From the NCBI GenBank assembly GCA_031556035.1, contig JAVBTT010000006.1, positions 45,655 through 109,654 of the forward strand: a stretch of 64,000 nucleotides of DNA, given 5' to 3'. The DNA comes from Oscillospiraceae bacterium (GTDB lineage: Bacteria; Bacillota; Clostridia; Oscillospirales; UBA929). The notes under the pieces are model-generated. The model was not told the origin of the DNA. It ran no database searches and was given only the letters and a program-made list of their open reading frames with translations. A program made the position numbers and the translations under genes. This document shows positions 1-64,000 of this stretch, one piece after another. How positions within the stretch are numbered: the stretch's first letter is position 1; every line of letters starts with the position of its first letter.

Positions 1-229
1 AAACTCATCCTGATTATCTGGTGGCGTCTGCTTAATATTTTCTAAGACCAAAGAAATGAATCTAATGCGTGGAATTATCTGCTCCGCATAATATTTCGCA
101 AGCTCACAAGCCTTTTGTTTTCTTAAGGCATTCCTTTGAAAAAGATATGCAATAAAAGCGACAATTAGACTAAGAAACGCAATCAGCGATGTCGGCACCC
201 CGGCAAAAAAATCAAAAAACCACTTCACA
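1..229 (-). CDS. hypothetical membrane protein, N-terminal part only (gene runs off the window start)
   Basis: Open minus-strand frame with no stops from TTG at 229 (or GTG at 220) to position 2. The translation (LSCVKWFFDFFAGVPTSLIAFLSLIVAFIAYLF...) is hydrophobic and a GAAGGA SD-like motif lies just upstream. The region is AT-rich, unlike the rest of the window. It is absent from the ORF track. Confidence 0.25.
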
Positions 230-453
230 CAACTCAATCCTTCGGGTATATATTATATCGAAAGAAGGCCTGCAAACTTAATCGAATTGTGCATTTCGCT
301 CAAAAAAGAAATCACGACGCCACCTTATCACTTAATACCCATTTTGTCAATACGCTAAACAAAAAAACGCCTCGTCTGATTTTGGTGACAATTTCCTTCC
401 AATTACAGGGTACCATATATACAGGTCAAAGTCAACCGTGACCGATTCGTCCG

Positions 454-2199
454 CTACCGTTTTACCCACAGATTCCAGACAGTCACAATCGCCTGCTCCC
501 GGGTCAGGGGCTCCGCCGGAGAGAACCTGCCACCGCTCCCGCTCATGAGTCCAAGCCCTGACACAAAGCCCACCGCGTCCGACGCCCACGGGGATATAGC
601 GCCGGCGTCCTCAAAGCCCGCCGCCTCCCCAGAAATCTCGAAGCCCAGCGCCCCCGCCGCCCCCCGGAGCATCACCGCCGCCTGCTCGCGCGTAACCGGC
701 GCGTTGGGCGCGAAAATTCCGTTAGGAAGGCCCGACGCTATCCCAAGCGCACCCGCGGCAAGCACGGACGAGTCATCCGTATCCGAAAACGCGGGGACCG
801 CATCCACGGCCTCCGTAACAAAATCCCCGGCGCTCTTGCCCAGCCGCGCGCCGCAAATGCGGACGAGCATGGAGCAGAACTGTGCGCGGGTGACCGGTAC
901 GCCGTAATCCCCGAGAAGCCCGAGCGATATTATACCGGTGTTCGCCGCGCGCCGCACGCTGTCCCCGGCCCAGACGGACGGCTCAGGGACTATCTTTAGA
1001 AATCCCCATTTTCCGGCCGCGCCAACCGCCGCGAAGTCCTCGCTGAAGCCCTGGGTATTGGCGTACTTGGGCTCGACCGCGATATTCCCGTCCAGGTCGA
1101 CGTAGCCCAGCAGCTTTTCAAACATCGCGTCCGCGAAACCGTTGTAGTACCGGCTGACCATCTCGAACTGCGGCTGAACCACAAATTCCCCGTCCGGGCC
1201 GATAAAGCCGTAGCCATCCCCGGTGAGCACCATCGCCCTGCCCCCCGTGAACTGATCCGCCCACATGAACTTGTGCGCAATCACCGTCTCGCCCTTCGAG
1301 TTTATATAGCCAAACATACCCTCCAAATCCATAACCGGCGCCAGTCCTTCAGAGAAGCTGTCCCCCCAGAAGTACGGCGCGTCGGAAACGGGGCGTCCCT
1401 CTTTATCTATAAATATGCAGTCATTCTCGCGGACGACAAGAGCCAGACCCTCGCTGAAGCTGTTGGCGCTCAGATACTGGGGGGGGATCGCCTCGGTTCC
1501 GTCCCGGGACACAAAGCCGTACAGCTCCCCTTTTTTGACCGCCGCCAACCCCTCGCTGAAGCGGAACACCCTGTCGTACACGGGCTCGACCACAAGCTTG
1601 CCCAGCTCGTCTACAAAGCCCCAGCCGCTTTCAGTCTTTACGGCTGCAAGCTCGTCATAAAAGGACGAGGCGAGGTCAAACGAGGGCGGGATCACAAATT
1701 CGCCCGTCCTGTCGATATACCCGTAGTCGCCCAAGGCCCCATCATTCTCGGGGGCAGACCTCACCACCGCCATGCCCCGGGAAAAATCCAGCGCCTGCTC
1801 GAATTTAAACGGTATAATAGTTTCGCCGCTGTTGTCTATGTAGCCGTAAAGCCCGTCGAGCATCACGACCGCGAGCCCCTCTGAGAAATCAAAGGCATCC
1901 TCAAAGCGCGGCTCAATCGCCATTTGCCCCCGCGGTCCGAGATATCCCCATTTGCCGCCCAGCAGCACAAGAGCCATGCCCTCGCAGTAATCATAGGCGT
2001 CGTCGTAGATGATCGGGACCGCGATTTCCCCCAGCGCGTCTATGTAGCCATACTTGCCGTCCCGCGAGACAAACGCCATACCCTCGTGGAAGTTCCCCAC
2101 CTCGTCGTAAACAAGCGGCACGGCCTCGATCAGCATTGACGCGCCCGCATGGGCGGTCAGCATCAGCAGCGCCGCGGCAATACAGATAAAGCGTCTCAT
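454..2199 (-). CDS. secreted WG-repeat (KWG-type) protein with C-terminal SLH (S-layer homology) domains
   Basis: 581 aa ORF with an N-terminal signal peptide (MRRFICIAAALLMLTAHAGA). It carries many tandem repeats of the G.YGYID../KWGY../F..F.EGLA type, and the C-terminus has SLH-like segments (FAPNAPVTREQAAVML; FSPAEPLTREQAIVTVWNL). A GGAGGG SD sits 5 nt before the ATG. Confidence 0.8.
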   Translation of the reverse strand: MRRFICIAAALLMLTAHAGASMLIEAVPLVYDEVGNFHEGMAFVSRDGKYGYIDALGEIAVPIIYDDAYDYCEGMALVLLGGKWGYLGPRGQMAIEPRFEDAFDFSEGLAVVMLDGLYGYIDNSGETIIPFKFEQALDFSRGMAVVRSAPENDGALGDYGYIDRTGEFVIPPSFDLASSFYDELAAVKTESGWGFVDELGKLVVEPVYDRVFRFSEGLAAVKKGELYGFVSRDGTEAIPPQYLSANSFSEGLALVVRENDCIFIDKEGRPVSDAPYFWGDSFSEGLAPVMDLEGMFGYINSKGETVIAHKFMWADQFTGGRAMVLTGDGYGFIGPDGEFVVQPQFEMVSRYYNGFADAMFEKLLGYVDLDGNIAVEPKYANTQGFSEDFAAVGAAGKWGFLKIVPEPSVWAGDSVRRAANTGIISLGLLGDYGVPVTRAQFCSMLVRICGARLGKSAGDFVTEAVDAVPAFSDTDDSSVLAAGALGIASGLPNGIFAPNAPVTREQAAVMLRGAAGALGFEISGEAAGFEDAGAISPWASDAVGFVSGLGLMSGSGGRFSPAEPLTREQAIVTVWNLWVKR

Positions 2200-2335
2200 A
2201 AAAGCCCTCCATGTAAATTGGATGATATATAAGATACATTATATCATAATACTCATCTCATGTTAAAGAGCAGATGTATTATAATCGAAAAACCTTGCCG
2301 ATACTACGTCGAAGGTATATTTCGGTAACTTCTGT

Positions 2336-3547
2336 TCAACCGCCGGAAAGACCGGTTCTCTCCCGCGCGGCGCTCCTGCGACGCACACGTACTTCCGCGC
2401 ACAGCCAAATTGCGACGGGCAGCGCCGTCTGAAGCGGAATGAGCAGCCATACGCTCTGCCGGATCCAGGTTTCCATCTCCGCGGTATCTTTAAACAGCAG
2501 CTGAGCCAGAGCCGCGCCCAGAAGGGCGACGGGAAACACGAGCCTTCTGTAATCCGCGACTCTAAGCAGCCCGGCAAAACCCCGCCCGGCGCCGTACAGG
2601 CTCACGCAAATACGGACGAATACACATATCAGCATATAGGCTGATATGAAGGCCTCTATCCTCTGGACAAATCCCCCCACGGATATTATCCGCGCCGAAA
2701 TGTAGGACGGAAATCGCATAAGCGCGACCATATCCCCTCCGAACACCAGCAGATTGCGCAACAGGGCGATCAGCAGCAGCGCGACGGAGAGACAGAGCGC
2801 GGCTATATACAGCGCATGCCTTCCCCCCTTTTTCTTGACACCCCCCAGAATCGGAAGCAGGGCGACGCTTTCGGCCAGAGGGAACGCGAACCAGGCCGCG
2901 GTTCCGCTGGCTATGTTCTCGTATGGCTGCGCGGCGACCGGCAGCAAATTATCCATATCCATCCCGGGGATCAGCATGACAGTGCTGAACAGGAATATGA
3001 TTGTCACCGCTATAAACAGCACGGCCGCGCTGCGCCCCATTATACTCAGTCCCTTGGAGACGGTATAGGCGCACAGTATGGCCAGGCATACCCCGACAAA
3101 TATCTGCGGCGTCTGCCTGAATGTGACTATATGGGTGAACTCAGTGAAGGTTCTAATAGCGAGAACGCCGATCAGGAAGAAATACAGCGCCATAACGAAG
3201 CTTATTATCCACCCCAGTATCCTTCCAAAGATATCGGCGAGCGCGTCGAAGAAGCCGATGCCCGGAAAAAGGGAGGATATCCGCGCGTATATCAGCGTAA
3301 ACGGCAGGCAGAGCACCCCGGCCAGCAGCAGCGACATCCAGGAATCCTGCTTTACCCAGGCGGCGTTGCCGGTTATCATAGCGCTTCCCGCGATAAACAG
3401 GGCCATCAGGCATGCGGCCTGTCTGCCGCTTATCGTTTCAGATTTCAACGCGCACCTCCGAAGAGTTATTAATACTAATGCCTGTTTAATACCGTCAGGT
3501 TTTAACATGGGATTAGTATAAGGCTGCTGACAGTCGTTTTTATCCAA
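2336..3547 (-). CDS. spore germination protein, GerAB/GerKB family (APC-superfamily permease)
   Basis: Polytopic membrane protein with the typical GerB N-terminal motif (ETISGRQAACLMALFIAGSAMI). It lies in the same operon as GerA and GerC homologues. The start is ambiguous: TTG at 3547 or ATG at 3508 (MLKPDG...). Confidence 0.75.
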   Translation of the reverse strand: MDKNDCQQPYTNPMLKPDGIKQALVLITLRRCALKSETISGRQAACLMALFIAGSAMITGNAAWVKQDSWMSLLLAGVLCLPFTLIYARISSLFPGIGFFDALADIFGRILGWIISFVMALYFFLIGVLAIRTFTEFTHIVTFRQTPQIFVGVCLAILCAYTVSKGLSIMGRSAAVLFIAVTIIFLFSTVMLIPGMDMDNLLPVAAQPYENIASGTAAWFAFPLAESVALLPILGGVKKKGGRHALYIAALCLSVALLLIALLRNLLVFGGDMVALMRFPSYISARIISVGGFVQRIEAFISAYMLICVFVRICVSLYGAGRGFAGLLRVADYRRLVFPVALLGAALAQLLFKDTAEMETWIRQSVWLLIPLQTALPVAIWLCAEVRVRRRSAARERTGLSGG

Positions 3548-3728
3548 ATATCAATCGGTACAGGCTCGGCATGTCCGCGAGACAGGCGACGCCCATGACT
3601 CCCCAAGCCAGCAGGAGCGCACAGGAGTATATAACAATGTCGGCGCGGCGCGCCCCGCGCAGCAGCGTCACGCAATTCCAGGCAAGTATTATAGCCATGA
3701 TCGCGGAAATAAGAATGAACGTCCCCAC
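3540..3728 (-). CDS. small hydrophobic protein (62 aa) between the gerC and gerB homologues; uncertain
   Basis: The ORF has two predicted TM helices and overlaps the gerB-like TTG start by 8 nt, so it could be translationally coupled. It could equally be a frameshifted N-terminal piece of the gerB homologue. Confidence 0.25.
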   Translation of the reverse strand: MGTFILISAIMAIILAWNCVTLLRGARRADIVIYSCALLLAWGVMGVACLADMPSLYRLIFG

Positions 3729-3767
3729 GGCGTCCTCCTCCCTGAAGGCATTGGTAATGCCGCTCTT

Positions 3768-4895
3768 CTACTCCGTTTTCTCAAGCCCCGCGTCCTCGAC
3801 CCTCACTTCTGCGGACACCGAGAGCTCGAGCGCGCGCAGCAGTTCGTCCCAATGCCCCTCAAACGAGCGCCAACTTCCGCCGTAGGTCCTTGCGAACTCT
3901 CCGGACAGCCCCAGGATGTCGCAGCCCATCTCGTCCCGGCAGCGCTCAAACAGCTCCAGCACTCCGAGGCGTATCCCGTCGGAGAAATCCCCGCCGGCGG
4001 AGCTCGCGTCACCGGCGGCGCGCGGCGGCTTTACAAGTGTGGCGTCCGCCTTTATGCTTATACCGGCTGTCGGATGAATGCCCTCCAACTTCGCCTCTGT
4101 CTTGAGCGAGAAATCGCGCAGCTCGGCGGTCACCCACCCCCCGTCCATGTCCCGGGCGCTCTCATAGCCTCCGGAGGCGTCTCCCGTGGCAATGCGGAAG
4201 TAGGCGGCCTCCCGCGGCGTCAGCCAGCCCGCCAGCCCATCTTTCCTGACTACGGCGGCCCCGCCCGCCATAATGCTGTTGTCCTCCCGCTCGCTCTCCA
4301 GATATACCCTGGTAAGGGCGGCGCAGCCGCAAGGGCCTTGCAGCGCGGCCCGCACACCGTACGCGTCATTTTTCACAAGGCTCAGGCACTGGCTGTAATT
4401 GGATTTTATTATGCCGGATATCTCGTAGGCAGCGGAAGGCTCGTCCTTTCCCCTCGCGGCGAATATCTCGGCCGCCGAGCAGCCCTCGGCAACGGCCAGC
4501 AGCGCGGTGTGCTGGATGTCGGCGTTGCGCAGCAACATGTCCGCAATATTAGCCATGCCGTGCCTGGCGTAAGCCTCACTCATCACGATAGCCTCGCAGT
4601 AATTGAAATCCAGGCTGCCGCCGGCGTTCATCGACAGGGCGGTCAGCGCGTCTCCGATATCCCTGCCTCTGACGGTGAATAACGAGGAGGAGAGCTTTTC
4701 GTCTTTGCTGGAGGACACCTTTATGAATTCTATGCTGACCTCCACCTCGTCACCGCCCGCCGGGATATCCAGCCCGAGTCCGGATACATACAGCAGATCG
4801 GTTATCTCTTGCTTGTCCCAGCAGCCTGATAACAGGGGGATGAGAAAGATGATCAGCAGGGAGAGGGAGAGAGGGCGCGTAAAGTTGATTTTCAT
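3768..4895 (-). CDS. spore germination lipoprotein, GerAC/GerKC family
   Basis: Start trimmed to the ATG at 4895 (MKINFTRPLSLSLLIIFLIPLLSGCWDKQEI...). The lipobox is followed by the CWDK motif that is the hallmark of Ger(x)C. The longer upstream ORF in the track only translates the intergenic repeat. Confidence 0.8.
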   Translation of the reverse strand: MKINFTRPLSLSLLIIFLIPLLSGCWDKQEITDLLYVSGLGLDIPAGGDEVEVSIEFIKVSSSKDEKLSSSLFTVRGRDIGDALTALSMNAGGSLDFNYCEAIVMSEAYARHGMANIADMLLRNADIQHTALLAVAEGCSAAEIFAARGKDEPSAAYEISGIIKSNYSQCLSLVKNDAYGVRAALQGPCGCAALTRVYLESEREDNSIMAGGAAVVRKDGLAGWLTPREAAYFRIATGDASGGYESARDMDGGWVTAELRDFSLKTEAKLEGIHPTAGISIKADATLVKPPRAAGDASSAGGDFSDGIRLGVLELFERCRDEMGCDILGLSGEFARTYGGSWRSFEGHWDELLRALELSVSAEVRVEDAGLEKTE

Positions 4896-5015
4896 GATAC
4901 AAGCTCCGCTCTTTGGGTGGTGTATGGGAAATACGTCAGCCCCCGCATGCAGGGGAGGAGCTTGTCTCCGCCCTGAATACATGAATCCGCCGGGGCAAAC
5001 GCGGGGTTTGCCCCT

Positions 5016-5215
5016 ACAGGGACGCGGCCGGCTCCGCTCTTCGTCCATTGTCAAGCTCCGCGCGGCCTGTCGCTTCGGTCCCGCCTGCGTAGTCTGCGCC
5101 TACTACGGCAGACCCTGCGCTTTGTCCGTAAATAAGCCTGCGCGTGCTTACTTCGTAACCATGCTCAGCTTATTTACGGACCCGGCCGGCTCCGCTCTTC
5201 GTCCATTGTCATGCC
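5016..5215. repeat. B-family intergenic element: two direct copies of CCGGCCGGCTCCGCTCTTCGTCCATTGTCA flanking a 14-bp-stem hairpin (GTCCGTAAATAAGC...GCTTATTTACGGAC)
   Basis: The direct repeats at 5019-5047 and 5181-5210 and the perfect inverted repeat between them can be read directly from the sequence. The element sits between gerAA and gerAC and overlaps the 3' end of gerAA. Confidence 0.8.
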
Positions 5216-6739
5216 CTCCGGCCTGCGGCGCATGAACCTGAAAGGGAAGCGCAAATAAATGTCGGACTGGCTGCCCTTCCCGAACGAGAAAAGCTGCGAG
5301 GTGTAGTCTATCCCGAAGCTCTTTATGCTCTGCATGTACACCAGCAGCGCAATCAGGGACATGAAATACCCGTATACCCCGATTGTAGCCGCCGCCGCCA
5401 GAAACAGCAGCCTCAGAAACAGCACCGTCAGCTTGAGCCTGGGCAGCATAAGCCCGGTTATGCTTGTGAACGCCACAAGTATAACGGTCGGGGCGCTTAC
5501 AATCTTGGCCTCGACCGCCGCCTGGCCCAATACAAGCGCTCCCACAATGCTCAGCGCGGAGCCGATTTTGTCGGACATTCGCATCCCCGTCTCGCGCAGT
5601 ATCTCAAATACCGCGAGCATCCCCAGCAGCTCAACGACGGTGGGGAACGGCGTGCCCCTGGCGGCGGAGGTCAGGCTGAACATCAGGGTTGTGGGTATCA
5701 TCTCCTGGTGAAAGCCCAGCAGCGCGACATACAGAGCCGGAAGGCTGACCGTCAGCAGAAGCCCCGCCAGGCGCAGCAGCCGCCCGAACGAGCCGTAGTA
5801 GAAATTCAGATAGTAGTCGTCCGGGGACTGAAGATTTTCCACGAACAGATAGGGTACAGTCATCACCATTGGGGTGCCGTCAAGCAGCAGGGCTATCCGT
5901 CCCTCAAGCAGCTTGGAGGCTATGATGTCCGGCTTCTCGCTCTGCCCGGTTGTTTTGAAAATTGAGAACGGGGAGTCCTTTATCCTCTCATGTATGCTGT
6001 TTCCGTCCAGAGCCGCGTCGCAGTCTACGCCGTCCAGCCGCCTCTCCAGCTCCGCCAGCGCCTCCGGCTTTGCCAGGCTCTCCAGATAGCAGACGCAGGC
6101 CTTTGTGTTGGTGCGGGTGCCGAACCTGCGGAACTTGAACTTCAGGTCGGGAGTCTGGAGCTTGCGCCGCAACATGGAGATATTGATCATTATTGCCTCT
6201 GTAAAGCCCTCTCGGGGCCCGAGCAGGCTCTTGTCGTCGTCCGGCTCCGAGATGCCGCGCATGCTGAAGCCCTTGCTGTTGATGACAAGCGCCTCATCGC
6301 AGCCCTCCGCCAACAGCATCGTATCCCCGTAGAGGATCGATTCTACCAGTGTCTTGACGTCCCCGGTGCGCTTGATGTCGTTTCCCTTGACGACTTTTGT
6401 CTCGATGCGCTCCATGAGCCCTATGTTGCCCTGGAGTCCGCAGCTGGTGAGCGGCTCTATGATGTCGTCGTTGATGATCCGGGGGTTGACCATGCCGTCG
6501 AAGAACAGCAGGCAGGCCCGGAACGTGCTGTCACTGAGATTACCGATAAAACGCACACAAAGCGTGCCGTCCCCCTCAAAAAGCCCCTTCAGCATTGCGA
6601 TGTTCTCGTCCAGCTTTTTAGTAAGCCTGTAGCTGTCGTAGTTTATCCTGCCCGTGTTGTCCGCTGCCGCCGGCATTTGTCCGCCCTCCCCCCGGTGCGT
6701 TCTGGCGCGAAGGTTCGATATCGGGCTTAGAATGCTCAT
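5174..6739 (-). CDS. spore germination protein, GerAA/GerKA family
   Basis: 521 aa with the conserved GerA core (PDIIASKLLEGRIALLLDGTPMVMTVPYLFVENLQSPDDYY) and C-terminal TM helices. The last ~9 codons (DEERSRPGP) and the stop are encoded by the B-family repeat. Confidence 0.85.
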   Translation of the reverse strand: MSILSPISNLRARTHRGEGGQMPAAADNTGRINYDSYRLTKKLDENIAMLKGLFEGDGTLCVRFIGNLSDSTFRACLLFFDGMVNPRIINDDIIEPLTSCGLQGNIGLMERIETKVVKGNDIKRTGDVKTLVESILYGDTMLLAEGCDEALVINSKGFSMRGISEPDDDKSLLGPREGFTEAIMINISMLRRKLQTPDLKFKFRRFGTRTNTKACVCYLESLAKPEALAELERRLDGVDCDAALDGNSIHERIKDSPFSIFKTTGQSEKPDIIASKLLEGRIALLLDGTPMVMTVPYLFVENLQSPDDYYLNFYYGSFGRLLRLAGLLLTVSLPALYVALLGFHQEMIPTTLMFSLTSAARGTPFPTVVELLGMLAVFEILRETGMRMSDKIGSALSIVGALVLGQAAVEAKIVSAPTVILVAFTSITGLMLPRLKLTVLFLRLLFLAAAATIGVYGYFMSLIALLVYMQSIKSFGIDYTSQLFSFGKGSQSDIYLRFPFRFMRRRPEGMTMDEERSRPGP

Positions 6740-6828
6740 ACCGGCGCGGACTTATTCCAAACGGCAGGCTGGAAAAAGTTAGCGCAATGTCCTGTAAAAA
6801 CTGATGACGTGAAAAACAACCCTCTGTC

Positions 6829-7075
6829 CGAAGATGGGACGGAGGGTTGTTCAGACCGATGTCAAACTACAGTTTGTCATCGAAAACGAGGGCAAGCTGT
6901 CGCCGCTAAGGCGGCTAGCAAAGAAAGGCTTTCCCGGAGTGAATCCGTGAAAGCCTTGAATTTCAAGCTTTTTCACTCTTGCGGTCAAGCAAGAACCTGC
7001 CGCCTCCGGCGTCAGGCTCGACGCTCAAAAGTGAAAAAGGACGGAGGGTTGCGGACTTTGTCTACAGTCTCAAAA
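6829..7075. repeat. A-family structured repeat, copy A1
   Basis: The core is GACCGATGtCAAACTACAGTTTGTCATCGAAAACGAGGGCAAGCTGTCGCCGCT... with nested hairpins (GGCTTTCCCGGAGTGAATCCGTGAAAGCC; CTTTTTCACTCTTGC...GCAAAAGTGAAAAAG). The 13-bp GGACGGAGGGTTG sits at both ends. It is shared with copies at 14428, 38071, 55645 and 62882. Confidence 0.85.
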
Positions 7076-7142
7076 AATCCCGCGTCGTGCGCTTCGCTGC
7101 TCCTTGGGTTTTTGCTCACACGCGGGGGCTCCGCTCTTCTAG
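7076..7142. repeat. B-family repeat, 3' half-copy (…GCTCCTTGGGTTTTTGCTCACACGCGGGGGCTCCGCTCTTC)
   Basis: It ends in the GGCTCCGCTCTTC terminal motif and abuts the 3' end of the hydrogenase-like gene. Confidence 0.7.
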
Positions 7143-8407
7143 CCTTTCCTGAACGGCCTGGGCAAATACTCCTCGCTGCCCGGTTTTTCGCGCGTATAGA
7201 AAATACAGTCCTCCTCGCTGGCAAAGCCCAGCACGACGTCCTCGGCCAGAGAGCGGCAGCTCGGTGCGCCGCAAGACGCGCAGTCCAGACCCGGTAGGCG
7301 GGATTGCAGCTCCTCGATGCGGATCTGCTTGCGTATGGCGGCGTCAATGTCGTCGTCAAGCTGCCATATCGGCTTGTGGGCGAGCCCGACCTCGCGGCGC
7401 ACCGACTCGCCGCCCTCCGGCTCCTCATAGCGGTTGGAGGACACCGGCAGGTATTTCATCAGCGCCTTGACGCGGTTCTTAGCCGCGAACGGATTCTCCA
7501 CCGTAAGGCAGCCCCCCAGACAGCCCTGGGTGCAGGCCGCGATCTCCACAAAGTCAAACTCCTGGTAGTTGCCGTTTTCAATTTCCTCAAGGATGCTTAT
7601 CACGTTGCCTATCCCGTCGACCGACAGTCTGCTGCCGCTGAGCAGCGCTGAGCTCTCCCCTCCGCAGGCCGACCAGCCGATGCCCATAAGTCCGGAGGTG
7701 GCGAGCTGAGGCGGCTCCGGGTTCTTTTTCATGACCGGAAGCAGCCTTTTGTAGACGTCCCGCATTGATATCGCGCCGTCCATCACCTTGCCGGGGATTC
7801 CGACCGGGTGGTGGGCTGCCGTCATCTTCGCGGGGCATGGGGTTATAAAGAACACCCCCACCCTGTCCGGCGCGAGTCCGGTTCTCTCCGTCGCCTCGGC
7901 TCGCGCGCGCATTGCCGCCAGCTCGACGGGCGGCAGCAGCGGGGATATGTTCGGAATCAGCTTTGGGAACCTCTGGCAAATAAGCCTTACGCAGGCCGGG
8001 CAGGCGGAGGAGATCACCGGTTTGAGAGGATGCTCCCTCAGCTCGGCCCTTCCCAGGTCCGAAATCATCTCAGCCGCGCGGGATACCTCGTATATGGCGT
8101 CGAAGCCTATGTCCAGAAGGCCCCTGAGTATTATGTTGACGTTGTCCAGGTTGCGAAACTGCCCGTAAAGGCTGGGTGCCGGCAGGGCAACGTTGTATTC
8201 AAACTCGTCAAGCCGCTCAAAACCGTCGCAGACCGCCTGCTTTGCGTGGTGAGGGCAGACGCGGATGCACTCGCCGCAGTCAATGCAGCGCTCGCTGATT
8301 ATCGTGGCCTTGCCGTTTCGAACGCGTATGGCCTCGGTGGGACATCGCCTTATACACGTCGTGCAGCCCTTGCATTTGCTCTTGTCCAGCGTGACGCTGT
8401 GCTCCAA
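7139..8407 (-). CDS. [FeFe]-hydrogenase-like protein (Fe-hydrogenase large-subunit C-terminal-type domain with degenerate H-cluster motifs plus two N-terminal 4Fe-4S ferredoxin motifs); putative sensory or regulatory hydrogenase
   Basis: N-terminal CKGCTTCIRRCP and CIDCGECIRVCP ferredoxin motifs. Motifs resembling H-cluster L1, L2 and L3 but divergent (SSACPACV, FITPCPAK, EIAACTQGCLGGC), and a C-terminal extra Cys cluster (CASCGAPSCRSLAED). Operon context with DRTGG and HATPase genes. Confidence 0.75.
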   Translation of the reverse strand: MEHSVTLDKSKCKGCTTCIRRCPTEAIRVRNGKATIISERCIDCGECIRVCPHHAKQAVCDGFERLDEFEYNVALPAPSLYGQFRNLDNVNIILRGLLDIGFDAIYEVSRAAEMISDLGRAELREHPLKPVISSACPACVRLICQRFPKLIPNISPLLPPVELAAMRARAEATERTGLAPDRVGVFFITPCPAKMTAAHHPVGIPGKVMDGAISMRDVYKRLLPVMKKNPEPPQLATSGLMGIGWSACGGESSALLSGSRLSVDGIGNVISILEEIENGNYQEFDFVEIAACTQGCLGGCLTVENPFAAKNRVKALMKYLPVSSNRYEEPEGGESVRREVGLAHKPIWQLDDDIDAAIRKQIRIEELQSRLPGLDCASCGAPSCRSLAEDVVLGFASEEDCIFYTREKPGSEEYLPRPFRKG

Positions 8408-8516
8408 GATAATCCCTCCTGTGGATGGGGATGATGTTGTGTTTACTTCCCTATACGAGGGAGGGGGTCGCGCATTGCGCGACGGAGGGAGAACGGCGTA
8501 TGCCCGATGCGCTCTT

Positions 8517-8936
8517 CTACAGCCGTATCTTCATCAAAACCGTAGTGCCCTCGCCGACGACCGACTCTAGCCTGAGCTCGTCGGAGTATTTCTTCATATT
8601 GGGAAGGCCCATGCCCGCGCCGAAGCCCAGATCCCGAACATTGTCGTCGGCGGTGGACCAGCCCTCGCGCATGGCGAGCTCTATGTCAGGGATACCGGGG
8701 CCGGTGTCCCGCAGGACGATGTCGATCTCCCTGCCGTCAAAGCTTATCTCGGCCTTGCCGCCGTTGGCGTGGATCACCATGTTGATCTCGCCCTCGTACA
8801 TGCATATCGCAGCGCGGCGGATGGCCTCCGCGTCGACCCCGAGCCGCCTGAGCACCCGCTTCATATCGGACGAGGCCGCGCCGGCGGACGTAAAGCTGTC
8901 TCCGTCGACGTCATATGTAAGAACAAGAGGCTCCAT
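8517..8936 (-). CDS. anti-sigma-factor-like serine kinase (HATPase_c / RsbW-SpoIIAB-type ATP-binding protein)
   Basis: Start set at the ATG at 8936 (MEPLVLTY...), which makes an ATGA start/stop overlap with the upstream DRTGG gene. The G-box motifs DTGPGIP and GFGAGMGLPNM are present. Confidence 0.75.
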   Translation of the reverse strand: MEPLVLTYDVDGDSFTSAGAASSDMKRVLRRLGVDAEAIRRAAICMYEGEINMVIHANGGKAEISFDGREIDIVLRDTGPGIPDIELAMREGWSTADDNVRDLGFGAGMGLPNMKKYSDELRLESVVGEGTTVLMKIRL

Positions 8937-9280
8937 CAGCGGGCGCCCCCAATCCCCTCCGCGTACAGCATACCGCACGCGTCAAACATGCGCAGCGCGG
9001 TCGTCATCACAGCTATGCCGCTGTTTTCCGCGAGCTCGATTATCTCGTTTCCGGGGCGCTTGCCGCGCACGAAGACGATGCAGCGCATGTCCATCATTTC
9101 GGCGGTGCGCACCACCTGCGGGTTGACAAGCCCTGTCAGCAGCATTCCCTGGTTTTTCACGAAGGCGAGTACGTCGCTCATCAGGTCCGAGCCGCAGGCG
9201 GCGTGCACCTCCGTGCCCGAGAGGTCCTCCTTTGTGAGGATTTCAGCGCCTAGTATGTCCCTAACACGTCCAATGGTCAT
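8936..9280 (-). CDS. DRTGG domain protein
   Basis: 114 aa similar to DRTGG/CBS-associated domain proteins (…LLTGLVNPQVVRTAEMMDMRCIVFVRGKRP…). First gene of the three-gene module with the kinase and the hydrogenase-like protein. Confidence 0.7.
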   Translation of the reverse strand: MTIGRVRDILGAEILTKEDLSGTEVHAACGSDLMSDVLAFVKNQGMLLTGLVNPQVVRTAEMMDMRCIVFVRGKRPGNEIIELAENSGIAVMTTALRMFDACGMLYAEGIGGAR

Positions 9281-9569
9281 GTATTTTCAAGTCTCCTTAA
9301 GTTATTGTGAGAGGTCAATCCATAGCATTATAACATCTATGTCGTAGTGTGGCAATGACGGCTTTAATCTAAGGGCGAATCCGGCTATTTAAAAATTCAG
9401 TGAATACGCTTTACCAAAAATTTATTTAGAGTTATATTTAACCAAACAAGACTGGGTCTGTCTGCCTGTCGCGTAAACATCTAAAACACTGATATAGGGC
9501 CATGGCTCGCCGATCCCGCTTGTGTCCCCCTCCCTTAAATGTAATATAATAGTATTGAAGGAGGTGATG

Positions 9570-9800
9570 CCCATGTACGAACAGGCAAATGACAAGTATG
9601 CGTATGTCAATATAATAGCCAGCTGCGACGACGATAGGAATCTGCATGAAACCGAAAGAAGAAGGGATTCGGACCCCTGCGTTGTCGTAAACATTTTTGT
9701 AGAATGCGAAGAAGGCCGCCGCGGAAAGGAGCCCTGCGGGAAACCCAAAGCGCCGCCTTGCGTTGAGGTAAACGTCTACGCCGATTGCGACAGGAAGTAG
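9570..9800 (+). CDS. small Cys/acidic-rich protein with three internal repeats (possible spore-associated protein)
   Basis: ATG at 9570 is preceded by a GGAGGTG SD. The 76 aa product has a tripled motif: YVNIIASCDDD / VVVNIFVECEEG / VEVNVYADCDRK. A TAATATAAT -10-like box lies upstream and a bidirectional terminator lies downstream. Confidence 0.5.
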   Translation, partial: PMYEQANDKYAYVNIIASCDDDRNLHETERRRDSDPCVVVNIFVECEEGRRGKEPCGKPKAPPCVEVNVYADCDRK

Positions 9801-9867
9801 TTATACCCAAAGATCACCATCTGCGAGCGCGTAAATAATATGCATTCCTAATAGATTATGTAAACCA

Positions 9868-9949
9868 GACTCTGAGTGTTTCACGTGAAACATTCAGAGT
9901 TAAACAACGCAGGCTGAGCGGTCATAACCGTCCAGCCTGCGTTGTTTAA
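9868..9949. terminator. two adjacent near-perfect hairpins forming a bidirectional terminator between convergent genes
   Basis: ACTCTGAGTGTTTCAC/GTGAAACATTCAGAGT at 9868-9900 and TTAAACAACGCAGGCTG…CAGCCTGCGTTGTTTAA at 9900-9949 (17-bp stem). Confidence 0.6.
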
Positions 9950-9972
9950 CTCTCGATTAATCTCTGCCCATT

Positions 9973-10806
9973 TTATCCGGCCCGTTTCGGAATCTTTATG
10001 GTAACAACCATGCCGTCCGGCCCGTCTGTACGGTTCATTTCAGCGCCCACTCCTGAGCGCCTCATCGTATCCACGGCGCGGGTGACTGTGTTCAGAAACA
10101 ACCTCAAATCCTTGAATACATACAACGTGCGCATTCTCTCCTTGGGCGTAGGCTCGTCCTTTTCCTGTCCTGAGTGTGTCAGGTAATCGTCTATGTATTC
10201 ATCAGTCTGAGAGACATTGAGATGCCTCGAGACAATCGTCTCCAGCGCAATCTTCCGATCCTCAATGGCCTCCAGCCGCAAGAGCGCCCGAGCGTGGCGT
10301 TCTGTCAGGCCGTTCTCCCTAATGCTCTCAATCATCTCGGGCGGGTGCCTCAAAAGACGCAGCTTATTGGCGACCGCCGACTGTGATTTGCCGATGCGCC
10401 GCGCCGCCTCTTCCTGGGACAGGCCGAACTGATATATCAGCCGTTGCAGCCCCTCGGCTTCCTCAAAAAAATCCAGATCACAGCGCTGTAGATTTTCAAC
10501 CAGGGCTATTAGTGAGCTTTGCTTCTCGTCCGCTCCAATTACAATGCAGGGCACCTCGTTGAGCCCCGCAATGCGCGACGCTCTCAGCCGACGTTCACCG
10601 GCCACTAATTCGTAGCCTCCCCCCAACCGCTTGCGTATAGTGAGCGGCTGAAGTACACCATATTGTTTAATTGACTCCGAAAGCTCTCTCAAGCCCTCTG
10701 TGTCGAATATCCTCCGGGGCTGTCCCGGATTGGGATAAATCGCGGAAATTTTGATAAAAAACACCCTGTTGCTCTCTAAAAGGCCATTTCTTCTCAGTAT
10801 CTGCAT
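9973..10806 (-). CDS. ParB/Spo0J-family protein (ParB N-terminal nuclease-like domain plus HTH); orphan, no parA partner in the window
   Basis: ParB box GERRLRA, IALVENLQR and the HTH LSQEEAARRIGKSQSAVANKLRLL are present. It is 277 aa with an unusual C-terminal ~60 aa. Confidence 0.75.
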   Translation of the reverse strand: MQILRRNGLLESNRVFFIKISAIYPNPGQPRRIFDTEGLRELSESIKQYGVLQPLTIRKRLGGGYELVAGERRLRASRIAGLNEVPCIVIGADEKQSSLIALVENLQRCDLDFFEEAEGLQRLIYQFGLSQEEAARRIGKSQSAVANKLRLLRHPPEMIESIRENGLTERHARALLRLEAIEDRKIALETIVSRHLNVSQTDEYIDDYLTHSGQEKDEPTPKERMRTLYVFKDLRLFLNTVTRAVDTMRRSGVGAEMNRTDGPDGMVVTIKIPKRAG

Positions 10807-11155
10807 TAATACTTCCCCCAGCTTGTCCCGGATTATTCTCCGGGACTATTTTTATATTTCTCAGGAAATGGATTGCTGTTATGTAGTATGCTCCCCCTTT
10901 CTGTTTGCTGATCTCAGCAGGGGCGGATCTCGTGTCCGCCCTTCGCAATCGGTCAAGCTGCGCTCCCCGCTTGCGCTCAGCCTCCGCCTTCGCCGGGCTG
11001 CACCCGCCTTCAGCCGGAGTCTTCGCGTAGTTTCAAAATAACCTTCGTCGTGCACTGTGTTGCTCCTTGGTTATTTTTCAACGCGCGGGGGCTGCGCTCT
11101 TCGGGTTTAATTGACATAATCATATAGGCTATTTCCCAAGAAGCAAAGGGAAGCA

Positions 11156-11205
11156 TGTCGGCAATAATAAAAAAATAACAACATATTGTGTCGGCAATAA
11201 TAAAA
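11156..11205. promoter_or_regulatory. 17-bp direct repeat TGTCGGCAATAATAAAA ×2 (33 bp apart) in the AT-rich region upstream of the large SLH glycosidase gene; candidate operator
   Basis: Exact copies at 11156-11172 and 11189-11205, each followed by ...CATATT. A TTGACA -35-like motif lies at 11111. Confidence 0.35.
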
Positions 11206-11359
11206 TAAGCGCATATTTTGCAAAAGTTTACCGTTTACATGGCAGATAAAATGTAGTAAAATAAAGTGTGTGCAACTTGACATAAAACAGGAAGTTATTT
11301 TTATTCTCTGATTTCTGAAAATACAGGCGCAGACAGTCTATTTACAAAAGGAGAGCCGC

Positions 11360-14300
11360 ATGAACAAAGCACTCAAAGGATTTTTAAGCGTGTTTCTGAG
11401 CGCCGCTATGCTGATATCCCCCTCGCTCGCGCAAGGCGCCCCGGACTGGATCGGGGTAAATCTTCGCAACTACGAGGCTCCGCTGCACGACGGGCTGTAT
11501 TACAGCTCCAACACAATACAGAACAAGTCGTCCGGCCGCGCCGAGGAGCGGATCCTCATCCGGGAGGCGGGCTCAAGGGCCATCCCGGTGGTGGTGGGCG
11601 GCGACTACATATACAACTCCAACCTCACGCTGAAGCAGGCGGCGGACAAGCTCACGGCCTCCGGCAGGACGGTCGTGGGCGGGATAACGGGAGATATGTT
11701 CTCAGTCTCTACCGGGGTGCCGCTCGGACTTGTAATCACCGGCGGAATCGTGCGTTCCTCCTGCGACCCCGGATACTGGGCGGCGGGCTTCCGCGCGGAC
11801 GGTACGGCGTTCGTCGGCGACGTGGCGATGGCGACCACCCTGACCGCCGGGGGCAAGACAATTAAAATCGACCGAATCAACCACGTCCGCGACGTGGACA
11901 GGATAACTCTCTACACCCCCGACTTCAGCACCGACACCCGCACGACAAAGCAGGGCCGCCATGTCGTGCTTACTGTCGACGGCAGCCTTAAAATGGGCGG
12001 CACGCTCAGCGGCACAGTCAAGGCCGTCATAGACGGTATCGCCGCCGAGCCGCTGCGCCAGGGCGAGATGGTGCTGTCCGCCAGCTCGGCAGCGCAGGTA
12101 GAGGCGCTTGGCACTCTCGTCCAGGGGGAGAGCGTCAGTATATCAATAGCCTCAAACAACGCCTGGTATGACGTGGAGTACGCCTGCGGCGGCGTTCACG
12201 CCCTTGTCAAGAACGGCGCGGTCATTTCCGGCCTTGGCACGGACAGGGCCCCTCGCACCGCCGTCGGCATGAAAGAGGACGGCTCTCTTGTGCTGTTCGC
12301 GGTGGACGGCAGGCAGTCCGGCTACTCGTCCGGCATGTCCCTGGCAGACGTGGCATACAGAATGCAGTCCCTGGGCTGCACCTATGCCCTTGAGCTGGAC
12401 GGAGGGGGGTCAACCGCCGCGGGCATAGTCCGCCCCGGCAGGACAGAGTTCTCGGTAGTAAACTCGCCGTCGGACGGAAGCCTCAGAAAGTGCACAAACT
12501 ATATTTTTCTTGTAAATCCCGAACCGAAGCTGGGGCAGGCGGCCTGCGGCTTTATATACGGCCCGGAAAGCGTTTATTTGACCGGAGCGTCCGCGCGCCT
12601 TGAATACAGGGAGGCGGACGCGAACTGGCACGCGGTGCAGACGCGGGTTCCGCAGTGGTCCATAAGCGACGAGTTTCTGGGCAGCATCGACTCCACAGGC
12701 TTCTTTACGGCGGGCTCCGCCGGAGAGGGCTTTGTGAGCGCCGAGGCTAACGGAATCTTCAGCGAATACCCAGTAAAGGTTTCGGGGACGATAGATACCC
12801 TCAAGGTCATCCTTGAGTCGGACGGCAGCGAGGTTAAGGGACTGCAAAACGGCCCGGGCAAGACCGTTGCCCTGCGCGCGGAGGGGATACTCAACGGCTT
12901 CAAGGTGGTTTCACAGGATGCCTGCTTTAAATGGGAGGTGTTTGGCAACGTCGGCACGGTCGACCAGAACGGAACGTTCACCTACGGGGAGACGGTCGGC
13001 GCGACAGGGCATCTGAGCGTCTCGGGCGGGGACAGGATGATTACGATTCCGATAACGGTGGGCGTATCCCCGGTGCTGGTCGAGGGCTTTGAGAACGGCG
13101 CTCCGGCGGTCGACGCGGAGGGCGCTGGCATGACGTTCAGGCAGGACATCTCTATTAAAGCAGCGGGGCGCGGCATGAAGTCCGGGCTGTTTGGCTACCA
13201 GTTCACACCTGTTGAGGGCGCGGAAACGCCCGAGGTCACGATCGGCGCCAATATCGCCCTCAAGGGCTCGCCCACTCACCTCAATCTGCTTCTCAGGGGA
13301 GACGGCTCCGGAAGCTCGCTGGACATCCTGTTCTCAGACTCGTCCGGCACTGTCAAGCGTGTCGAGGCGGCAAGGCTCTGGGGCACGGAGTACACGGAGG
13401 TGCAGCTCGCCGTGCCTCCTAAAAGCGCGAAAATATCCGGCTTCGCGCTCAGGCCGACCGGCTCCAAAGCAAGCGGCAGCTTCAGCCTCGACCAGATTGT
13501 CTCGGCCTGGAACGAGCGCGGGAGCGTCTCCGCCCCCGCCATAGACCTGACGGGGCCGGATGGAGTCTCCCAGCCCGGCAACCTGATATTCTCCGCCAAA
13601 ATCATCGGCTCGGGCGGCGCCCCACTGCCCCGCTCCGGCATATCGGTCACCTGGGACGGCGCGGCGGAGGAGTTTGTATACGACTCCTACACCGGCCAGC
13701 TCACCGTCACGGTGCCCGACCCGGTAAGCGACCTGCATATATTAACCGTGACCGCGACCGACGTGTTCGGCAACCGCCGCAGGGCCTCGGTACAGGTGAG
13801 TCGTGACCGGGCGGACAACCTCGACAAGTTCATCGACGTCTCCGGAAAATGGATGGAGATGTACGCCGACTTCCTGGATGGCAGGAACCTGCTGCCCGGG
13901 CGCGAGGAGGGCGGACTGCGCTACTTCGACCCGAGCATGCAGCTGACGCGGCTTGAGATGGTGGAGATGGTAGTCGCTTTGATGAAGGTGGAGGTGGGCC
14001 TCTACGCCGAGACTGTCCTCCCCTTCACGGACGCGGACAAGCTGCCGGCGAGCTCCCTGCCGGCGGTCAAGGCGGCGTACGCGCTCGGGGTGGTTGCCGG
14101 AATCTCGGACAAGAACGGAAGCCTGTCCCTCGGCTGGGATAAGCCGATCACGCGGCAGGACTTCTGCGTGATTGTGCTCGGCGCTCTGCCCAAGGGCTAC
14201 GAGCGCAAGGCGCTGACCTTCAGCGACAAGGGGAGCGTGTCAGCCTACGCGGTCGAGGCGGTCGAAACGTTTGTGAACCTCGGCGCGATATCCGGCATGG

Positions 14301-14377
14301 GTGACGGTACGTTTGCCCCGCGCAAGAGCATAACACGGGCCGAGGCCTCGTCGATACTGACGAATCTGTTTTTCTAA
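11360..14377 (+). CDS. cell-surface protein: N-terminal phosphodiester-glycosidase (NAGPA-like, DUF2233) domain, central Ig-like repeats, three C-terminal SLH domains
   Basis: 1005 aa with a signal peptide (MNKALKGFLSVFLSAAMLISPSLAQGA). NAGPA-like motifs (GGITGDMF…RTAVGMKEDGSLVLFAVDGRQSGYSSGMSLADVAYRMQSLGCTYALELDGGGSTA). Three SLH repeats at the C-terminus. AAAGGAG SD upstream. Confidence 0.85.
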   Translation: MNKALKGFLSVFLSAAMLISPSLAQGAPDWIGVNLRNYEAPLHDGLYYSSNTIQNKSSGRAEERILIREAGSRAIPVVVGGDYIYNSNLTLKQAADKLTASGRTVVGGITGDMFSVSTGVPLGLVITGGIVRSSCDPGYWAAGFRADGTAFVGDVAMATTLTAGGKTIKIDRINHVRDVDRITLYTPDFSTDTRTTKQGRHVVLTVDGSLKMGGTLSGTVKAVIDGIAAEPLRQGEMVLSASSAAQVEALGTLVQGESVSISIASNNAWYDVEYACGGVHALVKNGAVISGLGTDRAPRTAVGMKEDGSLVLFAVDGRQSGYSSGMSLADVAYRMQSLGCTYALELDGGGSTAAGIVRPGRTEFSVVNSPSDGSLRKCTNYIFLVNPEPKLGQAACGFIYGPESVYLTGASARLEYREADANWHAVQTRVPQWSISDEFLGSIDSTGFFTAGSAGEGFVSAEANGIFSEYPVKVSGTIDTLKVILESDGSEVKGLQNGPGKTVALRAEGILNGFKVVSQDACFKWEVFGNVGTVDQNGTFTYGETVGATGHLSVSGGDRMITIPITVGVSPVLVEGFENGAPAVDAEGAGMTFRQDISIKAAGRGMKSGLFGYQFTPVEGAETPEVTIGANIALKGSPTHLNLLLRGDGSGSSLDILFSDSSGTVKRVEAARLWGTEYTEVQLAVPPKSAKISGFALRPTGSKASGSFSLDQIVSAWNERGSVSAPAIDLTGPDGVSQPGNLIFSAKIIGSGGAPLPRSGISVTWDGAAEEFVYDSYTGQLTVTVPDPVSDLHILTVTATDVFGNRRRASVQVSRDRADNLDKFIDVSGKWMEMYADFLDGRNLLPGREEGGLRYFDPSMQLTRLEMVEMVVALMKVEVGLYAETVLPFTDADKLPASSLPAVKAAYALGVVAGISDKNGSLSLGWDKPITRQDFCVIVLGALPKGYERKALTFSDKGSVSAYAVEAVETFVNLGAISGMGDGTFAPRKSITRAEASSILTNLFF

Positions 14378-14383
14378 AAAGAA

Positions 14384-14427
14384 GAGCGGAGCCGGGCGTG
14401 TCTCAAACAATCCAAGGAGCGGCGCCC
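14384..14427. repeat. B-family repeat, 5' half (AGAAGAGCGGAGCCGGGCGTGTCTCAAACAATCCAAGGAGCGGCG) immediately after the stop codon
   Basis: Starts 4 nt after the TAA of the SLH glycosidase gene. Same terminus as the copies at 15888, 17741, 42535 and 45754 (reverse). Confidence 0.7.
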
Positions 14428-14744
14428 TCTCAGACCCTGCGGGGCCAGCTCTCCCAAGGGGAGAGCCCAGGCCGATGACAAACTACTGTTTGTCATCGAA
14501 AACGAGGGCAAGCTGTCGCCGCTGAGGCGGCTCGCAGAGAAAGGCTTTCCCGGAGTGAATCCGTGAAAGCCTTGAATTTCAAACTTTTTCACTCTTGCGG
14601 TCAAGCAAGAACCTGCCGCCTCCGGCGTCAGGCTCAACGCGCAAAAGTGAAAAAGGACGGAGGTCGCGGACTTTGTCAGCAGCCTGATCTCTCCCTGTGG
14701 GAGAGGTGGCGCGAAGCGCCGGAGAGGGTGCGCCAGCCGTGGAG
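14428..14744. repeat. A-family structured repeat, copy A2, with flank modules Y (left) and X-revcomp (right)
   Basis: Same core as A1. The flanks CAGACCCTGCGGGGCCAGCTCTCCCAAGGGGAGAGCCCAG (left) and CTCTCCCTGTGGGAGAGGTGGCGCGAAGCGCCGGAGAGGGTGCGCC (right) are the exact reverse complements of the flanks of copy A3, but on the opposite sides. Confidence 0.85.
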
Positions 14745-15149
14745 AAATAAAAACACACCATTTTTTAAAAACTCTCCCCATATTTACCTCTCATATTGCT
14801 TCCGCTCCGGGTCATACTATGTGTGGACAACGACGGACAAGCTTTGGAACAGCTGATGATGTTCACTATTGCTCCAGGCCGGTGCAGGAGAGTAAAATCT
14901 CCGTAAAAGCGAATGGCTGAGTGGTTTTAAAAAGGGTCCGAATAGACGTTGTCAAGCGTTGAAGACGGTTTGTGATAGGGCCGCTAAAAAATGCGCCGCC
15001 GGGGTTCCGTAGAGGAGTCCCGGCGGTTTCCCGTTTGCGATATCATGCGACCTCGTTTTCAGGGTGGTAAAAACACTTGTAATGCAATATAAATGTAGTG
15101 TATAATTGCTTAATCCGGCGCGAGCATATATGAAACGAGGGCCGTCTGT

Positions 15150-15887
15150 GTGACACTTGAGGTTTTGGGCGTGGATACATACTGCACAATAGCGGGCTCC
15201 GGCCCGCATCTGGTTTTTCTCCACGGCTGGGGAGTGGGACACGAGCTATACGCCCCGCTGCTGGAGCATCTCCAAAAGACGCACACCGTCTTCGCGCCCG
15301 ATCTACCCGGCTTCGGCAAGACACCGGAGCCGCCGGAGCCGTGGGGCGTGGACGAGTATGTGTCGTTTTTGCTGGAGTTTATGTCAGCCGCGGGGGTCAC
15401 AGCCCCCGTCATGATGGGGCACAGCAACGGCGGGCGCGTACTGCTCAATCTGCTTCCCAGGCACGACACAGGCGCGAAGAAGCTTGTTTTAATAGCCAGC
15501 GCGGGCTTGAAGCCCAAACGCGGTTTAGGGTATTACGCCAGAGTCTATACTTATAAGGCGGGCAAGGCGGTTCTGACGCCGTTCCCTGGCCTGAAGCGCC
15601 GCCTGACTGAAAACCGGGGCTCGGAGGATTACCGCCGCGCGTCCCCTCTGATGAAGGCCACGATGTCGCGGCTGCTGTCCTCGGACGCGACCGCGCTTCT
15701 GCCTAAGATAAGCGTCCCCACCCTACTGATCTGGGGCGAGGACGACACCGCCGCGCTGCTTAGCGACGCGAAAATTATGGAACGCGCTATCCCGGACGCA
15801 GGGCTGGCCCAATTGCCGGGCGGCCACTGGGCGTTTATGGAGCAGCTGCCCCGGACGCTGAGGATATTGGACAGTTTTTTACAATAA
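15150..15887 (+). CDS. alpha/beta-fold hydrolase
   Basis: GTG start. Motifs HGWGVGHELYAPL and the nucleophile elbow MMGHSNGG. 245 aa. Confidence 0.8.
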   Translation: MTLEVLGVDTYCTIAGSGPHLVFLHGWGVGHELYAPLLEHLQKTHTVFAPDLPGFGKTPEPPEPWGVDEYVSFLLEFMSAAGVTAPVMMGHSNGGRVLLNLLPRHDTGAKKLVLIASAGLKPKRGLGYYARVYTYKAGKAVLTPFPGLKRRLTENRGSEDYRRASPLMKATMSRLLSSDATALLPKISVPTLLIWGEDDTAALLSDAKIMERAIPDAGLAQLPGGHWAFMEQLPRTLRILDSFLQ

Positions 15888-16038
15888 GAAGAGCGCAGCC
15901 GGGCGGGTCTGAAAATATCCAAGGAGAAACGAAGTGTACGACGCAGGATATTTTCAGACAAAGCGCAGGCGTTTGGCGTAGTCCGCAAAGCGGACGCAGC
16001 CAAAGCCGGAGCGGCAGCCCGGCGGGAGCTTGACAATG
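15888..16038. repeat. B-family repeat, full copy (AGAAGAGCGCAGCCGGGCGGGTCTGAAAATATCC…GGATATTTTCAGAC…GCGGCAGCCCGGCGGGAGCTTGACA)
   Basis: Starts right at the TAA stop of the hydrolase gene and contains a 14-bp-stem hairpin. It is the reverse complement of the copy at 45583-45754. Confidence 0.85.
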
Positions 16039-16039
16039 C

Positions 16040-16095
16040 CGGAATCCCCCTGTCACCTTCGGTGACATCCCCCTTGTTAAAGGGGGACGTTGACG
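16040..16095. repeat. D-family short palindromes (GTCACCTTCGGTGAC and CCCCCTT..AAGGGGG)
   Basis: The same hairpin pair recurs at 17795-17855 and 23285-23440. Confidence 0.6.
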
Positions 16096-16168
16096 GCACT
16101 GTGGGTGCGCCGCATCCCCGCCCGCCGTATCTCACAACACCAACACAATCATCTCTGGGAGGGATTCA

Positions 16169-17734
16169 ATGCTCTGGATGCTCCTGTCAGTGTTTTTCGC
16201 GTCAGCAATGCTCGTCTCCCTGCGCTTTGTCCACATGCTCCAGCTCAGCTCCTATCAGACGCCGGGCTACCGCAAGTGGCTCAGGGAGAACGGCGCGGAT
16301 GTCTACAGGGCCATGGCACCGCTTGCTGTCGGCGCGTTGCTTGCCGCAATATTTGAGAATGAGTATATGGCTATTGCGGCAGCGGCGTCCATGCTGCTGG
16401 CCCTTGTTTTGCAACCGCGCAAAAAAGCGAAAAAGCCGCTGGTCTTTACGGGCAGGGTGGTGCGCCTGCTTGCGGCGCACGCGCTCCTGCTGGCTGCCCT
16501 CTGTATCGCGGCGTATTTCCTGTGGCTTGCCCCGTTTTTATGGCTTGGCCCACGGGTGCCGATAGCGCTGCTGTGCCTGTCCATGTTCGCGTCCGCCCAG
16601 ATCCTCATGGTGGCAAACTGGATCACCATGCCGCTGCAAAAGCTTATCAACGGCTTTTACCTCAGGGACGCCCAAAACAAGCTCGCCGCTGTCCCGAATC
16701 TGCTCGTGATAGGAGTCACCGGAAGCTACGGGAAGACCTCCGCGAAAGTGTTCCTGCACAAGCTGCTCTCCTCGCGCTACAACGTGCTGATGACCCCGGA
16801 GAGCTACAACACCCCGATGGGCGTCGTCCGGGCTATACGGGAGGGCCTTGAGCCGTCCCACCAGCTCTTTGTCTGCGAGATGGGCGCGCGGCATGTCGGG
16901 GACATAGCCGAGCTCTGCCGGATTGTGCGCCCCTCCCACGGCCTGATCACCTCCATAGGCCCCCAGCATCTTGAGACGTTCGGGAGCCTTGAGAACATAA
17001 TCAATACAAAATTTGAGCTGATAGACGCGCTGCCGCCCGAGGGCATTGCGTTTCTGGCGGACGGCAACGAGCATATACACCAAAGGCCGATATCCCGGCG
17101 CACCGTGCGCTACGCGCTGCGGGACGACACGGGGCTCGACTACCGCGTGACCGATATATCGGCGGACAGGCGCGGCAGCCGTTTTACAGTGACAACCAGG
17201 GACGGTGAGAGCCGGGAATTTCTCACCCCGGTGCTGGGACGGCATCAGGTAGAGAATATCGCGGGCGCGATTGCGGTGGCTCACACGCTGGGCATCAGTC
17301 TGGCCAAGCTCGCGCTGCCGGTCATGGGTTTGGAAAACCCGCCTCACCGTCTGAGGCTGATACGCGGCGGCGGCCTGACCGTGATAGACGACGCCTTCAA
17401 CGCCAACCCCGCCGGAGCCAGGGCCGCTTTGGACACTCTTGCAATGTTTTCCGGCGCCAAGATACTCGTCACCCCCGGCATGGTCGAGCTGGGAGAAAGG
17501 CAAAACGAGCTCAACCGCGAGTTTGGCCGGGACGCCGCCAGCGTGTGCGACTATGTGGCGCTGGTGGGAGTAAAGCAGACGCTGCCGATAGCAGAGGGAC
17601 TGCTTGAGGAAGGCTATCCGGAGGCAAGGTGGAGGGCGTTCGACACGCTCGGGCAGGCCATGGACTGGGTGCGCGGCCTGGACGCCGAGGACAAGGTTGT
17701 GCTGCTTGAGAACGATCTGCCGGATAATTATTGA
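16169..17734 (+). CDS. murF: UDP-N-acetylmuramoyl-tripeptide--D-alanyl-D-alanine ligase (MurF) with an N-terminal ~150 aa transmembrane extension
   Basis: Mur-ligase P-loop GVTGSYGKTS with central and C-terminal Mur domains. Followed directly by ddl. A GGGAGGG SD sits 5 nt before the ATG. Confidence 0.8.
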   Translation: MLWMLLSVFFASAMLVSLRFVHMLQLSSYQTPGYRKWLRENGADVYRAMAPLAVGALLAAIFENEYMAIAAAASMLLALVLQPRKKAKKPLVFTGRVVRLLAAHALLLAALCIAAYFLWLAPFLWLGPRVPIALLCLSMFASAQILMVANWITMPLQKLINGFYLRDAQNKLAAVPNLLVIGVTGSYGKTSAKVFLHKLLSSRYNVLMTPESYNTPMGVVRAIREGLEPSHQLFVCEMGARHVGDIAELCRIVRPSHGLITSIGPQHLETFGSLENIINTKFELIDALPPEGIAFLADGNEHIHQRPISRRTVRYALRDDTGLDYRVTDISADRRGSRFTVTTRDGESREFLTPVLGRHQVENIAGAIAVAHTLGISLAKLALPVMGLENPPHRLRLIRGGGLTVIDDAFNANPAGARAALDTLAMFSGAKILVTPGMVELGERQNELNREFGRDAASVCDYVALVGVKQTLPIAEGLLEEGYPEARWRAFDTLGQAMDWVRGLDAEDKVVLLENDLPDNY

Positions 17735-17740
17735 GAAGAG

Positions 17741-17855
17741 CGGAGCCCCCGCGCGTGAGCAAATATGCGACGAGCAGCGGGGAGCGCAGCTTGACATTAA
17801 AAAATCCCCCTGTCGGCCACAGGCCGACATCCCCCTTTGACAAGGGGGACATTGG
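17741..17855. repeat. B-family 5' half (GAGAAGAGCGGAGCCCCCGCGCGTGAGCAAATAT…) followed by D-family hairpins
   Basis: Begins right after the murF TGA stop and matches the reverse complement of the half-copy at 7076-7142. Confidence 0.7.
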
Positions 17856-17918
17856 ACTTATTTTTTCCGGGCTTTGCACAAAGCCCATCCCCAAAACATC
17901 TCAAAGGAGTGATTCACC

Positions 17919-19091
17919 TTGAGCATTCAGGTCGCCGTGTTTTTCGGCGGGAAAAGCGTCGAGCACGAGGTGTCGGTGATATCCGGCCTCCAAGCCTGCG
18001 CCGCGCTGGACAGGGGTAAATATACGGCGGTGCCGGTTTACATCGCCAAGGACGGCGCGTTTTACAGCGGCGACGAGTTTGGGAAGATAGAGAATTACAG
18101 GGACATCCCGAGGCTGCTTGAGAACGCCCGGCAGGTCTACCTGATCCGCTCGGGCGGCAAGGTGCTGCTCAAGGCCGACGTCAAAAAGCTCTTCGGGGCG
18201 GAGAAGCCGCTCCAGATAGACGTGGCCCTGCCGGTTGTTCACGGCACGTTCGCCGAGGACGGAACGCTCCAGGGCTACCTTGAGACACTGGGGCTGCCCT
18301 ACGCCGGGAGCGACGTGCTGTCCTCGGCCGTCAGCATGGATAAGCTTGTGACCAAGCGGCTGCTGCGGGCCGCCGGGCTGCCGGTGCTGCCGGAGGCCAA
18401 AATAACCTCCGAGGACTTCGCCGAGCGTCAGGGTCGGGCGCTCACCGACCTTGAGACCGAGATAACATACCCTGCTGTGGTCAAGCCGGTCAACCTCGGC
18501 TCCAGCGTGGGCATCTCCAAGGCTGAGAACCGCGACAGGCTGATCGAGGCGCTGGCGCTGGCCTTTAAGTTCGCGTCCGACGCCATAGTCGAGCCGGCGG
18601 TGATACATCTGCGGGAGATCAACGTAGCGGTGCTGGGGGATCGCGAGGGCGCGCGCGCGTCCGTCTGCGAGGAACCGATCGGGCGCGACGAGATTCTGAG
18701 CTTCAAGGACAAGTACATGTCCGGCGGCAAGGGCAAGGCGTCCGGAATGAGCTCCCTGAAGCGCAGGCTCCCCGCCGATATCCCGGACGAGCTGGCAAAG
18801 CAGGCGGGAGAGCTGGCGGTCAGGGCGTTTCAGGCGCTGGGTTGCTCAGGGGTGGCCCGGGTGGACTTCCTGCTGGACACCTTCAGGAATACGCTGTATA
18901 TCAACGAGATAAACCCCATACCCGGCTCGCTGGCCTTTTATCTCTGGAAGGAGAGCGGAACCGATTTCCCCGCGCTGCTGGAGGAGCTGATCTCGCTGGC
19001 CTTCGCCCGTCAGCGCAGGCGCGGCGAGCTGACCTTCGCGATAGACACGAATTTGCTTAGTACTACAGAATGGAAAGGAAGCAAGCAATGA
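17919..19091 (+). CDS. ddl: D-alanine--D-alanine ligase
   Basis: TTG start with an AAAGGAGTG SD. Ddl N-terminus (IQVAVFFGGKSVEHEVSVISG) and ATP-grasp motifs. Confidence 0.9.
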   Translation: MSIQVAVFFGGKSVEHEVSVISGLQACAALDRGKYTAVPVYIAKDGAFYSGDEFGKIENYRDIPRLLENARQVYLIRSGGKVLLKADVKKLFGAEKPLQIDVALPVVHGTFAEDGTLQGYLETLGLPYAGSDVLSSAVSMDKLVTKRLLRAAGLPVLPEAKITSEDFAERQGRALTDLETEITYPAVVKPVNLGSSVGISKAENRDRLIEALALAFKFASDAIVEPAVIHLREINVAVLGDREGARASVCEEPIGRDEILSFKDKYMSGGKGKASGMSSLKRRLPADIPDELAKQAGELAVRAFQALGCSGVARVDFLLDTFRNTLYINEINPIPGSLAFYLWKESGTDFPALLEELISLAFARQRRRGELTFAIDTNLLSTTEWKGSKQ

Positions 19092-20779
19092 AGTTCAAAG
19101 ACATGCCGTACAAACGCGCCGGGCTTGAGGAGTATCAGGGGCTTTTCAGGAATCTCACCGGTAGGATGACGTCCGCCGCCTCGCAGGAGGAGGCTTTCAA
19201 GGCAATGGAGGAGTTCGACGGGGCCTGCGAGCGTCTGAGCACGATGGATGCCCTGGCCTTTATCCGCAACTCCATAGACACCACCGACGAGTTTTATGAC
19301 AGGGAAAAGGCATATTACGACGAGGCCATGCCGACCCTTCAGGAGGATATCCAGAAGTTCTCGATAGCCCTGCTTGATTCCCCCTACCGCCCGCAGATGG
19401 AGGAGAAGTGGGGAAAGCTCATCTTCCTGCGCACCGAGATGGAGCTGAAGTGCTTCTCGCCCGAGATTATCCCCGATCTCCAGGAGGAGAACCGGCTGAC
19501 AACCGAGTACGACAAGCTGATTGCCTCCGCGCAGATAGAGTACGACGGCAAGACCCTGACCCTGTCCCAGCTTTCGCCGTACCACCAGAACCCGGACAGG
19601 GCTGTGAGGGAGAGCTCGTTCAGGGCGCGCTCCGAGTGGTTTGAGAGCCATAAGGACACCCTGGACAGACTGTTCGACGAACTTGTAAATGTGCGTACAA
19701 AAATGGCTAAAACGCTCGGATACAAAAACTTTGTCCAGCTCGGCTACTACCGCATGAGCCGCGACTGCTACACCAGGGACGACGTGGCGAGATTCCGCGC
19801 GTCGGTAAAGGAGAACATCGTGCCTGTGGCGGCGAGGTTGAAGAGGGCCCAGGCCGACAGGCTCGGGGTGCCCGCGCTGAAGATGTATGACGACCCTTGC
19901 GAATACAAGACCGGCAACGCCGACCCGGTCGGCACCCCGGATGACATATTCGCCCACGGCAAGAAGATGTACCACGAGATGTCGTCGGAGACCGCCGGGT
20001 TTATAGACGCGATGCTGGAGGATGAGCTGTTCGACGTGCTGTCCCGCAAGGGCAAGTCCGCCGGAGGATACTGCTGCACGCTGCCGGCCTTCAAATCCCA
20101 GTTTATCTTCGCCAACTTCAACGGCACCGCCGGAGATGTCGACGTGCTGACGCACGAGGCGGGGCACGCCTTCGCGGCCTATCTTGCCCGCGACGTGTTC
20201 CCCATGACTCTAAAGTCCCCGACCAACGAGGGCTGTGAAATCCACTCGATGTCGATGGAGTTTTTCGCCTGGCCCTGGATGGAGGGCTTCTTCGGTGAAA
20301 AGACGGACAAATACCGCTATACGCACCTGTCCGGGGCGCTGACGTTCATCCCCTACGGTACGATTGTCGACTACTTCCAGCATATAGTCTATGAAAACCC
20401 GGACATGACCCCGGCCCAGCGCTGCGAGAAGTGGAAGGAGCTGGAGGCCGAGTTCAGGCCGTGGCTCGACCTGAGCGACACCCCGTTCTTCGGCGAGGGC
20501 CGCCGCTGGCAGGCGCAGGGGCACATCTTCGAGCGCCCGTTCTACTATATAGACTACTGCCTGGCCCAGACGGTCGCGCTCCAGTTCTGGGCGCTGGCGC
20601 AGAAGGATCGCGAGGGAGCCTGGGAGCGCTATATGAAATACACGCTCCAGGCCGGAACAAAGCCTCTGCTCGGGCTCATAGAGGGTGCGGGCATGGACAG
20701 TCCGTTCGGCGCCGAGGCTCTCAGGACGGTGGCGGACGCGGCCTCAGCCTGGCTGGACGCGCAGCCGCCGGTGGAATAG
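19088..20779 (+). CDS. M3-family oligoendopeptidase (PepF-like)
   Basis: HEAGHAF zinc motif. ATG at 19088 overlaps the ddl stop (ATGA), with a GGAAAGGAAG SD upstream. Confidence 0.85.
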   Translation: MKFKDMPYKRAGLEEYQGLFRNLTGRMTSAASQEEAFKAMEEFDGACERLSTMDALAFIRNSIDTTDEFYDREKAYYDEAMPTLQEDIQKFSIALLDSPYRPQMEEKWGKLIFLRTEMELKCFSPEIIPDLQEENRLTTEYDKLIASAQIEYDGKTLTLSQLSPYHQNPDRAVRESSFRARSEWFESHKDTLDRLFDELVNVRTKMAKTLGYKNFVQLGYYRMSRDCYTRDDVARFRASVKENIVPVAARLKRAQADRLGVPALKMYDDPCEYKTGNADPVGTPDDIFAHGKKMYHEMSSETAGFIDAMLEDELFDVLSRKGKSAGGYCCTLPAFKSQFIFANFNGTAGDVDVLTHEAGHAFAAYLARDVFPMTLKSPTNEGCEIHSMSMEFFAWPWMEGFFGEKTDKYRYTHLSGALTFIPYGTIVDYFQHIVYENPDMTPAQRCEKWKELEAEFRPWLDLSDTPFFGEGRRWQAQGHIFERPFYYIDYCLAQTVALQFWALAQKDREGAWERYMKYTLQAGTKPLLGLIEGAGMDSPFGAEALRTVADAASAWLDAQPPVE

Positions 20780-20871
20780 GGTTCCGCCCTCTCCGGGTGA
20801 GCGTCACCTGGAGAGGGCGGCCTTTGCATAACACAGCGTGAGATAAGTATGACTTTTGAGAAGGAGAACGC

Positions 20872-22407
20872 ATGGAGCATCCTATTGCGGAGGCCGCGCT
20901 GAAGTCTGGATTTATTGTGGCCAGGCCCTCCACCGCGCACCCGTACGCGCTCTGGCGCGAAAAGCTGGACGCTCTCCCCCTGGGGCAGCACATGACGCTG
21001 GAGCACAGGCCGGAGGCGGTCTGCGGCTGGCCCTCGCGCGAGACCACGATCTGGGCCGCCCTGTACCCCGCGCCGCCGTTTGAGGGCTGGCCCGAGGGCT
21101 GCGGGGAGGTTTCGGGATATTATATGCGCTCAAACGAGGCGCGGGAAAAAACCGGGGAGTGGGAAAACGCGGTCAGGGGCATGGGATACGAGACGCTTGC
21201 CCGTACCCCGCTTCCGGCGCGGGCTGCCGCGATCAGGGCCGGGCTGGGAGTCCACGGGCTGAACGGCCTGCTCATCACCCCGCACGGGAGCTTTGTGTAC
21301 ATCGCGCTCCTGTTGGTACGGGCCGCTCCGCCCAGGGGGGCACCGGGGCCGGAGGCCGATCTGTCTCCCGGCTGCGAGAGGTGCGGCCTGTGCCGCGCGG
21401 CCTGCCCGGCCGGCGCGATTTCAGAGAACGGAGTCGACGCGCTGAAGTGCCTGCGCAACGATATGAGCCACCCAGAGCTCATGCCGGAATCCCATTACCA
21501 TCTGATGGGGAAGCGTATTCTGGGCTGCGACGAGTGCCAGCTCGCCTGCCCGCGCAACAGGGACGTCAGGCGGATTTCGCCTGAATCTCGCCAGACAGGG
21601 CCCTTCTGTCTGAAAAGCCTGCTGGAAGCCCCGGATATGGGCGCGATAGCTGAGCTGATAGGCGGTAACTACGCGAGAAAGGGGCGTCTCCAGACCCAGG
21701 CGGCGCTGGCCGCCGCCAATACCGGGCGAACCGAGCTTATCCCGGCGCTTGAAAAGCATCTGGACTCCAATTTCGAGCCGCTGAAAAAGGCGGCTGACTG
21801 GGCTATAAAAACTCTCGGGCATAATATCATAAAGGGGAGAGCATCAATGATGAACGAAACCATCGGAGCGATAATGAGCAGGCGCTCCTGCCGTGCCTTC
21901 AAGCCGGATCCGGTAAACCCAGACGAGCTTAAAGCGGTGATCGACTGCGGGCTGTGGGCCCCGAGCGCGATGAACCGGCAGGACTGGTTTTTCCTGGTTG
22001 TCAGGGAGAGCGGACTTATTGAAAGGGTCAGCCGCGAAATAATAAAGAGGCTTCCCGCTCCGGCGTTCGAGAGATACAAGGGCCGCCACGGTGGAAACGA
22101 GAATTTCAGCATGTTTTACGGCGCGCCGGCTGTAATCTTTGTGTTCGGGGACGCCGCCTCCGGCTCGGGCCCGGTCGACGGAGCTCTGGCCACCGAAAAC
22201 ATCTGCCTCGCGGCCGAGTCCCTCGGGCTGGGCTCCTGCATAATCGGCCTCGCGGCGCTGCTGCTTGAAGCCCCGGAAGCGGACGTGCTTTCCGAGCTGC
22301 GCGCCCCCGAGGGCTACGTGCTGCTTCACGCGATAGCGCTCGGTTACAGGGCGGCGGAATTTCCCGCGCCGGAGCGGCTGCCGGGAAGGGTTGAGTACAT
22401 AGATTAA
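20872..22407 (+). CDS. epoxyqueuosine-reductase-like (QueG-like, two 4Fe-4S motifs plus HEAT-like end) N-terminal region, in-frame with a C-terminal nitroreductase-family domain
   Basis: QueG-like motifs AAIRAGLGVHGLNGLLITP, CERCGLCRAACPAG and CDECQLACPRN. From residue ~326 the nitroreductase motif MNETIGAIMSRRSCRAFKPD starts. No stop codon separates the two halves, yet a strong AAAGGGGAGA SD lies 7 nt before the internal ATG at 21847. Confidence 0.7.
   Translation: MEHPIAEAALKSGFIVARPSTAHPYALWREKLDALPLGQHMTLEHRPEAVCGWPSRETTIWAALYPAPPFEGWPEGCGEVSGYYMRSNEAREKTGEWENAVRGMGYETLARTPLPARAAAIRAGLGVHGLNGLLITPHGSFVYIALLLVRAAPPRGAPGPEADLSPGCERCGLCRAACPAGAISENGVDALKCLRNDMSHPELMPESHYHLMGKRILGCDECQLACPRNRDVRRISPESRQTGPFCLKSLLEAPDMGAIAELIGGNYARKGRLQTQAALAAANTGRTELIPALEKHLDSNFEPLKKAADWAIKTLGHNIIKGRASMMNETIGAIMSRRSCRAFKPDPVNPDELKAVIDCGLWAPSAMNRQDWFFLVVRESGLIERVSREIIKRLPAPAFERYKGRHGGNENFSMFYGAPAVIFVFGDAASGSGPVDGALATENICLAAESLGLGSCIIGLAALLLEAPEADVLSELRAPEGYVLLHAIALGYRAAEFPAPERLPGRVEYID
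21847..22407 (+). CDS. alternative model: stand-alone nitroreductase-family protein starting at the internal ATG
   Basis: The internal ATG with a strong SD begins exactly at the nitroreductase domain boundary. It is in-frame with 20872..22407, so either a natural fusion or dual initiation is possible. Confidence 0.35.
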   Translation: MMNETIGAIMSRRSCRAFKPDPVNPDELKAVIDCGLWAPSAMNRQDWFFLVVRESGLIERVSREIIKRLPAPAFERYKGRHGGNENFSMFYGAPAVIFVFGDAASGSGPVDGALATENICLAAESLGLGSCIIGLAALLLEAPEADVLSELRAPEGYVLLHAIALGYRAAEFPAPERLPGRVEYID

Positions 22408-23228
22408 GGTTTTCCCGAGCAGCCAGCGCACAGCGGCTCCGCCGCCCGCCCGGACGCAAAGCCGGCGCGTATGGTCGAGGCTCGGGGGGAGGCCAGTATC
22501 TCGTCAATTGAGCTTTCAAACAAATTCCCCAGCGCCAGCTCGCCCCTCGCGTCGAGGCAGCAGGGAACCACCGTGCCGTCGGCAAGCACGGCGAGCTGAT
22601 TTGTCAGACCGGGGCAGCTTTTCCGGGGTGAGCCCGCCCTCCCTGCCGAGGGCCATTGGAACGGCTGCGCCAGGTCGAGGAACAGCCCGGGCGCGAGCCT
22701 GTACGCCTCGTGCCCGCTGCGCGCAACCGCCTCCATGTCCGGAAAGCGCCGCCTCAGCTCCTCCATGGCGGCGACGGCAAGCCCCTCCGAGCCGCGCCAC
22801 AGCCGCAGGGTGACGTACGGGCGGCCTGATAGCCGCGCCCTGGCGAAGCTCAGTGCGTCCTCCAGCAGGCACAGCGCCGCGTCCGCGCTTTCATCCCCGG
22901 CGCTGTGCAGCGATACGCTCACCAGCCGCAGCGCGGGCGAGTACAGCAGCAGCCCGGAGCGACTGCCCAGAAGCCTGCCGTTTGTAGTCAGATTTACAGG
23001 GCGGCCCTTCGCCCGGCATATGTCCAGTATCTCGCCCAGCTCGGGGTGCAGCAGCGGCTCTCCCAGCACATGCGGGTATATGTGCCCCCCCAGCGGGGCC
23101 AGCCTGTCCAGCGCGAGCGCGAATTTCTCCGCCGCCATGAACTCGGGCGACCTTCCTGACTCCGCGCAAAACGGGCAGCGCAGGTTGCACACGTTTGTTA
23201 TCTCAATATAGAGCTTTTTAAAGGCCAT
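22404..23228 (-). CDS. radical SAM protein with a C-terminal SPASM/twitch-type Cys cluster (~275 aa)
   Basis: Start trimmed to the ATG at 23228 (MAFKKLYIEITNVCNLRCPFC…), giving the CxxxCxxC motif. C-terminal Cys motifs VPCCLD…CAGCSGKP. A hairpin (AAAGCGCCGCC-TTAC-GGCGGCGCTTT) lies just upstream. Confidence 0.8.
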   Translation of the reverse strand: MAFKKLYIEITNVCNLRCPFCAESGRSPEFMAAEKFALALDRLAPLGGHIYPHVLGEPLLHPELGEILDICRAKGRPVNLTTNGRLLGSRSGLLLYSPALRLVSVSLHSAGDESADAALCLLEDALSFARARLSGRPYVTLRLWRGSEGLAVAAMEELRRRFPDMEAVARSGHEAYRLAPGLFLDLAQPFQWPSAGRAGSPRKSCPGLTNQLAVLADGTVVPCCLDARGELALGNLFESSIDEILASPRASTIRAGFASGRAAEPLCAGCSGKP

Positions 23229-23284
23229 GCCGCCACCCCGCAATATCAAAGCGCCGCCGTAAGGCGGCGCTTTAGGCTGCTGAC

Positions 23285-23440
23285 AAATATATGCCTCCCT
23301 CCCTGAGGGAGGTGCCGTCAACGGTGGCGGCAGACGTCTGCCGCCACACGTACAGACGGCGGAGGGAGTATTCACCTCTCCCCCAGTCACCTTCGGTGAC
23401 AGCCCCCTCAAAGAGGGGGCCAAAAAGAGCTAACCCTTAG
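23285..23440. repeat. D-family palindrome cluster (CTCCCTCCCTGAGGGAGG; GGCGGCAGACGTCTGCCGCC; GTCACCTTCGGTGAC; CCCCCTCAAAGAGGGGG)
   Basis: Perfect short palindromes read directly from the sequence. GGCGGCAGACGTCTGCCGCC also occurs at 31626-31645. Confidence 0.6.
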
Positions 23441-23478
23441 GTTATGTCATCGGTTTGAAAGCGGCGCTTTTTCACGCG

Positions 23479-25245
23479 CTAATGCCTGTATCCTTTGGGC
23501 GGCAGGGCGGAGCGCGGCCTTCCCGGGCCAAGCGCCTGCCCTCCCGCGTCCACCTTGAACCTTTCCACCAGCCCGCGCAGCATCTCGCTCTGATCGCTCA
23601 TCTCCTCGGCGGACGCGGCCGATTCCTCGGCGGTGGCGCTGTTCTGGTGCACCACCTGCGCGACCTGACCTATGCCCCTGTTTATCTCGCCGATCGCCCT
23701 GTCCTGCTCCTCGGAGGAGCGAGCTATCTCGCCCATTATGGAGGACGACTCGCCTATGCCGTGGGTTATGTCGGCCAGAGACCTGGCGGTCTCGCCGGCG
23801 ATTCTGGCGCCAAGCGAGGCCTTCTCCATCGTGTCCGCGATGAGGGCGGCGGTCTCCTTTGCCGCCTCCGCGCTCTTGGAGGCGAGGCTGCGGACCTCGT
23901 CCGCCACAACCGCGAAGCCCTTGCCGTGCTGCCCGGCCCGCGCTGCCTCGACAGCCGCGTTGAGCGCGAGTATATTTGTCTGGAACGCGATATTGTCGAT
24001 GACGCTTATCACCTTCCCTATCGCCTGGCTCGCCTCGTTAATATCATAGACAGCCTTTGTCATGCCGTCCATCCTGGAGCTTCCCTCGTGCGCGCTGCGC
24101 TTGATGCTCTCCGCAAGCCCGGCCGCCTTTTCAACCATCTCAGCGTTTTCTCGGGTTTTTGCCGCCACCGCCGTTATAGATGAGCTGAGCTGCTCCACCG
24201 CCGCGGCCTGCTCGGTGCTGCCCTGCGCTAGCGCCTGCGATCCTGCGGCTATCTGCCCGGCTCCGCTTGAAACCCTCGCCGAGCTGTCCTGTATCTCCCC
24301 TATCAGCTCGTTCAGGCCGGAAATCGTGCGCCTTATCGCCCTGCCCATCGAGTCCCTCTCGCCGCGTATCTCAATGTCGGCGGTCAAATCCCCGTCCGCC
24401 AGCGCCTCAAGCGCCCTGACCTGTGCGCGGGTTCCCTCGGTCACGCGCTTAAACGCGTCCGCCAGCTCGCCTATCTCGTCGTTTCTGCCCATGACGACGG
24501 ACACGTCCGTATCCCCCTCGGCGATCCTGCCCGCGGCCTCCGCTATCGCCCTGACCGGCTTGCCCACCGACACGCTCACGTAGCGCAGCGCGATTATGCC
24601 GAAGAGCACTGAAAAGCCCAGCACAAACGCCAGGATAATCAGCGCGAATCCCAGGGTATCCCTGTTGACCTGGTCAACGCTTATATCCACCCCGACCACG
24701 GCGTAAGGCTTGCCGGCCGAGTCCAGCACAGGGGCAAAGCCCGACACCATGTCGCCGTAATTCTCAGTCCCGTAAAGCTCTGTTGCGATGTTCGCCCCGG
24801 TCGTCAGGGTGTCTATGAGGCGCTCATCGTATTCGGTCATGGCCTCGGTCACCCCGAGGTCGAAATCCGTCTCGTCTGTGGGGGTGACGCCCTCCAGGAG
24901 ATAGGTCACGTTGTCCAAGTCAGCCTTTTGCAGCACGTACAGGAAATACACCCCGGTCCGGACTTTTGTCTTGCTCGCGAAATCCCTCATCTGATACCAG
25001 TGCTCGTTTTTAACCCCGGTATCGATAACGGCCTTTGTCTCATTTTCCCTGAAGGCCGCGGCCACGGACTGCGCGACGCTCAGCGCCCTCTCCGCGTGGG
25101 CCCTCGCGATGTCGGTCCTGTAGATTAGGATGCTGACGACTCCCACAACCGCCATGCAGACAAAAAGCATTGCAAACGCGAAAATGGAAATCCTTCCGGA
25201 AAGGGACGCTCTCTTTTTTTCCCTGGCTGACGATCCGAGATACAT
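23479..25245 (-). CDS. methyl-accepting chemotaxis protein (periplasmic Cache-like sensor, HAMP, MCP signalling domain)
   Basis: TM, sensor, TM, HAMP and methyl-accepting domain order (…[29 protein letters not shown]…). Start chosen at the ATG at 25245, which has a GTGAGGGA SD. The track start at 25260 is GTG. Confidence 0.8.
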
Positions 25246-25307
25246 ACAAAAATCCCTCACATCGACATTATTGCGGCGCGGCGTATCGCGCCGGGGCTCC
25301 GCTCTTC

Positions 25308-27224
<1,917 letters not shown>

Positions 27225-27299
27225 TTAATCACCCTTCCGGCAAATATAGAGGCGGGGTTCCATCCCCGCCCGAAGCGTTTTTTGGAATGAAACAAAATA

Positions 27300-27554
27300 T
27301 TAAAATCCGCCCCTCGCCCTTTTCTCAATAGTCCCGGCGGCTATCTGTGTGAGAATTACCTCCGTCTTTCCCAGCCCGTCGTACAGCACGACCGATCTTG
27401 GCAGGTCGGTTCCCACCATCGAAACCCTCCCGGCCCTTTCGGCTGCGCTGAGAAACGCTCGGGTGCGTTTGCTTTGGCTAATGTTGTCAAGGTCAAAGAC
27501 GCCGATTATCCCGCCAGAGCGCAAAACCCTTTCCTGACCGATGAAGATATACAT
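27300..27554 (-). CDS. DUF370/RemB-like (YaaB-like) small protein
   Basis: MYIFIGQERVLRSGGIIGVFDLDN…, conserved in position between recF and gyrB as in Bacillus. Start trimmed to the ATG at 27554. Confidence 0.7.
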   Translation of the reverse strand: MYIFIGQERVLRSGGIIGVFDLDNISQSKRTRAFLSAAERAGRVSMVGTDLPRSVVLYDGLGKTEVILTQIAAGTIEKRARGGF

Positions 27555-27671
27555 ACAGGCTGGCTCCTTTCGGTGGAAATCACTCTGTAGGGGCGGAGCT
27601 CCTCTCCGCCCTTCGGGTTTAGCAAACATAAATCATGCCCATTCATCGACAGACCGGCCTGTGTCCTGTCC

Positions 27672-28733
27672 CTACATCCCCAACACTATATTCTTCCCGT
27701 TAGTGTCCCTTGTCAACCCACCGGGCTCGCAGCAGGTGACGAACGCCTGCCCGCCTCCGAGTCCGTGCAGGATATAATCCCGCCTTCCGCCGTCCAGCTC
27801 GCTGAGCACGTCGTCCAGCAGCAGCAGGGGCGGCTCCCCGAATTCCCGGGAGAGTATATCGCGCTCGGCCAGCTTCACGGCCACAACAGCCGTCCTTGTC
27901 TGGCCCTGGCTCGCATACTCGCGGGCGTCCCTTCCGTCCAGTCTGACGGCTATGTCGTCCTTGTGGGCGCCGACCAGGCACATCCCGCGGGCAAGCTCCG
28001 CCTCCCGGCGGGCCTGCATATGGTTAAATGTATCCCCCGCATCCGCCGCGTGCGTCCTGTATTCAAGAGCGAGCTCCTCCTTTTCCCCGGAAATAAGCCG
28101 GTGGTGCTGCGCCGCCAGCTCCGACAGGCTCCGGCAGAACTCCCCGCGAAAGGCGCTCAGCTCAGCTCCGGTCTGCGCCAGCCTCAGATTGAAATCCGGC
28201 AAAGCGCCTAGAAAGTCCGGCTTTTTTTCGCTCTGCCTGAGAAGCTTTGTCTTGCCCTCCGCCAGCTTCCTGTATACCGACAGCAGGGACAGGTATCTCG
28301 GCCTGAGCTGGCAGAGCGCCATATCCATCAGCCTGCGCCTCGCCTGCGCCCCGCCCCTTATCAGGTGCAGGTCCTCCGGCTCAAAGTACACCGACGGCAG
28401 CCTCCCGAGCAGCTCTCTTGGGGATTTGACCGGAGCGCCGTCCAAAAACAGCTTACGGCGGGAATCCCGGCATATGACGGCGTTAATTGAGCATTCGCGC
28501 CCGCCGCTCTCGAACTCGGCTTCTATTTCGGCGGCGTCCGCCCCGAAACGTATCAGCTCGCGCTCCTTCCCGGTTCTGGGCGAGCGCGCGGCGGACAGGT
28601 AGGCTATAGACTCCAGCAGGCAGGTCTTGCCCACCCCATTCGGCCCTGTTATCACGTTTACTCCGGAGGAAAACCCAAAAATATCTCTTTCGTAGCGCCT
28701 GAAATTCCCGAGCTCTATCCTGAGGAGCCTCAT
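27672..28733 (-). CDS. recF: DNA replication and repair protein RecF
   Basis: MRLLRIELGNFRRYE…VITGPNGVGKTCLLESI Walker A. ATGA overlap with the dnaN stop. Confidence 0.9.
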   Translation of the reverse strand: MRLLRIELGNFRRYERDIFGFSSGVNVITGPNGVGKTCLLESIAYLSAARSPRTGKERELIRFGADAAEIEAEFESGGRECSINAVICRDSRRKLFLDGAPVKSPRELLGRLPSVYFEPEDLHLIRGGAQARRRLMDMALCQLRPRYLSLLSVYRKLAEGKTKLLRQSEKKPDFLGALPDFNLRLAQTGAELSAFRGEFCRSLSELAAQHHRLISGEKEELALEYRTHAADAGDTFNHMQARREAELARGMCLVGAHKDDIAVRLDGRDAREYASQGQTRTAVVAVKLAERDILSREFGEPPLLLLDDVLSELDGGRRDYILHGLGGGQAFVTCCEPGGLTRDTNGKNIVLGM

Positions 28734-29836
28734 GCGTCGGGCTTCAGCCTGACCGGAAGCACCATGTACAGCATGTCCTCCCCCTCCGGGGGAAGGAACA
28801 GGCAGGGCAACAGCGGTCCGCCGCACTCTATCCGCACGTCGTCCCCCTCAAGGTGGCGCAGCGCGTCTGACACGTAGCGGTTGTTGAAGCCTATCTCCAT
28901 CTCCATGTTTGAGTCGCACTCCATGGCGTCGGTAGCGCTTCCAATCGCGGTCACGGTTGAAAGCACCAGCTTTTTATCTGAAAATTTGAGTTTTATCGGG
29001 TTTTTAAGCTTGTCGCTTATCAGAAGGGACACGCGATCCACGCACTTAACAAATTCTCTCAGTCCAGCCGTTCCCCTGAATATCCTGTCCTGAGGGATCG
29101 CGTTTTTGTATTTGAGGAACTCCCCCTCCAGCAGCCTTGTAACCACCGTTATCTGCCCAAGATCAAATATTATGTGCCTCTGACCTATATGCAGCCTGAC
29201 CTCGGCTTCCTCGTCCGCGGAGAGCATTTTCTCCACCTCACGCAGAGGAGCGCCCGGCACTACGAACGAGAATTCTCCCTCCATTTCCGCCGCCTCACGG
29301 CGCAATGCCAGCCTGTGCCCGTCCAAGGCGACAATGGTGAGCGTCCCGGGCTCGCAGTCAAAGAGCGCCCCTGTATGGATTTGCTTTGCCTCACTTTCGG
29401 ATGCCGCGAACAGAGTTCCGCCCAGCTGCCTGCCCAGCGCGGACTGGCTGAGGGTGAGCTCCCGCATCCCGGTCACTTCCGGGATTGCCGGGAAATTGTC
29501 GCATGGCAGAGCGGTGAGGGCGAAATCTGAAAGACCGCAGGTAATGGACACGATGAACCTTTCGTTCACCTCTATGTTTACAGTGTCGTCCGCCAGCTTG
29601 CGGACAATATCCAGGAACATTTTGCACTCCAGCACAAAGCGTCCCGTCCGCTCAACCTTCGCGTCGATACGGGCGATAATGGCCATCTCCATATTGTTGC
29701 CGGTCAGGGTCAGGGTATCTTCCCCTGCCTCCAGCATCACTCCCTTGAGGAGTTCTACAGTGGCGTGAGTGGGCACGGCGCGCGCACAGTTTGTCAGGGC
29801 GTCCTGAAGGGTGTTTTTTTCACAGCTGAATTTCAT
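28730..29836 (-). CDS. dnaN: DNA polymerase III beta sliding clamp
   Basis: 368 aa with the typical three-domain DnaN sequence (MKFSCEKNTLQDAL…). Confidence 0.95.
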   Translation of the reverse strand: MKFSCEKNTLQDALTNCARAVPTHATVELLKGVMLEAGEDTLTLTGNNMEMAIIARIDAKVERTGRFVLECKMFLDIVRKLADDTVNIEVNERFIVSITCGLSDFALTALPCDNFPAIPEVTGMRELTLSQSALGRQLGGTLFAASESEAKQIHTGALFDCEPGTLTIVALDGHRLALRREAAEMEGEFSFVVPGAPLREVEKMLSADEEAEVRLHIGQRHIIFDLGQITVVTRLLEGEFLKYKNAIPQDRIFRGTAGLREFVKCVDRVSLLISDKLKNPIKLKFSDKKLVLSTVTAIGSATDAMECDSNMEMEIGFNNRYVSDALRHLEGDDVRIECGGPLLPCLFLPPEGEDMLYMVLPVRLKPDA

Positions 29837-30120
29837 TCCCGCAACCCCCGTGAAAATAAATCGTTCTATATTAAAGAGAGATAGAATATAATAATATTTT
29901 ATTAGTTACTATAGTATATCCTGTGGATATGTTAATAAGTAAATAAAACGCTAGAGCGGCATGTATTTGCGAATTCACAAAAAATGTGGATGAACATGAA
30001 TGTTGTCCACAGCTGTCCACATGACCGGGAGGGTAAGGGTACAAATGTGGAGTATTTTGTCCACATTTGTATAAGTTTGTGGATAAGTAGGGCGCTGCAT
30101 CCCTGTCACTCCGTTTGTAT
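29837..30120. promoter_or_regulatory. oriC: DnaA-box cluster plus AT-rich unwinding element in the dnaA-dnaN intergenic region
   Basis: Matches to TTATCCACA: revcomp TGTGGATAA at 30078-30086 (perfect); TTGTCCACA at 30003-30011 and 30057-30065; CTGTCCACA at 30013-30021; revcomp TGTGGATGA at 29985-29993; revcomp TGTGGATAT at 29922-29930. An AT-rich block lies at 29860-29920. Confidence 0.75.
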
Positions 30121-31410
30121 TTATTTACCCCTGATATTCTCCATCAGAAGGTTTATTGTCTTGTCAAAAGCGTCGTCAGTACCGCGCATCTCCTCCACCT
30201 TTTCCACCGCGTACATCACGGTCGTGTGGTCGCGCCTGAAAACCTTGGTTCCAATTTCCTTCAGGCTCATAGAGGTCAGAGAGCGCACCAGGTACATGCA
30301 TATCTGCCTGGCGGTTACTATGTCTGCCTGCCTGTTTTTGCCAAGTATATCGCGCTCTTCTACCCCGTAAAAGGCGGAAACCTCGGAAATTATCATGTCA
30401 GGAGTGGGATTCAGGCCGGGGTTCTCGCGCATTAGGTCGGCAATAGCCTTCTCTGCGGTGGTTACGTCCACCGGACTGTGCAGCAGATCCCGCCATGCGA
30501 CGATCTTCTTGACGGTTCCCTCGAGCTGGCGCACATTGGCGGTGACGGACGTGGCCAGGTACAGCACCACATCGTCCGGCAGCAGTAGACCCATCCTCTG
30601 AGCCTTGCTCTTGACAATCGCCATCCTGGTCTCAAAGTCGGGTGGTTGTATATCCACTATCAGGCCGGACTCAAAGCGGGTTCTCAGCCTGTCTTCAAGC
30701 GCCGGAACCTCCTTGGGAGGTCTGTCGGATGTGAGCACTATCTGGTGCCCGGCGTCGTACAGGGTGTTGAAGGTGTGAAAGAACTCCTCCTGAGAGAAGT
30801 TGCGGCCCCCGATGAACTGTATGTCGTCGACCAGCAGCAGATCGGCGCTGCGGTATTTGTCGTGAAATTCATGGGTTTTTTTGTTCTGGAGGGCGTTTAC
30901 CAGGTCGTTTGTAAAAAGCTCCGCCGAGAATACGCGCATCTGATATTCAGGGTGGGAGGCCCTGATAAAGTTCATTATGGCGTACAGCAGATGGGTCTTG
31001 CCAAGGCCCGAGCCGCCGTATATAAACAGCGGATTGTAGGCCTGACCTGGCGATTCCGCCACCGCCTTCGCAGCAGCGGCCGCGAATTTGTTCGAATCCC
31101 CGACAACAAAGTTTTCAAAACCGAATTCCCTGATGCCGCAGCTGTCCTGCTTGGATGGTGCCGTCCTTTCAAGTGTCACCTCAAGTTTCATAGGAGTGCC
31201 GAACAGCTCGAAAAGGGCGTCCGTAACCGGTTTTGAGTATCGCGACAGAATTATGCCGCGCTTGAGCTCTGTGGAGGTGAGCAGGGTGAGAGTGTCCTCG
31301 GTAAGGCTCAATATTTCGGCGTCGTCAAACCAGGCGTTCAGTACGGACGCCGGCATGTCCCTGCTGAGGATATCCAGCAGGTATGTCAAAATGTCTTCTT
31401 TGGGCTGCAA
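30121..31410 (-). CDS. dnaA: chromosomal replication initiator protein DnaA
   Basis: AAA+ motifs (GGSGLGKTHLLYAI, LLVDDIQF) and a C-terminal DNA-binding domain. The N-terminus aligns with Bacillus DnaA domain I. TTG start. Confidence 0.95.
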   Translation of the reverse strand: MQPKEDILTYLLDILSRDMPASVLNAWFDDAEILSLTEDTLTLLTSTELKRGIILSRYSKPVTDALFELFGTPMKLEVTLERTAPSKQDSCGIREFGFENFVVGDSNKFAAAAAKAVAESPGQAYNPLFIYGGSGLGKTHLLYAIMNFIRASHPEYQMRVFSAELFTNDLVNALQNKKTHEFHDKYRSADLLLVDDIQFIGGRNFSQEEFFHTFNTLYDAGHQIVLTSDRPPKEVPALEDRLRTRFESGLIVDIQPPDFETRMAIVKSKAQRMGLLLPDDVVLYLATSVTANVRQLEGTVKKIVAWRDLLHSPVDVTTAEKAIADLMRENPGLNPTPDMIISEVSAFYGVEERDILGKNRQADIVTARQICMYLVRSLTSMSLKEIGTKVFRRDHTTVMYAVEKVEEMRGTDDAFDKTINLLMENIRGK

Positions 31411-31539
31411 AGCGCTCTCCGCCTTCCGGAAGGTGAATTTCCGCCCCGCGAACGCGCGGCATAATGATTATATCGGAAAAAGCATTATATCACAACAGGG
31501 ACAGACGCGCCATAGCCTTCATGTGATTTTTGACAGTTT

Positions 31540-31592
31540 TTATTATTTTTTATGCAAAGAAAACGAAACCCCCGCCGTTGGCGGGGGCAGAT
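31540..31592 (-). terminator. rho-independent terminator downstream of proS (minus strand)
   Basis: GCCCCCGCCAACGGCGGGGGT hairpin followed on the minus strand by a TTTCGTTTTCTTT U-rich tract. Confidence 0.65.
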
Positions 31593-31713
31593 ATTTGAAC
31601 AATGGGGATATTACATAGCACCTTAAAGATGGCGGCAGACGTCTGCCGCCAATCATCAAACCATCGGGAAGGAATACGGCGGGCGAGGTGGTAGGCTCCC
31701 GGCTCCGCTCTTC

Positions 31714-33150
31714 TTAATACTGAAATCCCCAGTACAGCATCGTGTCCGCCGGCTTGCCGCAGACGGCGCAGGTTTCGCCCAGCCTTTCCTGCTCAAACGG
31801 GATGTTGCGCGACTTCATGCCTCCGGTGAGATCCTTGACTCTCTCCTCGCATTCCGCCCCGCCGCACCACATGGTCTTGATGAAGCCGCCGCGCTTCTGC
31901 GCGATAGTGACCATCTCCTCCAGGGTGAGCGCGACGCTTATCTGGCTGTCCAGGTTTTTGCGGGCCTTGTCGTACATAGCCCTTTGTATTTCTGATAGAG
32001 CCTCCGGCACCCTAAGCTCCAGCCCCTCAAGCGAAGCCTCCTCCTTGCCGCCGGTGCGCTTGGCGAGCACACATCTGCCCGCCTCAATATCACGCGGGCC
32101 GAGCTCCAGCCTGAGCGGCACGCCCTTCATCTCGTACTCGGCGAACTTCCAGCCGGGCGACTGGTCGGAGGAATCGAGTCTGACCCTGATGCCCGCCGCC
32201 TTCAGGTTCTTTTCCACCTCGGCTGCCTTTTCCAGCACGCCCGGCTTGTGCGAGGCGACCGGGACTATGACGACCTGGGTGGGCGCGATGCGGGGGGGCA
32301 GGACGAGCCCGGAGTCGTCCCCGTGAGTCATTATTATGCCGCCGATGATCCGGGTCGAGACGCCCCACGAGGACTGGAACACGTGCCTCAGCGAGTTATC
32401 CTTAGCTGTATATGTGATATCGAACGCCTTCGCGAAGCCGTCCCCGAAGTAGTGGGTGGTGCCGGCCTGAAGGGCCTTGCCGTCGTGCATCATGCACTCG
32501 ATCGAATATGTGTCCTGCGCGCCCGCGAATTTCTCGCTCTCGGTCTTGCGGCCTTTGATGACGGGCATCGCCAGCACGTCCTCGGCGAGCTCGGCGTATA
32601 TATCAAGGATCATCAGCGCCTCGTCGACGGCTTCCTGAGCCTCGGCGTGCGCCGTGTGGCCTTCCTGCCACAGAAACTCCCTGTGCCGCAGGAACGGGCG
32701 GGTGGTCTTCTCCCAGCGCAGCACGCTGCACCACTGGTTGTAGAGCTTGGGAAGGTCGCGCCAGCTCTGCACCACATGCGCGTAGTGCTCGCAAAACAGC
32801 GTCTCGGACGTCGGGCGCACGCAGAGGCGCTCGGCCAACTGCTCTGTTCCGCCGTGCGTGACCCAGGCCACCTCGGGAGCGAAGCCGTTGACGTGGTCCT
32901 TTTCCTTCTGAAGCAGGGACTCCGGGATCAGCAGGGGCATATAGACGTTCTCGTGCCCCGTCTCCTTGAAGCGGGTGTCCATGTAGTGCTGTATCCGCTC
33001 CCAGAGCGCGTAGGCGTATGGCCTCAGCACTATGCAGCCCTTGACGCTCGAGTAGTCGATAAGCTCCGCCTTTTTTACAACGTCGGTGTACCACTGGGCG
33101 AAATCCTCCTCCATGGAGGTGATCGCCTCAACCTGCTTTTTATCCGCCAT
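31714..33150 (-). CDS. proS: proline--tRNA ligase (archaeal/eukaryotic-like type ProRS)
   Basis: Start trimmed to the ATG at 33150 ([25 protein letters not shown]…), leaving 478 aa. Class II motifs and a C-terminal zinc-binding ending in YWGFQY are present. The 711 aa ORF in the track extends into repeat DNA. Confidence 0.9.
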
Positions 33151-33209
33151 AAAAACCCCCCCATTAAATTCCATGTAGGGGCGATTATCAATCGCCCATT
33201 CGCAAGAGA

Positions 33210-33424
33210 CCCGCCCGGCTGCGCTCTTCGGTGATGTCAAGCTCCCGCCGGGCTGCCGCTCCGGCTTTGGCTGCGTCCGCTTTGCGGACTGCGCCAAACG
33301 CCTGCGCTCGGCTCCAAATAATCCTGCGCGTGCCCGCTTACGCTCTGTCAAGCGGACTTCGTCCGCTCTTCGAGCTTGCGGCCATGCTCGGCTTATTTCT
33401 CGCCACGCCCGGCTCCGCTCTTCT
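33210..33424. repeat. B/C-family repeat, long form with GTGATGTCAAGCTCCCGCCGGGCTGCCGCTCCGGCTTTGGCTGCGTCCGCTTTGCGGACTGCGCCAAACGCCTGCGC… module, both termini GGCTSCGCTCTTC
   Basis: Near-identical copies at 38372-38642 and, in the opposite orientation, embedded at 15888-16038, 42535-42708 and 45583-45754. It yields a recurrent artefact ORF ([25 protein letters not shown]…). Confidence 0.85.
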
Positions 33425-33507
33425 GATTTTAACATTTTCAGCGCACTTGTCAAGCAGTGGGGCCATATGATGGTGTTGAGAACATTGATTGACAAGGTTG
33501 TGCTTGC

Positions 33508-33816
33508 ATGTATACAAAATTTTTTGTTCAGCCGGGCGAAAACGAGTGGATAAAAACCGAGGTCACCCTCAAGCCGGACAGCCGCAGTGCGCTGCACGGC
33601 ACCGTTACCGGCCCGGACGGCAGGCTTGTCTGCGACGCCCTGGTCATGCTGTTTCTGGCGGATAAGGCCGCCGACGCCGTGAAGTTTACAGCCTGCACGT
33701 TCACCGACGACTCCGGGCAGTTCGCGTTCGGTCCGCTCGACCCCGGCCGCGTTTACGCCGTCAAGGTGTTCAGAAACAGCGTCAAGGTGCGGGAACTGGA
33801 GATTGTCACCGATTAG
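33508..33816 (+). CDS. small protein with a single carboxypeptidase-regulatory-like / Cna-B-like beta-sandwich domain; uncertain
   Basis: [18 protein letters not shown]…[22 protein letters not shown] pattern. There is no clear SD. Confidence 0.4.
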
Positions 33817-33861
33817 GGCGGCGTATTGACAGACGCTGTACCGGTACAAATATCTCTTCGG

Positions 33862-34983
33862 TTATTTCCACATGAGCTTTCTCGTGGGCTCAAGCTCAAA
33901 GCCCATCGCCTTGAGCTCGCTTTCGATCTGCCCCGCGCTCTCGCCGCTCCAGCCGTAGGCCCCAAAGGCGAGCCCCCTCTTGTTTTTGGGGGACAGGCCG
34001 CGCATATAGGTCAAAAACGCGGCGACCTGCGGCATGACGTTCCTGTTCAGGGTCGGGCTGCCCACCGCCACAAACGACGCCTCAAGCACTTTGGCCATCG
34101 CGGTCGAGACATGCCCGTCCTTCAGGCAGAAAAGCTCCGGCTCCATGCCGCGTCCGGCGAGCTCGCTGAAGAGCGCCTCCGCCATCTTCCGCGTCGCGCC
34201 CCACATCGTGTCGTACACGATGACGGCCTTCCGGGGATTGGAGCCCCCGCCCGCCCAGAGCTCGTATTTTTTGAGCATCTCGCCCACATACGAGCGCAGT
34301 ATGACCCCGTGGCTGGGGCATACGGTGTCGATCTCAAGGGCCGAGATATCGCCCAGCAGCTTTTTGACCGGCATCCCGAACGGCAGGACTATGTTGGCGT
34401 AATAGTCCCCCGCGCGCTCAAGCAGCCTCTCCAGGCCGATCTGGTCGTCAAAGCGCTCCAGGGACGCGATATGCTGCCCCAGCGCGTCGTTGCAGAACAG
34501 CGTTTTTTCCGCTGCCAGATATGTCGTCATGCTGTCCGGCCAGTGGACCATCGGCATGGGTAAAAAGGAGAACTCATATTTGCCGGTGCTGAGGGTGTCG
34601 CCCGCCTTGACGGCGCGGACGCGGGCGCCGCCCATAATCTCCGGGTAGTAGGCGTTCAGACCCTTTTGCCCGTTCTGGGACGTGATGATCTCGGCGTTCG
34701 GGGCGATGGCGCGAAAATGCGGAAGCGCCCCCGAGTGGTCCGGCTCCACATGGTTTGAGATATGGTAAGCTATTTTGGCGGGGTCGACTATTTCCCGGAT
34801 ATTCTCCATCAGCTCAGCGGTGTGGGTGGCCTTGACCAGATCAATCAGGGTAATTTTTTCATCCAGCACAAGATACGCGTTGTAGGTTGTGCCGCAGGGA
34901 GTCAGATAGCCGTGGAAGTTCCGCACGTCGTAGTCAATCGCGCCCACCCAGTATATGTTGTCCTTTATCTTTACAGCGCCCAT
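33862..34983 (-). CDS. FprA-family A-type flavoprotein (flavodiiron protein: metallo-beta-lactamase-like plus flavodoxin domains)
   Basis: HxExDH-type motif SNHVEPDHSG and a flavodoxin-like C-terminal domain. GGAGG SD. Confidence 0.85.
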   Translation of the reverse strand: MGAVKIKDNIYWVGAIDYDVRNFHGYLTPCGTTYNAYLVLDEKITLIDLVKATHTAELMENIREIVDPAKIAYHISNHVEPDHSGALPHFRAIAPNAEIITSQNGQKGLNAYYPEIMGGARVRAVKAGDTLSTGKYEFSFLPMPMVHWPDSMTTYLAAEKTLFCNDALGQHIASLERFDDQIGLERLLERAGDYYANIVLPFGMPVKKLLGDISALEIDTVCPSHGVILRSYVGEMLKKYELWAGGGSNPRKAVIVYDTMWGATRKMAEALFSELAGRGMEPELFCLKDGHVSTAMAKVLEASFVAVGSPTLNRNVMPQVAAFLTYMRGLSPKNKRGLAFGAYGWSGESAGQIESELKAMGFELEPTRKLMWK

Positions 34984-35129
34984 GTTGTACCTCCAGCAAG
35001 CATATAATTTTTTGAAAAAATAATATCACTTCCGGCGGCGCGTGTCAAACGCGGCGCATAACTCCCGCCCGCTTCGGTTCATAATAGCAGTGTACGCGGC
35101 TAATTTGGACGCCGGGAGGGGATTTTTTT

Positions 35130-35804
35130 ATGCTTGTGGCGATAACGCGCACCGCCATACTGTACATCGTTGTCATTACGGCAATGAGGATAATGGGCAA
35201 GCGGCAGATTGGCGAGCTGGAGCCCAGCGAGCTGGTGGTGGCAATTATGATCTCGGAGCTGGCCGCCGTCCCGATGCAGGAGCCCGGGATGCCGCTTGTG
35301 TCCGGCCTGGTGCCGATTGTGACCCTGATTTCGCTGGAGATACTCATATCGCTGCTGCTGCTCAAAAGCGTCAGGCTGCGCAAGCTGTTCTGCGGGACTC
35401 CCAGCGTGCTGATTGAAAACGGCAGGATTTTGCAGAAAGAGCTCAAAAAAAACCGAATGACTATGGACGAGCTGATTGAGGATCTGCGGCTGCAGGACAT
35501 TTTGGATCTCAGCACGGTGCAGTACGCGATACTTGAGACAAACGGCAAGCTCAGCGCCATATTGTACTCCGAGCACCGCCCGATGCCGGCCGGAAAGCGG
35601 GGAGGGGCAGACCGCGGCCTGCCGGTCGTACTGATAAACGACGGGCGCACCCTGTCCGCGAATCTTGAGAAGCTTGGCCTGGACGAGAAATGGCTGTACA
35701 GCGAGGTCAAGGGAAGGGGCGTGTCCGGGCCGTCCGAGGTTTTTCTGCTGATGCGGGACGAGCAGGGCGGCGTATACTATCTGCCCAAGGAGAAAGCGAG
35801 ATGA
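35130..35804 (+). CDS. DUF421 (YetF-like) membrane protein
   Basis: Characteristic N-terminus (ILYIVVITAMRIMGKRQIGELEPSELVVAIMISELA). Confidence 0.8.
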   Translation: MLVAITRTAILYIVVITAMRIMGKRQIGELEPSELVVAIMISELAAVPMQEPGMPLVSGLVPIVTLISLEILISLLLLKSVRLRKLFCGTPSVLIENGRILQKELKKNRMTMDELIEDLRLQDILDLSTVQYAILETNGKLSAILYSEHRPMPAGKRGGADRGLPVVLINDGRTLSANLEKLGLDEKWLYSEVKGRGVSGPSEVFLLMRDEQGGVYYLPKEKAR

Positions 35805-36181
35805 AGCAGGCTGTTCTGGCGGGCGCGCTGCTGTTGGCGATGCTGATTTGCGGGGTAGCGAGCCGCAGCTACACCGGCTCGTTTTCCCGTGAGATAGGGG
35901 AGGAGCTTGCCGCGGCCCGGGCGGGGGTTGAGGCCGGGGACTGGGACAAGGCGGAGAGAGGAATGCTCTCCGCTATGTCGCGCTGGGAGGATTCGCGCAA
36001 GGTGATGGGCTTTATCGCGGCGGACGCGGAGCTCGCGGCGGTGGACGCCGCGCTGGCCGGGGTATACTCGGCGCTCGAAAACAGGGACGGCGCAGAGCTG
36101 GATACGCAAATAAGGCTTGTCACGCTGTTGCTCGGGGTGCTGGTGGAACAGGAGAGACTGACGTGGCAAAACCTAGGGTAG
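35801..36181 (+). CDS. DUF4363-like small membrane-anchored protein
   Basis: ATGA overlap with the DUF421 gene stop. N-terminal TM helix. The DUF421/DUF4363 pairing is common. Confidence 0.65.
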   Translation: MKQAVLAGALLLAMLICGVASRSYTGSFSREIGEELAAARAGVEAGDWDKAERGMLSAMSRWEDSRKVMGFIAADAELAAVDAALAGVYSALENRDGAELDTQIRLVTLLLGVLVEQERLTWQNLG

Positions 36182-36281
36182 ACTTTGAAATAAACAGTTT
36201 CACTCCCGCTCGTCTGCGCATACGATATATTGCGGGGGAGGGGCGTAGCCCATCTCCCGAATAAAGCGTGGAAGCGAAGGG

Positions 36282-36797
36282 GTGCTCTGCATGTCTCTGT
36301 TAATTTTAAGCAGCCGTCCAGCGGCCGCCACTGGCGAGGGTTGGGATGTCATGCCCACAAGGGGGCGTTTGGCGGCAAGGGCGTTGATGGCCGCGACACA
36401 GCCGGCCCTGACAATACGGGGTGAGGTCAGATTTTACGAAGCCGGGGATAAGGGCTGCCTGGTCGAGGCGTCGGTGGAGGGGCTGCCCACCGGGCCGAAC
36501 GCGCACCCGTTTCTCGCCTTCCATATCCATGAAAACGGCTCCTGTGCCGACGCCGGGATGGCCGCCGGAGGTCACTACAATCCGGAGGGCCGCCAGCACG
36601 GGTATCACGCCGGGGATCTTCCGTCCCTTTTGAACGCCGACGGGATCGCGGAGAGCGTCGTCTACACAGACCGCTTTGTGCCCGGGGACGTGATCGGGAG
36701 GACGGCGATTATACACGAGCTGCCGGACGATTACCGCACCCAGCCCAACGGCAGCGGAGGCCCGCGCATTGCCTGCGGCGTTATAGAAATGGTATAG
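36282..36797 (+). CDS. sodC: Cu/Zn superoxide dismutase
   Basis: Motifs FHIHENGSC, GGHYNP, HAGDLP and GGPRIACGVI. Confidence 0.85.
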   Translation: MLCMSLLILSSRPAAATGEGWDVMPTRGRLAARALMAATQPALTIRGEVRFYEAGDKGCLVEASVEGLPTGPNAHPFLAFHIHENGSCADAGMAAGGHYNPEGRQHGYHAGDLPSLLNADGIAESVVYTDRFVPGDVIGRTAIIHELPDDYRTQPNGSGGPRIACGVIEMV

Positions 36798-36920
36798 TTC
36801 TCAGCGGATTTCCGTAAAAAGGCCCCAGTTCGCAAATTTCCCTTGCAAACCCCTCCCGGCTGCAATAGAATGTATCGGGGCATGCCGCGTCCGGCCCGTC
36901 CAACGGAAGGGGGATTGCAG

Positions 36921-38054
36921 TTGTTTGAATCGTTAAGGCAGTGGAAAAAATATATACTGCCCTTTTCGCTCGCCGTGTTTATTTTCGCGTTCATCACAAG
37001 CTATGACGGCACTATGCATCTGCTGCGCAGCGTGTTCGGCTGGCTCGGCTTTATACTGAGCCGGTTTCTGCTTGGGTTCGCGATGGCCTACATGGTGGAC
37101 TTCCTGGTGGAGTTTCTTAAAAAGCGCCTCAAATTTCCGCGCTGGCTCGCGATCGGAGCCTCCTATGTCCTGCTGCTGGGCCTGTTGGTCTGGATGATAC
37201 TCTACATAGCCCCTCTGACGGTGGAGAGCGTGAACCAGATCATAACGGTGCTCACCGACGCGTACGGCAGGTTTACGGGCTATCTGGCCGACTCTGAGCC
37301 TCTGATCGACCCGCAGATGTTCGACATGCTGACCGGGCTGCTGGACGGCATAAAGGAGAGTCTGCTCTCCGTGCTGAAGGGGCTGCTGGACTATTCCTTC
37401 ATCGAAAGCGCACTGAAGATATCCACCCGGATGCTGATGAACATCTCCTTCGGCTTCCTGATCTCCCTGTATGCGATTATTGAGAAGGAGCCCCTGCTGC
37501 GCAACGCCAGGGCGATAGTCAGGGCGCTTTTCCCCAAGCGCTCCCCGCGGATATTTGAGCTGGCGGGAGAGGCCAACCGCACATTTTCCCGCTTTTTGGT
37601 GGGCAAGACAGTGGACTCCCTGATAATCGGCCTGCTCAGCTATATCCTCTACATGATATTCAGGCTGCCGATCTCGCCGTTCCTGGCTGTCGTGGCGGGG
37701 GTCACAAATATGATCCCCTACTTCGGCCCGATTGTGGGCGGGGCGGTCACGGTACTGCTACTGATCTGCTACCAGCCGATTTACGCGCTGTACGGGTTGA
37801 TCATAGTCGTGGCCGTCCAGACGGTGGACGGCATGGTGCTCGGCCCGAAGATACTGGGCGACGCGGTGGGCATAAGCCCGCTGCTCACGATTTTCGCGAT
37901 CTCCATAGGCGGGGATGTGGCGGGCTTCCTGGGGATGTTCATAGGGGTGCCGGTGCTCGCGGTGTTTAAGAAGATGATTTACCACACATTTATTAAGAAG
38001 AGGATGGCCTCGAGCGAGGCCTCCGGGCCTCCGGCCGCGCCTGACGGCGGATGA
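36921..38054 (+). CDS. AI-2E family transporter (PerM/UPF0118)
   Basis: C-terminal signature IPYFGPIVGG…GGDVAGFLGMFIGVPVLAV. TTG start at 36921 chosen after a GGAAGGGGG SD. The track ORF starts further upstream at 36843. Confidence 0.75.
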   Translation: MFESLRQWKKYILPFSLAVFIFAFITSYDGTMHLLRSVFGWLGFILSRFLLGFAMAYMVDFLVEFLKKRLKFPRWLAIGASYVLLLGLLVWMILYIAPLTVESVNQIITVLTDAYGRFTGYLADSEPLIDPQMFDMLTGLLDGIKESLLSVLKGLLDYSFIESALKISTRMLMNISFGFLISLYAIIEKEPLLRNARAIVRALFPKRSPRIFELAGEANRTFSRFLVGKTVDSLIIGLLSYILYMIFRLPISPFLAVVAGVTNMIPYFGPIVGGAVTVLLLICYQPIYALYGLIIVVAVQTVDGMVLGPKILGDAVGISPLLTIFAISIGGDVAGFLGMFIGVPVLAVFKKMIYHTFIKKRMASSEASGPPAAPDGG

Positions 38055-38070
38055 GGCCGCGCCCGGCTGC

Positions 38071-38371
38071 ACACCCTCTCCGGCGCTTCGCGCCACCTCT
38101 CCCACAGGGAGAGCTCAGACCGATGACAAACTACAGTTTGTCATCGAAAACGAGGGCAAGCTGTCGCCGCTGAGGCGGCTCACAGAGAACGGCTTTCCCG
38201 GAGTGAATCCGTGAAAGCCTTGAATTTCAAGCTTATTCACTCTTGCGGTCAAGCAAGAACCTGCCGCCTCCGGCGTCAGGCTCGACGCGCAAAAGTGAAA
38301 AAGGACGGAGGTCGCGGAATTTGTCTTCACTCTGGGCTCTCCCCTTGGGAGAGCTGGCCCCGCAGGGTCTG
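38071..38371. repeat. A-family structured repeat, copy A3, with flank modules X (left) and Y-revcomp (right)
   Basis: Core identical to A2. The left flank CACCCTCTCCGGCGCTTCGCGCCACCTCTCCCACAGGGAGAG and the right flank CTGGGCTCTCCCCTTGGGAGAGCTGGCCCCGCAGGGTCTGAGAGGG are the reverse complements of A2's right and left flanks. Confidence 0.85.
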
Positions 38372-38642
38372 AGAGGGTGCTGCTCCTTGGTTATTTTTCA
38401 ACGCGCGGGGGCTGCGCTATTCGGGTGATGTCAAGCTCCCGCCGGGCTGTCGCTTCGGCTTTGGCTTTGTCCGCTTTGCGGACTGCGCCAAACGCCTGCG
38501 CTCGGCTCCAAATAATCCTGCGCGTGCCCGCTTACGCTCTGTCAAGCGGACTTCGTCCGCTCTTCGAGCTTGCGGCCATGCTCGGCTTATTTCTCGCCCC
38601 GCCCGGCTGCGCTCTTCGGGTGATGTCGGTGAGTTTTCCGAG
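38372..38642. repeat. B/C-family repeat, long form (near-identical to 33210-33424)
   Basis: Direct sequence identity over more than 200 nt. Confidence 0.85.
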
Positions 38643-38820
38643 CTTTCAAATTTTTTGATAGCGTTTCCTGCTGAAATAGGGTAAAATGTCTATATGACCG
38701 CATAACCGCCTCGGTTTTCCGGGGCGCACGCTGTTATTGCGCCGGAACAGGAAACAGGGATTTTTTATGTCTGCCGAAAGGCGCAATACTGTTCAAAAAC
38801 ACACAAATGGGGGTTCACAG

Positions 38821-41304
38821 ATGACCGACCATCCCGTAAGCTTTGAAAACCAGAAAATACTCCCCGCCGACCTGGAGCGGGAGATCAAGAAGTCCTTTAT
38901 CGACTACGCTATGTCGGTGATTACAGCGCGCGCCCTGCCGGACGTGCGCGACGGCCTCAAGCCGGTGCACAGGCGGATTCTGTACACGATGTGGGAGGAA
39001 AACCTCACGCCGGACAAGCCCTTCCGCAAGTCGGCCACAGCGGTCGGCGACGTGCTGGGCCGGTATCATCCGCACGGCGACGCGTCGGTATATGACGCCC
39101 TTGTGCGCCTGGCGCAGAGCTTTTCGCTGCGCCATGTGCTGGTGGACGGCCACGGAAACTTCGGCTCGGTAGACGGGGATCCCCCGGCCGCCTACCGTTA
39201 CACAGAGGCCAGAATGTCTAAGATCGCGATGGAGATGCTGGCGGATATCGAGAAGGAGACCGTCGACTTCTCCCCCAACTACGACAACTCCCGTCAGGAG
39301 CCCACCGTGCTGCCCTCACACTTCCCGAACCTGCTGGTCAACGGCTCGGCGGGAATAGCGGTGGGCATGGCCACAAACATACCGCCGCACAATCTTCGCG
39401 AGACCGTAGGTGCGGCTGTCTGCCTGCTGGACAACCCCGAGGCCGAGCTGGACGACCTGATGGAGCACATGCACGGGCCGGATTTCCCGACCGCCGCGAT
39501 GATCTACGGGCGCGCCGGGATACGCGCCGCATACTCCACCGGGCGCGGCAAGGTGCGGGTGCGCGCCAAGGCAGACATTGAGGAGCACAAGGGCCGGATG
39601 CGCATTGTCGTCACCGAGCTGCCATATATGACCAACAAGGCCAGGCTCGTCGAGCACATAGGCTCGCTGGTGCGGGACAAGACCATTGAGGGCGTGAGCG
39701 CACTGCGCGACGAGTCTGACCGGGTGGGCATGAAGGTGGTCGTCGACCTCAAGCGTGACGCGAATCCCCAGGTGGTGCTGAACAAGCTGTACACGATGAC
39801 CGCGATGCAGACCACATTTGCGATAAACATGCTCGCGCTGGTTAAGGGGCAGCCGATGACCCTGAACCTGCGCCAGATACTGGAGTACTATCTTGAGCAC
39901 CAGCGGGAGATAGTGACCCGCAGGACGATGTTCGACCTGCGCAAGGCCCGCGAGCGCGCCCACCTGTTGGAGGGCCTTATGATCGCGGTGAACAACATCG
40001 ACGAGGTCATCAGGATTATCCGCACGAGCTACAACGACGCGAAAGCCCGCCTGATGGAGCGCTTCGACCTCTCGGACGTGCAGGGCCAGGCGATTATCGA
40101 CATGCGCCTGGGACGTTTGCAGGGGCTGGAGATTGAGAAGCTCCAGAAGGAGCTGGACGAGCTGCTGGAGCGCATCGCCGACTTTGAGGACATACTGGCA
40201 AAGCCGGAGCGCGTGACCGCGATAGTCCGCGAGCAGCTGCTGGCTCTCTCGGAAAAATTCGGAAACGACAGGATGACCGAGATCGTCGAGAACGAGGACG
40301 AGATCGACCTCGAGGATCTGATTGAGCGCGAGGACTGCGTGTTTACGCTGACACACATGGGCTACATCAAGCGCCAGCCCAAGACCGCCTACCGCACCCA
40401 GCGGCGCGGCGGCAAGGGAATATCCGCCCAGACGATGCGCGAGGAGGATTTCGTGGAGGAGCTGTTTGTGGCCTCCACCCATGACGACCTGCTTTTCTTC
40501 ACGTCCAAGGGCAAGCTGTTCCGCAAGCGCGGCTATCATGTCCCGGAGGCGGGGCGGGCCGCGAAGGGCAGCAACCTTGTAAACCTCCTGTCGCTTGAGC
40601 CGGGAGAGAAGGTGACGGCCACGATCCCGGTGCGCGAGCAGGATGACTTCGAGTATCTGTTCTTTGTCACCCGGGGCGGCACCGTCAAGCGGGTCGAGGT
40701 CGGGCGCTTTAAGTCGGCGGGGCGCAAGGCGGGGCTCAGGGCGATAAACCTGGACGAGGGCGATGAGCTGATCGCGGTGCGCAAGACGGACGGCAACCAG
40801 AATATTCTGATCGCCACCAAAAACGGCATGGCGATCTGCTTTAACGAGAACGACGTGCGTCCGATGGGCCGCGAGGCCTCCGGTGTGCGCGGCATACGGC
40901 TCATAGACGGCGACTATGTTATCGGGGCGGCGCGCGCCAGGGCTGGCGGAACGCTTCTGACCGTGACCGAAAACGGCTACGGCAAGCGCACCGAGATAGA
41001 CGAGTACCTGCGCGGCGGAGAGGCGCAGCGCCGGGGCGGCAAGGGACTTCGCAACCACAACCTGACGGATAAGACAGGGCTTGTGGCGGACATCCGGGTG
41101 GTGGACGACACGGACGACATCCTGATAATATCGGACGACGGCACGATCATCCGCATGGAGGCGGCGTCGGTCAACGTATACAGCCGCACGGCCCAGGGCG
41201 TCATACTGATGCGCCTGTCCGGGGACGCGCGTGTCATATCCATCGCGCGGACGTTTAAGGACGAGGAGGAAGAGGGCCAGGCGGAGGAGAATACCGAGGA
41301 ATGA
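38821..41304 (+). CDS. gyrA: DNA gyrase subunit A
   Basis: Start trimmed to the ATG at 38821, which has an SD. GyrA signature [27 protein letters not shown], the active-site Tyr region, and C-terminal beta-pinwheel repeats. Confidence 0.95.
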
Positions 41305-41307
41305 CAG

Positions 41308-41343
41308 CCGTCAACATGGCCGCCGAAGGCGGCCATGTTGACG
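41308..41343 (+). terminator. perfect 16-bp-stem hairpin downstream of gyrA
   Basis: CCGTCAACATGGCCGCC-GAAG-GCGGCCATGTTGACG. No U-tract. Confidence 0.5.
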
Positions 41344-41391
41344 TTGACCAAACGTCTAACCCTCATTTAGAGGGGATCGGGGGCGGAATGC

Positions 41392-42042
41392 ATGAAGAAT
41401 AAGCTCTGGCAGATTGTGGGCGCGGCGGCGGGCATGTCCGGCGGGCACGACCTGAGCCATGTCCGCAGGGTGTACAGGCTAGCGATGCGCCTCAGCGACT
41501 TTTACCCGGAGGTGGACAGGGAGCTGCTGACCGCCGCGGTCATACTGCACGACATAGCGAGGCGGGAGGAGGACGACGACGCCTCCGGCATTGTCGACCA
41601 CGCGATGCTGGGCGCTGAAAAGGCCGAGCAGATACTGCTGGAGCTGGGCTGGGACGCGGAGCGCGCGTCCGCAGTTGCGGCATGTGTGCGCTGCCACCGT
41701 TACAGGGGCGAGGAAAACGCTCCGCGCACGATAGAGGCGAAAATCCTCTACGATGCGGACAAGCTGGACTGCCTTGGCGCCGTCGGCGTCGGGCGGCTGT
41801 TCATGCTTTCGGGGCAGTACGGCGAGAGGCTTTACATCGAGCCCCCGGCGGGCTTCGGCAGGGACGGTCACGCCCCCAGGATAAGCGAGTTTGCCGAGTA
41901 CAGCCCGAACCTCGAGTACCTTCTGAAAATGCGGCACATACCCGAAAAGCTTTTCACGCAGGCCGCGCGGGACATCGCCGCCGTGCGCATGGCGAGGATG
42001 GACAGATTCTTCGAGGAGCTGAAAGAGGAGATTGAGGGATGA
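41392..42042 (+). CDS. HD-domain phosphohydrolase
   Basis: H…HD motif (HVRRVY…ILHDIAR) and DADKLD. Confidence 0.8.
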   Translation: MKNKLWQIVGAAAGMSGGHDLSHVRRVYRLAMRLSDFYPEVDRELLTAAVILHDIARREEDDDASGIVDHAMLGAEKAEQILLELGWDAERASAVAACVRCHRYRGEENAPRTIEAKILYDADKLDCLGAVGVGRLFMLSGQYGERLYIEPPAGFGRDGHAPRISEFAEYSPNLEYLLKMRHIPEKLFTQAARDIAAVRMARMDRFFEELKEEIEG

Positions 42043-42110
42043 GGGAGAAATGATTTCGCCGCCCGAAGGGAGGCGAAATCACACAAGACTTTTCCACACC
42101 CGGAGGAACA

Positions 42111-42560
42111 ATGAAAAAAGTCACGATCTATACTGACGGGGCCTGCTCAGGCAACCCGGGGCCCGGGGGCTGGGGCGCGATACTCAGCTACGGCGGGCGC
42201 GAAAAGGAGCTGTCCGGCGGTGAGAGCCCCACTACCAACAACCGCATGGAGCTGACCGGGGCAATAGAGGCGCTGAGGGCGCTGAGGGAGCCCTGCGAGG
42301 TGGAGCTGTATTCGGACTCTCGCTACCTGGTCGACGGGATAACCAAGGGCTGGGCCAGATCCTGGAAGGCCAGGGGCTGGATAAAGGCGGACAAGAAGCC
42401 GGCGCTGAATCCGGACCTGTGGGACGCGCTGCTGGAGCTGCTGGAAAGGCACGAGGTCAGGTTCCACTGGGTGCGCGGCCACTCCGACAACGAGAAAAAC
42501 AACCGCTGCGACCAGCTTGCCAGGGAATATATTGAGAAGAGCGGAGCCGGTCGGGTCTGA
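42111..42560 (+). CDS. rnhA: ribonuclease HI
   Basis: [25 protein letters not shown]…ELTGAIEAL…[18 protein letters not shown]. The last 7 codons (EKSGAGRV) plus the stop come from the B-family repeat. Confidence 0.85.
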
Positions 42561-42708
42561 AAATATCCAAGGAGAAACGAAGTGTACGACGCAGGATATT
42601 TTCAGACAAAGCGCAGGCGTTTGGCGTAGTCCGCAAAGCGGACGCAGCCAAAGCCGGAGCGGCAGCCCGGCGGGAGCTTGACATCACCCGAAGAGCGGAG
42701 CCGGGCGA
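42535..42708. repeat. B-family repeat, full copy, overlapping the rnhA 3' end
   Basis: GAGAAGAGCGGAGCCGGTCGGGTCTGAAAATATCC…GGATATTTTCAGAC…GAAGAGCGGAGCCGGGCG, with both termini present. It is followed by a GC-rich palindrome cluster at 42716-42880. Confidence 0.85.
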
Positions 42709-43033
42709 GTGAAAAAAAATCCCAGGGGATGCCGCGCCCCGCGGGGACGACCACCCCGCCGCGCGTCCGCGCGGCACCCCTCCAGGGAGGGGAATTACCC
42801 GTAGCGTCTCCATCCCCCTCCTGCGGAGGGGTGGGCCCGCAGGGCCGGGGTGGTTCCCATATCCCACGGAAATCGACATTTTCGTTGCATCTGCACTTTA
42901 CAAAGAGCATGGCCAGCGCTATAATTGTTTTGCAAAGGAAACAATCAGATCAATTATAACTACCATGAACATAATACGGGCATTGCCCGTTCAGCATAGA
43001 GGGCATTTCGACTTACAGAAAGAAGGATAATCG

Positions 43034-44212
43034 ATGTTTGTATACGCGGACAACGCCGCGACCACAAAGCTCAAAAACAGCGCGCTGGACGCCATGCTGC
43101 CTTGGTTGACGGACGGATACGGCAACGCCTCCGGCTTCTACTCTATAGCAAGGGACGCCAGACGCGCCGTTGAGGACGCGAGGAAGACAGTCGCGGAGGC
43201 GATGGGCGCCAGACCCGAGGAAATATACTTCACCTCGGGAGGCACGGAGGCCGACAACTGGGCGCTGAAGTGCGCCCTCCCCGAGGGAGGCACGCTAATT
43301 ACAACCGAGGTGGAGCACCACGCGGTGCTGCACACGGCGCAGTATCTCGGGAAAAACCGCAGGCAGGTCATATATCTTCCGGTCGACGAAAAGGGGCATG
43401 TCATAGAGGACGAGATGGACAGGGCGCTTGAGCAGCCGCCGGCCCTTGTGTCAATCATGCACGCCAACAACGAGATCGGCACAATTCTCGGGGTCAACGA
43501 GCTGTTCGCCAAGGTCAAGACCAGATGGCCGAAGGCCCTGACGCACACAGACGCTGTTCAGGCGGTGGGGCATGTCCCGGTCAGCCTTGAGTTTGTGGAC
43601 ATGCTGTCCATGTCGGCGCACAAGTTCGGCGGCCCCAAGGGGGTCGGAGCGCTGTATATCCGCAGGGGCGTCAGCCTGCCGCCGCTGCTGCACGGGGGCG
43701 GGCATGAGCGCGGCAAGCGCTCCTCGACCGAAAACGTGGCGGGGATCGTCGGGATGGCCGCCGCGCTCCGGGAGGCTGTCAATAAGCTTGACATTGCGGC
43801 GGGGAAGACGAAAAGGCTGCGTGATAAGCTGATTGACGGTGTGCTGGCAATACCCTACAGCTTTTTGAACGGCGACCGTGAGGTGAGGCTCCCCGGCAAC
43901 GCCTCGTTTATATTTGAGGGCGTGGAGGGCGAGAGCCTTGTGCTGGGTCTGGACGCCAAGGGAGTATGTGCCTCTTCCGGCTCGGCCTGCTCGTCCGGCA
44001 CGCTGGACCCGTCCCATGTGCTTATGGCGATCGGGCTGCCCCAGGAGGTCGCCCACGGCAGCCTCCGGCTGAGCCTGAGCGAGGACAATACCGAGGAGGA
44101 GGTCGCGTATATGATCGAGGCAGTCGCTGAGATCGTGGCGCGCCGCCGCTCAATGAGCCCGCTGTGGGACGAGAGGGAGCAGAAGCCGACCGAAAGGTTC
44201 TGGAGCAAGTAA
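43034..44212 (+). CDS. cysteine desulfurase (NifS/IscS family)
   Basis: Class V aminotransferase with the PLP Lys motif (SAHKFGGPKG) and active-site Cys (SSGSACSSG). Confidence 0.9.
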   Translation: MFVYADNAATTKLKNSALDAMLPWLTDGYGNASGFYSIARDARRAVEDARKTVAEAMGARPEEIYFTSGGTEADNWALKCALPEGGTLITTEVEHHAVLHTAQYLGKNRRQVIYLPVDEKGHVIEDEMDRALEQPPALVSIMHANNEIGTILGVNELFAKVKTRWPKALTHTDAVQAVGHVPVSLEFVDMLSMSAHKFGGPKGVGALYIRRGVSLPPLLHGGGHERGKRSSTENVAGIVGMAAALREAVNKLDIAAGKTKRLRDKLIDGVLAIPYSFLNGDREVRLPGNASFIFEGVEGESLVLGLDAKGVCASSGSACSSGTLDPSHVLMAIGLPQEVAHGSLRLSLSEDNTEEEVAYMIEAVAEIVARRRSMSPLWDEREQKPTERFWSK

Positions 44213-44280
44213 ACATAATGTATTATATTACAATGCTGACGATATATAATACTAGAAGTATATTATAAGGAGATATCCAG

Positions 44281-44733
44281 ATGCTGTACACCGACAAGGT
44301 AATGGAGCATTTCAACAATCCGCGCAACGTCGGAGAGGTCGAAAACTGCAACGCCGAGGGCACTGTGGGCAATCCGAAGTGCGGAGATATCATGAAGATA
44401 ACCATGCGCATCGAAAATGACAGGATTGAGGACGTGAAGTTCAAGACTTTCGGTTGCGGCGCGGCGGTCGCCACCTCGTCGATGGCTACCGAGCTCGTCA
44501 AGGGCAAGACGGTGAGCGAGGCGCTGGGACTGACAAACCGCGCGGTGGTGGAAGCCCTTGAGGGCCTGCCGCCGCAGAAGATACACTGCTCTGTGCTGGC
44601 GGAGGAGGCTATCAAGAGCGCGATAGCTGACTACTACAAGCGCCGGGGCATAGACCCCGCCCCCATACTGGGCTGCGACGCGGACTGCGAGAGCTGCCAC
44701 AGGGAATACGAGGAGCACTATTTCGAGAAATGA
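44281..44733 (+). CDS. nifU: Fe-S cluster assembly scaffold (NifU/IscU N-terminal-domain type)
   Basis: YTDKVMEHFNNPRNVG…GNPKCGDIMKI…FKTFGCGAAVATSS…HCSVLAEEA, the three conserved Cys. Confidence 0.9.
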   Translation: MLYTDKVMEHFNNPRNVGEVENCNAEGTVGNPKCGDIMKITMRIENDRIEDVKFKTFGCGAAVATSSMATELVKGKTVSEALGLTNRAVVEALEGLPPQKIHCSVLAEEAIKSAIADYYKRRGIDPAPILGCDADCESCHREYEEHYFEK

Positions 44734-44915
44734 TTACAATTAGTTGATCCCCCGGCCGCAAGGCTGGGGGATCATCTATGTTAAGGGGAGGGAGGCTCAC
44801 GCCTTCGGCTGCCCGGCATTACATCATACGGCGGGGGCAAAGGCGTTGTTCTCCCTGAATATGGAACCCGGAACCGCGCGGTTGCAAATGGCCGCGCGTT
44901 TTAAAGATAATCAGG

Positions 44916-45545
44916 TCACACGAGCGGCTTCCTTTTTATCTGGGCCCAGGGGCGGGGATAAATTTTATTAGTAAAAGTAATTTTTAACACTGTTATTACA
45001 TTGTGTAAAGTGCCGTCCGACAGCTCGTAGATATAGTCTTCGCCGCGCTCCCCGCCTAAAAGCCGGTACGGGGCGCTCTCAAACGCGGTGGATTTCATCG
45101 CGAGCAGAACCCCGCCAGGCTTCAGCAGCGGAAGGGCCAGCTCGCACAGCAGCGGCAGGGAGGCGACCCCGCGCGCCGTTACGATGTCAAAGCTCTCGCG
45201 GGCCGGGCCGTGGGCGTACTCCTCGGCGCGCCCGTGGACGCAGGCGACATCCCGGAGGCCGAGCGCGTCCGCGACGCGGCGCAGGAACTCCACCTTCTTG
45301 CCTGTGCCGTCCAGCAGGGTCAGCGCAATCGACGGCTCGGCGATTTTCAGCGGAAGCCCGGGAAAGCCCGCTCCGGAGCCAAGGTCCAGCACGCGCCTGT
45401 TCCTGAAGTCCGCGCAGCCGAGGAGCTTGAGGCTGTCCTCAAAGTGGCGCACTCGGATTTCCTCCGGCTCGCGTATCGCGGTCAGGTTCATCACAGCGTT
45501 GGCCTCAAGCAGGAGGGACAGATAGAGATCGAATTGCTCGTCCAT
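44916..45545 (-). CDS. rsmG: 16S rRNA (guanine527-N7)-methyltransferase RsmG (GidB)
   Basis: SAM motif VLDLGSGAGFPGLPL and overall GidB length and sequence. Confidence 0.9.
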   Translation of the reverse strand: MDEQFDLYLSLLLEANAVMNLTAIREPEEIRVRHFEDSLKLLGCADFRNRRVLDLGSGAGFPGLPLKIAEPSIALTLLDGTGKKVEFLRRVADALGLRDVACVHGRAEEYAHGPARESFDIVTARGVASLPLLCELALPLLKPGGVLLAMKSTAFESAPYRLLGGERGEDYIYELSDGTLHNVITVLKITFTNKIYPRPWAQIKRKPLV

Positions 45546-45582
45546 AGAGTACCGCCTTTGATGATGGTTGTGGTACGGCGGG

Positions 45583-45754
45583 CTTGGCTGCGCTCTTAGG
45601 TGATGTCAAGCTCCCGCCGGGCTGCCGCTCCGGCTTTGGCTGTGTCCGCTTTGCGGACTGCGCCAAACGCCTGCGCTTTGTCTGAAAAATATCCTGCGTC
45701 GTGCGCTGCGTTGCTCCTTGGATATTTTCAGACCCGCCCGGCTCCGCTCTTCTC
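45583..45754. repeat. B-family repeat, full copy (reverse orientation relative to 15888-16038), fused to the mnmG 3' end
   Basis: GGCTGCGCTCTTAGGTGATGTCAAGC…GGATATTTTCAGACCCGCCCGGCTCCGCTCTTCT. Confidence 0.85.
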
Positions 45755-47614
45755 TAAAAAAATCATCAGCGCTGTCAAGTCCGCGGGGTTTACACCCGGG
45801 ATGCGCCCGGCCTGGCCGAGATTCTCCGGGCGCACGCGCTGGAGCTTCTCACGCGCTTCAAGCCGCAGGCCCTGGATAGAAGAATAGTCGATGTCCCCCG
45901 GCAGGGCCCGGCGCTCCATCCGCGAAAACTCCTCCACCTGGGCCATTTGCCGCCGGATATAGCCCTCGTAGCGCAGCCGTATCTCAACCTGCTCTCGCAC
46001 CGGGCCGGGCAGGTCGGGCCGCTCCGGATCCACCGGCGCAAGCGCCTCATAGCTGAGCTCCGGGCGGCGCACAAGGTCAGCCAGCTTCACCCCGGTCGAG
46101 ACGGCCGACGTGCCGCAGCCCTCTAAAAGGGCGTTCAGCGCGTCCGACGGCGGTATAACCGTGCGCTCAAGGCGGCCGAGCTCCTGCTCGGTCAGGTGCC
46201 GCTTCTCAAGCATGTTGTCATATACAGAATGTAATATAAGTCCAATATTATAACCGATTGACATCAATCTCTCGTCCGCGTTGTCCTGCCGCAGCAGCAG
46301 CCTGTATTCGCTGCGCGAGGTCATCATGCGGTACGGCTCGCTCGTTCCGCGGGTCACAAGGTCGTCGATCATCGTGCCGATGTAGCTGGACGCGCGGCTG
46401 AGGGTGAACGGCTCCCGGCCCAACACCCTGTGGGCGGCGTTGATGCCCGCCACAAGCCCGAGCGCCGCCGCCTCTTCATAGCCGGACGTAGAGCAGAACT
46501 GCCCCGCGCCGAACAGCCCTTGCATATCTATGAGCTCCAGCGTCGGGCGCAGCGCCAGCGGATCCACGCAGTCGTACTCGATCGCGTAGGCGGGGCGGCA
46601 GACCTCGGCCCGCTCCAGCCCGGGTATGGTGCGCAGCGCCATGAGCTGCACCTCCTCCGGGAGGCTGGAGCTGAAGCCCTGGAGATAAAGCTCGTCCGTC
46701 TCCAGGCCGCACGGCTCCAGGAACAGGTGGTGCCGCTCCTTGTCCGCGAAGCGGACGATCTTGTCCTCAATCGAGGGGCAGTAGCGCGGCCCGGTGCCCT
46801 CAATCACCCCTCCGTAGAGCGGGGAGCGGTGCAGGTTCGCGCGGATCACCGCGTGCGTCTCGGGGGTGGTGGACGTGCGCCAGCACATCGCGCGGTTTCG
46901 GGGTCTGTCCGTTGTCGAGAATGAAAAAGGCGGGATGTCCTCGTCCCCGTGCTGGGGCTCCATCACCGAGAAGTCGACGCTTTTCGCCAGTATCCGGGGC
47001 GGGGTGCCGGTCTTGAAGCGCTGTAAAGGCAGTCCCATTGCCAGCAATGACTCGGTGAGCCCGGACGCGGGCTGGAGTCCGTCCGGCCCGGAATCCCTCA
47101 GATATTCGCCGACGATCACGCGCCCGCGCAAAAAGGTGCCGGTGGCGATTATCGCGCATTTGACAGGATGCGCGGCCCCCAGCGCGGTTGTAACGGAGCT
47201 CACGCTCCCGTCCTCCCCGCGCTCTATCGAGATTATCTCGGCCTGCTTCAGCGTCAAGCCTGGCTCACGCTCCAGCACCCGCTTCATGTGTATGTGGTAG
47301 CGCGCCCGGTCGGCCTGCGCGCGCAGCGAATGCACCGCCGGGCCCTTGCCTCGGTTGAGCATCCGGTACTGGATGCAGCAGGCGTCGGCGGCCTTTGCCA
47401 TTTCGCCGCCCAGCGCGTCTATCTCGCGCACAAGATGGCCCTTGGCGGTACCTCCTATGGCCGGGTTGCAGGGCAGGTTTGCCACCGCGTCCAGGTTCGT
47501 GCAAAAGCAGACCACCCGGCAGCCCAGCCGGGCGGCGGCGAGCGCGGCCTCTATCCCGGCGTGGCCCGCGCCAATCACGGCGATATCGTAGCTCTCGGCG
47601 GCGTAAACTGTCAT
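45728..47614 (-). CDS. mnmG: tRNA uridine 5-carboxymethylaminomethyl modification enzyme MnmG (GidA)
   Basis: FAD motif YDIAVIGAGHAGIEAA. Start trimmed to the ATG at 47614 (MTVYAAESYD…), making an ATGA overlap with the upstream gene. The C-terminal tail …[10 protein letters not shown] is encoded by the B-family repeat. Confidence 0.9.
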   Translation of the reverse strand: MTVYAAESYDIAVIGAGHAGIEAALAAARLGCRVVCFCTNLDAVANLPCNPAIGGTAKGHLVREIDALGGEMAKAADACCIQYRMLNRGKGPAVHSLRAQADRARYHIHMKRVLEREPGLTLKQAEIISIERGEDGSVSSVTTALGAAHPVKCAIIATGTFLRGRVIVGEYLRDSGPDGLQPASGLTESLLAMGLPLQRFKTGTPPRILAKSVDFSVMEPQHGDEDIPPFSFSTTDRPRNRAMCWRTSTTPETHAVIRANLHRSPLYGGVIEGTGPRYCPSIEDKIVRFADKERHHLFLEPCGLETDELYLQGFSSSLPEEVQLMALRTIPGLERAEVCRPAYAIEYDCVDPLALRPTLELIDMQGLFGAGQFCSTSGYEEAAALGLVAGINAAHRVLGREPFTLSRASSYIGTMIDDLVTRGTSEPYRMMTSRSEYRLLLRQDNADERLMSIGYNIGLILHSVYDNMLEKRHLTEQELGRLERTVIPPSDALNALLEGCGTSAVSTGVKLADLVRRPELSYEALAPVDPERPDLPGPVREQVEIRLRYEGYIRRQMAQVEEFSRMERRALPGDIDYSSIQGLRLEAREKLQRVRPENLGQAGRIPGVNPADLTALMIFLEKSGAGRV

Positions 47615-48126
47615 CGCTGCGGAATATGGGCGCGGTAAAGGCCCTTTTGAACCAAAAACAGCAGCGCCGAGTATATCGGTATGGTCAGCAGCCGCCACGG
47701 TAGCGCCTCAATTATGAGCACATGCGCCGGGAGGTTCCTGATCTGCGACATCCAGAGCGAGCCCAGCAGCAGCGACACCGGCAGCACGACAGCGGAGACC
47801 GCCAGCAGTGCCCGCCACCATTTGACGGGACGGCGGTAGAGGGTAAAACCGTAGATCAATCCTGTCAGCACGGCGGACAGGGTGTAGCCGAGGTGTATGG
47901 ACAGGCCTCCGGAGTTTATCAGCATTCCAAGCAGATCCCCCGCCACAGCTGAGCCGGCCGCCCACAAAGGGCCGAGCAGCCAGCCGACCAGCGCGTGCGC
48001 CAGAAACTGAGGGCTGATGCGCACGGTGTTGAGTCCGGGCGGCATGTAAAAATACAAAAACCTCGCGAACACAATATCCATCGCGACAAACAGCCCCGCG
48101 AGGGCCAGTTTTTTTACCCTGCTCAT
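47611..48126 (-). CDS. ECF-transporter S component, FolT-like (folate-family substrate-capture protein)
   Basis: 171 aa with 5-6 TM segments. The N-terminus MSRVKKLALAGLFVAMDIVFARF resembles FolT/ECF S components. GGAAGAG SD. Confidence 0.6.
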   Translation of the reverse strand: MSRVKKLALAGLFVAMDIVFARFLYFYMPPGLNTVRISPQFLAHALVGWLLGPLWAAGSAVAGDLLGMLINSGGLSIHLGYTLSAVLTGLIYGFTLYRRPVKWWRALLAVSAVVLPVSLLLGSLWMSQIRNLPAHVLIIEALPWRLLTIPIYSALLFLVQKGLYRAHIPQR

Positions 48127-48403
48127 TTTTTATACTCTTCCTTCAGCATGGAATAACAGGCGGTGTCCAGCACGGCGCCGTCGCAAATCGCGCTGGCGCG
48201 GCGCAGGGTGCCAATTGAGTCTGTGAGCTTGCCGTTTTCCTTCAGCTCAAGCGCCCAATACTCATCCTTGGCAATCTGATCGCCTCTTTACAAAACATAA
48301 TTGTACCACAGGCGGCGATGTGGGACAAGTGCGAGTTCCCGCCCCTGCGCGGCAAATCATTCTTTTGCCGCACAGCTCGTCGTGGCCGCCCCGCATTTTT
48401 CCC

Positions 48404-48432
48404 TTTACATTTGCGGCGGCCTATGTTAAAAT
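48404..48432 (+). promoter_or_regulatory. sigma-A-type promoter for rpsO (TTTACA, 17 nt spacer, TGtTAAAAT extended -10) followed by a ~135 nt structured leader
   Basis: Motifs read directly from the sequence. The leader has GC-rich stems (GCGGAGCCGCCGC…), consistent with S15 autoregulatory leaders. Confidence 0.55.
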
Positions 48433-48571
48433 GACTGCGTTTATAGCTCCGTTTGCGCGGAGCCGCCGCTCCCCAAAGCTAAGTCCGGGGGAAAACGGGC
48501 CGTATCACCGGCCGGTTCACCCGCCCCGAACATGGCTCTGCGGGAAATTAAGGCAGGAAAGGTGAAAAAAC

Positions 48572-48838
48572 ATGCTTCTCAAAGAGAAAAAGACCGACAT
48601 TATTGTGGATAACCGCATCCACGAGACCGACACGGGTTCCCCCGAGGTTCAGGTCGCGATCCTGACCGAGCGCATCAACCAGCTCACCGGGCACCTCAAG
48701 GAACACAAAAAGGACAACCACTCGCGCCGCGGCCTTCTGAAAATGGTAGGCCAGCGCCGCAGCCTGCTGGATTACCTTGCCAAGAAGGACATTGAGCGCT
48801 ACAGGGCGCTTATCGCCAAGCTTGGCATCCGCAAATAA
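48572..48838 (+). CDS. rpsO: 30S ribosomal protein S15
   Basis: 88 aa (…[18 protein letters not shown]…). Confidence 0.95.
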
Positions 48839-48860
48839 GTGTTGAGGCTTTGACGAGTTG

Positions 48861-48941
48861 AACGGGACGCCCTGAGGCTGTCCCCTCCGCGAGCGATTTT
48901 GCGGGGGCGGACTCACTGGCGTCCCGTTTGAAGCGTTTTTT
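48861..48941 (+). terminator. rho-independent terminator/attenuator between rpsO and pnp
   Basis: AACGGGACGCC…GGCGTCCCGTT stem followed by GCGTTTTTT. Confidence 0.75.
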
Positions 48942-49174
48942 AGCAAACAGACACCGTCATCCTGAGTGCAGCGAAGCCGTCTATCTCCTGGTAAGCGCCG
49001 TGTAAATGTCTGTTTACGCGTAGGGGCGCGCAGCGCGCGTCCGATATTTATTGCGGCGCAATAGCGGACGGCCAGTGGCCGCCCCTACAGAGACGCTGAC
49101 GAATCAGCGGTTACTCTGACGTCTTCGCTTTGCTCAGAATGACGGAATCTCGTACAATTGAAAGGATGTAACAA

Positions 49175-51280
49175 ATGACAAAGCGAGAATTCCCGAACGC
49201 GCGTATTTATCAAACAACCCTGGGCGGACGCCCCCTGAGCTTTGAGACCGGCAAGCTGGCCGAGCTGGCCGGGGGCGCCGTTATGGTGCGCTACGGCGAG
49301 ACCGCCGTGCTCGTCACCGCGACCGCCGCCGCCAAGCCCCGCGAGGGCATCGACTATTTCCCGCTCTCGGTGGACTTTGAGGAGCGCCTCTACTCCGTTG
49401 GCCGCATCCCCGGAAGCTTCCTGCGCCGCGAGGGCCGCCCGAGCGAGAGAGCCGTGCTGGCCTCCCGCCTGATCGACCGCCCGATGCGCCCGCTTTTTCC
49501 GGACGACCTGCGCAACGACGTGGCGATAGCCGCCACCGTAATGAGCCTTGATCCCGACTGTGCGCCCGAGATACCCGCCATGCTCGGCGCGTCGCTCGCG
49601 GTTTCGATCTCCGACATCCCGTGGAGGGGCCCGATAGCGGGCGTAGCCGTCGGCCTTGTGGATGGTCAGCTCGTCATCAATCCTGACACGGCCCAGCGCG
49701 AGGCGTCCACCCTCCAGCTCACCGTCGCCGGCACAGCGGACAAGGTCGCGATGATTGAGGCCGGGGCCAGCCAGGTGCCCGAGGACATCATGTACGACGC
49801 GATAATGTTCGCGCACGGGGAGATCAAAAAGCTCTGCGCGTTTTTTGACGGAATTATAGCCGAAATCGGCAGGCCCAAGTTCAGCTACAACCCCGTATAC
49901 TTCAATCAGGAGCTCTACGACGCCATTAAGGCCGCGGGGCTCGGCTCCCTTGAGCGCTGCCTGGACACCGACGACAAGAACATCCGCGAGGAGCGCCTGA
50001 AGTCCTGGAAGGACGAGATCGTCGAAAAGTATAAGGAGCGGTTCCCCACGGTCGAGGCCGACCTGGGCGATGTGGCCTACAAGCTCCAGAAGTCGGTGGT
50101 GCGCCGCTGGCTGCTGGAGGAGAAGCGCGTTGACGGACGCGGGATGCTGGATGTGCGCCCGCTGTCCTCCGAGGTGGGCATTCTGCCCCGCGCGCACGGC
50201 TCGGGCCTCTTCTCGCGCGGGCAGACGCAGGTACTGACCATCGCCACCCTGGGCACGATATCCGACCAGCAGAAGCTGGACAATATCTTCGATGAAGAGA
50301 CAAAGCGCTATATGCACCACTACAATTTCCCGTCCTATTCGGTGGGCGAGGCGCGACCGTCCAGGAGCCCGGGCCGCCGCGAAATCGGCCACGGAGCGCT
50401 CGCCGAGCGCGCGCTTGAGCCGGTCATTCCCGCCGAGACGGACTTCCCCTACTGCATCCGGCTTGTGTCCGAGGTGCTGTCCTCCAACGGCTCCACATCG
50501 CAGGGGAGCGTCTGCGGCTCAACTCTGGCGCTGATGGACGCCGGTGTGCCGATCAAGGCCCCGGTAGCGGGAATCTCGTCCGGCCTGATCACCGAGGGCG
50601 ACCGCTGGATGACGTTCGTGGACATCCAGGGCCTGGAGGACTTTTACGGCGACATGGACTTCAAGGTTGCCGGAACCAAGGCGGGCATCACTGCGATTCA
50701 GATGGACCTCAAGATAGACGGCCTCACCCCCGAGATCATCAGGAGCGCGCTGGACATCACCCGCGACGCGCGCTATAAGATTCTGGACGAGATCATGCTG
50801 CCCTGCATCCCGGCCCCGCGCGAGGAGCTGTCCAAGTACGCGCCCAAGATGATCCAGATGCAGATCGACCCGGAGAAGATCCGCGAGGTCATCGGCAAGG
50901 GCGGCAGCGTGATACAGAAGATCGTGGCGGACACCGGCTGCAAGATCGACATTGAGGACGACGGCAGGATATTCATCGCGGCCATCAACAAGGAGGACTG
51001 CGACAAGGCCCAGAAGATCATAAAGGCGATCGTCTTTGAGGCCAAGGTGGGCGACATGTTCTACGGCAAGGTCACCCGCGTTCTCCCGATAGGCGCGTTC
51101 GTCGAATACGCCCCGGGCAAGGAGGGCATGGTGCACATCTCCAAGCTGGAGAACCACCGGGTTGCCAAGGTCGAGGACGTGCTCAACCTGGGGGATATGA
51201 CCTGGGTCAAGTACCTTGGCGCGGACGAGAAGGGCCGCATCAACCTCAGCAGGAAGGACGCCGTTCCGCAGGACATGTAG
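49175..51280 (+). CDS. pnp: polyribonucleotide nucleotidyltransferase (PNPase)
   Basis: 701 aa with two RNase PH domains, KH and S1. Preceded by a long structured leader at 48942-49174 containing a GTAGGGGCG…CGCCCCTAC clamp, likely the RNase III processing site. Confidence 0.95.
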   Translation: MTKREFPNARIYQTTLGGRPLSFETGKLAELAGGAVMVRYGETAVLVTATAAAKPREGIDYFPLSVDFEERLYSVGRIPGSFLRREGRPSERAVLASRLIDRPMRPLFPDDLRNDVAIAATVMSLDPDCAPEIPAMLGASLAVSISDIPWRGPIAGVAVGLVDGQLVINPDTAQREASTLQLTVAGTADKVAMIEAGASQVPEDIMYDAIMFAHGEIKKLCAFFDGIIAEIGRPKFSYNPVYFNQELYDAIKAAGLGSLERCLDTDDKNIREERLKSWKDEIVEKYKERFPTVEADLGDVAYKLQKSVVRRWLLEEKRVDGRGMLDVRPLSSEVGILPRAHGSGLFSRGQTQVLTIATLGTISDQQKLDNIFDEETKRYMHHYNFPSYSVGEARPSRSPGRREIGHGALAERALEPVIPAETDFPYCIRLVSEVLSSNGSTSQGSVCGSTLALMDAGVPIKAPVAGISSGLITEGDRWMTFVDIQGLEDFYGDMDFKVAGTKAGITAIQMDLKIDGLTPEIIRSALDITRDARYKILDEIMLPCIPAPREELSKYAPKMIQMQIDPEKIREVIGKGGSVIQKIVADTGCKIDIEDDGRIFIAAINKEDCDKAQKIIKAIVFEAKVGDMFYGKVTRVLPIGAFVEYAPGKEGMVHISKLENHRVAKVEDVLNLGDMTWVKYLGADEKGRINLSRKDAVPQDM

Positions 51281-51337
51281 AGTTGCAGAGTAATTTTTAT
51301 CTTGAAATATGAGCATACTTTACCCATGCCGGAAAGA

Positions 51338-51370
51338 CAGCTATGCCCCGCCTTCGGCGGGGCATAGCTG
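51338..51370 (+). terminator. hairpin downstream of pnp
   Basis: CAGCTATGCCCCGCC-TTCG-GCGGGGCATAGCTG. Confidence 0.55.
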
Positions 51371-51395
51371 CCATTTAGAATCAGGGGGCCAACCT

Positions 51396-52637
51396 ATGAC
51401 GGAAAAAATCACCCTGCCCAACGGGGCGAGGCTTGTCACGGAGTACATGGATCAGGTGCGCAGCGCCGCGGTGGGCTTCTGGATCGGAAGCGGTTCCCGC
51501 CACGAGCCGGAAAACCTGGGAGGCATCTCCCACGCGATTGAGCACATGGTGTTCAAGGGCACAAAGAGCCGCACCTCCGCGCAGATAGCGGAGGAGATGG
51601 ACGCGATAGGCGGCCAGATCAACGCCTTCACCACAAAGGAGTGCACCTGCTTTTACGGGCGCTCGCTCGACACCCACCTCGACACGGCGATAGACCTGCT
51701 GTCCGACATATTCTTCTCCCCCAAGCTGGCAGAGGAGGACTGGCAGCTTGAGCGCGGCGTGATCCTGGAGGAGATAGGCATGTATGAGGACAGCCCGGAG
51801 GATCTGGTGGGCGAGGAGCTGTTCGCAGCGGTTTTCAAGGGCTGCCCTCTCGGAAGGCCCATACTGGGCCGCCCGGACAGCCTGAACGCGATGAGCGCCG
51901 AAACAATTGCCGGCTACAAGGCCGCGAACTACACTGCGGACCGGCTGGTCGTCAGCCTCGCCGGGCACTACTCGGAGGAGGACAGGCGCCGGCTGGCCGA
52001 CATCATTTCCGGACTCGGGGGGCAGGCCCCTGAGGACAGGCGCGCGGGAACCTATACCCCGGCCTTCACCGCAAAGCACAAGCCGATCGAGCAAAACCAC
52101 ATCTGCCTCGCCTTTCCGTCCCTCCCGCTCGGGCACGAGAAGCGCTACGCCCTCCAGGTGCTCAACGGCATACTGGGAGCGGGCATGAGCTCAAGGCTGT
52201 TCCAGACTGTGCGCGAGCAAAACGGGCTGTGCTACTCCGTCTACAGCTACACGGCCGGGCACGCGGACGCCGGTCTGTTCGGCATATATACGGCGCTGAA
52301 CAAGGAGACGGAGAGCCAGGCGATAAGGCTGATATGCGACGTGGTGCGGCGCTTTGCCGAGGAGGGCCCGACCGACAAGGAGCTGTTCCGGGTGCGGGAG
52401 CAGATCAAGGCCAACGTGCTGATGAGCCTGGAGTCGACCTCGTCGCGGATGCACCACCTCGGGCAGAACGAGCTGCTTATGAACCACGTCCCCACTCCGG
52501 ACGAGATCACCGAGCGCTACGACGCCGTGACCTGCGAGGGCGTGCGCGAGCTCGCCGGGGATATCTTCGACTTTGAGAGTCTGAGTTTTTCCGCGGTAGG
52601 CAATGTCGAAGGAACCGACTACCACGCGCTGGTGTAA
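51396..52637 (+). CDS. M16-family zinc peptidase (insulinase-like)
   Basis: Inverted zinc motif HAIEHM…E. Start trimmed to the ATG at 51396 (MTEKITLPNGARL…). Confidence 0.85.
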   Translation: MTEKITLPNGARLVTEYMDQVRSAAVGFWIGSGSRHEPENLGGISHAIEHMVFKGTKSRTSAQIAEEMDAIGGQINAFTTKECTCFYGRSLDTHLDTAIDLLSDIFFSPKLAEEDWQLERGVILEEIGMYEDSPEDLVGEELFAAVFKGCPLGRPILGRPDSLNAMSAETIAGYKAANYTADRLVVSLAGHYSEEDRRRLADIISGLGGQAPEDRRAGTYTPAFTAKHKPIEQNHICLAFPSLPLGHEKRYALQVLNGILGAGMSSRLFQTVREQNGLCYSVYSYTAGHADAGLFGIYTALNKETESQAIRLICDVVRRFAEEGPTDKELFRVREQIKANVLMSLESTSSRMHHLGQNELLMNHVPTPDEITERYDAVTCEGVRELAGDIFDFESLSFSAVGNVEGTDYHALV

Positions 52638-52640
52638 AAC

Positions 52641-52686
52641 GTATAAAGCGTCAGGGCCGCCGGAGGCGGCCCTGATGCTTTATACG
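52641..52686. terminator. bidirectional terminator hairpin (21-bp stem) between convergent genes
   Basis: GTATAAAGCGTCAGGGCCGCC-GGAG-GCGGCCCTGATGCTTTATAC. Confidence 0.6.
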
Positions 52687-52696
52687 GCGACGTCTC

Positions 52697-53248
52697 CTAC
52701 GCGTCCACCGTAAGCCAGAACCTCACGGTGCCGCCCACTGTGTCCCCCCGCGCCGTTATGGTATAGTCGCCCATAGAGGTTGAGAAATCGATGTACGGCG
52801 ACATGGCGTTCTGCATGATCGTGTTCACCATGCCCAGCTCAAGCGCCTCGATTTCAGGCTTTGAGAAATACGGAAGCAGGAGACTGTCCGCCAGCTCGAG
52901 CGCCTGGCTGACCGTGTTGATAGTCAAAAGAGACGGGTACACCTCGCCGGACAGCTCCTCCGCCCTGCCGCCCTCAAACCTCGCGCTGAGCCGCACGCTC
53001 CTGTCCGGGATGTAATAGTCGAGCGTCATGAGGTCTTCCGGGTCGCCGTTGATATAGAGGTCCACATAGCCCCCCCTGCTCACAGCGTCCGCCACATAGG
53101 CCGGATCGTTCACCGTTATCAGGCCGGGCTTGAGCGCCATGCGCAGTGTGTCGCGCTTGAGCGCGGCGAAAACGCCGACAGCGACAAAAAGCAGCAAAAG
53201 CGCGACAAGCAGTATCTTTCGGCCAATATGCCTTTTCCTGGGAATCAT
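52697..53248 (-). CDS. hypothetical membrane-anchored protein
   Basis: 183 aa with an N-terminal TM helix (ILLVALLLLFVAVGVFAAL). No recognisable domain. Confidence 0.55.
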   Translation of the reverse strand: MIPRKRHIGRKILLVALLLLFVAVGVFAALKRDTLRMALKPGLITVNDPAYVADAVSRGGYVDLYINGDPEDLMTLDYYIPDRSVRLSARFEGGRAEELSGEVYPSLLTINTVSQALELADSLLLPYFSKPEIEALELGMVNTIMQNAMSPYIDFSTSMGDYTITARGDTVGGTVRFWLTVDA

Positions 53249-53272
53249 TTGTGTACCTCCGGGATCGATAAT

Positions 53273-54091
53273 TCAGTGTGTCAGCAGCAGCCTTCTCCAG
53301 TTTCCGCCCGCTATCATATCCACAACATCCGCCGAAAACGGCAGAAGCTCAAGCAGCCTGGGCACGCTCTGAACGCCGTCCATGCCGTCCGGCAGCGGCG
53401 CGCAGCCGTCAAAATCCGAGCCGAGGCCCACGTGCCCGCTTCCTGCCACCCTGACCGCGTGCGCTATGTGCGCCGCGATGTCCCCCAGCGTCGCCTGGTT
53501 TCTTCCCGTCAGAAACGGGGGATAATAGCAAATGCCGACAACTCCCCCCGATTCGGCCACGGCCCTGAGCTGGGAGTCTGTGAGGTTGCGCCGGTGGGGA
53601 TTGAGGGCCGCGCAGCAGGCGTGCGTTACGGCGAGAGGGCCCCTGCGCATCGCGGCGACGTCCTCAAATGTCTTCTGCGAGCAGTGAGAGAGATCGACAA
53701 GCATTCCCAGGGCCGCGCAGTATTCCACGACCTCGCGGCCCAGCTCCGTAAGACCCCCGCCCGCGCCGCCGCAGCCGCCCGCCAGGGCGTTGTCGCTGTT
53801 CCAGGTCAGGCCCAGCAGCCGGACGCCCAGCCCGGCGTACCCGTCAATGTCGGCGAGGCTCCTCGCCTCGTCGGCGCCCTCCACGGCGGGGATCGCCGTA
53901 AAGCCCTCGATCCGGGCCAGGGCCGCCAGTCTGCGAAGCTGCTCGCGCTTGCCAGGGCCGTACGCGGCGAACACCTGCCCGGAATACCCGGCCCTTACCG
54001 CGCGGGTCATGTCAAAGTGCCCCGTGTTGGCGAGCAGGCCGAGGCCCGCCGAAAGAGTGTCGCAGTGCGCGTCCAGTATCAACGAAAGCAT
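53273..54091 (-). CDS. membrane dipeptidase (peptidase family M19)
   Basis: Start trimmed to the ATG at 54091 (MLSLILDAHCDTL…) with an AGAGAGGGG SD. Typical M19 motifs (HCDT; …THACCAALNPHRRNLTD). Confidence 0.8.
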   Translation of the reverse strand: MLSLILDAHCDTLSAGLGLLANTGHFDMTRAVRAGYSGQVFAAYGPGKREQLRRLAALARIEGFTAIPAVEGADEARSLADIDGYAGLGVRLLGLTWNSDNALAGGCGGAGGGLTELGREVVEYCAALGMLVDLSHCSQKTFEDVAAMRRGPLAVTHACCAALNPHRRNLTDSQLRAVAESGGVVGICYYPPFLTGRNQATLGDIAAHIAHAVRVAGSGHVGLGSDFDGCAPLPDGMDGVQSVPRLLELLPFSADVVDMIAGGNWRRLLLTH

Positions 54092-54285
54092 CCCCTCTCT
54101 TGCAATGCGGGCCTCCCTGTGATAATGTTTCGGGAGAGCGCCATACTGAATTATATGAGGATGGCTCTTAAAAAAGCATAATTTACCAAGCAAGCGCCGA
54201 TTAAAGCCGCCTTGTAGGGGCGCATATTATGCGCCCGCCCAAACTCCCTGCAACGCGGGACACGACGGGCGATTGACAATCGCCC

Positions 54286-54672
54286 CTACTTTAAGGGTCG
54301 CTCCTTACGGGACCTGTAGCGCTCCATGTCGCGCTCGTCCTTGCGCTCAAGGCTCCTGTCCCCCGCCAGGCTCTCGAGGTGATGGGTGAACTCGTGCACG
54401 AGCACGCGCTTGAGCTGAGCGCGGAAGGCGCGGGGCGGCATGTGCCCGTATATCAGCTCAAACGAGCCGAAATATATCGTGATATATCTGCCCAGCGTCG
54501 GGCTGTGCGTATATTCCCCCATGATGTAAAGGTCGCCGGAATCCCTTGCCTCCTCGTGCGTCTTCACGTCCGGAAGCAGCAGTATTCCCCCGTTGAGCTG
54601 ATTATAAAAGTCGGCGGGCAGCTCCTGCGCGATCTCGTCCAGCATCGCGCCCGCCTCTTCGATCGTAACCAT
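54286..54672 (-). CDS. small putative zinc metallopeptidase-like protein (HExxH motif)
   Basis: HEFTHHLES motif in a ~128 aa protein. Start at the ATG at 54672 (MVTIEEAG…). Confidence 0.6.
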   Translation of the reverse strand: MVTIEEAGAMLDEIAQELPADFYNQLNGGILLLPDVKTHEEARDSGDLYIMGEYTHSPTLGRYITIYFGSFELIYGHMPPRAFRAQLKRVLVHEFTHHLESLAGDRSLERKDERDMERYRSRKERPLK

Positions 54673-54760
54673 CCGGCACCTCCGATCCAAACCTCATGAT
54701 ATCATAACTCCGCGGTAAATAAAAGCCCCGGCGCACATGTCCGGGGAAAGGGGGCGGCGT

Positions 54761-55636
54761 ATGCGAGTAAAAGCGGTAATCAATCCGGAATCCGGCCAGA
54801 AGAGCATGAGGGCCGCCGTATCGGAAGCGCTCGGGCTGCTGAAGGCGCGCGGACTGCTGGAGGACGGGGACATAATCACCCGCTCCCCGAGCGAACGCGC
54901 GGGCTTCTACGACGGCTGCGGGCTAGTCGTGGCCGCGGGCGGGGACGGGACGCTGCACGACCTGATAAACGACATGAAACGGCGAGGCGCGGATATCCCG
55001 GTCGCCTACCTGCCCACCGGCACCATGAACGACTTCGGCACCAGTCTGGGCCTGCCCCGCTCCGCCAGGGCGTTCTGCGACATGATAGAAGCCGGGAAAA
55101 TCAGGGAGCTGGATCTGGGAAAGGCCGGAGATCAGTATTTTCACTATGTGGTGGCAGGAGGGGCGATGAGCTCGGTCAGCTACGCCACCGCCCGCCGCCT
55201 GAAGTACATTTTCGGGCGCAGGGCGTACTACATCTCGGCCCTTCCCCGCTTTTTCGAGCTCTTCAAGGGCTCAAAAATCAAAATATCCGGCGACGCGGGG
55301 GAGTTCAGCGAGAAAACGCTGCTGTTTCTGATAGCAAATTCCTCGATCATAGCCGGCTTCAGGAAAATGTTCCCGGAAGCCTCCCCGGACGACGGTCTGC
55401 TGGATGTCCTGGTGATACGCAAGGTCACCGCGCTCAAGTCCCTGCCGCTGCTGCTGTCCATAGTCAGGGGGACGCATCTGGAAAGGCCGGAGGTGCTGTA
55501 CTTCAGGACGAAGCGGGTCGAGATAACCCAGCTGGGCAGGCGCGCGGTTAGAACGGACATAGACGGGGAAAGGGGCGGCCCGCTCCCTCTCACGGCGGAA
55601 ATAGTCCCCGGAGCGCTGAAGCTGATAGTGCCGTGA
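54761..55636 (+). CDS. diacylglycerol-kinase-family lipid kinase (DAGK catalytic domain, YegS/BmrU-like)
   Basis: GGDGT motif (VVAAGGDGTLHDLIND). AAAGGGGG SD 7 nt before the ATG at 54761. Confidence 0.8.
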   Translation: MRVKAVINPESGQKSMRAAVSEALGLLKARGLLEDGDIITRSPSERAGFYDGCGLVVAAGGDGTLHDLINDMKRRGADIPVAYLPTGTMNDFGTSLGLPRSARAFCDMIEAGKIRELDLGKAGDQYFHYVVAGGAMSSVSYATARRLKYIFGRRAYYISALPRFFELFKGSKIKISGDAGEFSEKTLLFLIANSSIIAGFRKMFPEASPDDGLLDVLVIRKVTALKSLPLLLSIVRGTHLERPEVLYFRTKRVEITQLGRRAVRTDIDGERGGPLPLTAEIVPGALKLIVP

Positions 55637-55644
55637 AAGCAGGG

Positions 55645-55832
55645 GCGGCTCAGACCGATGACAAACTACAGTTTGTCATCGAAAACGAGGGCAAGCTGTC
55701 GCCGCTGAGGCGGCTCACAGAGAACGGTTTTCCCGAAGTGAATTCGGGAAAACCTAGAATATCAAGCTTTTTCACTCTTGCTTGAGCGCAAGAGTGAAAA
55801 AGGACGGAGGTTGCGGACTTTGTCATCACTCT
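55645..55832. repeat. A-family structured repeat, short variant A4
   Basis: The long internal stem-loop is replaced by the simple hairpin CTTTTTCACTCTTGC-TTGAGC-GCAAGAGTGAAAAAG. The second hairpin is GGTTTTCCCGAAGTGAATTCGGGAAAACC. Confidence 0.85.
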
Positions 55833-57136
55833 GAAAGCGAGTCCAGGGTGCACTGATCCTGCCTGGCGTTTGTCGGCGGCAGTGAAATCCCCATGCGCTG
55901 AACATCAAAGCGGCTGTCCGACAGATAGCTCAGTATCCTGTCCATGACCTCCAGCGTCTCCTCGTCCTGGTTCAGCATCAGCACGCACCGCTCCGCGTAC
56001 GGCTTTGTCAGCAGGGCTTCCAGACTTGACGACACCGTCTGATAAATCTTGCCCGGAACGCTCTCCGTCCGGGCGTCCACGGTCCAGTCCCAGTACCTGT
56101 AGCCCGCGAGGATGAGCCCGCGCCTCAGCTCCTCGGTCAGCCCGCCGCTTCCGCCCGGCAGCCGGACAAGCATGGTTTTTGTGAGCGTGCAGGCGTCCAG
56201 CGCGTCGTTGTCCGCGCCCAGCGCCTCCAGCATTTTCTCGGACGAGGAATAGAAATCCTCAATTCCGCCATAGCCGCCGAGCCCCGCCGCGAACTGAGAG
56301 GACGCGGCGATCCGCCGCATATCGGCGGCATAATCCCCCATCCGCTCCCCGCGCATAAAAAACGCCGCCGGCATATTGTAAGAATCCAAAATATCGAGAA
56401 ACTCGCGCGTGAGCTCATTTGGCCCGCCCTCAAACGTGATGAACACCGGGATGGGAACCTGCACCCGGGAGGGAGACGGAGAGGACGGCGTCACGGACTG
56501 AGACGGCAGCGCCGACGACGGAGGGGTCAGCGTCGGCAGCGACACGCCTGTCGTCGGGGTGGGGTTCGCCTCCAGCCACGCGCTCTTCAGCGAGTCCTCA
56601 AATAAAGCCAGGAAGTTCTGGTCGCTCATCGTGGTTTTTCTAGTCCTTATCCTGAGCATGTCGCCATATTCGGTCGGCGTGATATCGGCCCCCGCCCATT
56701 CGAAATACTCGCACAGAAAATCCACCGGGAGGACAAATATGGTGTTCTCCCCGTCGTCCACCATGGTGCAGCGCTGGCTGTACTGCTTTTCCCCGTCAAA
56801 CGCCACGCCCGAGCCGAGCTCAAAGGTTATTGTCTTTCCTCCCCAGGTGAGCGAGAAATGCCGCTGCGCGGGCGCGTAGGTGGTCGTCAGGCCGATCCCG
56901 GCCTCCGCCAGCGCGAAGTGCGGCACATAATTTACCCTGCTGACGGTTAAAAAGCTGTATTTTGAGTTAAACGGAAGTATAGTTGTATTGACCACCGTAA
57001 AGCTGCCGGTCACCGCGCGGGCTCCGGGCATAAATAACGACAGCAGGGCTGACATGGTAAAAAGCGCGGCGAAAAGCGCCCACAGCGCACGGTTCCGGGT
57101 GGGCTTCGCGCCGTTTTGGAACCGCCTTCTCCTCAT
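55826..57136 (-). CDS. polysaccharide deacetylase (NodB/CE4 domain) with an N-terminal stalk domain
   Basis: C-terminal CE4 motifs (…FITFEGGPNELTREFLDILDSYNMPAAFFMRGERM…), an N-terminal signal/TM, and a proline/Ser-Thr-rich linker. Confidence 0.75.
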   Translation of the reverse strand: MRRRRFQNGAKPTRNRALWALFAALFTMSALLSLFMPGARAVTGSFTVVNTTILPFNSKYSFLTVSRVNYVPHFALAEAGIGLTTTYAPAQRHFSLTWGGKTITFELGSGVAFDGEKQYSQRCTMVDDGENTIFVLPVDFLCEYFEWAGADITPTEYGDMLRIRTRKTTMSDQNFLALFEDSLKSAWLEANPTPTTGVSLPTLTPPSSALPSQSVTPSSPSPSRVQVPIPVFITFEGGPNELTREFLDILDSYNMPAAFFMRGERMGDYAADMRRIAASSQFAAGLGGYGGIEDFYSSSEKMLEALGADNDALDACTLTKTMLVRLPGGSGGLTEELRRGLILAGYRYWDWTVDARTESVPGKIYQTVSSSLEALLTKPYAERCVLMLNQDEETLEVMDRILSYLSDSRFDVQRMGISLPPTNARQDQCTLDSLSE

Positions 57137-57750
57137 GGCTGCCCCTCCCGCTGACGGGTGGCGTACAGGTATGCGTTTTCATAGTCCCCCAGGCTGTGGC
57201 AGCAGCGCTCCAGGAGACGGTACAGCCTTTTCGGGTCCGTTTTGGGCGGAACATGTTTCTCCGCCTGCGCGAGCATCAGCCTCGCCTGCGCGAGCTGCCC
57301 GCTTTCAAGGAAGAGTCTTCCCCTGAGTAAAAAATGCCTGTAGAGCAGAGACGCCTCCGACGGGGGCTCCATATCCAAAAGCCTCCCGGCGCTCTCCAGC
57401 TCGCCGCGGGAGAGGCAATACTCAGCCTCAAGCAGTCTCAAATGCTTCTCGGTGGAGTGCAGACGGCACTTTTCCTCGAGAAGCCGCCGGGAAAACTCCT
57501 CCGGGTTTGTCTCCATCAGCCCGTCCAGCTCGTCGAGCCCGTCCGAGGTCTGCGGCATGTCGCCGGACAAAAACTCGCCCGGAGACAGCCCGAGCCGCTC
57601 CGCCAGATACTCCAGCGTCCTGACTGACGGGGTCGCGCTGTCGTTCTCGATTTTTGAGAGCATGTTGCGCGTAATATATTCTCCGACAAGCTCCTGCTGG
57701 GTCAGCCTCTTGTCGAGACGCGCCTCGCGTATGCGCTGTCCGAGGGTCAT
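57133..57750 (-). CDS. XRE-family HTH transcriptional regulator with a C-terminal TPR-like domain
   Basis: MTLGQRIREARLDKRLTQQELVGEYITRNMLSKIENDSATPSVRTLEYLAERLGLS. ATGA overlap with the downstream deacetylase gene. Confidence 0.75.
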   Translation of the reverse strand: MTLGQRIREARLDKRLTQQELVGEYITRNMLSKIENDSATPSVRTLEYLAERLGLSPGEFLSGDMPQTSDGLDELDGLMETNPEEFSRRLLEEKCRLHSTEKHLRLLEAEYCLSRGELESAGRLLDMEPPSEASLLYRHFLLRGRLFLESGQLAQARLMLAQAEKHVPPKTDPKRLYRLLERCCHSLGDYENAYLYATRQREGQP

Positions 57751-57818
57751 TGTTCTCACGCCCAATGTGAATTTAATTTACTATAAGTATAGCATATATA
57801 TGAGAAATTGCAACCCCC

Positions 57819-57847
57819 TTGACAAGTCGTTTTTGAGATAGTAATAT
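57819..57847 (+). promoter_or_regulatory. sigma-A-type promoter for the nfeD-floT operon
   Basis: TTGACA, 17 nt spacer, TAATAT. Confidence 0.5.
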
Positions 57848-57884
57848 AAAGGTAAACTGAATTTACATTAGTGGGTGACGCCTT

Positions 57885-58553
57885 ATGATGGAATGGTTTC
57901 AGAGCATGGGGCTACTGGAGCAGATATTCGCGCTGATTGCCGCCCCGGCGACGGTTATACTTTTTATCCAGACCATTATGTCGTTTTTCGGCGGAACGGC
58001 GAACGACGCAGGGCTGGACAGCGACGTGTCCGGCATCGGCGACGCGGGCGCGGGCGACGCCGGGCTCGGGGACGCCGGAGCCTTTGAAGTCGACACCGAG
58101 CTGCCGGACGGCCACATGGGGGACAGCGCCCAGCACTTTGACGACTCGGGCCTGAGGCTGTTTTCCACCCGGGGAATCATCGCGTTCCTGACGGTCGGCG
58201 GATGGGTGGGCGTGATATGCGTCGAGTCCGGAGTCCCGGGCGTGCTGTCTGTACTTATCGCGGCGGTATGCGGCTTCGCGGCGCTGTATGGCATAGCGAA
58301 GCTTATGCAGGCTCTGATGCGCCTGCAGGAGTCGGGCAACTACGACTACCGCCAGGGCCTGGGGATGCGCGGCAAGGTGTACCTGACAATCCCGGAGAAG
58401 GGAACCGGCAAGATAAACCTGATACTGGGCGGCTCGCTGGGCGAATTCTCAGCCAGGAGCGGCTCCGGCAAGGCGATCGGAACCGGCTCTATCGTGAGGG
58501 TGATAGACCTCACGGGGGATGTGTACGTCGTCGAGGAGGAGGCCGATTCGTAG
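57885..58553 (+). CDS. NfeD-family (YuaF-like) membrane protein
   Basis: N-terminal TM region, acidic Gly-rich linker, C-terminal OB-fold-like domain. Immediately upstream of the flotillin gene. Confidence 0.75.
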   Translation: MMEWFQSMGLLEQIFALIAAPATVILFIQTIMSFFGGTANDAGLDSDVSGIGDAGAGDAGLGDAGAFEVDTELPDGHMGDSAQHFDDSGLRLFSTRGIIAFLTVGGWVGVICVESGVPGVLSVLIAAVCGFAALYGIAKLMQALMRLQESGNYDYRQGLGMRGKVYLTIPEKGTGKINLILGGSLGEFSARSGSGKAIGTGSIVRVIDLTGDVYVVEEEADS

Positions 58554-58622
58554 GGGCCTCCGGCGGCTTCGGGCCGAAAAAAGTTTTTACACAGCCTATT
58601 AAATTAAAGGGGGAGCTCAAAA

Positions 58623-60068
58623 ATGCCAAAGCTGTTGCTGACAAGCGGCCTTTCCGGAGGTCTGGCCATTTTCCTGGTGGTGGTTGTGGTGGCGCTGTTT
58701 TTCGGCGTCGTCATAGCGATTCTTTCGCGTTACCGGAAGTGCCCGTCGGATAAGATTCTGGTCATATACGGCAAGGTCGGCTCCGCCAAGGACGGCGGCT
58801 CCCGCTCCTCCAAGTGCATACACGGCGGCGCGGCGTTTATTATGCCGGTGCTGCAGAGCTACCAGTACCTCGACCTGACCCCGATATCGATTAACGTGGA
58901 CCTGCGAAACGCGCTGAGCCGCCAGAACATACGAATAGACGTGCCCAGCCGCTTCACCGTCGGCATATCGACTGAGCCGGGCGTGATACAGAACGCCGCC
59001 GAGCGCCTGATGGGGCTGAAGCTCAGCGAGGTGCAGGAACTCGCCAAGGACATCCTCTTCGGTCAGCTCCGCCTGGTCATCGCCACCATGGACATTGAGG
59101 AGATCAACACCAACCGGGACAAGTTCCTGGAGGCGGTCGCGATCAACGTGGAAACCGAGCTCAAAAAGATCGGCCTCAAGCTGATCAACGTCAACGTGAC
59201 CGATATCTCGGACGAATCCGGCTACATCGAGGCGCTTGGCAAGGAGGCCGCGGCTCAGGCGATCAACGACGCCAAAAAGAGCGTGGCCGAGAAAGACCGC
59301 GACGGAACGATCGGCGAGGCAAACGCTCTGCGCGACCAGCGCATCTCGGTCAGCATGGCCAACTCCATGGCCGTAAAGGGCGAGAACGAGGCCAAGATAG
59401 AGATCGCGAATTCGGACGCGCTGCGCCGCGAGCGCGAGGCGGAAGCCCAGCGCCGCGCCATCGCCGCCGAAAAGGTGCAGAGCGCGAAGGCCCTTGAGGA
59501 GGCATACGCCGCCGAGCAGAGCGCTGAAAAGCAGCGCGCCACCCGCGAGAAGGCCACGATGGAGGCGGACGTCATCGTCAAGGCCGAGATCGAAAAGCGC
59601 CAGGTGGAAATCGCCGCCGAGGCTGAGGCTGAGCAGTCCAGGCGTCTGGCGCGGGGCGAGGCGGACGCGATATACGCGAAAATGGAGGCGGAGGCGCGGG
59701 GCGCCGAGGAGATACTCAAGCGCCAGGCGGAGGGCCTTCTCAAGGTGGTCGAGGCCGCCGGGGGCGACGTCGAGGGCGCGGTGCGCATGATGATAACTGA
59801 CAAGCTGGAGACACTCACGAGAACTCAGGTCGAGGCGATATCCAGGCTGAAGATCGACAAGATCACGGTGTGGGATTCCGGCGCGGGAGCGGACGGCAAA
59901 AGCGCCACCGCCGGTTTTCTGTCCGGGCTGCTGAAATCCCTGCCCCCGCTGAACGACATGTATAAAATGGCGGGGCTTGAAATGCCGGACATACTCGACG
60001 TGGAGCCCAAGCACGCCGCAGCGGCGCCGGAGGCGGCGGAAAAACAGTCGGTCTCACAATCAGGTTAA
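58623..60068 (+). CDS. flotillin-family SPFH-domain protein (FloT/YuaG-like)
   Basis: N-terminal TM helix, SPFH domain, long Ala/Glu-rich coiled-coil repeats (EAEAQRRAIAAE…). AAAGGGGGAG SD. Confidence 0.85.
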   Translation: MPKLLLTSGLSGGLAIFLVVVVVALFFGVVIAILSRYRKCPSDKILVIYGKVGSAKDGGSRSSKCIHGGAAFIMPVLQSYQYLDLTPISINVDLRNALSRQNIRIDVPSRFTVGISTEPGVIQNAAERLMGLKLSEVQELAKDILFGQLRLVIATMDIEEINTNRDKFLEAVAINVETELKKIGLKLINVNVTDISDESGYIEALGKEAAAQAINDAKKSVAEKDRDGTIGEANALRDQRISVSMANSMAVKGENEAKIEIANSDALRREREAEAQRRAIAAEKVQSAKALEEAYAAEQSAEKQRATREKATMEADVIVKAEIEKRQVEIAAEAEAEQSRRLARGEADAIYAKMEAEARGAEEILKRQAEGLLKVVEAAGGDVEGAVRMMITDKLETLTRTQVEAISRLKIDKITVWDSGAGADGKSATAGFLSGLLKSLPPLNDMYKMAGLEMPDILDVEPKHAAAAPEAAEKQSVSQSG

Positions 60069-60073
60069 ATATA

Positions 60074-60108
60074 AACCCCGCGGGCCGCAGCGCTCCGCGG
60101 GGTTTTTC
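60074..60108 (+). terminator. rho-independent terminator after floT
   Basis: CCCCGCGG…CCGCGGGG stem followed by TTTTT. Confidence 0.75.
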
Positions 60109-60128
60109 ATATCAGACAAAAATTTTAC

Positions 60129-60156
60129 TTGCATATCCCCGCGTTTTTGCTATAAT
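60129..60156 (+). promoter_or_regulatory. sigma-A-type promoter (TTGCAT, 16 nt spacer, TATAAT) for the SLH tandem-peptidase gene
   Basis: Motifs read directly from the sequence. AAAGGAG SD at 60229. Confidence 0.55.
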
Positions 60157-60242
60157 AGCCTCACTTTGTCTTTTCATGGCATTCCAAATTATTCCGGAAT
60201 GTACACAAGCAAGGGAGATGTTATTCTAAAGGAGAATGTGTC

Positions 60243-62837
60243 ATGCGCGACGTAAAAACCAGATTCCTGTCCCTGCTGCTGGCCGCGGCGCTGCTGCTGG
60301 CCGCGAACGGAGGGGCCCTCGCGGCGGGTCTGCCGGACACCCTCGGGCTCGACTGCGACGAGGCCGTATCCGGGCTCATTGAGGTCGGCGTGGTCGGAGG
60401 CTGGCCGGACGGTACATACAAGCCGGAGAGGCTTCTCACCCGCGCGGAGGCGGCGCAGATGATGTTCACGGCGTTTGGCCTGACTGCGGATCAGGCTTGG
60501 CCTGTTCCTGCGGATGTCAAGGGACACTGGGCCGAGTCCGCCGTCAGCGCCTGTCTGGCCAGCGGTGTATTTTCCGTTGACGCCGTCGGTCTGTTTGTCC
60601 CGGGCGGCGAGGTCTCTTACGGGGAGCTGTGCGGTTATCTGCTCGGGGGGCTGGTCATCGGCGGCGCCGCTGTCGACGTTCAGCGCGCGGTATCGCTGGC
60701 CGGGGAGCTCGGGATAGGCGCGGGCGTTCAGGCCACAGACGGGCCTGTCACCAGGGGCGTGGCCTCTATTATGCTCTACAACGCCATCCGCCTGCCCTTT
60801 GTCGACCGGGTTGGGGACGCTTTTATAAAGAGAACCGACGGCGTCACCCGGCAGGGCATACTCAGGGGCAAAATGGCCCTGGAGTCGGGAGACACGCTGC
60901 GCAGCTTCGCGCTGGCGGCCTACTATGAGGACAATATGATAAACGCCGCGAGCCTTGCGGCTGAGCCGGCAGCCTATCTGTGGAGCGCCTCCTACGGCGC
61001 CTTTGTTCCCGCAAGGGCTTCGCTTGAGGCGGTAAAATACAACTTCGTCATGGTGCGCGACACGGACGGCGACAAGCTTGGCGACGCGCTGTTCATCGTA
61101 AATCGGGCGGACAGTGAAAAATATTGGGATTCCAAGGCTGTGTACAAGGATCCGCGCGGCGCGGAGGACAGGGCCTATGAGGGAACCTGGTCCAACGGGT
61201 ACAACATCCCCTTCGGAGAGCGGCTTATCGGCTTCGCGGATGAGGAGGGATATCTCGACTTCTCAGGCGCGGCAATGGACTACCACAACATAGCCGCCCC
61301 CGGAGACATGTCGGCCTCAACCTATTATCCCACCTACGACTGGTACAATTCCACCGGAACCGATACCCTAACAATGCTGACCGGCTTTAAGACCATCCAG
61401 CAGACCACCGGCTGGGCCTGCGGGGTGACAAGCGCGCTGATGACGATGGACTGGTTCGGGCTGCGGGGCGATCTCAACGAGCTCGATCTCGGGGCGCTGC
61501 GCAACACGAAGGAGAAGTACGGCGCGTACCGCTGGGGCAGCTCCACCGACGTCAAGATGCTCCTCAACGTCTTCTCGGCCATCAATGAGATGGAGGGCAG
61601 GGAGGTCTGGCGCTGGGAATCCACCTACGACTTTGTGGACGCGGACGGAAACCTCAGCGACGAGTACCTCAGCACCGGGTGGATTCAGGGGATGCTTGCC
61701 CAGGGACGCCCGATAATGGTCGGCTGGAACAGCTTCGGCGGGCACTGGCAGGTCATCATCGGCTATGACGGCATGGGCACCGAGAACACCGCCGACGACG
61801 TGCTGATCCTCGCCGACCCCTACGACACCACCGACCACCGCAACGACGGTGTCAACATCCAGTCCTACCAGAGGCTGTACTACGACTGGACCCAGAACTT
61901 TGACCGCGATTTCGGCAGGGACAAGGGCTTCGGCATGACGGTGATGTTCGCCCCATATCCGGTTGTGCGGGACGAATACAAGCCCGTGTCCGGAAAGGGG
62001 CTGGCCGTTAAGAAGGGCGAGTTCAAAAACCGCACAGTCACCAGGGACGCGGCGTTGATCCCCTATGGCGACACCGCGAAGGATTTGGCGGCGTCGGACT
62101 ACAAATATGCCAAGGAGCAGGCCGGCTCAAACGGCATGGCCGGCCCCGCCAGCAGCGACTATATGCACATGTTCGAATGCGCCCTATCCCCCTACTACCC
62201 GGTATTCGACTTCTTCGGCGGCGAGGGGCTGAGCGGCAGCCTGACCCTTCTGAAGGGGTTCAAGACCTCCCAGCAGGCCTCCGAGTGGACATGCGGCCCC
62301 GCCTCCGCGCGCATGGTTCTCAACTGGTTCGGCGAAATGGGGAGCCGCTCCGAGTTCGCCCTCGCCCATCTGCGCGAGAACGACAAAGAGGGCGCGACCA
62401 CCCTGGACGGTATGGCTCAGATATTTGAGGGACTCAGCGCCGCCGGGCAGAGCTGGGGCCTGCTCACGACCGACGACATGGACGAGGACGGCAGTATCGG
62501 CCAGTACAACCTTTACGAAGGCGCATCCTACGGCGGGCTTATCCCGTACTGCCTGAAAAACGGCATTCCGATCATGATCGGCTGGAACGAGTGGGGCGGC
62601 CACTGGCAGGTGATCATTGGCTACGACGACATGGGCACCGAGGAGACACAGGACGATGTTCTGATCCTCGCCGACCCCTACGACACCACAGACCACGTCC
62701 AGGACGGCTATGTGGTAGAATCCTTTGAGCGGCTGGTGTACGGCTGGGGAGCCGCGTTCGACGAGCGCGGAAGCGAGGTGTTCGTCATCGCCGCGCCCCA
62801 GGCGAAGCTTGCCGCGGCGGGGCTGCTTAACAAGTAA
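60243..62837 (+). CDS. cell-surface protein: N-terminal SLH domain(s) plus two tandem papain-like (peptidase C39-like) cysteine-peptidase modules
   Basis: Signal peptide and SLH-like N-terminus. Two ~270 aa paralogous modules, each with a Q…W(A/T)CG nucleophile motif (TGWACGVTSALMTMDWFG; SEWTCGPASARMVLNWFG) and a GGHWQVIIGYD…ILADPYDTTDH His motif. Confidence 0.8.
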   Translation: MRDVKTRFLSLLLAAALLLAANGGALAAGLPDTLGLDCDEAVSGLIEVGVVGGWPDGTYKPERLLTRAEAAQMMFTAFGLTADQAWPVPADVKGHWAESAVSACLASGVFSVDAVGLFVPGGEVSYGELCGYLLGGLVIGGAAVDVQRAVSLAGELGIGAGVQATDGPVTRGVASIMLYNAIRLPFVDRVGDAFIKRTDGVTRQGILRGKMALESGDTLRSFALAAYYEDNMINAASLAAEPAAYLWSASYGAFVPARASLEAVKYNFVMVRDTDGDKLGDALFIVNRADSEKYWDSKAVYKDPRGAEDRAYEGTWSNGYNIPFGERLIGFADEEGYLDFSGAAMDYHNIAAPGDMSASTYYPTYDWYNSTGTDTLTMLTGFKTIQQTTGWACGVTSALMTMDWFGLRGDLNELDLGALRNTKEKYGAYRWGSSTDVKMLLNVFSAINEMEGREVWRWESTYDFVDADGNLSDEYLSTGWIQGMLAQGRPIMVGWNSFGGHWQVIIGYDGMGTENTADDVLILADPYDTTDHRNDGVNIQSYQRLYYDWTQNFDRDFGRDKGFGMTVMFAPYPVVRDEYKPVSGKGLAVKKGEFKNRTVTRDAALIPYGDTAKDLAASDYKYAKEQAGSNGMAGPASSDYMHMFECALSPYYPVFDFFGGEGLSGSLTLLKGFKTSQQASEWTCGPASARMVLNWFGEMGSRSEFALAHLRENDKEGATTLDGMAQIFEGLSAAGQSWGLLTTDDMDEDGSIGQYNLYEGASYGGLIPYCLKNGIPIMIGWNEWGGHWQVIIGYDDMGTEETQDDVLILADPYDTTDHVQDGYVVESFERLVYGWGAAFDERGSEVFVIAAPQAKLAAAGLLNK

Positions 62838-62852
62838 CAATTAAAGCATAAG

Positions 62853-62880
62853 AGACCCCCGCCTTCCGGCGGGGGTCTCA
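62853..62880 (+). terminator. perfect 12-bp-stem hairpin after the SLH peptidase gene
   Basis: GAGACCCCCGCC-TTCC-GGCGGGGGTCTC. Confidence 0.6.
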
Positions 62881-62881
62881 G

Positions 62882-63100
62882 GCTGTAGACAAAGTCCGCA
62901 CCCTCCGTCCTTTTTCACTTTTGAGCGTCGAGCCTGACGCCGGAGGCGGCAGGTTCTTGCTTGACCGCAAGAGTGAAAAAGCTTGATATTCTAGGTTTTC
63001 CCGAATTCACTTCGGGAAAACCGTTCTCTGTAAGCCGCCTCAGCGGCGACAGCTTGCCCTCGTTTTCGATGACAAACTGTAGTTTGTCATCGGTCTGACC
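62882..63100. repeat. A-family structured repeat, copy A5 (reverse orientation; chimeric between the long and A4-type variants)
   Basis: Contains the revcomp of the A core, including both the long stem-loop and the A4-type GGTTTTCCCGAATTCACTTCGGGAAAACC hairpin. Confidence 0.85.
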
Positions 63101-63109
63101 CCCGCCTCC

Positions 63110-64000
63110 CGGCCAATGTCATTAAGATAAGAGTCAGTTTTCCAAAACTGGCTCTTATCTTCTTTGTTTAGGCAAAATCTCCGTTAAGTTTGTCTTTAAC
63201 GAAGCAAAAAAGCACGGCTGTAGCAGACTTTATCTAATGTGTTATCAAACAAACTGCCTTGATTCGTGTATGGACGCAGCACAATCAGACAAGAGCATTC
63301 CCCTTGTCTGTTTATTACTCTATTATCTTGTTAGGCCGCCACGCGGTACAGGAAGCTGACAAAGGCTTTTGCCCTAAACTTCCGCCTATCTTGCCGCCCG
63401 GCCCTAATCGGTTCGGAGTTTTGATTTATCTTTTGCAGAAGTACGTCGCCGGTTAATTTGTGCGAGAAAAACTCTTTACACAACTGAATTGCTACGTTAA
63501 AGTTCACTTGATATGTATACTCATTCTTCGTTTTCTGCTTGATAATCACTTTTGTGCTTATGCGGCTACAGAAGTTATACATGATGAAATGGGCATAAAC
63601 CTCTTGCAGCACGGAGTCCTCGTTTTTCGCGTGAAGATGCACCAAGCCATTGGAATATTTCAGTTCGCGAAACGATGTCTCAATCCCCCAACGCGTGTGA
63701 TAAAGCTCTTTGATGTCCTCAGTCGAAAACTCTTCCGGCGTCAAAGACGTTATGATAGTTTCATAATTTTCAGGATTGTCCTCAATCCGCCAATATTTGT
63801 CGGGTTTGTTGTTTATCATGAAGCGGACAACACGCAGTCGCATTTGGTATGGTGAGGGAAAATCCCAACGTCCAATGGATGTTTTTGGACTGTTTGTTTT
63901 GCCCTGTTTGCTGCCGGTCTGAATGAATATTCGGTTGTTATCTTTGTCTTCTTTCTTCTGTGAGGTGGTGATGCACGGGTCGATAAAAGTATCCAATGTG
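63110..64000. mobile_element. partial IS element (IS4-family), AT-rich and compositionally foreign; continues beyond the window
   Basis: GC content drops sharply after 63110. Near-perfect 16-bp inverted repeat GATAAGAGTCAGTTTT/AAAACTGGCTCTTATC at 63125-63160. Transposase ORF on the minus strand. Confidence 0.55.
63331..64000 (-). CDS. IS4-family DDE transposase, C-terminal part (N-terminus beyond the window end)
   Basis: …YHTRWGIETSFRELKYSNGL… (YxxRWxIE hallmark of IS4-family transposases). Confidence 0.75.
   Translation of the reverse strand, partial: TLDTFIDPCITTSQKKEDKDNNRIFIQTGSKQGKTNSPKTSIGRWDFPSPYQMRLRVVRFMINNKPDKYWRIEDNPENYETIITSLTPEEFSTEDIKELYHTRWGIETSFRELKYSNGLVHLHAKNEDSVLQEVYAHFIMYNFCSRISTKVIIKQKTKNEYTYQVNFNVAIQLCKEFFSHKLTGDVLLQKINQNSEPIRAGRQDRRKFRAKAFVSFLYRVAA

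Follow-up and report, generated by a model that had tools for sequence, protein, structure and literature searches.

We found that the window, the whole 64-kb stretch of DNA analyzed here, from the genome of an uncultured, gut-type Clostridia bacterium resembling Butyricicoccaceae, carries a family of short structured repeats that abut the 3' ends of genes and in three of them supply the last codons and the stop codon. We consider it probable (roughly 0.6) that these are lineage-restricted, recently amplified, non-autonomous small modular repeats of the REP/BIME/MITE kind, integrating in a strand-specific manner. The family is previously undescribed, while this kind of element and its side-effect on protein tails are already known from other bacteria.

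Repeat units at stop codons

The motif AGAAGAGCGGAGCC, with up to two mismatches, was matched 16 times in the window compared with 0.82 expected, and the exact 9-mer GAAGAGCGG 14 times compared with 1.16. The sequence (A)GAAGAGCGSAGCC, found 15 times in the window (0.8 expected), heads modular elements of 30–190 nt (Table 1). Both element termini were over-represented, with motif counts above those of every shuffle; a match at 18949, inside ddl, is a chance occurrence with two mismatches and not a family member.

Spacing was measured between the final stop-codon base and the first G of GAAGAG for 13 array heads, all from this single 64-kb window. Ten of them lay at −27 to +3 nt from a same-strand stop codon. 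Among the 12 heads tested first, nine fell within this interval (null mean 0.78, binomial tail 3.8e-9), and five abutted the stop exactly (tail 7.7e-10). Spacing was 0 nt at the genes for the hydrolase (15887), murF (17734), gyrB (25308) and proS (31714); −1 at the Fe-hydrogenase-like gene (7139) and gerAC (3768), where the G of TAG is common to stop and motif; +3 at the SLH/NAGPA gene (14377); −25 at both rnhA and mnmG; and −27 at gerAA. An earlier sequence-only reading had listed at least eight stop codons adjoined by the element terminus. Its hydrolase, murF, gyrB, proS and SLH examples hold, but the AI-2E transporter stop at 38054 is not next to the 13-mer: what follows it is the distal end of array J, in antisense orientation, a truncated GC-rich sub-terminal segment. 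The gerAC copy, a tenth stop-associated site, lay outside the range of that reading and was missed by it. Three genes, gyrB, proS and the SLH gene, have kept their native stops; GyrB aligns right to the end of GyrB chains of solved structure, the ProRS-C Pfam match reaches the last residue of proS, and the SLH/NAGPA orthologue in a close relative (L003) has the same ...CTGTTTTTCTAA end.

Twelve of the 13 heads were sense to transcription, whichever replichore they occupied, and head orientation tracked gene strand on either side of the dnaA/oriC region; array J is the sole array antisense to both neighbours. The position bias that the sequence-only reading had suspected is thus strong in the 64-kb window, copies favouring both gene 3' ends and the sense orientation. 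The 5' flanks were AT-rich (0.76 versus 0.54, p = 0.003), with A at −1 in 10 of 11 non-tandem heads, and usually ended in T-R-A. An out-of-frame TGA adjoins the element at rnhA, and an out-of-frame TAG lies 1 nt upstream of it at mnmG. The other position taken by heads was just 3' of a −10 box. Three copies coincide with predicted transcription starts, and array I begins 2 nt past an 11/12 sigma-70-like promoter (33453-33426).

Table 1 Members of the repeat family and element-encoded tails in the window (scores are those of the covariance model)
Feature	Position	Strand	Bits	Composition and site
Minimal form after gerAC	3745..3768	-		TAG shares G with GAAGAGCGG; after motif, 6-bp mini-hairpin GGCATT-ACCA-AATGCC, then SD and GTG of gerAB
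Array A	4898..5214	-	141	gerAA-gerAC intergenic; linker remnant CATGACAATGGAC 5214-5202; full unit A1 5200-5049; linker ATGGAC; divergent second unit A2 5042-~4898, ends AAAGAGCGGAGCTTG
gerAA tail	5174..5214	-		Last 13 codons and stop
Unit B	7070..7140	-	36	Truncated, joined to D2-family element; Fe-hydrogenase-like gene 7139-8407, stop TAG shares G with motif
Unit C	10920..11103	-	134	CCCCGC...GCGGGG subfamily; mini second unit GAAGGGCGGAC..GTCCGCC; 5' region of parB-like gene, 16 nt 3' of its −10 box
Unit D	14380..14443	+		Cut in hairpin-1 loop by D2 composite; begins 3 nt past native TAA of SLH/NAGPA gene
Unit E	15887..16035	+	191	Full unit; abuts TAA of alpha/beta-hydrolase gene, upstream of murF
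Unit F	17734..17796	+	28	Short, CCCCGC...GCGGGG subfamily; foot, closing helix and one small hairpin; abuts TGA of murF, between murF and ddl
Form G	25268..25308	-		Minimal; 13-mer and small hairpin CCGGCGCG-ATAC-GCCGCGCCG; abuts native TAA of gyrB
Form H	31674..31714	-		Collapsed; 5' terminus fused to 3'-end-like GGGAGCCTACCACC, then GCCCGCCGTAT; abuts native TAA of proS
Array I	33175..33424	-	110	proS leader; unit I1 33423-33235, nested mini-element GAAGAGCGGAC-GAA-GTCCGCTTGACA (33371-33346) at hairpin 1 tip; linker TCACC; unit I2 33229-~33175
Array J	38360..38618	-	109	Neighbours AI-2E transporter gene and gyrA; unit J1 38617-38429, 97% identical to I1; linker; unit J2 (GAATAGCGCAGCC...), truncated by D2 composite
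Array K	42535..42860	+	189	Follows rnhA; K1 42536-42683, full unit with 95% identity to E; TCACCC linker; K2 42690-~42860, divergent and GC-rich
rnhA tail	42535..42560	+		Last 8 codons and stop, from K1 5' terminus
Array L	45586..45753	-	179	mnmG-rsmG (gidB) intergenic; full unit L1 45752-45604; linker TCACC; solo 13-mer TAAGAGCGCAGCC 45598-45586
mnmG tail	45728..45753	-		Last codons and stop, from L1 5' terminus

Unit architecture and fold

All members share the termini 5' (A)GAA-GAGCGSAGCC and 3' GSAGCTT-GACA. These pair into an invariant foot of 4–5 bp (GAGC/GCUU; in full units GAA-GAGC...GCUU-GACA) and a co-varying closing helix, around an interior that may be as small as a 3-nt loop or as large as two long hairpins. 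Full units, of ~150 nt, are predicted to fold into a closed Y, with foot and closing helix enclosing two hairpins (z = −6.0), and units are stacked head to tail with linkers of 5–7 nt. One architecture was obtained in 8/8 units folded, and in all eight the sense strand folded better than the antisense strand, by 3.6–10.8 kcal/mol; an invariant G.U pair in the foot would be A.C on the opposite strand.

Compensatory changes were present in 13/43 pairs, a level reached in 0/500 shuffles. The 13 double-change pairs compare with 5.2 ± 1.6 in shuffles and 1–4 in slid controls, and 94.4% of cells were paired compared with 84.2% in shuffles. The co-varying hairpin described in the sequence-only reading is therefore real, covariation reaches three further helices, and these controls agree with its suggestion that structure rather than sequence has been selected. 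Nesting, truncation and tandem stacking were all seen among the copies, for which neither target-site duplications nor long terminal inverted repeats were definable.

Element-encoded protein tails

As had been described from the sequence alone, the repeat supplies the last codons and stop of rnhA, mnmG and gerAA; in each the native end is replaced, and the predicted frame runs 8–13 codons into the element, as far as a stop that it happens to contain. The rnhA and mnmG proteins both end in element-encoded SGAGRV, since the units joined to the two genes are near-identical and are entered in the same frame. In rnhA, (E)KSGAGRV is read from K1, with the UGA stop in the 5' arm of hairpin 1. The mnmG product ends EK-SGAGRV, with SGAGRV and the stop coming from the L1 5' terminus; its E-K codons, previously counted as part of an identical tail, are native, since GAGAAG is already present in relatives (L002 and L027), and the element-derived part is limited to (K)SGAGRV. 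The 13-residue gerAA tail, GMTMDEERSRPGP (ending DEERSRPGP), comes from an element linker and 5' terminus, and the GerA Pfam domain stops at residue 508 of 521. The element origin proposed for this tail stands (over 37 nt it matches the internal junction 5020-5056 at 95% identity), but the gene is fused to a unit 3' end plus linker and not to a 5' terminus, and a secondary deletion is therefore required.

Of ~240 orthologues, none carried such a tail. The native ends of relatives had been named in advance as a check, and EKSGAGRV occurred in 0/119 RNase HI orthologues (mostly 145 aa), the closest of which (80% identity) ends ...LAREYINTNR; among the 119 MnmG orthologues, conservation extends to ...ALMIxLE and is followed by short, unrelated tails. 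Relatives have the corresponding site in synteny but empty: L026 at rnhA, L002 and L027 at mnmG, and L003 at the SLH gene and parB promoter. The tails are probably neutral by-products.

Distribution and origin

Searches with the motif, BLAST and the covariance model retrieved no family copies in the 54 kb of close relatives (L002, L003, L026, L027 and L028), and 185,579 species-representative genomes gave chance matches only. No match to the family was found in Rfam, in plasmid and phage collections, in a viral-contig collection or among predicted proteins in six frames. Because unlinked copies are 95–98% identical and none occurs in the 54 kb of relatives, the family is shown, at the level of sequence comparison, to have amplified recently in this lineage, and its distribution suggests that the elements are mobile. 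A metagenome contig, L025, carries the termini of the family on either side of an unrelated interior (18.4 bits with the covariance model, E about 0.01). No transposase, recombinase, integrase or Y1/RAYT gene was seen in the window or L025; an IS4 fragment lying at the edge of the window has no relation to the repeats.

The rnhA–element junction also occurs in an independent assembly, the short-read Logan contig L001. That this contig breaks just inside the element indicates that the repeats trouble assemblers, and would suit chance, native tails or misassembled, chimeric repeats as the explanation. Such an origin is effectively refuted by the identical junction in L001 itself, by motif counts above every shuffle, by copies that differ through compensatory substitutions and by the lack of the tails in ~240 orthologues.

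Modules that are unrelated in sequence have one and the same short direct repeat, GAGCGSAGC, on either side and are arranged head to tail, and solo 13-mers end an array (L2) or stand alone (G, H). Both features would be produced by site-specific recombination cassettes, short modules being inserted or exchanged between core sites of a dedicated recombinase, the core being the 13-mer or the junction GCTTGACA-N5-7-GAAGAGCGSAGCC. Models are the Neisseria NIMEs (RS modules between dRS3 repeats) and integron attC arrays. The L025 units, which differ in interior, and a core-like GAGAAGAG already present in the empty mnmG site would also fit. We nevertheless regard cassettes as very unlikely: neither the window nor L025 holds an integrase or recombinase, core-like sequence is missing where rnhA, the SLH gene and the parB promoter have their empty sites, the flanking genes are core housekeeping genes rather than cassettes, and the termini, compared by eye, are unlike attC R''/R' (RYYYAAC/GTTRRRY) or dRS3 (ATTCCC-N8-GGGAAT).

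Transcription context and proposed mechanism

The sense units contained no terminator-like sites and no terminator T-runs; as predicted from sequence, they are not intrinsic terminators, which removes one of the roles offered in the sequence-only reading. Intercistronic sites include gerAA-gerAC-gerAB, murF-ddl and mnmG-rsmG, and the same genes are adjacent or overlapping in relatives. Since the units lack a T-run and several lie inside operons, they are probably transcribed through and co-transcribed with the flanking genes.

For a recently amplified repeat family, we propose that integration would be strand-specific, with short AT-rich sites ending in T-R-A serving either as its target or as the place where microhomology resolves it. 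Tolerated T-R-A sites in a 60% GC genome would mostly be real stop codons, which would account for the sense orientation and 0-nt spacing. The few independent junctions suggest T-R-A targeting, and microhomology-mediated joining explains them equally well. In the transcript, a very stable helix would begin 3–4 nt past the stop codon and, by analogy with E. coli REPs, should slow termination and/or shield the upstream cistron from 3' exonucleases; E. coli REPs <16 nt from a stop are translation regulators (PMC12306157). The minimal forms at gerAC and gyrB could be decayed elements or, equally, functional signals made of stop, motif and hairpin.

Such signals, together with the three copies at predicted transcription starts, would also be expected of a host-selected cis-acting RNA module whose foot, GAA-GAGC...GCUU-GACA, is read by an RNase or RNA-binding protein. 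The module would mark cistron boundaries, right after stops and at leader starts, and set mRNA 3'/5' ends, differential operon stability or translation-termination efficiency, selection rather than an integration mechanism keeping copies in place. The sense orientation of 12/13 heads irrespective of replichore, the consistently better fold of the sense strand with its foot G.U pair (A.C on the other strand), termini kept across two organisms despite unrelated interiors and the known regulatory role of stop-proximal REPs (PMC12306157) are all in line with this. We find it doubtful all the same. The motif is missing after orthologous genes in relatives at 74–83% protein identity and hence is no conserved host signal, and copies disrupt native C-termini. 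Selfish amplification typically yields near-identical, nested, truncated and tandemly stacked copies, as seen here, and the out-of-frame T-R-A at the rnhA and mnmG junctions points to placement directed by DNA sequence.

Comparison with known systems

The family resembles the RAYT-associated REP/BIME elements of Enterobacteria and Pseudomonas, which are likewise extragenic, structured and high in copy number, and have a conserved single-stranded motif at the hairpin foot, structure-preserving compensatory change, mosaic arrays, and 3' UTR and intercistronic sites transcribed with the operon. Many REPs are found no more than 15 nt from a stop codon, with terminating ribosomes stalled there (PMC12306157, PMC2817692). 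However, REP palindromes measure 20–40 nt whereas units here reach 150–190 nt with three helices; arrays alternate in orientation there and run head to tail here; the terminus is GTAG there and GAAGAGCG / GCTTGACA here; no RAYT gene was seen with this family; and the exact 0-nt stop spacing and strict sense orientation are unlike REP/BIME.

The family went unrecognized in the sequence-only reading, but the phenomenon is not unprecedented. ERIC/RU-1, RU-2 and the Coxiella burnetii QMITE1/QMITE2 are small non-autonomous repeats that overlap gene 3' ends, by 1–50 bp at ubiB, mutT, recN and ruvB, removing the native stop and adding element-encoded C-terminal residues outside the conserved domain, as in the ECA3499 amidase (+35 aa) and EnhC (+33 aa) (PMC2759123, PMC5896051). 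The 3'-end overlap, stop loss and added residues are shared with our family; the sequences are not similar. ERIC/RU and QMITEs have terminal inverted repeats, and QMITEs direct repeats too, and a strict sense orientation or zero-spacing rule is not reported for them.

In NIMEs, variable modules of 50–150 bp bounded by one short conserved repeat form intergenic mosaics, a likeness to the modules described here. Their dRS3, a repeat of 20 bp, has inverted ends of its own and is a phage integration target, and to our knowledge neither stop-codon docking nor a closed Y-shaped fold has been described for them. Rickettsia palindromic elements are structured repeats that lie in-frame inside ORFs and are translated throughout within host proteins, whereas here translation covers 8–13 terminal codons only and most copies lie outside the ORF.

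A modular repeat family defined by its termini

Motif scans of the window retrieved 16 matches to the 5' motif AGAAGAGCGGAGCC at ≤2 mismatches (0.82 expected), 14 exact occurrences of the 9-mer GAAGAGCGG (1.16 expected) and nine of the 3' partner motif GSAGCTTGAC (0.40 expected). The 5'-motif match at 18949, inside ddl, and the 3'-motif match at 7355, inside a gene, were set aside as chance. A sequence-only reading had proposed a single element of ~170 nt; the repeat family was borne out, but the element proved to be modular once all copies were oriented alike. Members are bounded by (A/C)GAAGAGCGSAGCC at the 5' end and GSAGCTTGACA at the 3' end, and the interior between them is variable. It is smallest, a 3-nt loop, in a mini-element nested in units I1 (proS leader) and J1 (AI-2E/gyrA locus), GAAGAGCGGAC-GAA-GTCCGCTTGACA; it consists of one small hairpin in the copies after murF (F), gyrB (G) and gerAC, and of two long hairpins in each of seven full units of 148–189 nt. 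Stacked units run head to tail, separated by linkers of 5–7 nt, TCACC(C) or ATGGAC, and other repeat families are interleaved with them, repeat DNA making up ~4–5% of this origin-proximal region. A covariance model built from five units recovered the seven full units in the window at 109–191 bits and also picked up the degraded or short copies B (Fe-hydrogenase-like gene), D (SLH/NAGPA gene) and F, with no other convincing match. The termini, not the interiors, define this 13-mer family, because units on a metagenome contig (L025) share the termini but have unrelated interiors. Its distinctive traits are invariant asymmetric termini, head-to-tail stacking, strict sense orientation and docking on stop codons at a distance of zero nucleotides.

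GCCCGCCGTAY has exactly three occurrences, all on the 3' side of a 13-mer array and with matching orientation. Almost no extended similarity supports it as a defined right end; it may be a short right-hand module or a coincidence.

Structure and covariation

The full unit folds as a closed Y, in which a foot (4–5 bp, GAGC/GCUU, with an invariant G.U pair) and a 7-bp closing helix join the termini and enclose two hairpins, with a folding energy of −69 kcal/mol (z = −6.0). This architecture was found in 8/8 units folded, and in all eight the sense strand was more stable than the antisense strand, by 3.6–10.8 kcal/mol. Covariation was measured on an independent MAFFT alignment of five units. Paired cells amounted to 94.4%, compared with 84.2 ± 1.5% in shuffles, and 13 of the 43 pairs had changed on both sides, compared with 5.2 ± 1.6 in shuffles (0/500 reached 13) and 1–4 in slid controls. 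The foot is invariant, and the double changes are spread across the closing helix and both hairpins; the closing helix exists in two subfamilies switched as a block, GCCGGGC/GCCCGGC and CCCCGC/GCGGGG. The co-varying hairpin suspected from the sequence was upheld by the covariation controls, and the covariation extends to further helices.

Docking at gene 3' ends

Pfam confirmed the gene names assigned in the sequence-only reading, and docking of the element at gene 3' ends, also claimed there, was seen at 10 of the 13 array heads (the 5' starts of arrays), always on a same-strand gene. At the hydrolase gene, murF, gyrB and proS the stop (TAA or TGA) runs straight into the first G of the motif; the G of TAG is common to motif and stop at the Fe-hydrogenase-like gene and gerAC; the motif starts 3 nt after the stop of the SLH/NAGPA gene; and the head lies 25–27 nt inside rnhA, mnmG and gerAA. 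The null model placed heads at random in non-coding DNA and the terminal 30 nt of genes; against it the excess is strong, with 9/12 heads within −27 to +3 nt of a stop (binomial tail 3.8e-9) and five exactly abutting (7.7e-10). The AI-2E transporter gene had been counted among the examples in error: what comes after its stop is the far, antisense end of array J and not the 13-mer. Two of the three remaining heads, C (parB-like gene) and I1, as well as one L025 copy, lie 3–16 nt downstream of a −10 box, in the sense of the promoter.

Orientation follows the gene strand at 12/13 heads. As dnaA-dnaN-recF-gyrB place the origin region inside the window, and both head orientations occur on each side of it, following the gene strand, the orientation rule is tied to transcription or target sequence and not to replication; an orientation bias arising from lagging-strand ssDNA was rejected on the same grounds. 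Given this gene cluster and the AT-rich dnaA-proS spacer, the window probably includes oriC. The gyrA gene is separate from the gyrB cluster. No T-box leader was detectable at proS, the 5' region of which consists of two repeat units; these sit 2 nt behind a sigma-70-like promoter (11/12, extended −10), so that the predicted transcription start falls inside the 13-mer. The end of the flavodoxin/ODP gene reads ...GGAAATAA CC GAAGAG ATATTTG, a bare GAAGAG 2 nt past the stop without the remaining motif, and is a copy that has decayed or else a target-like site with no element in it.

Native protein ends replaced at rnhA, mnmG and gerAA

In the frame of rnhA and mnmG the UGA of the element is reached after 8 codons, and in that of gerAA the UAA of the A1 variant (first unit of the gerAA array) after 9. 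The rnhA tail was correctly attributed to the element: EKSGAGRV occurs in 0/119 RNase HI orthologues, which are overwhelmingly 145 aa long. The closest of these (80% identity) ends in LAREYINTNR. On its contig (L026) synteny is kept across the HD gene, rnhA and the aminotransferase gene, and a 67-nt spacer stands where the window has ~470 nt of repeats. At mnmG the attribution holds for SGAGRV and the stop, but not for the E-K codons, which are native because the two closest orthologues also read LEK, ending in LEKRV (L002, GAG AAG AGA GTG TGA) and LEKEKRHENS (L027); MnmG orthologues are conserved up to ALMIxLE and divergent beyond, and at the junction the GAAGAG of the element overlaps a pre-existing GAGAAG. 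The GerA Pfam domain of gerAA ends at residue 508 of 521. Its last 13 codons match, at 95% identity, a linker-plus-terminus junction inside the same array (family D17), so that gerAA is joined to a unit at the unit's 3' end; a secondary deletion is the simplest route to this. In all three genes the tail is repeat-encoded, falls beyond the conserved domain and is missing in orthologues without the repeat, as expected of a repeat-derived C-terminal extension. Native ends are intact elsewhere: the ProRS C-terminal Pfam domain is matched to the last residue of proS, GyrB can be aligned with solved full-length GyrB chains up to their final residue, and the SLH gene shares ...CTGTTTTTCTAA with its orthologue on L003, a contig of a relative.

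Transcription and candidate functions

In mnmG-rsmG, murF-ddl and the gerA operon, several units separate genes which in relatives adjoin or overlap; judged by this operon context, these units must be transcribed through. No terminator-like site and no T-run was found in the sense orientation of any unit, and the missing T-run, together with the positions inside operons, rules out intrinsic (Rho-independent) terminators. The 3' TTGACA was rejected as a −35 box, no junction having a −10 at 16–18 nt. A small peptide in the hairpin-1 loop, for which E (hydrolase gene) and K1 (rnhA) offer a Shine–Dalgarno (SD) AAGGAG, 7 nt, a GTG and a 15-codon frame, was also rejected, as by inspection start and frame are not kept in L1 (mnmG-rsmG), B and C. 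By eye only, GAAGAG partially resembles the SD/anti-SD complement, and a hairpin-1 arm partially resembles a CodY box, its stem sequence not being conserved between copies. Rfam 15 gave no match at gathering thresholds over the whole window and nothing relevant at E≤1 in a permissive search of 33100-46000; a tRNA/tmRNA search found none, and a six-frame translated unit had no match among 5.8 billion proteins.

Distribution

The host is, by protein comparison, an uncultured Butyricicoccaceae relative, with RNase HI ~77% identical to that of Intestinibacillus and MnmG ~66% identical to those of Agathobaculum and Butyricicoccus. Sequence comparisons indicate that the 13-mer family has been amplified recently and lineage-specifically. 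The window holds 15 copies in 64 kb, compared with none, by motif, BLAST or covariance model, in ~54 kb from five relatives (70–83% protein identity), and copies at unlinked loci are 95–98% identical. The 20-nt terminus pattern gave 19 single matches in 185,579 species-representative genomes, a collection that does not include the source genome; all were chance (one, L013, was checked and rejected), and BLAST against plasmids and phages and a search of viral contigs gave no match to the family. With a two-terminus gapped pattern over metagenomes, L025 was the only related contig, L023 and L024 being chance matches. On this JGI contig (GC ~50% by eye) three units occupy non-coding stretches, with toxin-antitoxin genes and sortase genes around them, and one of the units scored 18.4 bits (E ~0.01) with the covariance model. 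RelB/YoeB and MazE-like toxin-antitoxin genes adjoin its repeats, and it also contains two copies of a different repeat, CTTATGTCCGTCATTGCGAGCCGC..GCGAAGCAATCCAG.

Neighbouring repeats

The D2 repeat, unrelated to the 13-mer family, is ~220–270 nt long and has several perfect internal hairpins, for example CGATGACAAACT/AGTTTGTCATCG. At D and J2 (AI-2E/gyrA locus) the hairpin-1 loop of a 13-mer unit is interrupted by a composite that contains D2 and is bounded by CACCCTCTC.../...GAGAGGGTG. Unlike the 13-mer family, D2 is also present in a relative at 74% identity, where its sites include the region 3' of the SLH orthologue, and it is therefore older or more widespread. A third small module, ATCCCCCTGTC-hairpin-GACATCCCCCTT..AAGGGGGAC, lies directly 3' of units E and F; its second copy, upstream of ddl, has a sigma-70-like promoter score (TTGACA-16-TATTTT). 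An SLH/papain-like peptidase gene contains a 140-nt direct duplication (82% identity), presumably a repeated protein domain.

Coordinates of repeats and neighbouring features in the window and on related contigs
Feature	Contig	Position	Strand
D2 copy	window	6828-7094	-
D2 copy	window	14444-14710	+
D2 copy	window	38092-38358	-
D2 copy	window	55640-55834	+
D2 copy	window	62878-63098	-
D2 copy	L003	14181-14283	
D2 copy	L003	18719-18860	
GCCCGCCGTAY	window	16120-16130	+
GCCCGCCGTAY	window	31674-31684	-
GCCCGCCGTAY	window	45573-45583	-
Third module, first copy	window	16044-16095	+
Third module, second copy	window	17804-17864	+
dnaA-dnaN-recF-gyrB	window	25308-31410	-
dnaA-proS spacer	window	31411-31713	
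proS 5' region	window	33175-33424	-
proS promoter	window	33426-33453	-
Flavodoxin/ODP gene	window	33862-34983	-
Flavodoxin/ODP gene end	window	33853-33864	-
gyrA	window	38737-41304	+
SLH/papain-like peptidase gene	window	60243-62837	
140-nt duplication, first copy	window	61710-61849	+
140-nt duplication, second copy	window	62568-62707	+
18-bp hairpin flanking IS4 fragment	window	63124-63161	
IS4-family DDE transposase, C-terminal part	window	63331-63996	-
RelB/YoeB and MazE-like genes	L025	3379-3913 and 5419-5748	
Different repeat, two copies	L025	~4150-4290	

Origin and consequences of the placement

What we infer about mobility, a target rule and any RNA function draws on a single 64-kb window and a single related contig. 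The 5' flanks are AT-rich (0.76 vs 0.54 at other gene ends, p = 0.003) and end in A at 10/11 non-tandem heads, and T-R-A abuts the element out of frame at rnhA and is shifted by one nucleotide at mnmG. Because of these flanks, the displaced T-R-A and the non-stop heads behind −10 boxes, placement would be set by the integration step, at AT-rich T-R-A sites. Tolerated sites of this kind would, in a 60% GC genome, be mainly true stop codons, an asymmetric target alone would give the sense orientation, and the tails would be by-products. The junctions fit equally well as 1–8 nt of microhomology with the AGAAGAG of the element (13 sites). No mobilising enzyme was found in the window or on L025, with 0 matches to Y1_Tnp among ~48 window ORFs and the L025 ORFs, and no target-site duplication was consistent at arrays with known empty sites, where right boundaries are blurred by stacking and other modules.

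Folding predicts that the transcript would carry a very stable helix starting 3–4 nt past the stop. By analogy with REPs, stalled termination, lower expression and a stabilised upstream cistron would be its most likely consequences. A more far-reaching version of placement by integration, which we consider unlikely (about one chance in five), takes the invariant termini as the recognition site of a dedicated, strand-specific integration machinery that homes just 3' of stop-codon-like T-R-A. Stops and −10 boxes would then be safe harbours, the 5' end of the element would be adapted to quick termination when it lands codons early, and the fold 3–4 nt past the stop would control termination and decay of the host gene.

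Small structured repeats at zero distance from stops and in a single orientation make this an unusually clean case. Should the placement reflect integration specificity, it would define a rule of target choice that is new for non-autonomous elements of bacteria; should it stem from selection on transcripts, REP-type control of translation termination and operon mRNA stability would reach into gut Clostridia as well. In both cases there are practical effects: gene callers will give element-encoded C-termini for conserved enzymes such as RNase HI, MnmG and GerAA, and assemblies from short reads are interrupted at these repeats.

Comparison with known systems

The 13-mer repeats are a new family of a known kind, because the class-defining features of REP/BIME, classic MITEs and terminators fail and no Rfam family matched. 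MITEs have terminal inverted repeats matching those of a parent IS, whereas the 13-mer termini are asymmetric, with only the 4-bp foot and the 7-bp sub-terminal helix complementary; a target-site duplication around each copy is a further MITE trait. The only IS fragment in the window, of the IS4 family and running off its edge, was rejected as parent, having nothing in common with the 13-mer termini; the 18-bp hairpin flanking it has no similarity to the 13-mer or D2 family. Integron attC arrays comprise R''-L''...L'-R' sites with a GTTRRRY core, cassette ORFs and intI nearby. The attC consensus is by inspection unlike the 13-mer termini, the genes flanked here are housekeeping genes (gyrB, proS, murF, mnmG), and no integrase was found within the window.

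REP/BIME elements are likewise structured, mosaic and often near stop codons (PMC2817692, PMC12306157). Their unit is an imperfect palindrome of ~20–40 nt after a GTAG-type tetranucleotide, whereas 13-mer units are closed multi-helix structures of 60–190 nt flanked by GAA-GAGC / GCTT-GACA, any likeness to a REP being confined to the minimal forms (G, gerAC and the nested mini-element). REP/BIME elements are mobilised by a cognate Y1 transposase (RAYT, IS200-IS605-like), the gene for which has the repeats on its flanks. BIME/REPIN arrays alternate (inverted), whereas all stacked 13-mer units run head to tail on one strand. In E. coli, a REP <16 nt from a stop causes ribosomes to stall at termination and reduces expression; a further effect of REPs is to stabilise the cistrons upstream (both as summarised in PMC12306157). 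As regards protein tails, ERIC/RU-1 units abolish native stops and lengthen proteins at the C-terminus, beyond their conserved domains (PMC2759123), and Coxiella QMITE1/QMITE2 overlap gene 3' ends by 1–50 bp, one of them supplying 33 residues of EnhC (PMC5896051).

Follow-up and report, generated by a model that had tools for sequence, protein, structure and literature searches.

Intergenic repeats of bacteria and the A core

MITE-like intergenic repeats of bacteria include the Correia elements (CREE) of Neisseria, ERIC/IRU of enterobacteria, and RUP and BOX of pneumococcus. Correia elements duplicate TA at the target. A REP is one imperfect palindrome, 20-40 nt long, which carries a conserved 5' GTAG and has an associated RAYT gene, and REPs are the targets of some insertion sequences (IS1397, IS621/IS110 family).

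It was found that a 64-kb stretch of an Oscillospiraceae chromosome near oriC, the whole of which was analysed here (the window), contains five copies of another repeat, the A core, which are 185-222 nt long, 87-94% identical and all intergenic. Like the MITE-like repeats above, the A core is short, non-coding and hairpin-forming, with dispersed, near-identical intergenic copies and terminal inverted repeats; long and short forms by internal deletion, mixing of end subtypes, mosaic or chimeric copies and restriction to a lineage are also common to both. It differs from them in that it has no sequence similarity to them and sits in another repeat in both orientations and, compared with the Correia elements, in the lack of a target-site duplication. 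The A core is small, non-coding and multi-copy, has terminal inverted repeats and shows presence/absence at an orthologous site (in the distant L015), as a MITE should, but the target-site duplication that a MITE should have at each copy was not found. Of the features of IS200/IS605-derived PATE elements, the lack of a target duplication and the subterminal hairpins fit the core, and a fixed 4-5 nt target at the left end was not seen. As to a strand bias relative to replication, four of the five copies were plus-strand, and these lie to either side of the dnaA region, five copies being too few to judge by. A Helitron-like reading of the core (5'-TC...CTRR-3') was rejected, because the flanking nucleotides are not A and T.

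The repeat around two of the cores is made of two-hairpin modules, a and b. These are comparable with REP/BIME/REPIN of proteobacteria, which are likewise small extragenic palindromic units with subtypes, form long hairpins as inverted pairs, and build mosaics with other motifs just downstream of genes. In contrast to REPs, the modules have two hairpins and ~45 nt without the 5' GTAG, and their host is a Firmicute and its phages; no Y1 transposase/RAYT gene was present among the scanned ORFs of the window. On balance, the locus is probably a mosaic of a lineage-specific A core and widespread two-hairpin modules, with the core inserted at the centre of a palindrome.

Copies, ends and structure of the A core

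The positions of the repeats in the window are as follows (+, plus strand; –, minus strand).

6815-6849: hairpin CAACCCTCTGTCC-GAAGATG-GGACGGAGGGTTG, adjoining the 5' end of A1
6851-7072 (+): A1 core, long form
14381-14424 (+): B-end module (GAAGAGCGGAGCC...CCAAGGAGC), between the stop codon of gene 11360-14377 and module a
14425-14467 (+): module a (X in the initial annotation), CCCTCTC-AG-(CCC TGCG GGG hairpin)-CAG-CTCTCCC AAG GGGAGAG-CC, 76.6 bits
14468-14686 (+): A2 core, bounded by CAG...CTG
14689-14730 (–): module b (Y in the initial annotation), inverted, 77.2 bits
23372-23426 (+): stand-alone diverged two-hairpin module, 27.6 bits, E 4e-4
38072-38113 (+): module b, CCCTCTC-CG-(GCGC TTC GCGC hairpin)-CAC-CTCTCCC ACA GGGAGAG, 76.5 bits
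38116-38334 (+): A3 core, on the same strand as A2 but in the opposite orientation relative to modules a and b
38335-38377 (–): module a, inverted, 76.2 bits
38378-38426 (–): B-end module adjoining module a, with the a/B-end junction as at A2
42744-42860: two diverged two-hairpin modules in inverted arrangement, 21 nt apart and without an A core, 22.4 and 11.8 bits
55650-55834 (+): A4 core, short form with a 36-nt internal deletion
62878-63098 (–): A5 core, with inverted GGCGGGGGTC / GACCCCCGCC arms of a GC-rich hairpin on its flanks

The long, short and chimeric variants named in the initial annotation were all recovered: A1 is long, A4 lacks 36 nt, and A5 is a chimera, A4-like in its 5' half and A1-like in its 3' half. 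A1, A4 and A5 (three of the five copies) are without modules a and b and end cleanly at identical core termini. The intergenic regions that hold the copies are unrelated to one another; in two cases they separate convergent genes, and the orientation of the copies relative to the neighbouring genes is inconsistent. One such gap between convergent genes is filled by A4, with no module remnants there, and the deacetylase gene 55826-57136 (–) takes its stop codon and the two codons before it from A4. In L015, a distant relative (60% protein identity, not a strain of the same species), the orthologous convergent genes are 28 nt apart and hold no A core; this gap is an empty site at the place that A4 occupies in the window. 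The A repeats reshape gene ends, one of them providing a stop codon.

Open frames in the A cores were spurious only. One of these, a spurious 135-aa ORF across A2, was used as a protein query to catch ORFs called on other copies and had no match. The sole transposase in the window was an IS4-family fragment beside A5 (63331-63999), which ends outside the window, and no transposase with ends matching the A core was found in the window. The A core would be a non-coding, non-autonomous MITE-like element that spread through intergenic DNA of an Oscillospiraceae lineage. Other A repeats lie at a breakpoint of an origin-proximal inversion.

The core has imperfect 16-nt terminal inverted repeats (TCAGACCGATGACAAA...TTTGTCNNCAGNCTGA), in which 13 of the 16 positions are paired; A2 shows one compensatory change there. 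The 5' end of the core adjoins a G-rich hairpin arm in all five copies, and inverted arms flank the core in A2, A3 and A5. At A1 this arm belongs to the hairpin at 6815-6849, which on the minus strand is followed by TTTTT and therefore looks like a terminator for gene 7139-8407. A GGAGGGTTG-containing hairpin precedes the homologous core in a sister species (L011) as well. The two occurrences of GGACGGAGGGTTG at A1 (6837-6849 and 7039-7051) had been taken for a 13-bp target-site duplication. However, the right-hand occurrence is internal to the core, 21 nt from its end, and recurs with small variations in five of five cores, and the motif also stands before the homologous copy in L011, so that it is not a target-site duplication. 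No direct repeat flanked the core at any of the five copies, and the 3-nt left flanks (GTT, GCC, GCT, GCT and GGT) share no fixed target sequence.

Inside the core there are four to five hairpins. These had been described as nested and perfect, but they are mostly serial, and two contain conserved mismatches; the stem mismatches are C-A, C-T and T-T, not G-U. The composite folded far better than shuffled sequence (z = -6.6), 89% of structure cells were paired compared with 34-48% in slid controls, and double-sided changes occurred at 10 pairs compared with 5.1 in shuffles (2 of 500 shuffles reached 10). Two hairpins, with their mismatches, were near-identical between the window and L011, as were the single-stranded stretches beside them, whereas other stems were changed. 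These results are what would be expected if the A core were a structured RNA gene in several copies or an RNA element acting in cis, its hairpins being kept for an RNA function and its spread being secondary, which is compatible with mobility. Nevertheless, such a reading is unlikely: there was no Rfam match even at E = 10, the copies gave no promoter-like site in a simple consensus scan, and the only terminator-like stem, a weak one (5 pairs, minus strand), occurred at the same place in each core, with totals not above shuffles. The inconsistent orientation, the two copies between convergent genes, the copy overlapping a stop codon and the nature of the stem mismatches also argue against it. 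The compensatory changes and the cross-species conservation of the two imperfect hairpins would fit a functional RNA or a protein-binding DNA structure equally well, and compensatory change in palindromes is possible through templated mutation without selection.

No credible match to an Rfam family was obtained for the whole window at the gathering score or for A2 at E = 10, in agreement with the initial annotation, to which the family was unrecognised. An invariant 20-mer of the core gave only chance or coding matches among those listed from genome, metagenome and viral contigs, those from genome and metagenome contigs including ABC-transporter genes encoding ENEGKLS. Three scans of viral contigs for core motifs detected nothing, and plasmid and phage searches yielded no A core. 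The sister species L011 contains a ~80% identical version of the core with compensatory stem changes. As far as these comparisons show, the A core is a lineage-restricted family. With five copies in 64 kb, it represents a new and very dense structured intergenic repeat family in an uncultured Oscillospiraceae lineage.

Two-hairpin modules a and b beyond the core

Modules a and b are 77% identical to each other. A model (R1) built from these two modules alone matched a related MAG (L013, 14289-14345, 45.9 bits) and L017 (54.1 and 34.8 bits), and gave 130 matches in 80 IMG/VR loci; a scan with the module pattern matched at least 120 IMG/VR viral contigs, and the two-hairpin module was also found in a faecal phage record. 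The viral loci contained 132 a-type and 64 b-type modules. Across many genomes the modules occurred singly, in tandem and in other pairings. Core-less pairs of the same arrangement were present in viral loci and at 42744-42860 of the window, although both exact a/b pairs in the window hold a core and the sole empty pair there is a diverged paralogue. Modules a and b are two subtypes of a widespread module that commonly stands in inverted heterotypic pairs forming a long palindrome. The initial annotation took core and flanks for one composite unit, and named independent occurrence of X and Y as the test of that view. Such occurrence was largely found, in the related MAG, in phage and IMG/VR sequences and as diverged copies in the window, and since the modules occur without A cores elsewhere, the single unit is not upheld.

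In phage contigs, an unrelated 178-nt V core occupies the same position between modules, and its orientation relative to a and b is the same in two phage copies that have diverged. A 96-nt linker between a and b was found in gut phage contigs. Homology of the V core with the A core was rejected, there being no BLAST or nhmmer match. It was observed that the first ~12 nt of the two cores look alike.

In the Whalefall-1 RNA motif (RF01762), a CUCUCC-loop-GGAGAG hairpin is combined with a second, variable hairpin and a AGGGUGAGGAC-like tail, and the module together with its phage-contig extension, read as the reverse complement, looks similar. Membership in Whalefall-1 was rejected at 12-21 bits compared with the Rfam gathering score of 37, and the window modules reached 19 bits only in another register that skips the second hairpin. 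A hammerhead or HDV-like ribozyme reading of the core and of the modules was rejected by eye and by Rfam. The module has two conserved subtypes and is abundant in gut phage and Clostridia, and no curated RNA family matches it above threshold. It would be worth a study of its own if the modules serve small cassettes as targets or as sites of recombination, or if they are functional RNA structures of phage late operons.

Swapped flanks at A2 and A3

The left flank of A2 (14425-14470) matches 38326-38371 exactly in reverse complement (46/46), and its right flank (14689-14730) likewise matches 38072-38113 (42/42), the latter beginning 18 nt past the stop codon of gene 36843-38054. Outside these stretches, identity drops to ~91% over 68-71 nt. 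Both cores are on the same strand (14468-14686 and 38116-38334), differ at 14 of 222 aligned positions and are bounded exactly (CAG...CTG) by modules a (46 nt) and b (42 nt). Because a and b are identical at both loci but their sides are swapped, the core is inverted relative to the modules. The same-strand cores, the exact reverse-complement flanks on swapped sides and the relative inversion had all been claimed before and are confirmed here.

The cores are oppositely oriented between copies of a two-hairpin module that occurs widely in the DNA of gut bacteria and phages, which makes a mosaic of independent repeats, not one flipping element, most likely, in line with the nested or mosaic MITE-like system suggested earlier. 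The core would have been inserted in either orientation, exactly central in the a/b pair at A2 and at A3. A palindromic target is the same from both strands, so that a core can enter in either orientation, and a and b then seem to swap sides. Insertion was presumably carried out by an enzyme acting in trans, perhaps with a preference for hairpin or palindrome targets, and A2 and A3 would be separate insertions instead of a flip. The 'core inversion' is best read as the ordinary outcome of one repeat nested in a palindromic one. Differences between A2 and A3 amounted to 0 of 88 in the modules and 14 of 222 in the core (Fisher p = 0.023), and the two cores were no closer to each other than to A1. 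Identical modules could also reflect selection or gene conversion instead of a separate history. As only two copies are flanked by modules (n = 2), orientation statistics are impossible.

If the whole a-core-b unit were mobile, with the modules as its terminal inverted repeats, two orientation isoforms would have spread, and A1, A4 and A5 would have lost their ends. The identical modules at both loci, the a side that joins the B-end module in the same way at both, and the comparable a-V core-b unit in two diverged phage copies are consistent with this. But core and modules diverged unequally, A1, A4 and A5 end at common core termini instead of ragged truncation points, A4 fills its gene gap exactly without module remnants, and modules stand singly, in tandem or otherwise paired in many genomes, which makes mobility of the whole unit improbable.

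It is quite improbable that the modules act as landing or recombination sites recognised by their structure, like folded attC or REP targets, and that they take up short, structured, mutually unrelated cassettes, which they flank and can invert. The cassettes would be the A core in this lineage, and the 178-nt V core and the 96-nt linker in gut phage contigs. If so, the swapped flanks would be the footprint of an undescribed cassette system in gut Clostridia and phages.

A2 and A3 resemble invertons (fimS, hin) in that a segment of ~220 bp between inverted repeats is seen in both orientations. In-situ inversion, by a recombinase or by template switching at the inverted arms or the core terminal repeats, would make A2 and A3 two phases. 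An inversion that broke at the CAG/CTG ends of the core would flip the core and keep the outer parts of a and b where they are, as observed, and the hp2 arms beside the core (GGGAGAG / CTCTCCC) are perfect 7-nt inverted repeats. In contrast to invertons, however, the two orientations are at different loci and most copies (three cores) are without the a/b arms. No recombinase was found among ~40 ORFs of the window by a Pfam scan, adjacent or otherwise, and no promoter-like site in either core by a simple consensus scan. Furthermore, the cores of A2 and A3 do not form a sister pair and have diverged further than their arms, and the V core holds one orientation in its two diverged copies. In-situ inversion is therefore very unlikely.

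An assembly artefact, with the core orientation at one locus mis-resolved during repeat assembly, is extremely unlikely: short-read Logan unitigs of the same organism do break here (L006 in module a, L016 in A4), but modules a and b are distinct from each other, 14 positions separate the two cores, the unique flanks mean that each junction is specified by distinct sequence, and the contig runs coherently through five A and many B copies.

Exchanged flanks at two copies of the A core

By BLAST and profile search of the window, five copies of the A core were located, with pairwise identities of 87–94%:

6851-7072, A1 core
14468-14686, A2 core
38116-38334, A3 core
55650-55834, A4 core, innermost hairpin shorter by 36 nt
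62878-63098, minus strand, A5 core

Because A5 combined a third hairpin in the A4 variant with an A1-like 3' half, its earlier description as a chimera was retained. At A2 and A3 the core lies between the two-hairpin modules a (46 nt) and b (42 nt). The segment 14425-14470 was the exact reverse complement of 38326-38371 (46/46), and 14689-14730 that of 38072-38113 (42/42), in agreement with the swapped flanks reported in the initial annotation. The core boundaries were alike at both loci, a-CC/CAG...CTG/AT-b' at A2 and b-CT/CAG...CTG/GG-a' at A3 (slash, boundary; prime, inverted module). Beyond module a, both loci ran into the same kind of end module of a second repeat family, B. Both loci thus share a polar outer context, relative to which the core is truly inverted, as had been proposed.

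The A2 and A3 cores differed at 14/222 positions and their modules at 0/88 (Fisher p = 0.023), and the two cores were as far from A1 as from one another. Such unequal divergence speaks against an a-core-b unit having been duplicated recently and then flipped; the same pattern could result from selection or gene conversion at the modules.

A 13-bp direct repeat at the ends of A1 had been taken for a target-site duplication, which did not hold. The right copy (7039-7051) is internal to the core by 21 nt, and the motif was found, slightly varied, in 5/5 A cores; the left copy forms the 3' arm of a hairpin which, read on the minus strand, resembles a terminator of the gene at 7139-8407. In the sister species (L011), a hairpin with GGAGGGTTG also precedes the homologous A copy. 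No direct repeats flanking the core were found at any of the five copies.

Core and modules as separate units

The A core is a separate unit. Modules a and b are absent at three of the five copies. A4 occupies the gap between convergent genes, one of which, a deacetylase gene (55826-57136, minus strand), takes its last two codons and its stop codon from the end of A4; in the relative L015 the same two genes converge across a 28-nt spacer without an A core, with both protein ends at the same position. No matches other than chance or coding ones were obtained with the invariant 20-mer of the core in 185,579 species genomes, JGI metagenomes and IMG/VR, and the core was not found in plasmid and phage collections. 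In L011, two diverged copies lie in tandem (∼80% identity; nhmmer E = 2e-18 and 3e-5), in which the hairpin order was kept and the stem changes were compensatory. In a seven-sequence alignment, 89% of the structure cells were paired vs 34–48% with slid partners, and double-sided changes occurred in 10 pairs vs 5.1 in shuffles, a value reached by 2/500 shuffles. The alignment shows that the hairpin architecture is maintained, whether as DNA or as RNA.

It was also observed that the invariant 20-22-mer (GAAAACGAGGGCAAGCTGTC) equals the stretch that encodes ENEGKLS in the ABC-transporter genes of unrelated Clostridia (L001 4525-4546, L005 6458-6479, L007 1586-1649, L010 11676-11739), either by chance or as a hint that the core originated from a gene fragment. 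A C-terminal fragment of an IS4-family transposase (63331-63999, minus strand), with a score under the family cut-off, has its end 230 nt away from A5. In the relative L012, three tandem ∼45-nt units upstream of gyrA (95-255) each contain a CCCCGCC-GGA-GGCGGGG hairpin, of the type that contributes the arms on either side of A5 (62851-62876).

The flanks are members of a widespread module family, independent of the core. Their layout is CCCTCTC followed by a small G+C hairpin, which is variable, and by CTCTCCC-NNN-GGGAGAG. A covariance model trained on modules a and b only (R1) matched a stand-alone module in the relative L013 (45.9 bits, E = 5e-8) and two diverged ones that stand alone in the window (23372-23426, 27.6 bits; 42808-42860, 22.4 bits). 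It also matched copies in a faecal phage record (54.1 and 34.8 bits), which had been identified by BLAST. An exact-pattern scan of IMG/VR found the pattern in at least 120 contigs, and R1 gave 130 matches at E ≤ 0.01 in the first 80 of these loci. The 245 regex-defined modules were dominated by two subtypes, 132 of a-type (AG...AG) and 64 of b-type (CG...AC), the same dichotomy as that of modules a and b. Modules were seen singly and in tandem, and a unit a(-)-96 nt-b(+) recurred in phages between terminase, portal and capsid genes. Pairs arranged as in the window occurred with short spacers, as empty pairs, and around a 178-nt core (V core) unrelated to the A core. Gut phage units were as follows:

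L019 1447-1640
L023 2165-2358
L023 4970-5166
L036 4238-4508
L037 6664-6934
L037 12087-12357

No Rfam family reached threshold on the modules, phage units included; Whalefall-1 (RF01762) scored 12–21 bits vs a gathering score of 37. The module family appears uncharacterised. The composite element proposed earlier was not supported as a single unit, the flank modules also standing alone in L013, the window and phage contigs.

At 42744-42860 the window contains an empty pair that is diverged, has a spacer of 21 nt and is predicted to fold into one long hairpin. The spacer between RNase H and cysteine desulfurase genes (42560-43034) measures 474 nt and contains a B copy plus the empty pair. It is only 128–161 nt in relatives (L011 13030-13159, L013 7441-7603), so these repeats were gained in the window's lineage.

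Proposed insertion and its alternatives

The A core constitutes a new family within a known kind of element, and we lean towards an insertion reading, in which the core is nested at the centre of a palindromic a/b pair in either orientation. The core would be a MITE-like structured repeat that is non-autonomous and depends for its mobility on an enzyme acting in trans, which was not found here. The a/b pair being palindromic but polar, insertion at its centre would be possible in either direction, which would produce the apparent flank swap. A G-rich hairpin arm adjoins the 5' end of the core in 5/5 copies, and the A2, A3 and A5 cores sit between inverted arms, which suggests that hairpins or palindromes are preferred as targets. 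Some insertion sequences target REP elements, and the putative preference of the A core would be similar.

It is unlikely that the whole a-core-b unit transposes in two isoforms. A function of the core at the RNA level, which is compatible with mobility, is likewise improbable. That the modules serve as structure-specific sites at which small cassettes are captured or recombined is quite unlikely. In-situ inversion of the core is very doubtful, since no recombinase was found in the window and no promoter-like site in the core, and the arms are absent from most copies. Assembly error is highly improbable. The initial annotation was confirmed in its observation and supported in part in its interpretation.

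Genomic setting and the B repeat family

The window is chromosomal and surrounds the replication origin of an Oscillospiraceae bacterium that forms spores; it also encodes parB, gidA/gidB, GerA-family genes and S-layer proteins:

25.3-31.4 kb, minus strand, dnaA, dnaN, recF and gyrB
38737-41304, gyrA

The closest retrievable relatives were L012, L011 (GCA_031550325.1) and L013, with GyrA identities of 87%, 84% and 79%. The dnaA-dnaN-recF-gyrB block (25308-31410) is inverted relative to gyrA, unlike in three relatives (L011, L013, L014), where gyrB and gyrA are adjacent and collinear. Both breakpoints bear repeats, a B end at 25295-25307 and A3 plus B at 38072-38620.

Family B is ∼160 nt long, with the 13-mer GAAGAGCGSAGCC at both ends, two long hairpins and a TTGACA box; its end modules adjoin A1, A2 and A3. 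Copies were found at:

5020-5210, minus strand
15888-16044
33217-33424, minus strand
38410-38620, minus strand
42535-42702
45586-45753, minus strand

The 13-mer occurs 17 times in the window vs 0.4 expected; motif sites there, listed with two in the relative L013, include:

7139, minus strand
14381
15888
17735
25307, minus strand
31713, minus strand
L013 12547
L013 14279

The motif may signal 3' ends, or belong to the end of a repeat landing at stop codons. On the motif's own strand, 9/15 exact copies overlap a stop codon or stop triplet or start 0–6 nt past one, and in a relative of a different genus a GAAGAGCGCA version lies at a stop codon.
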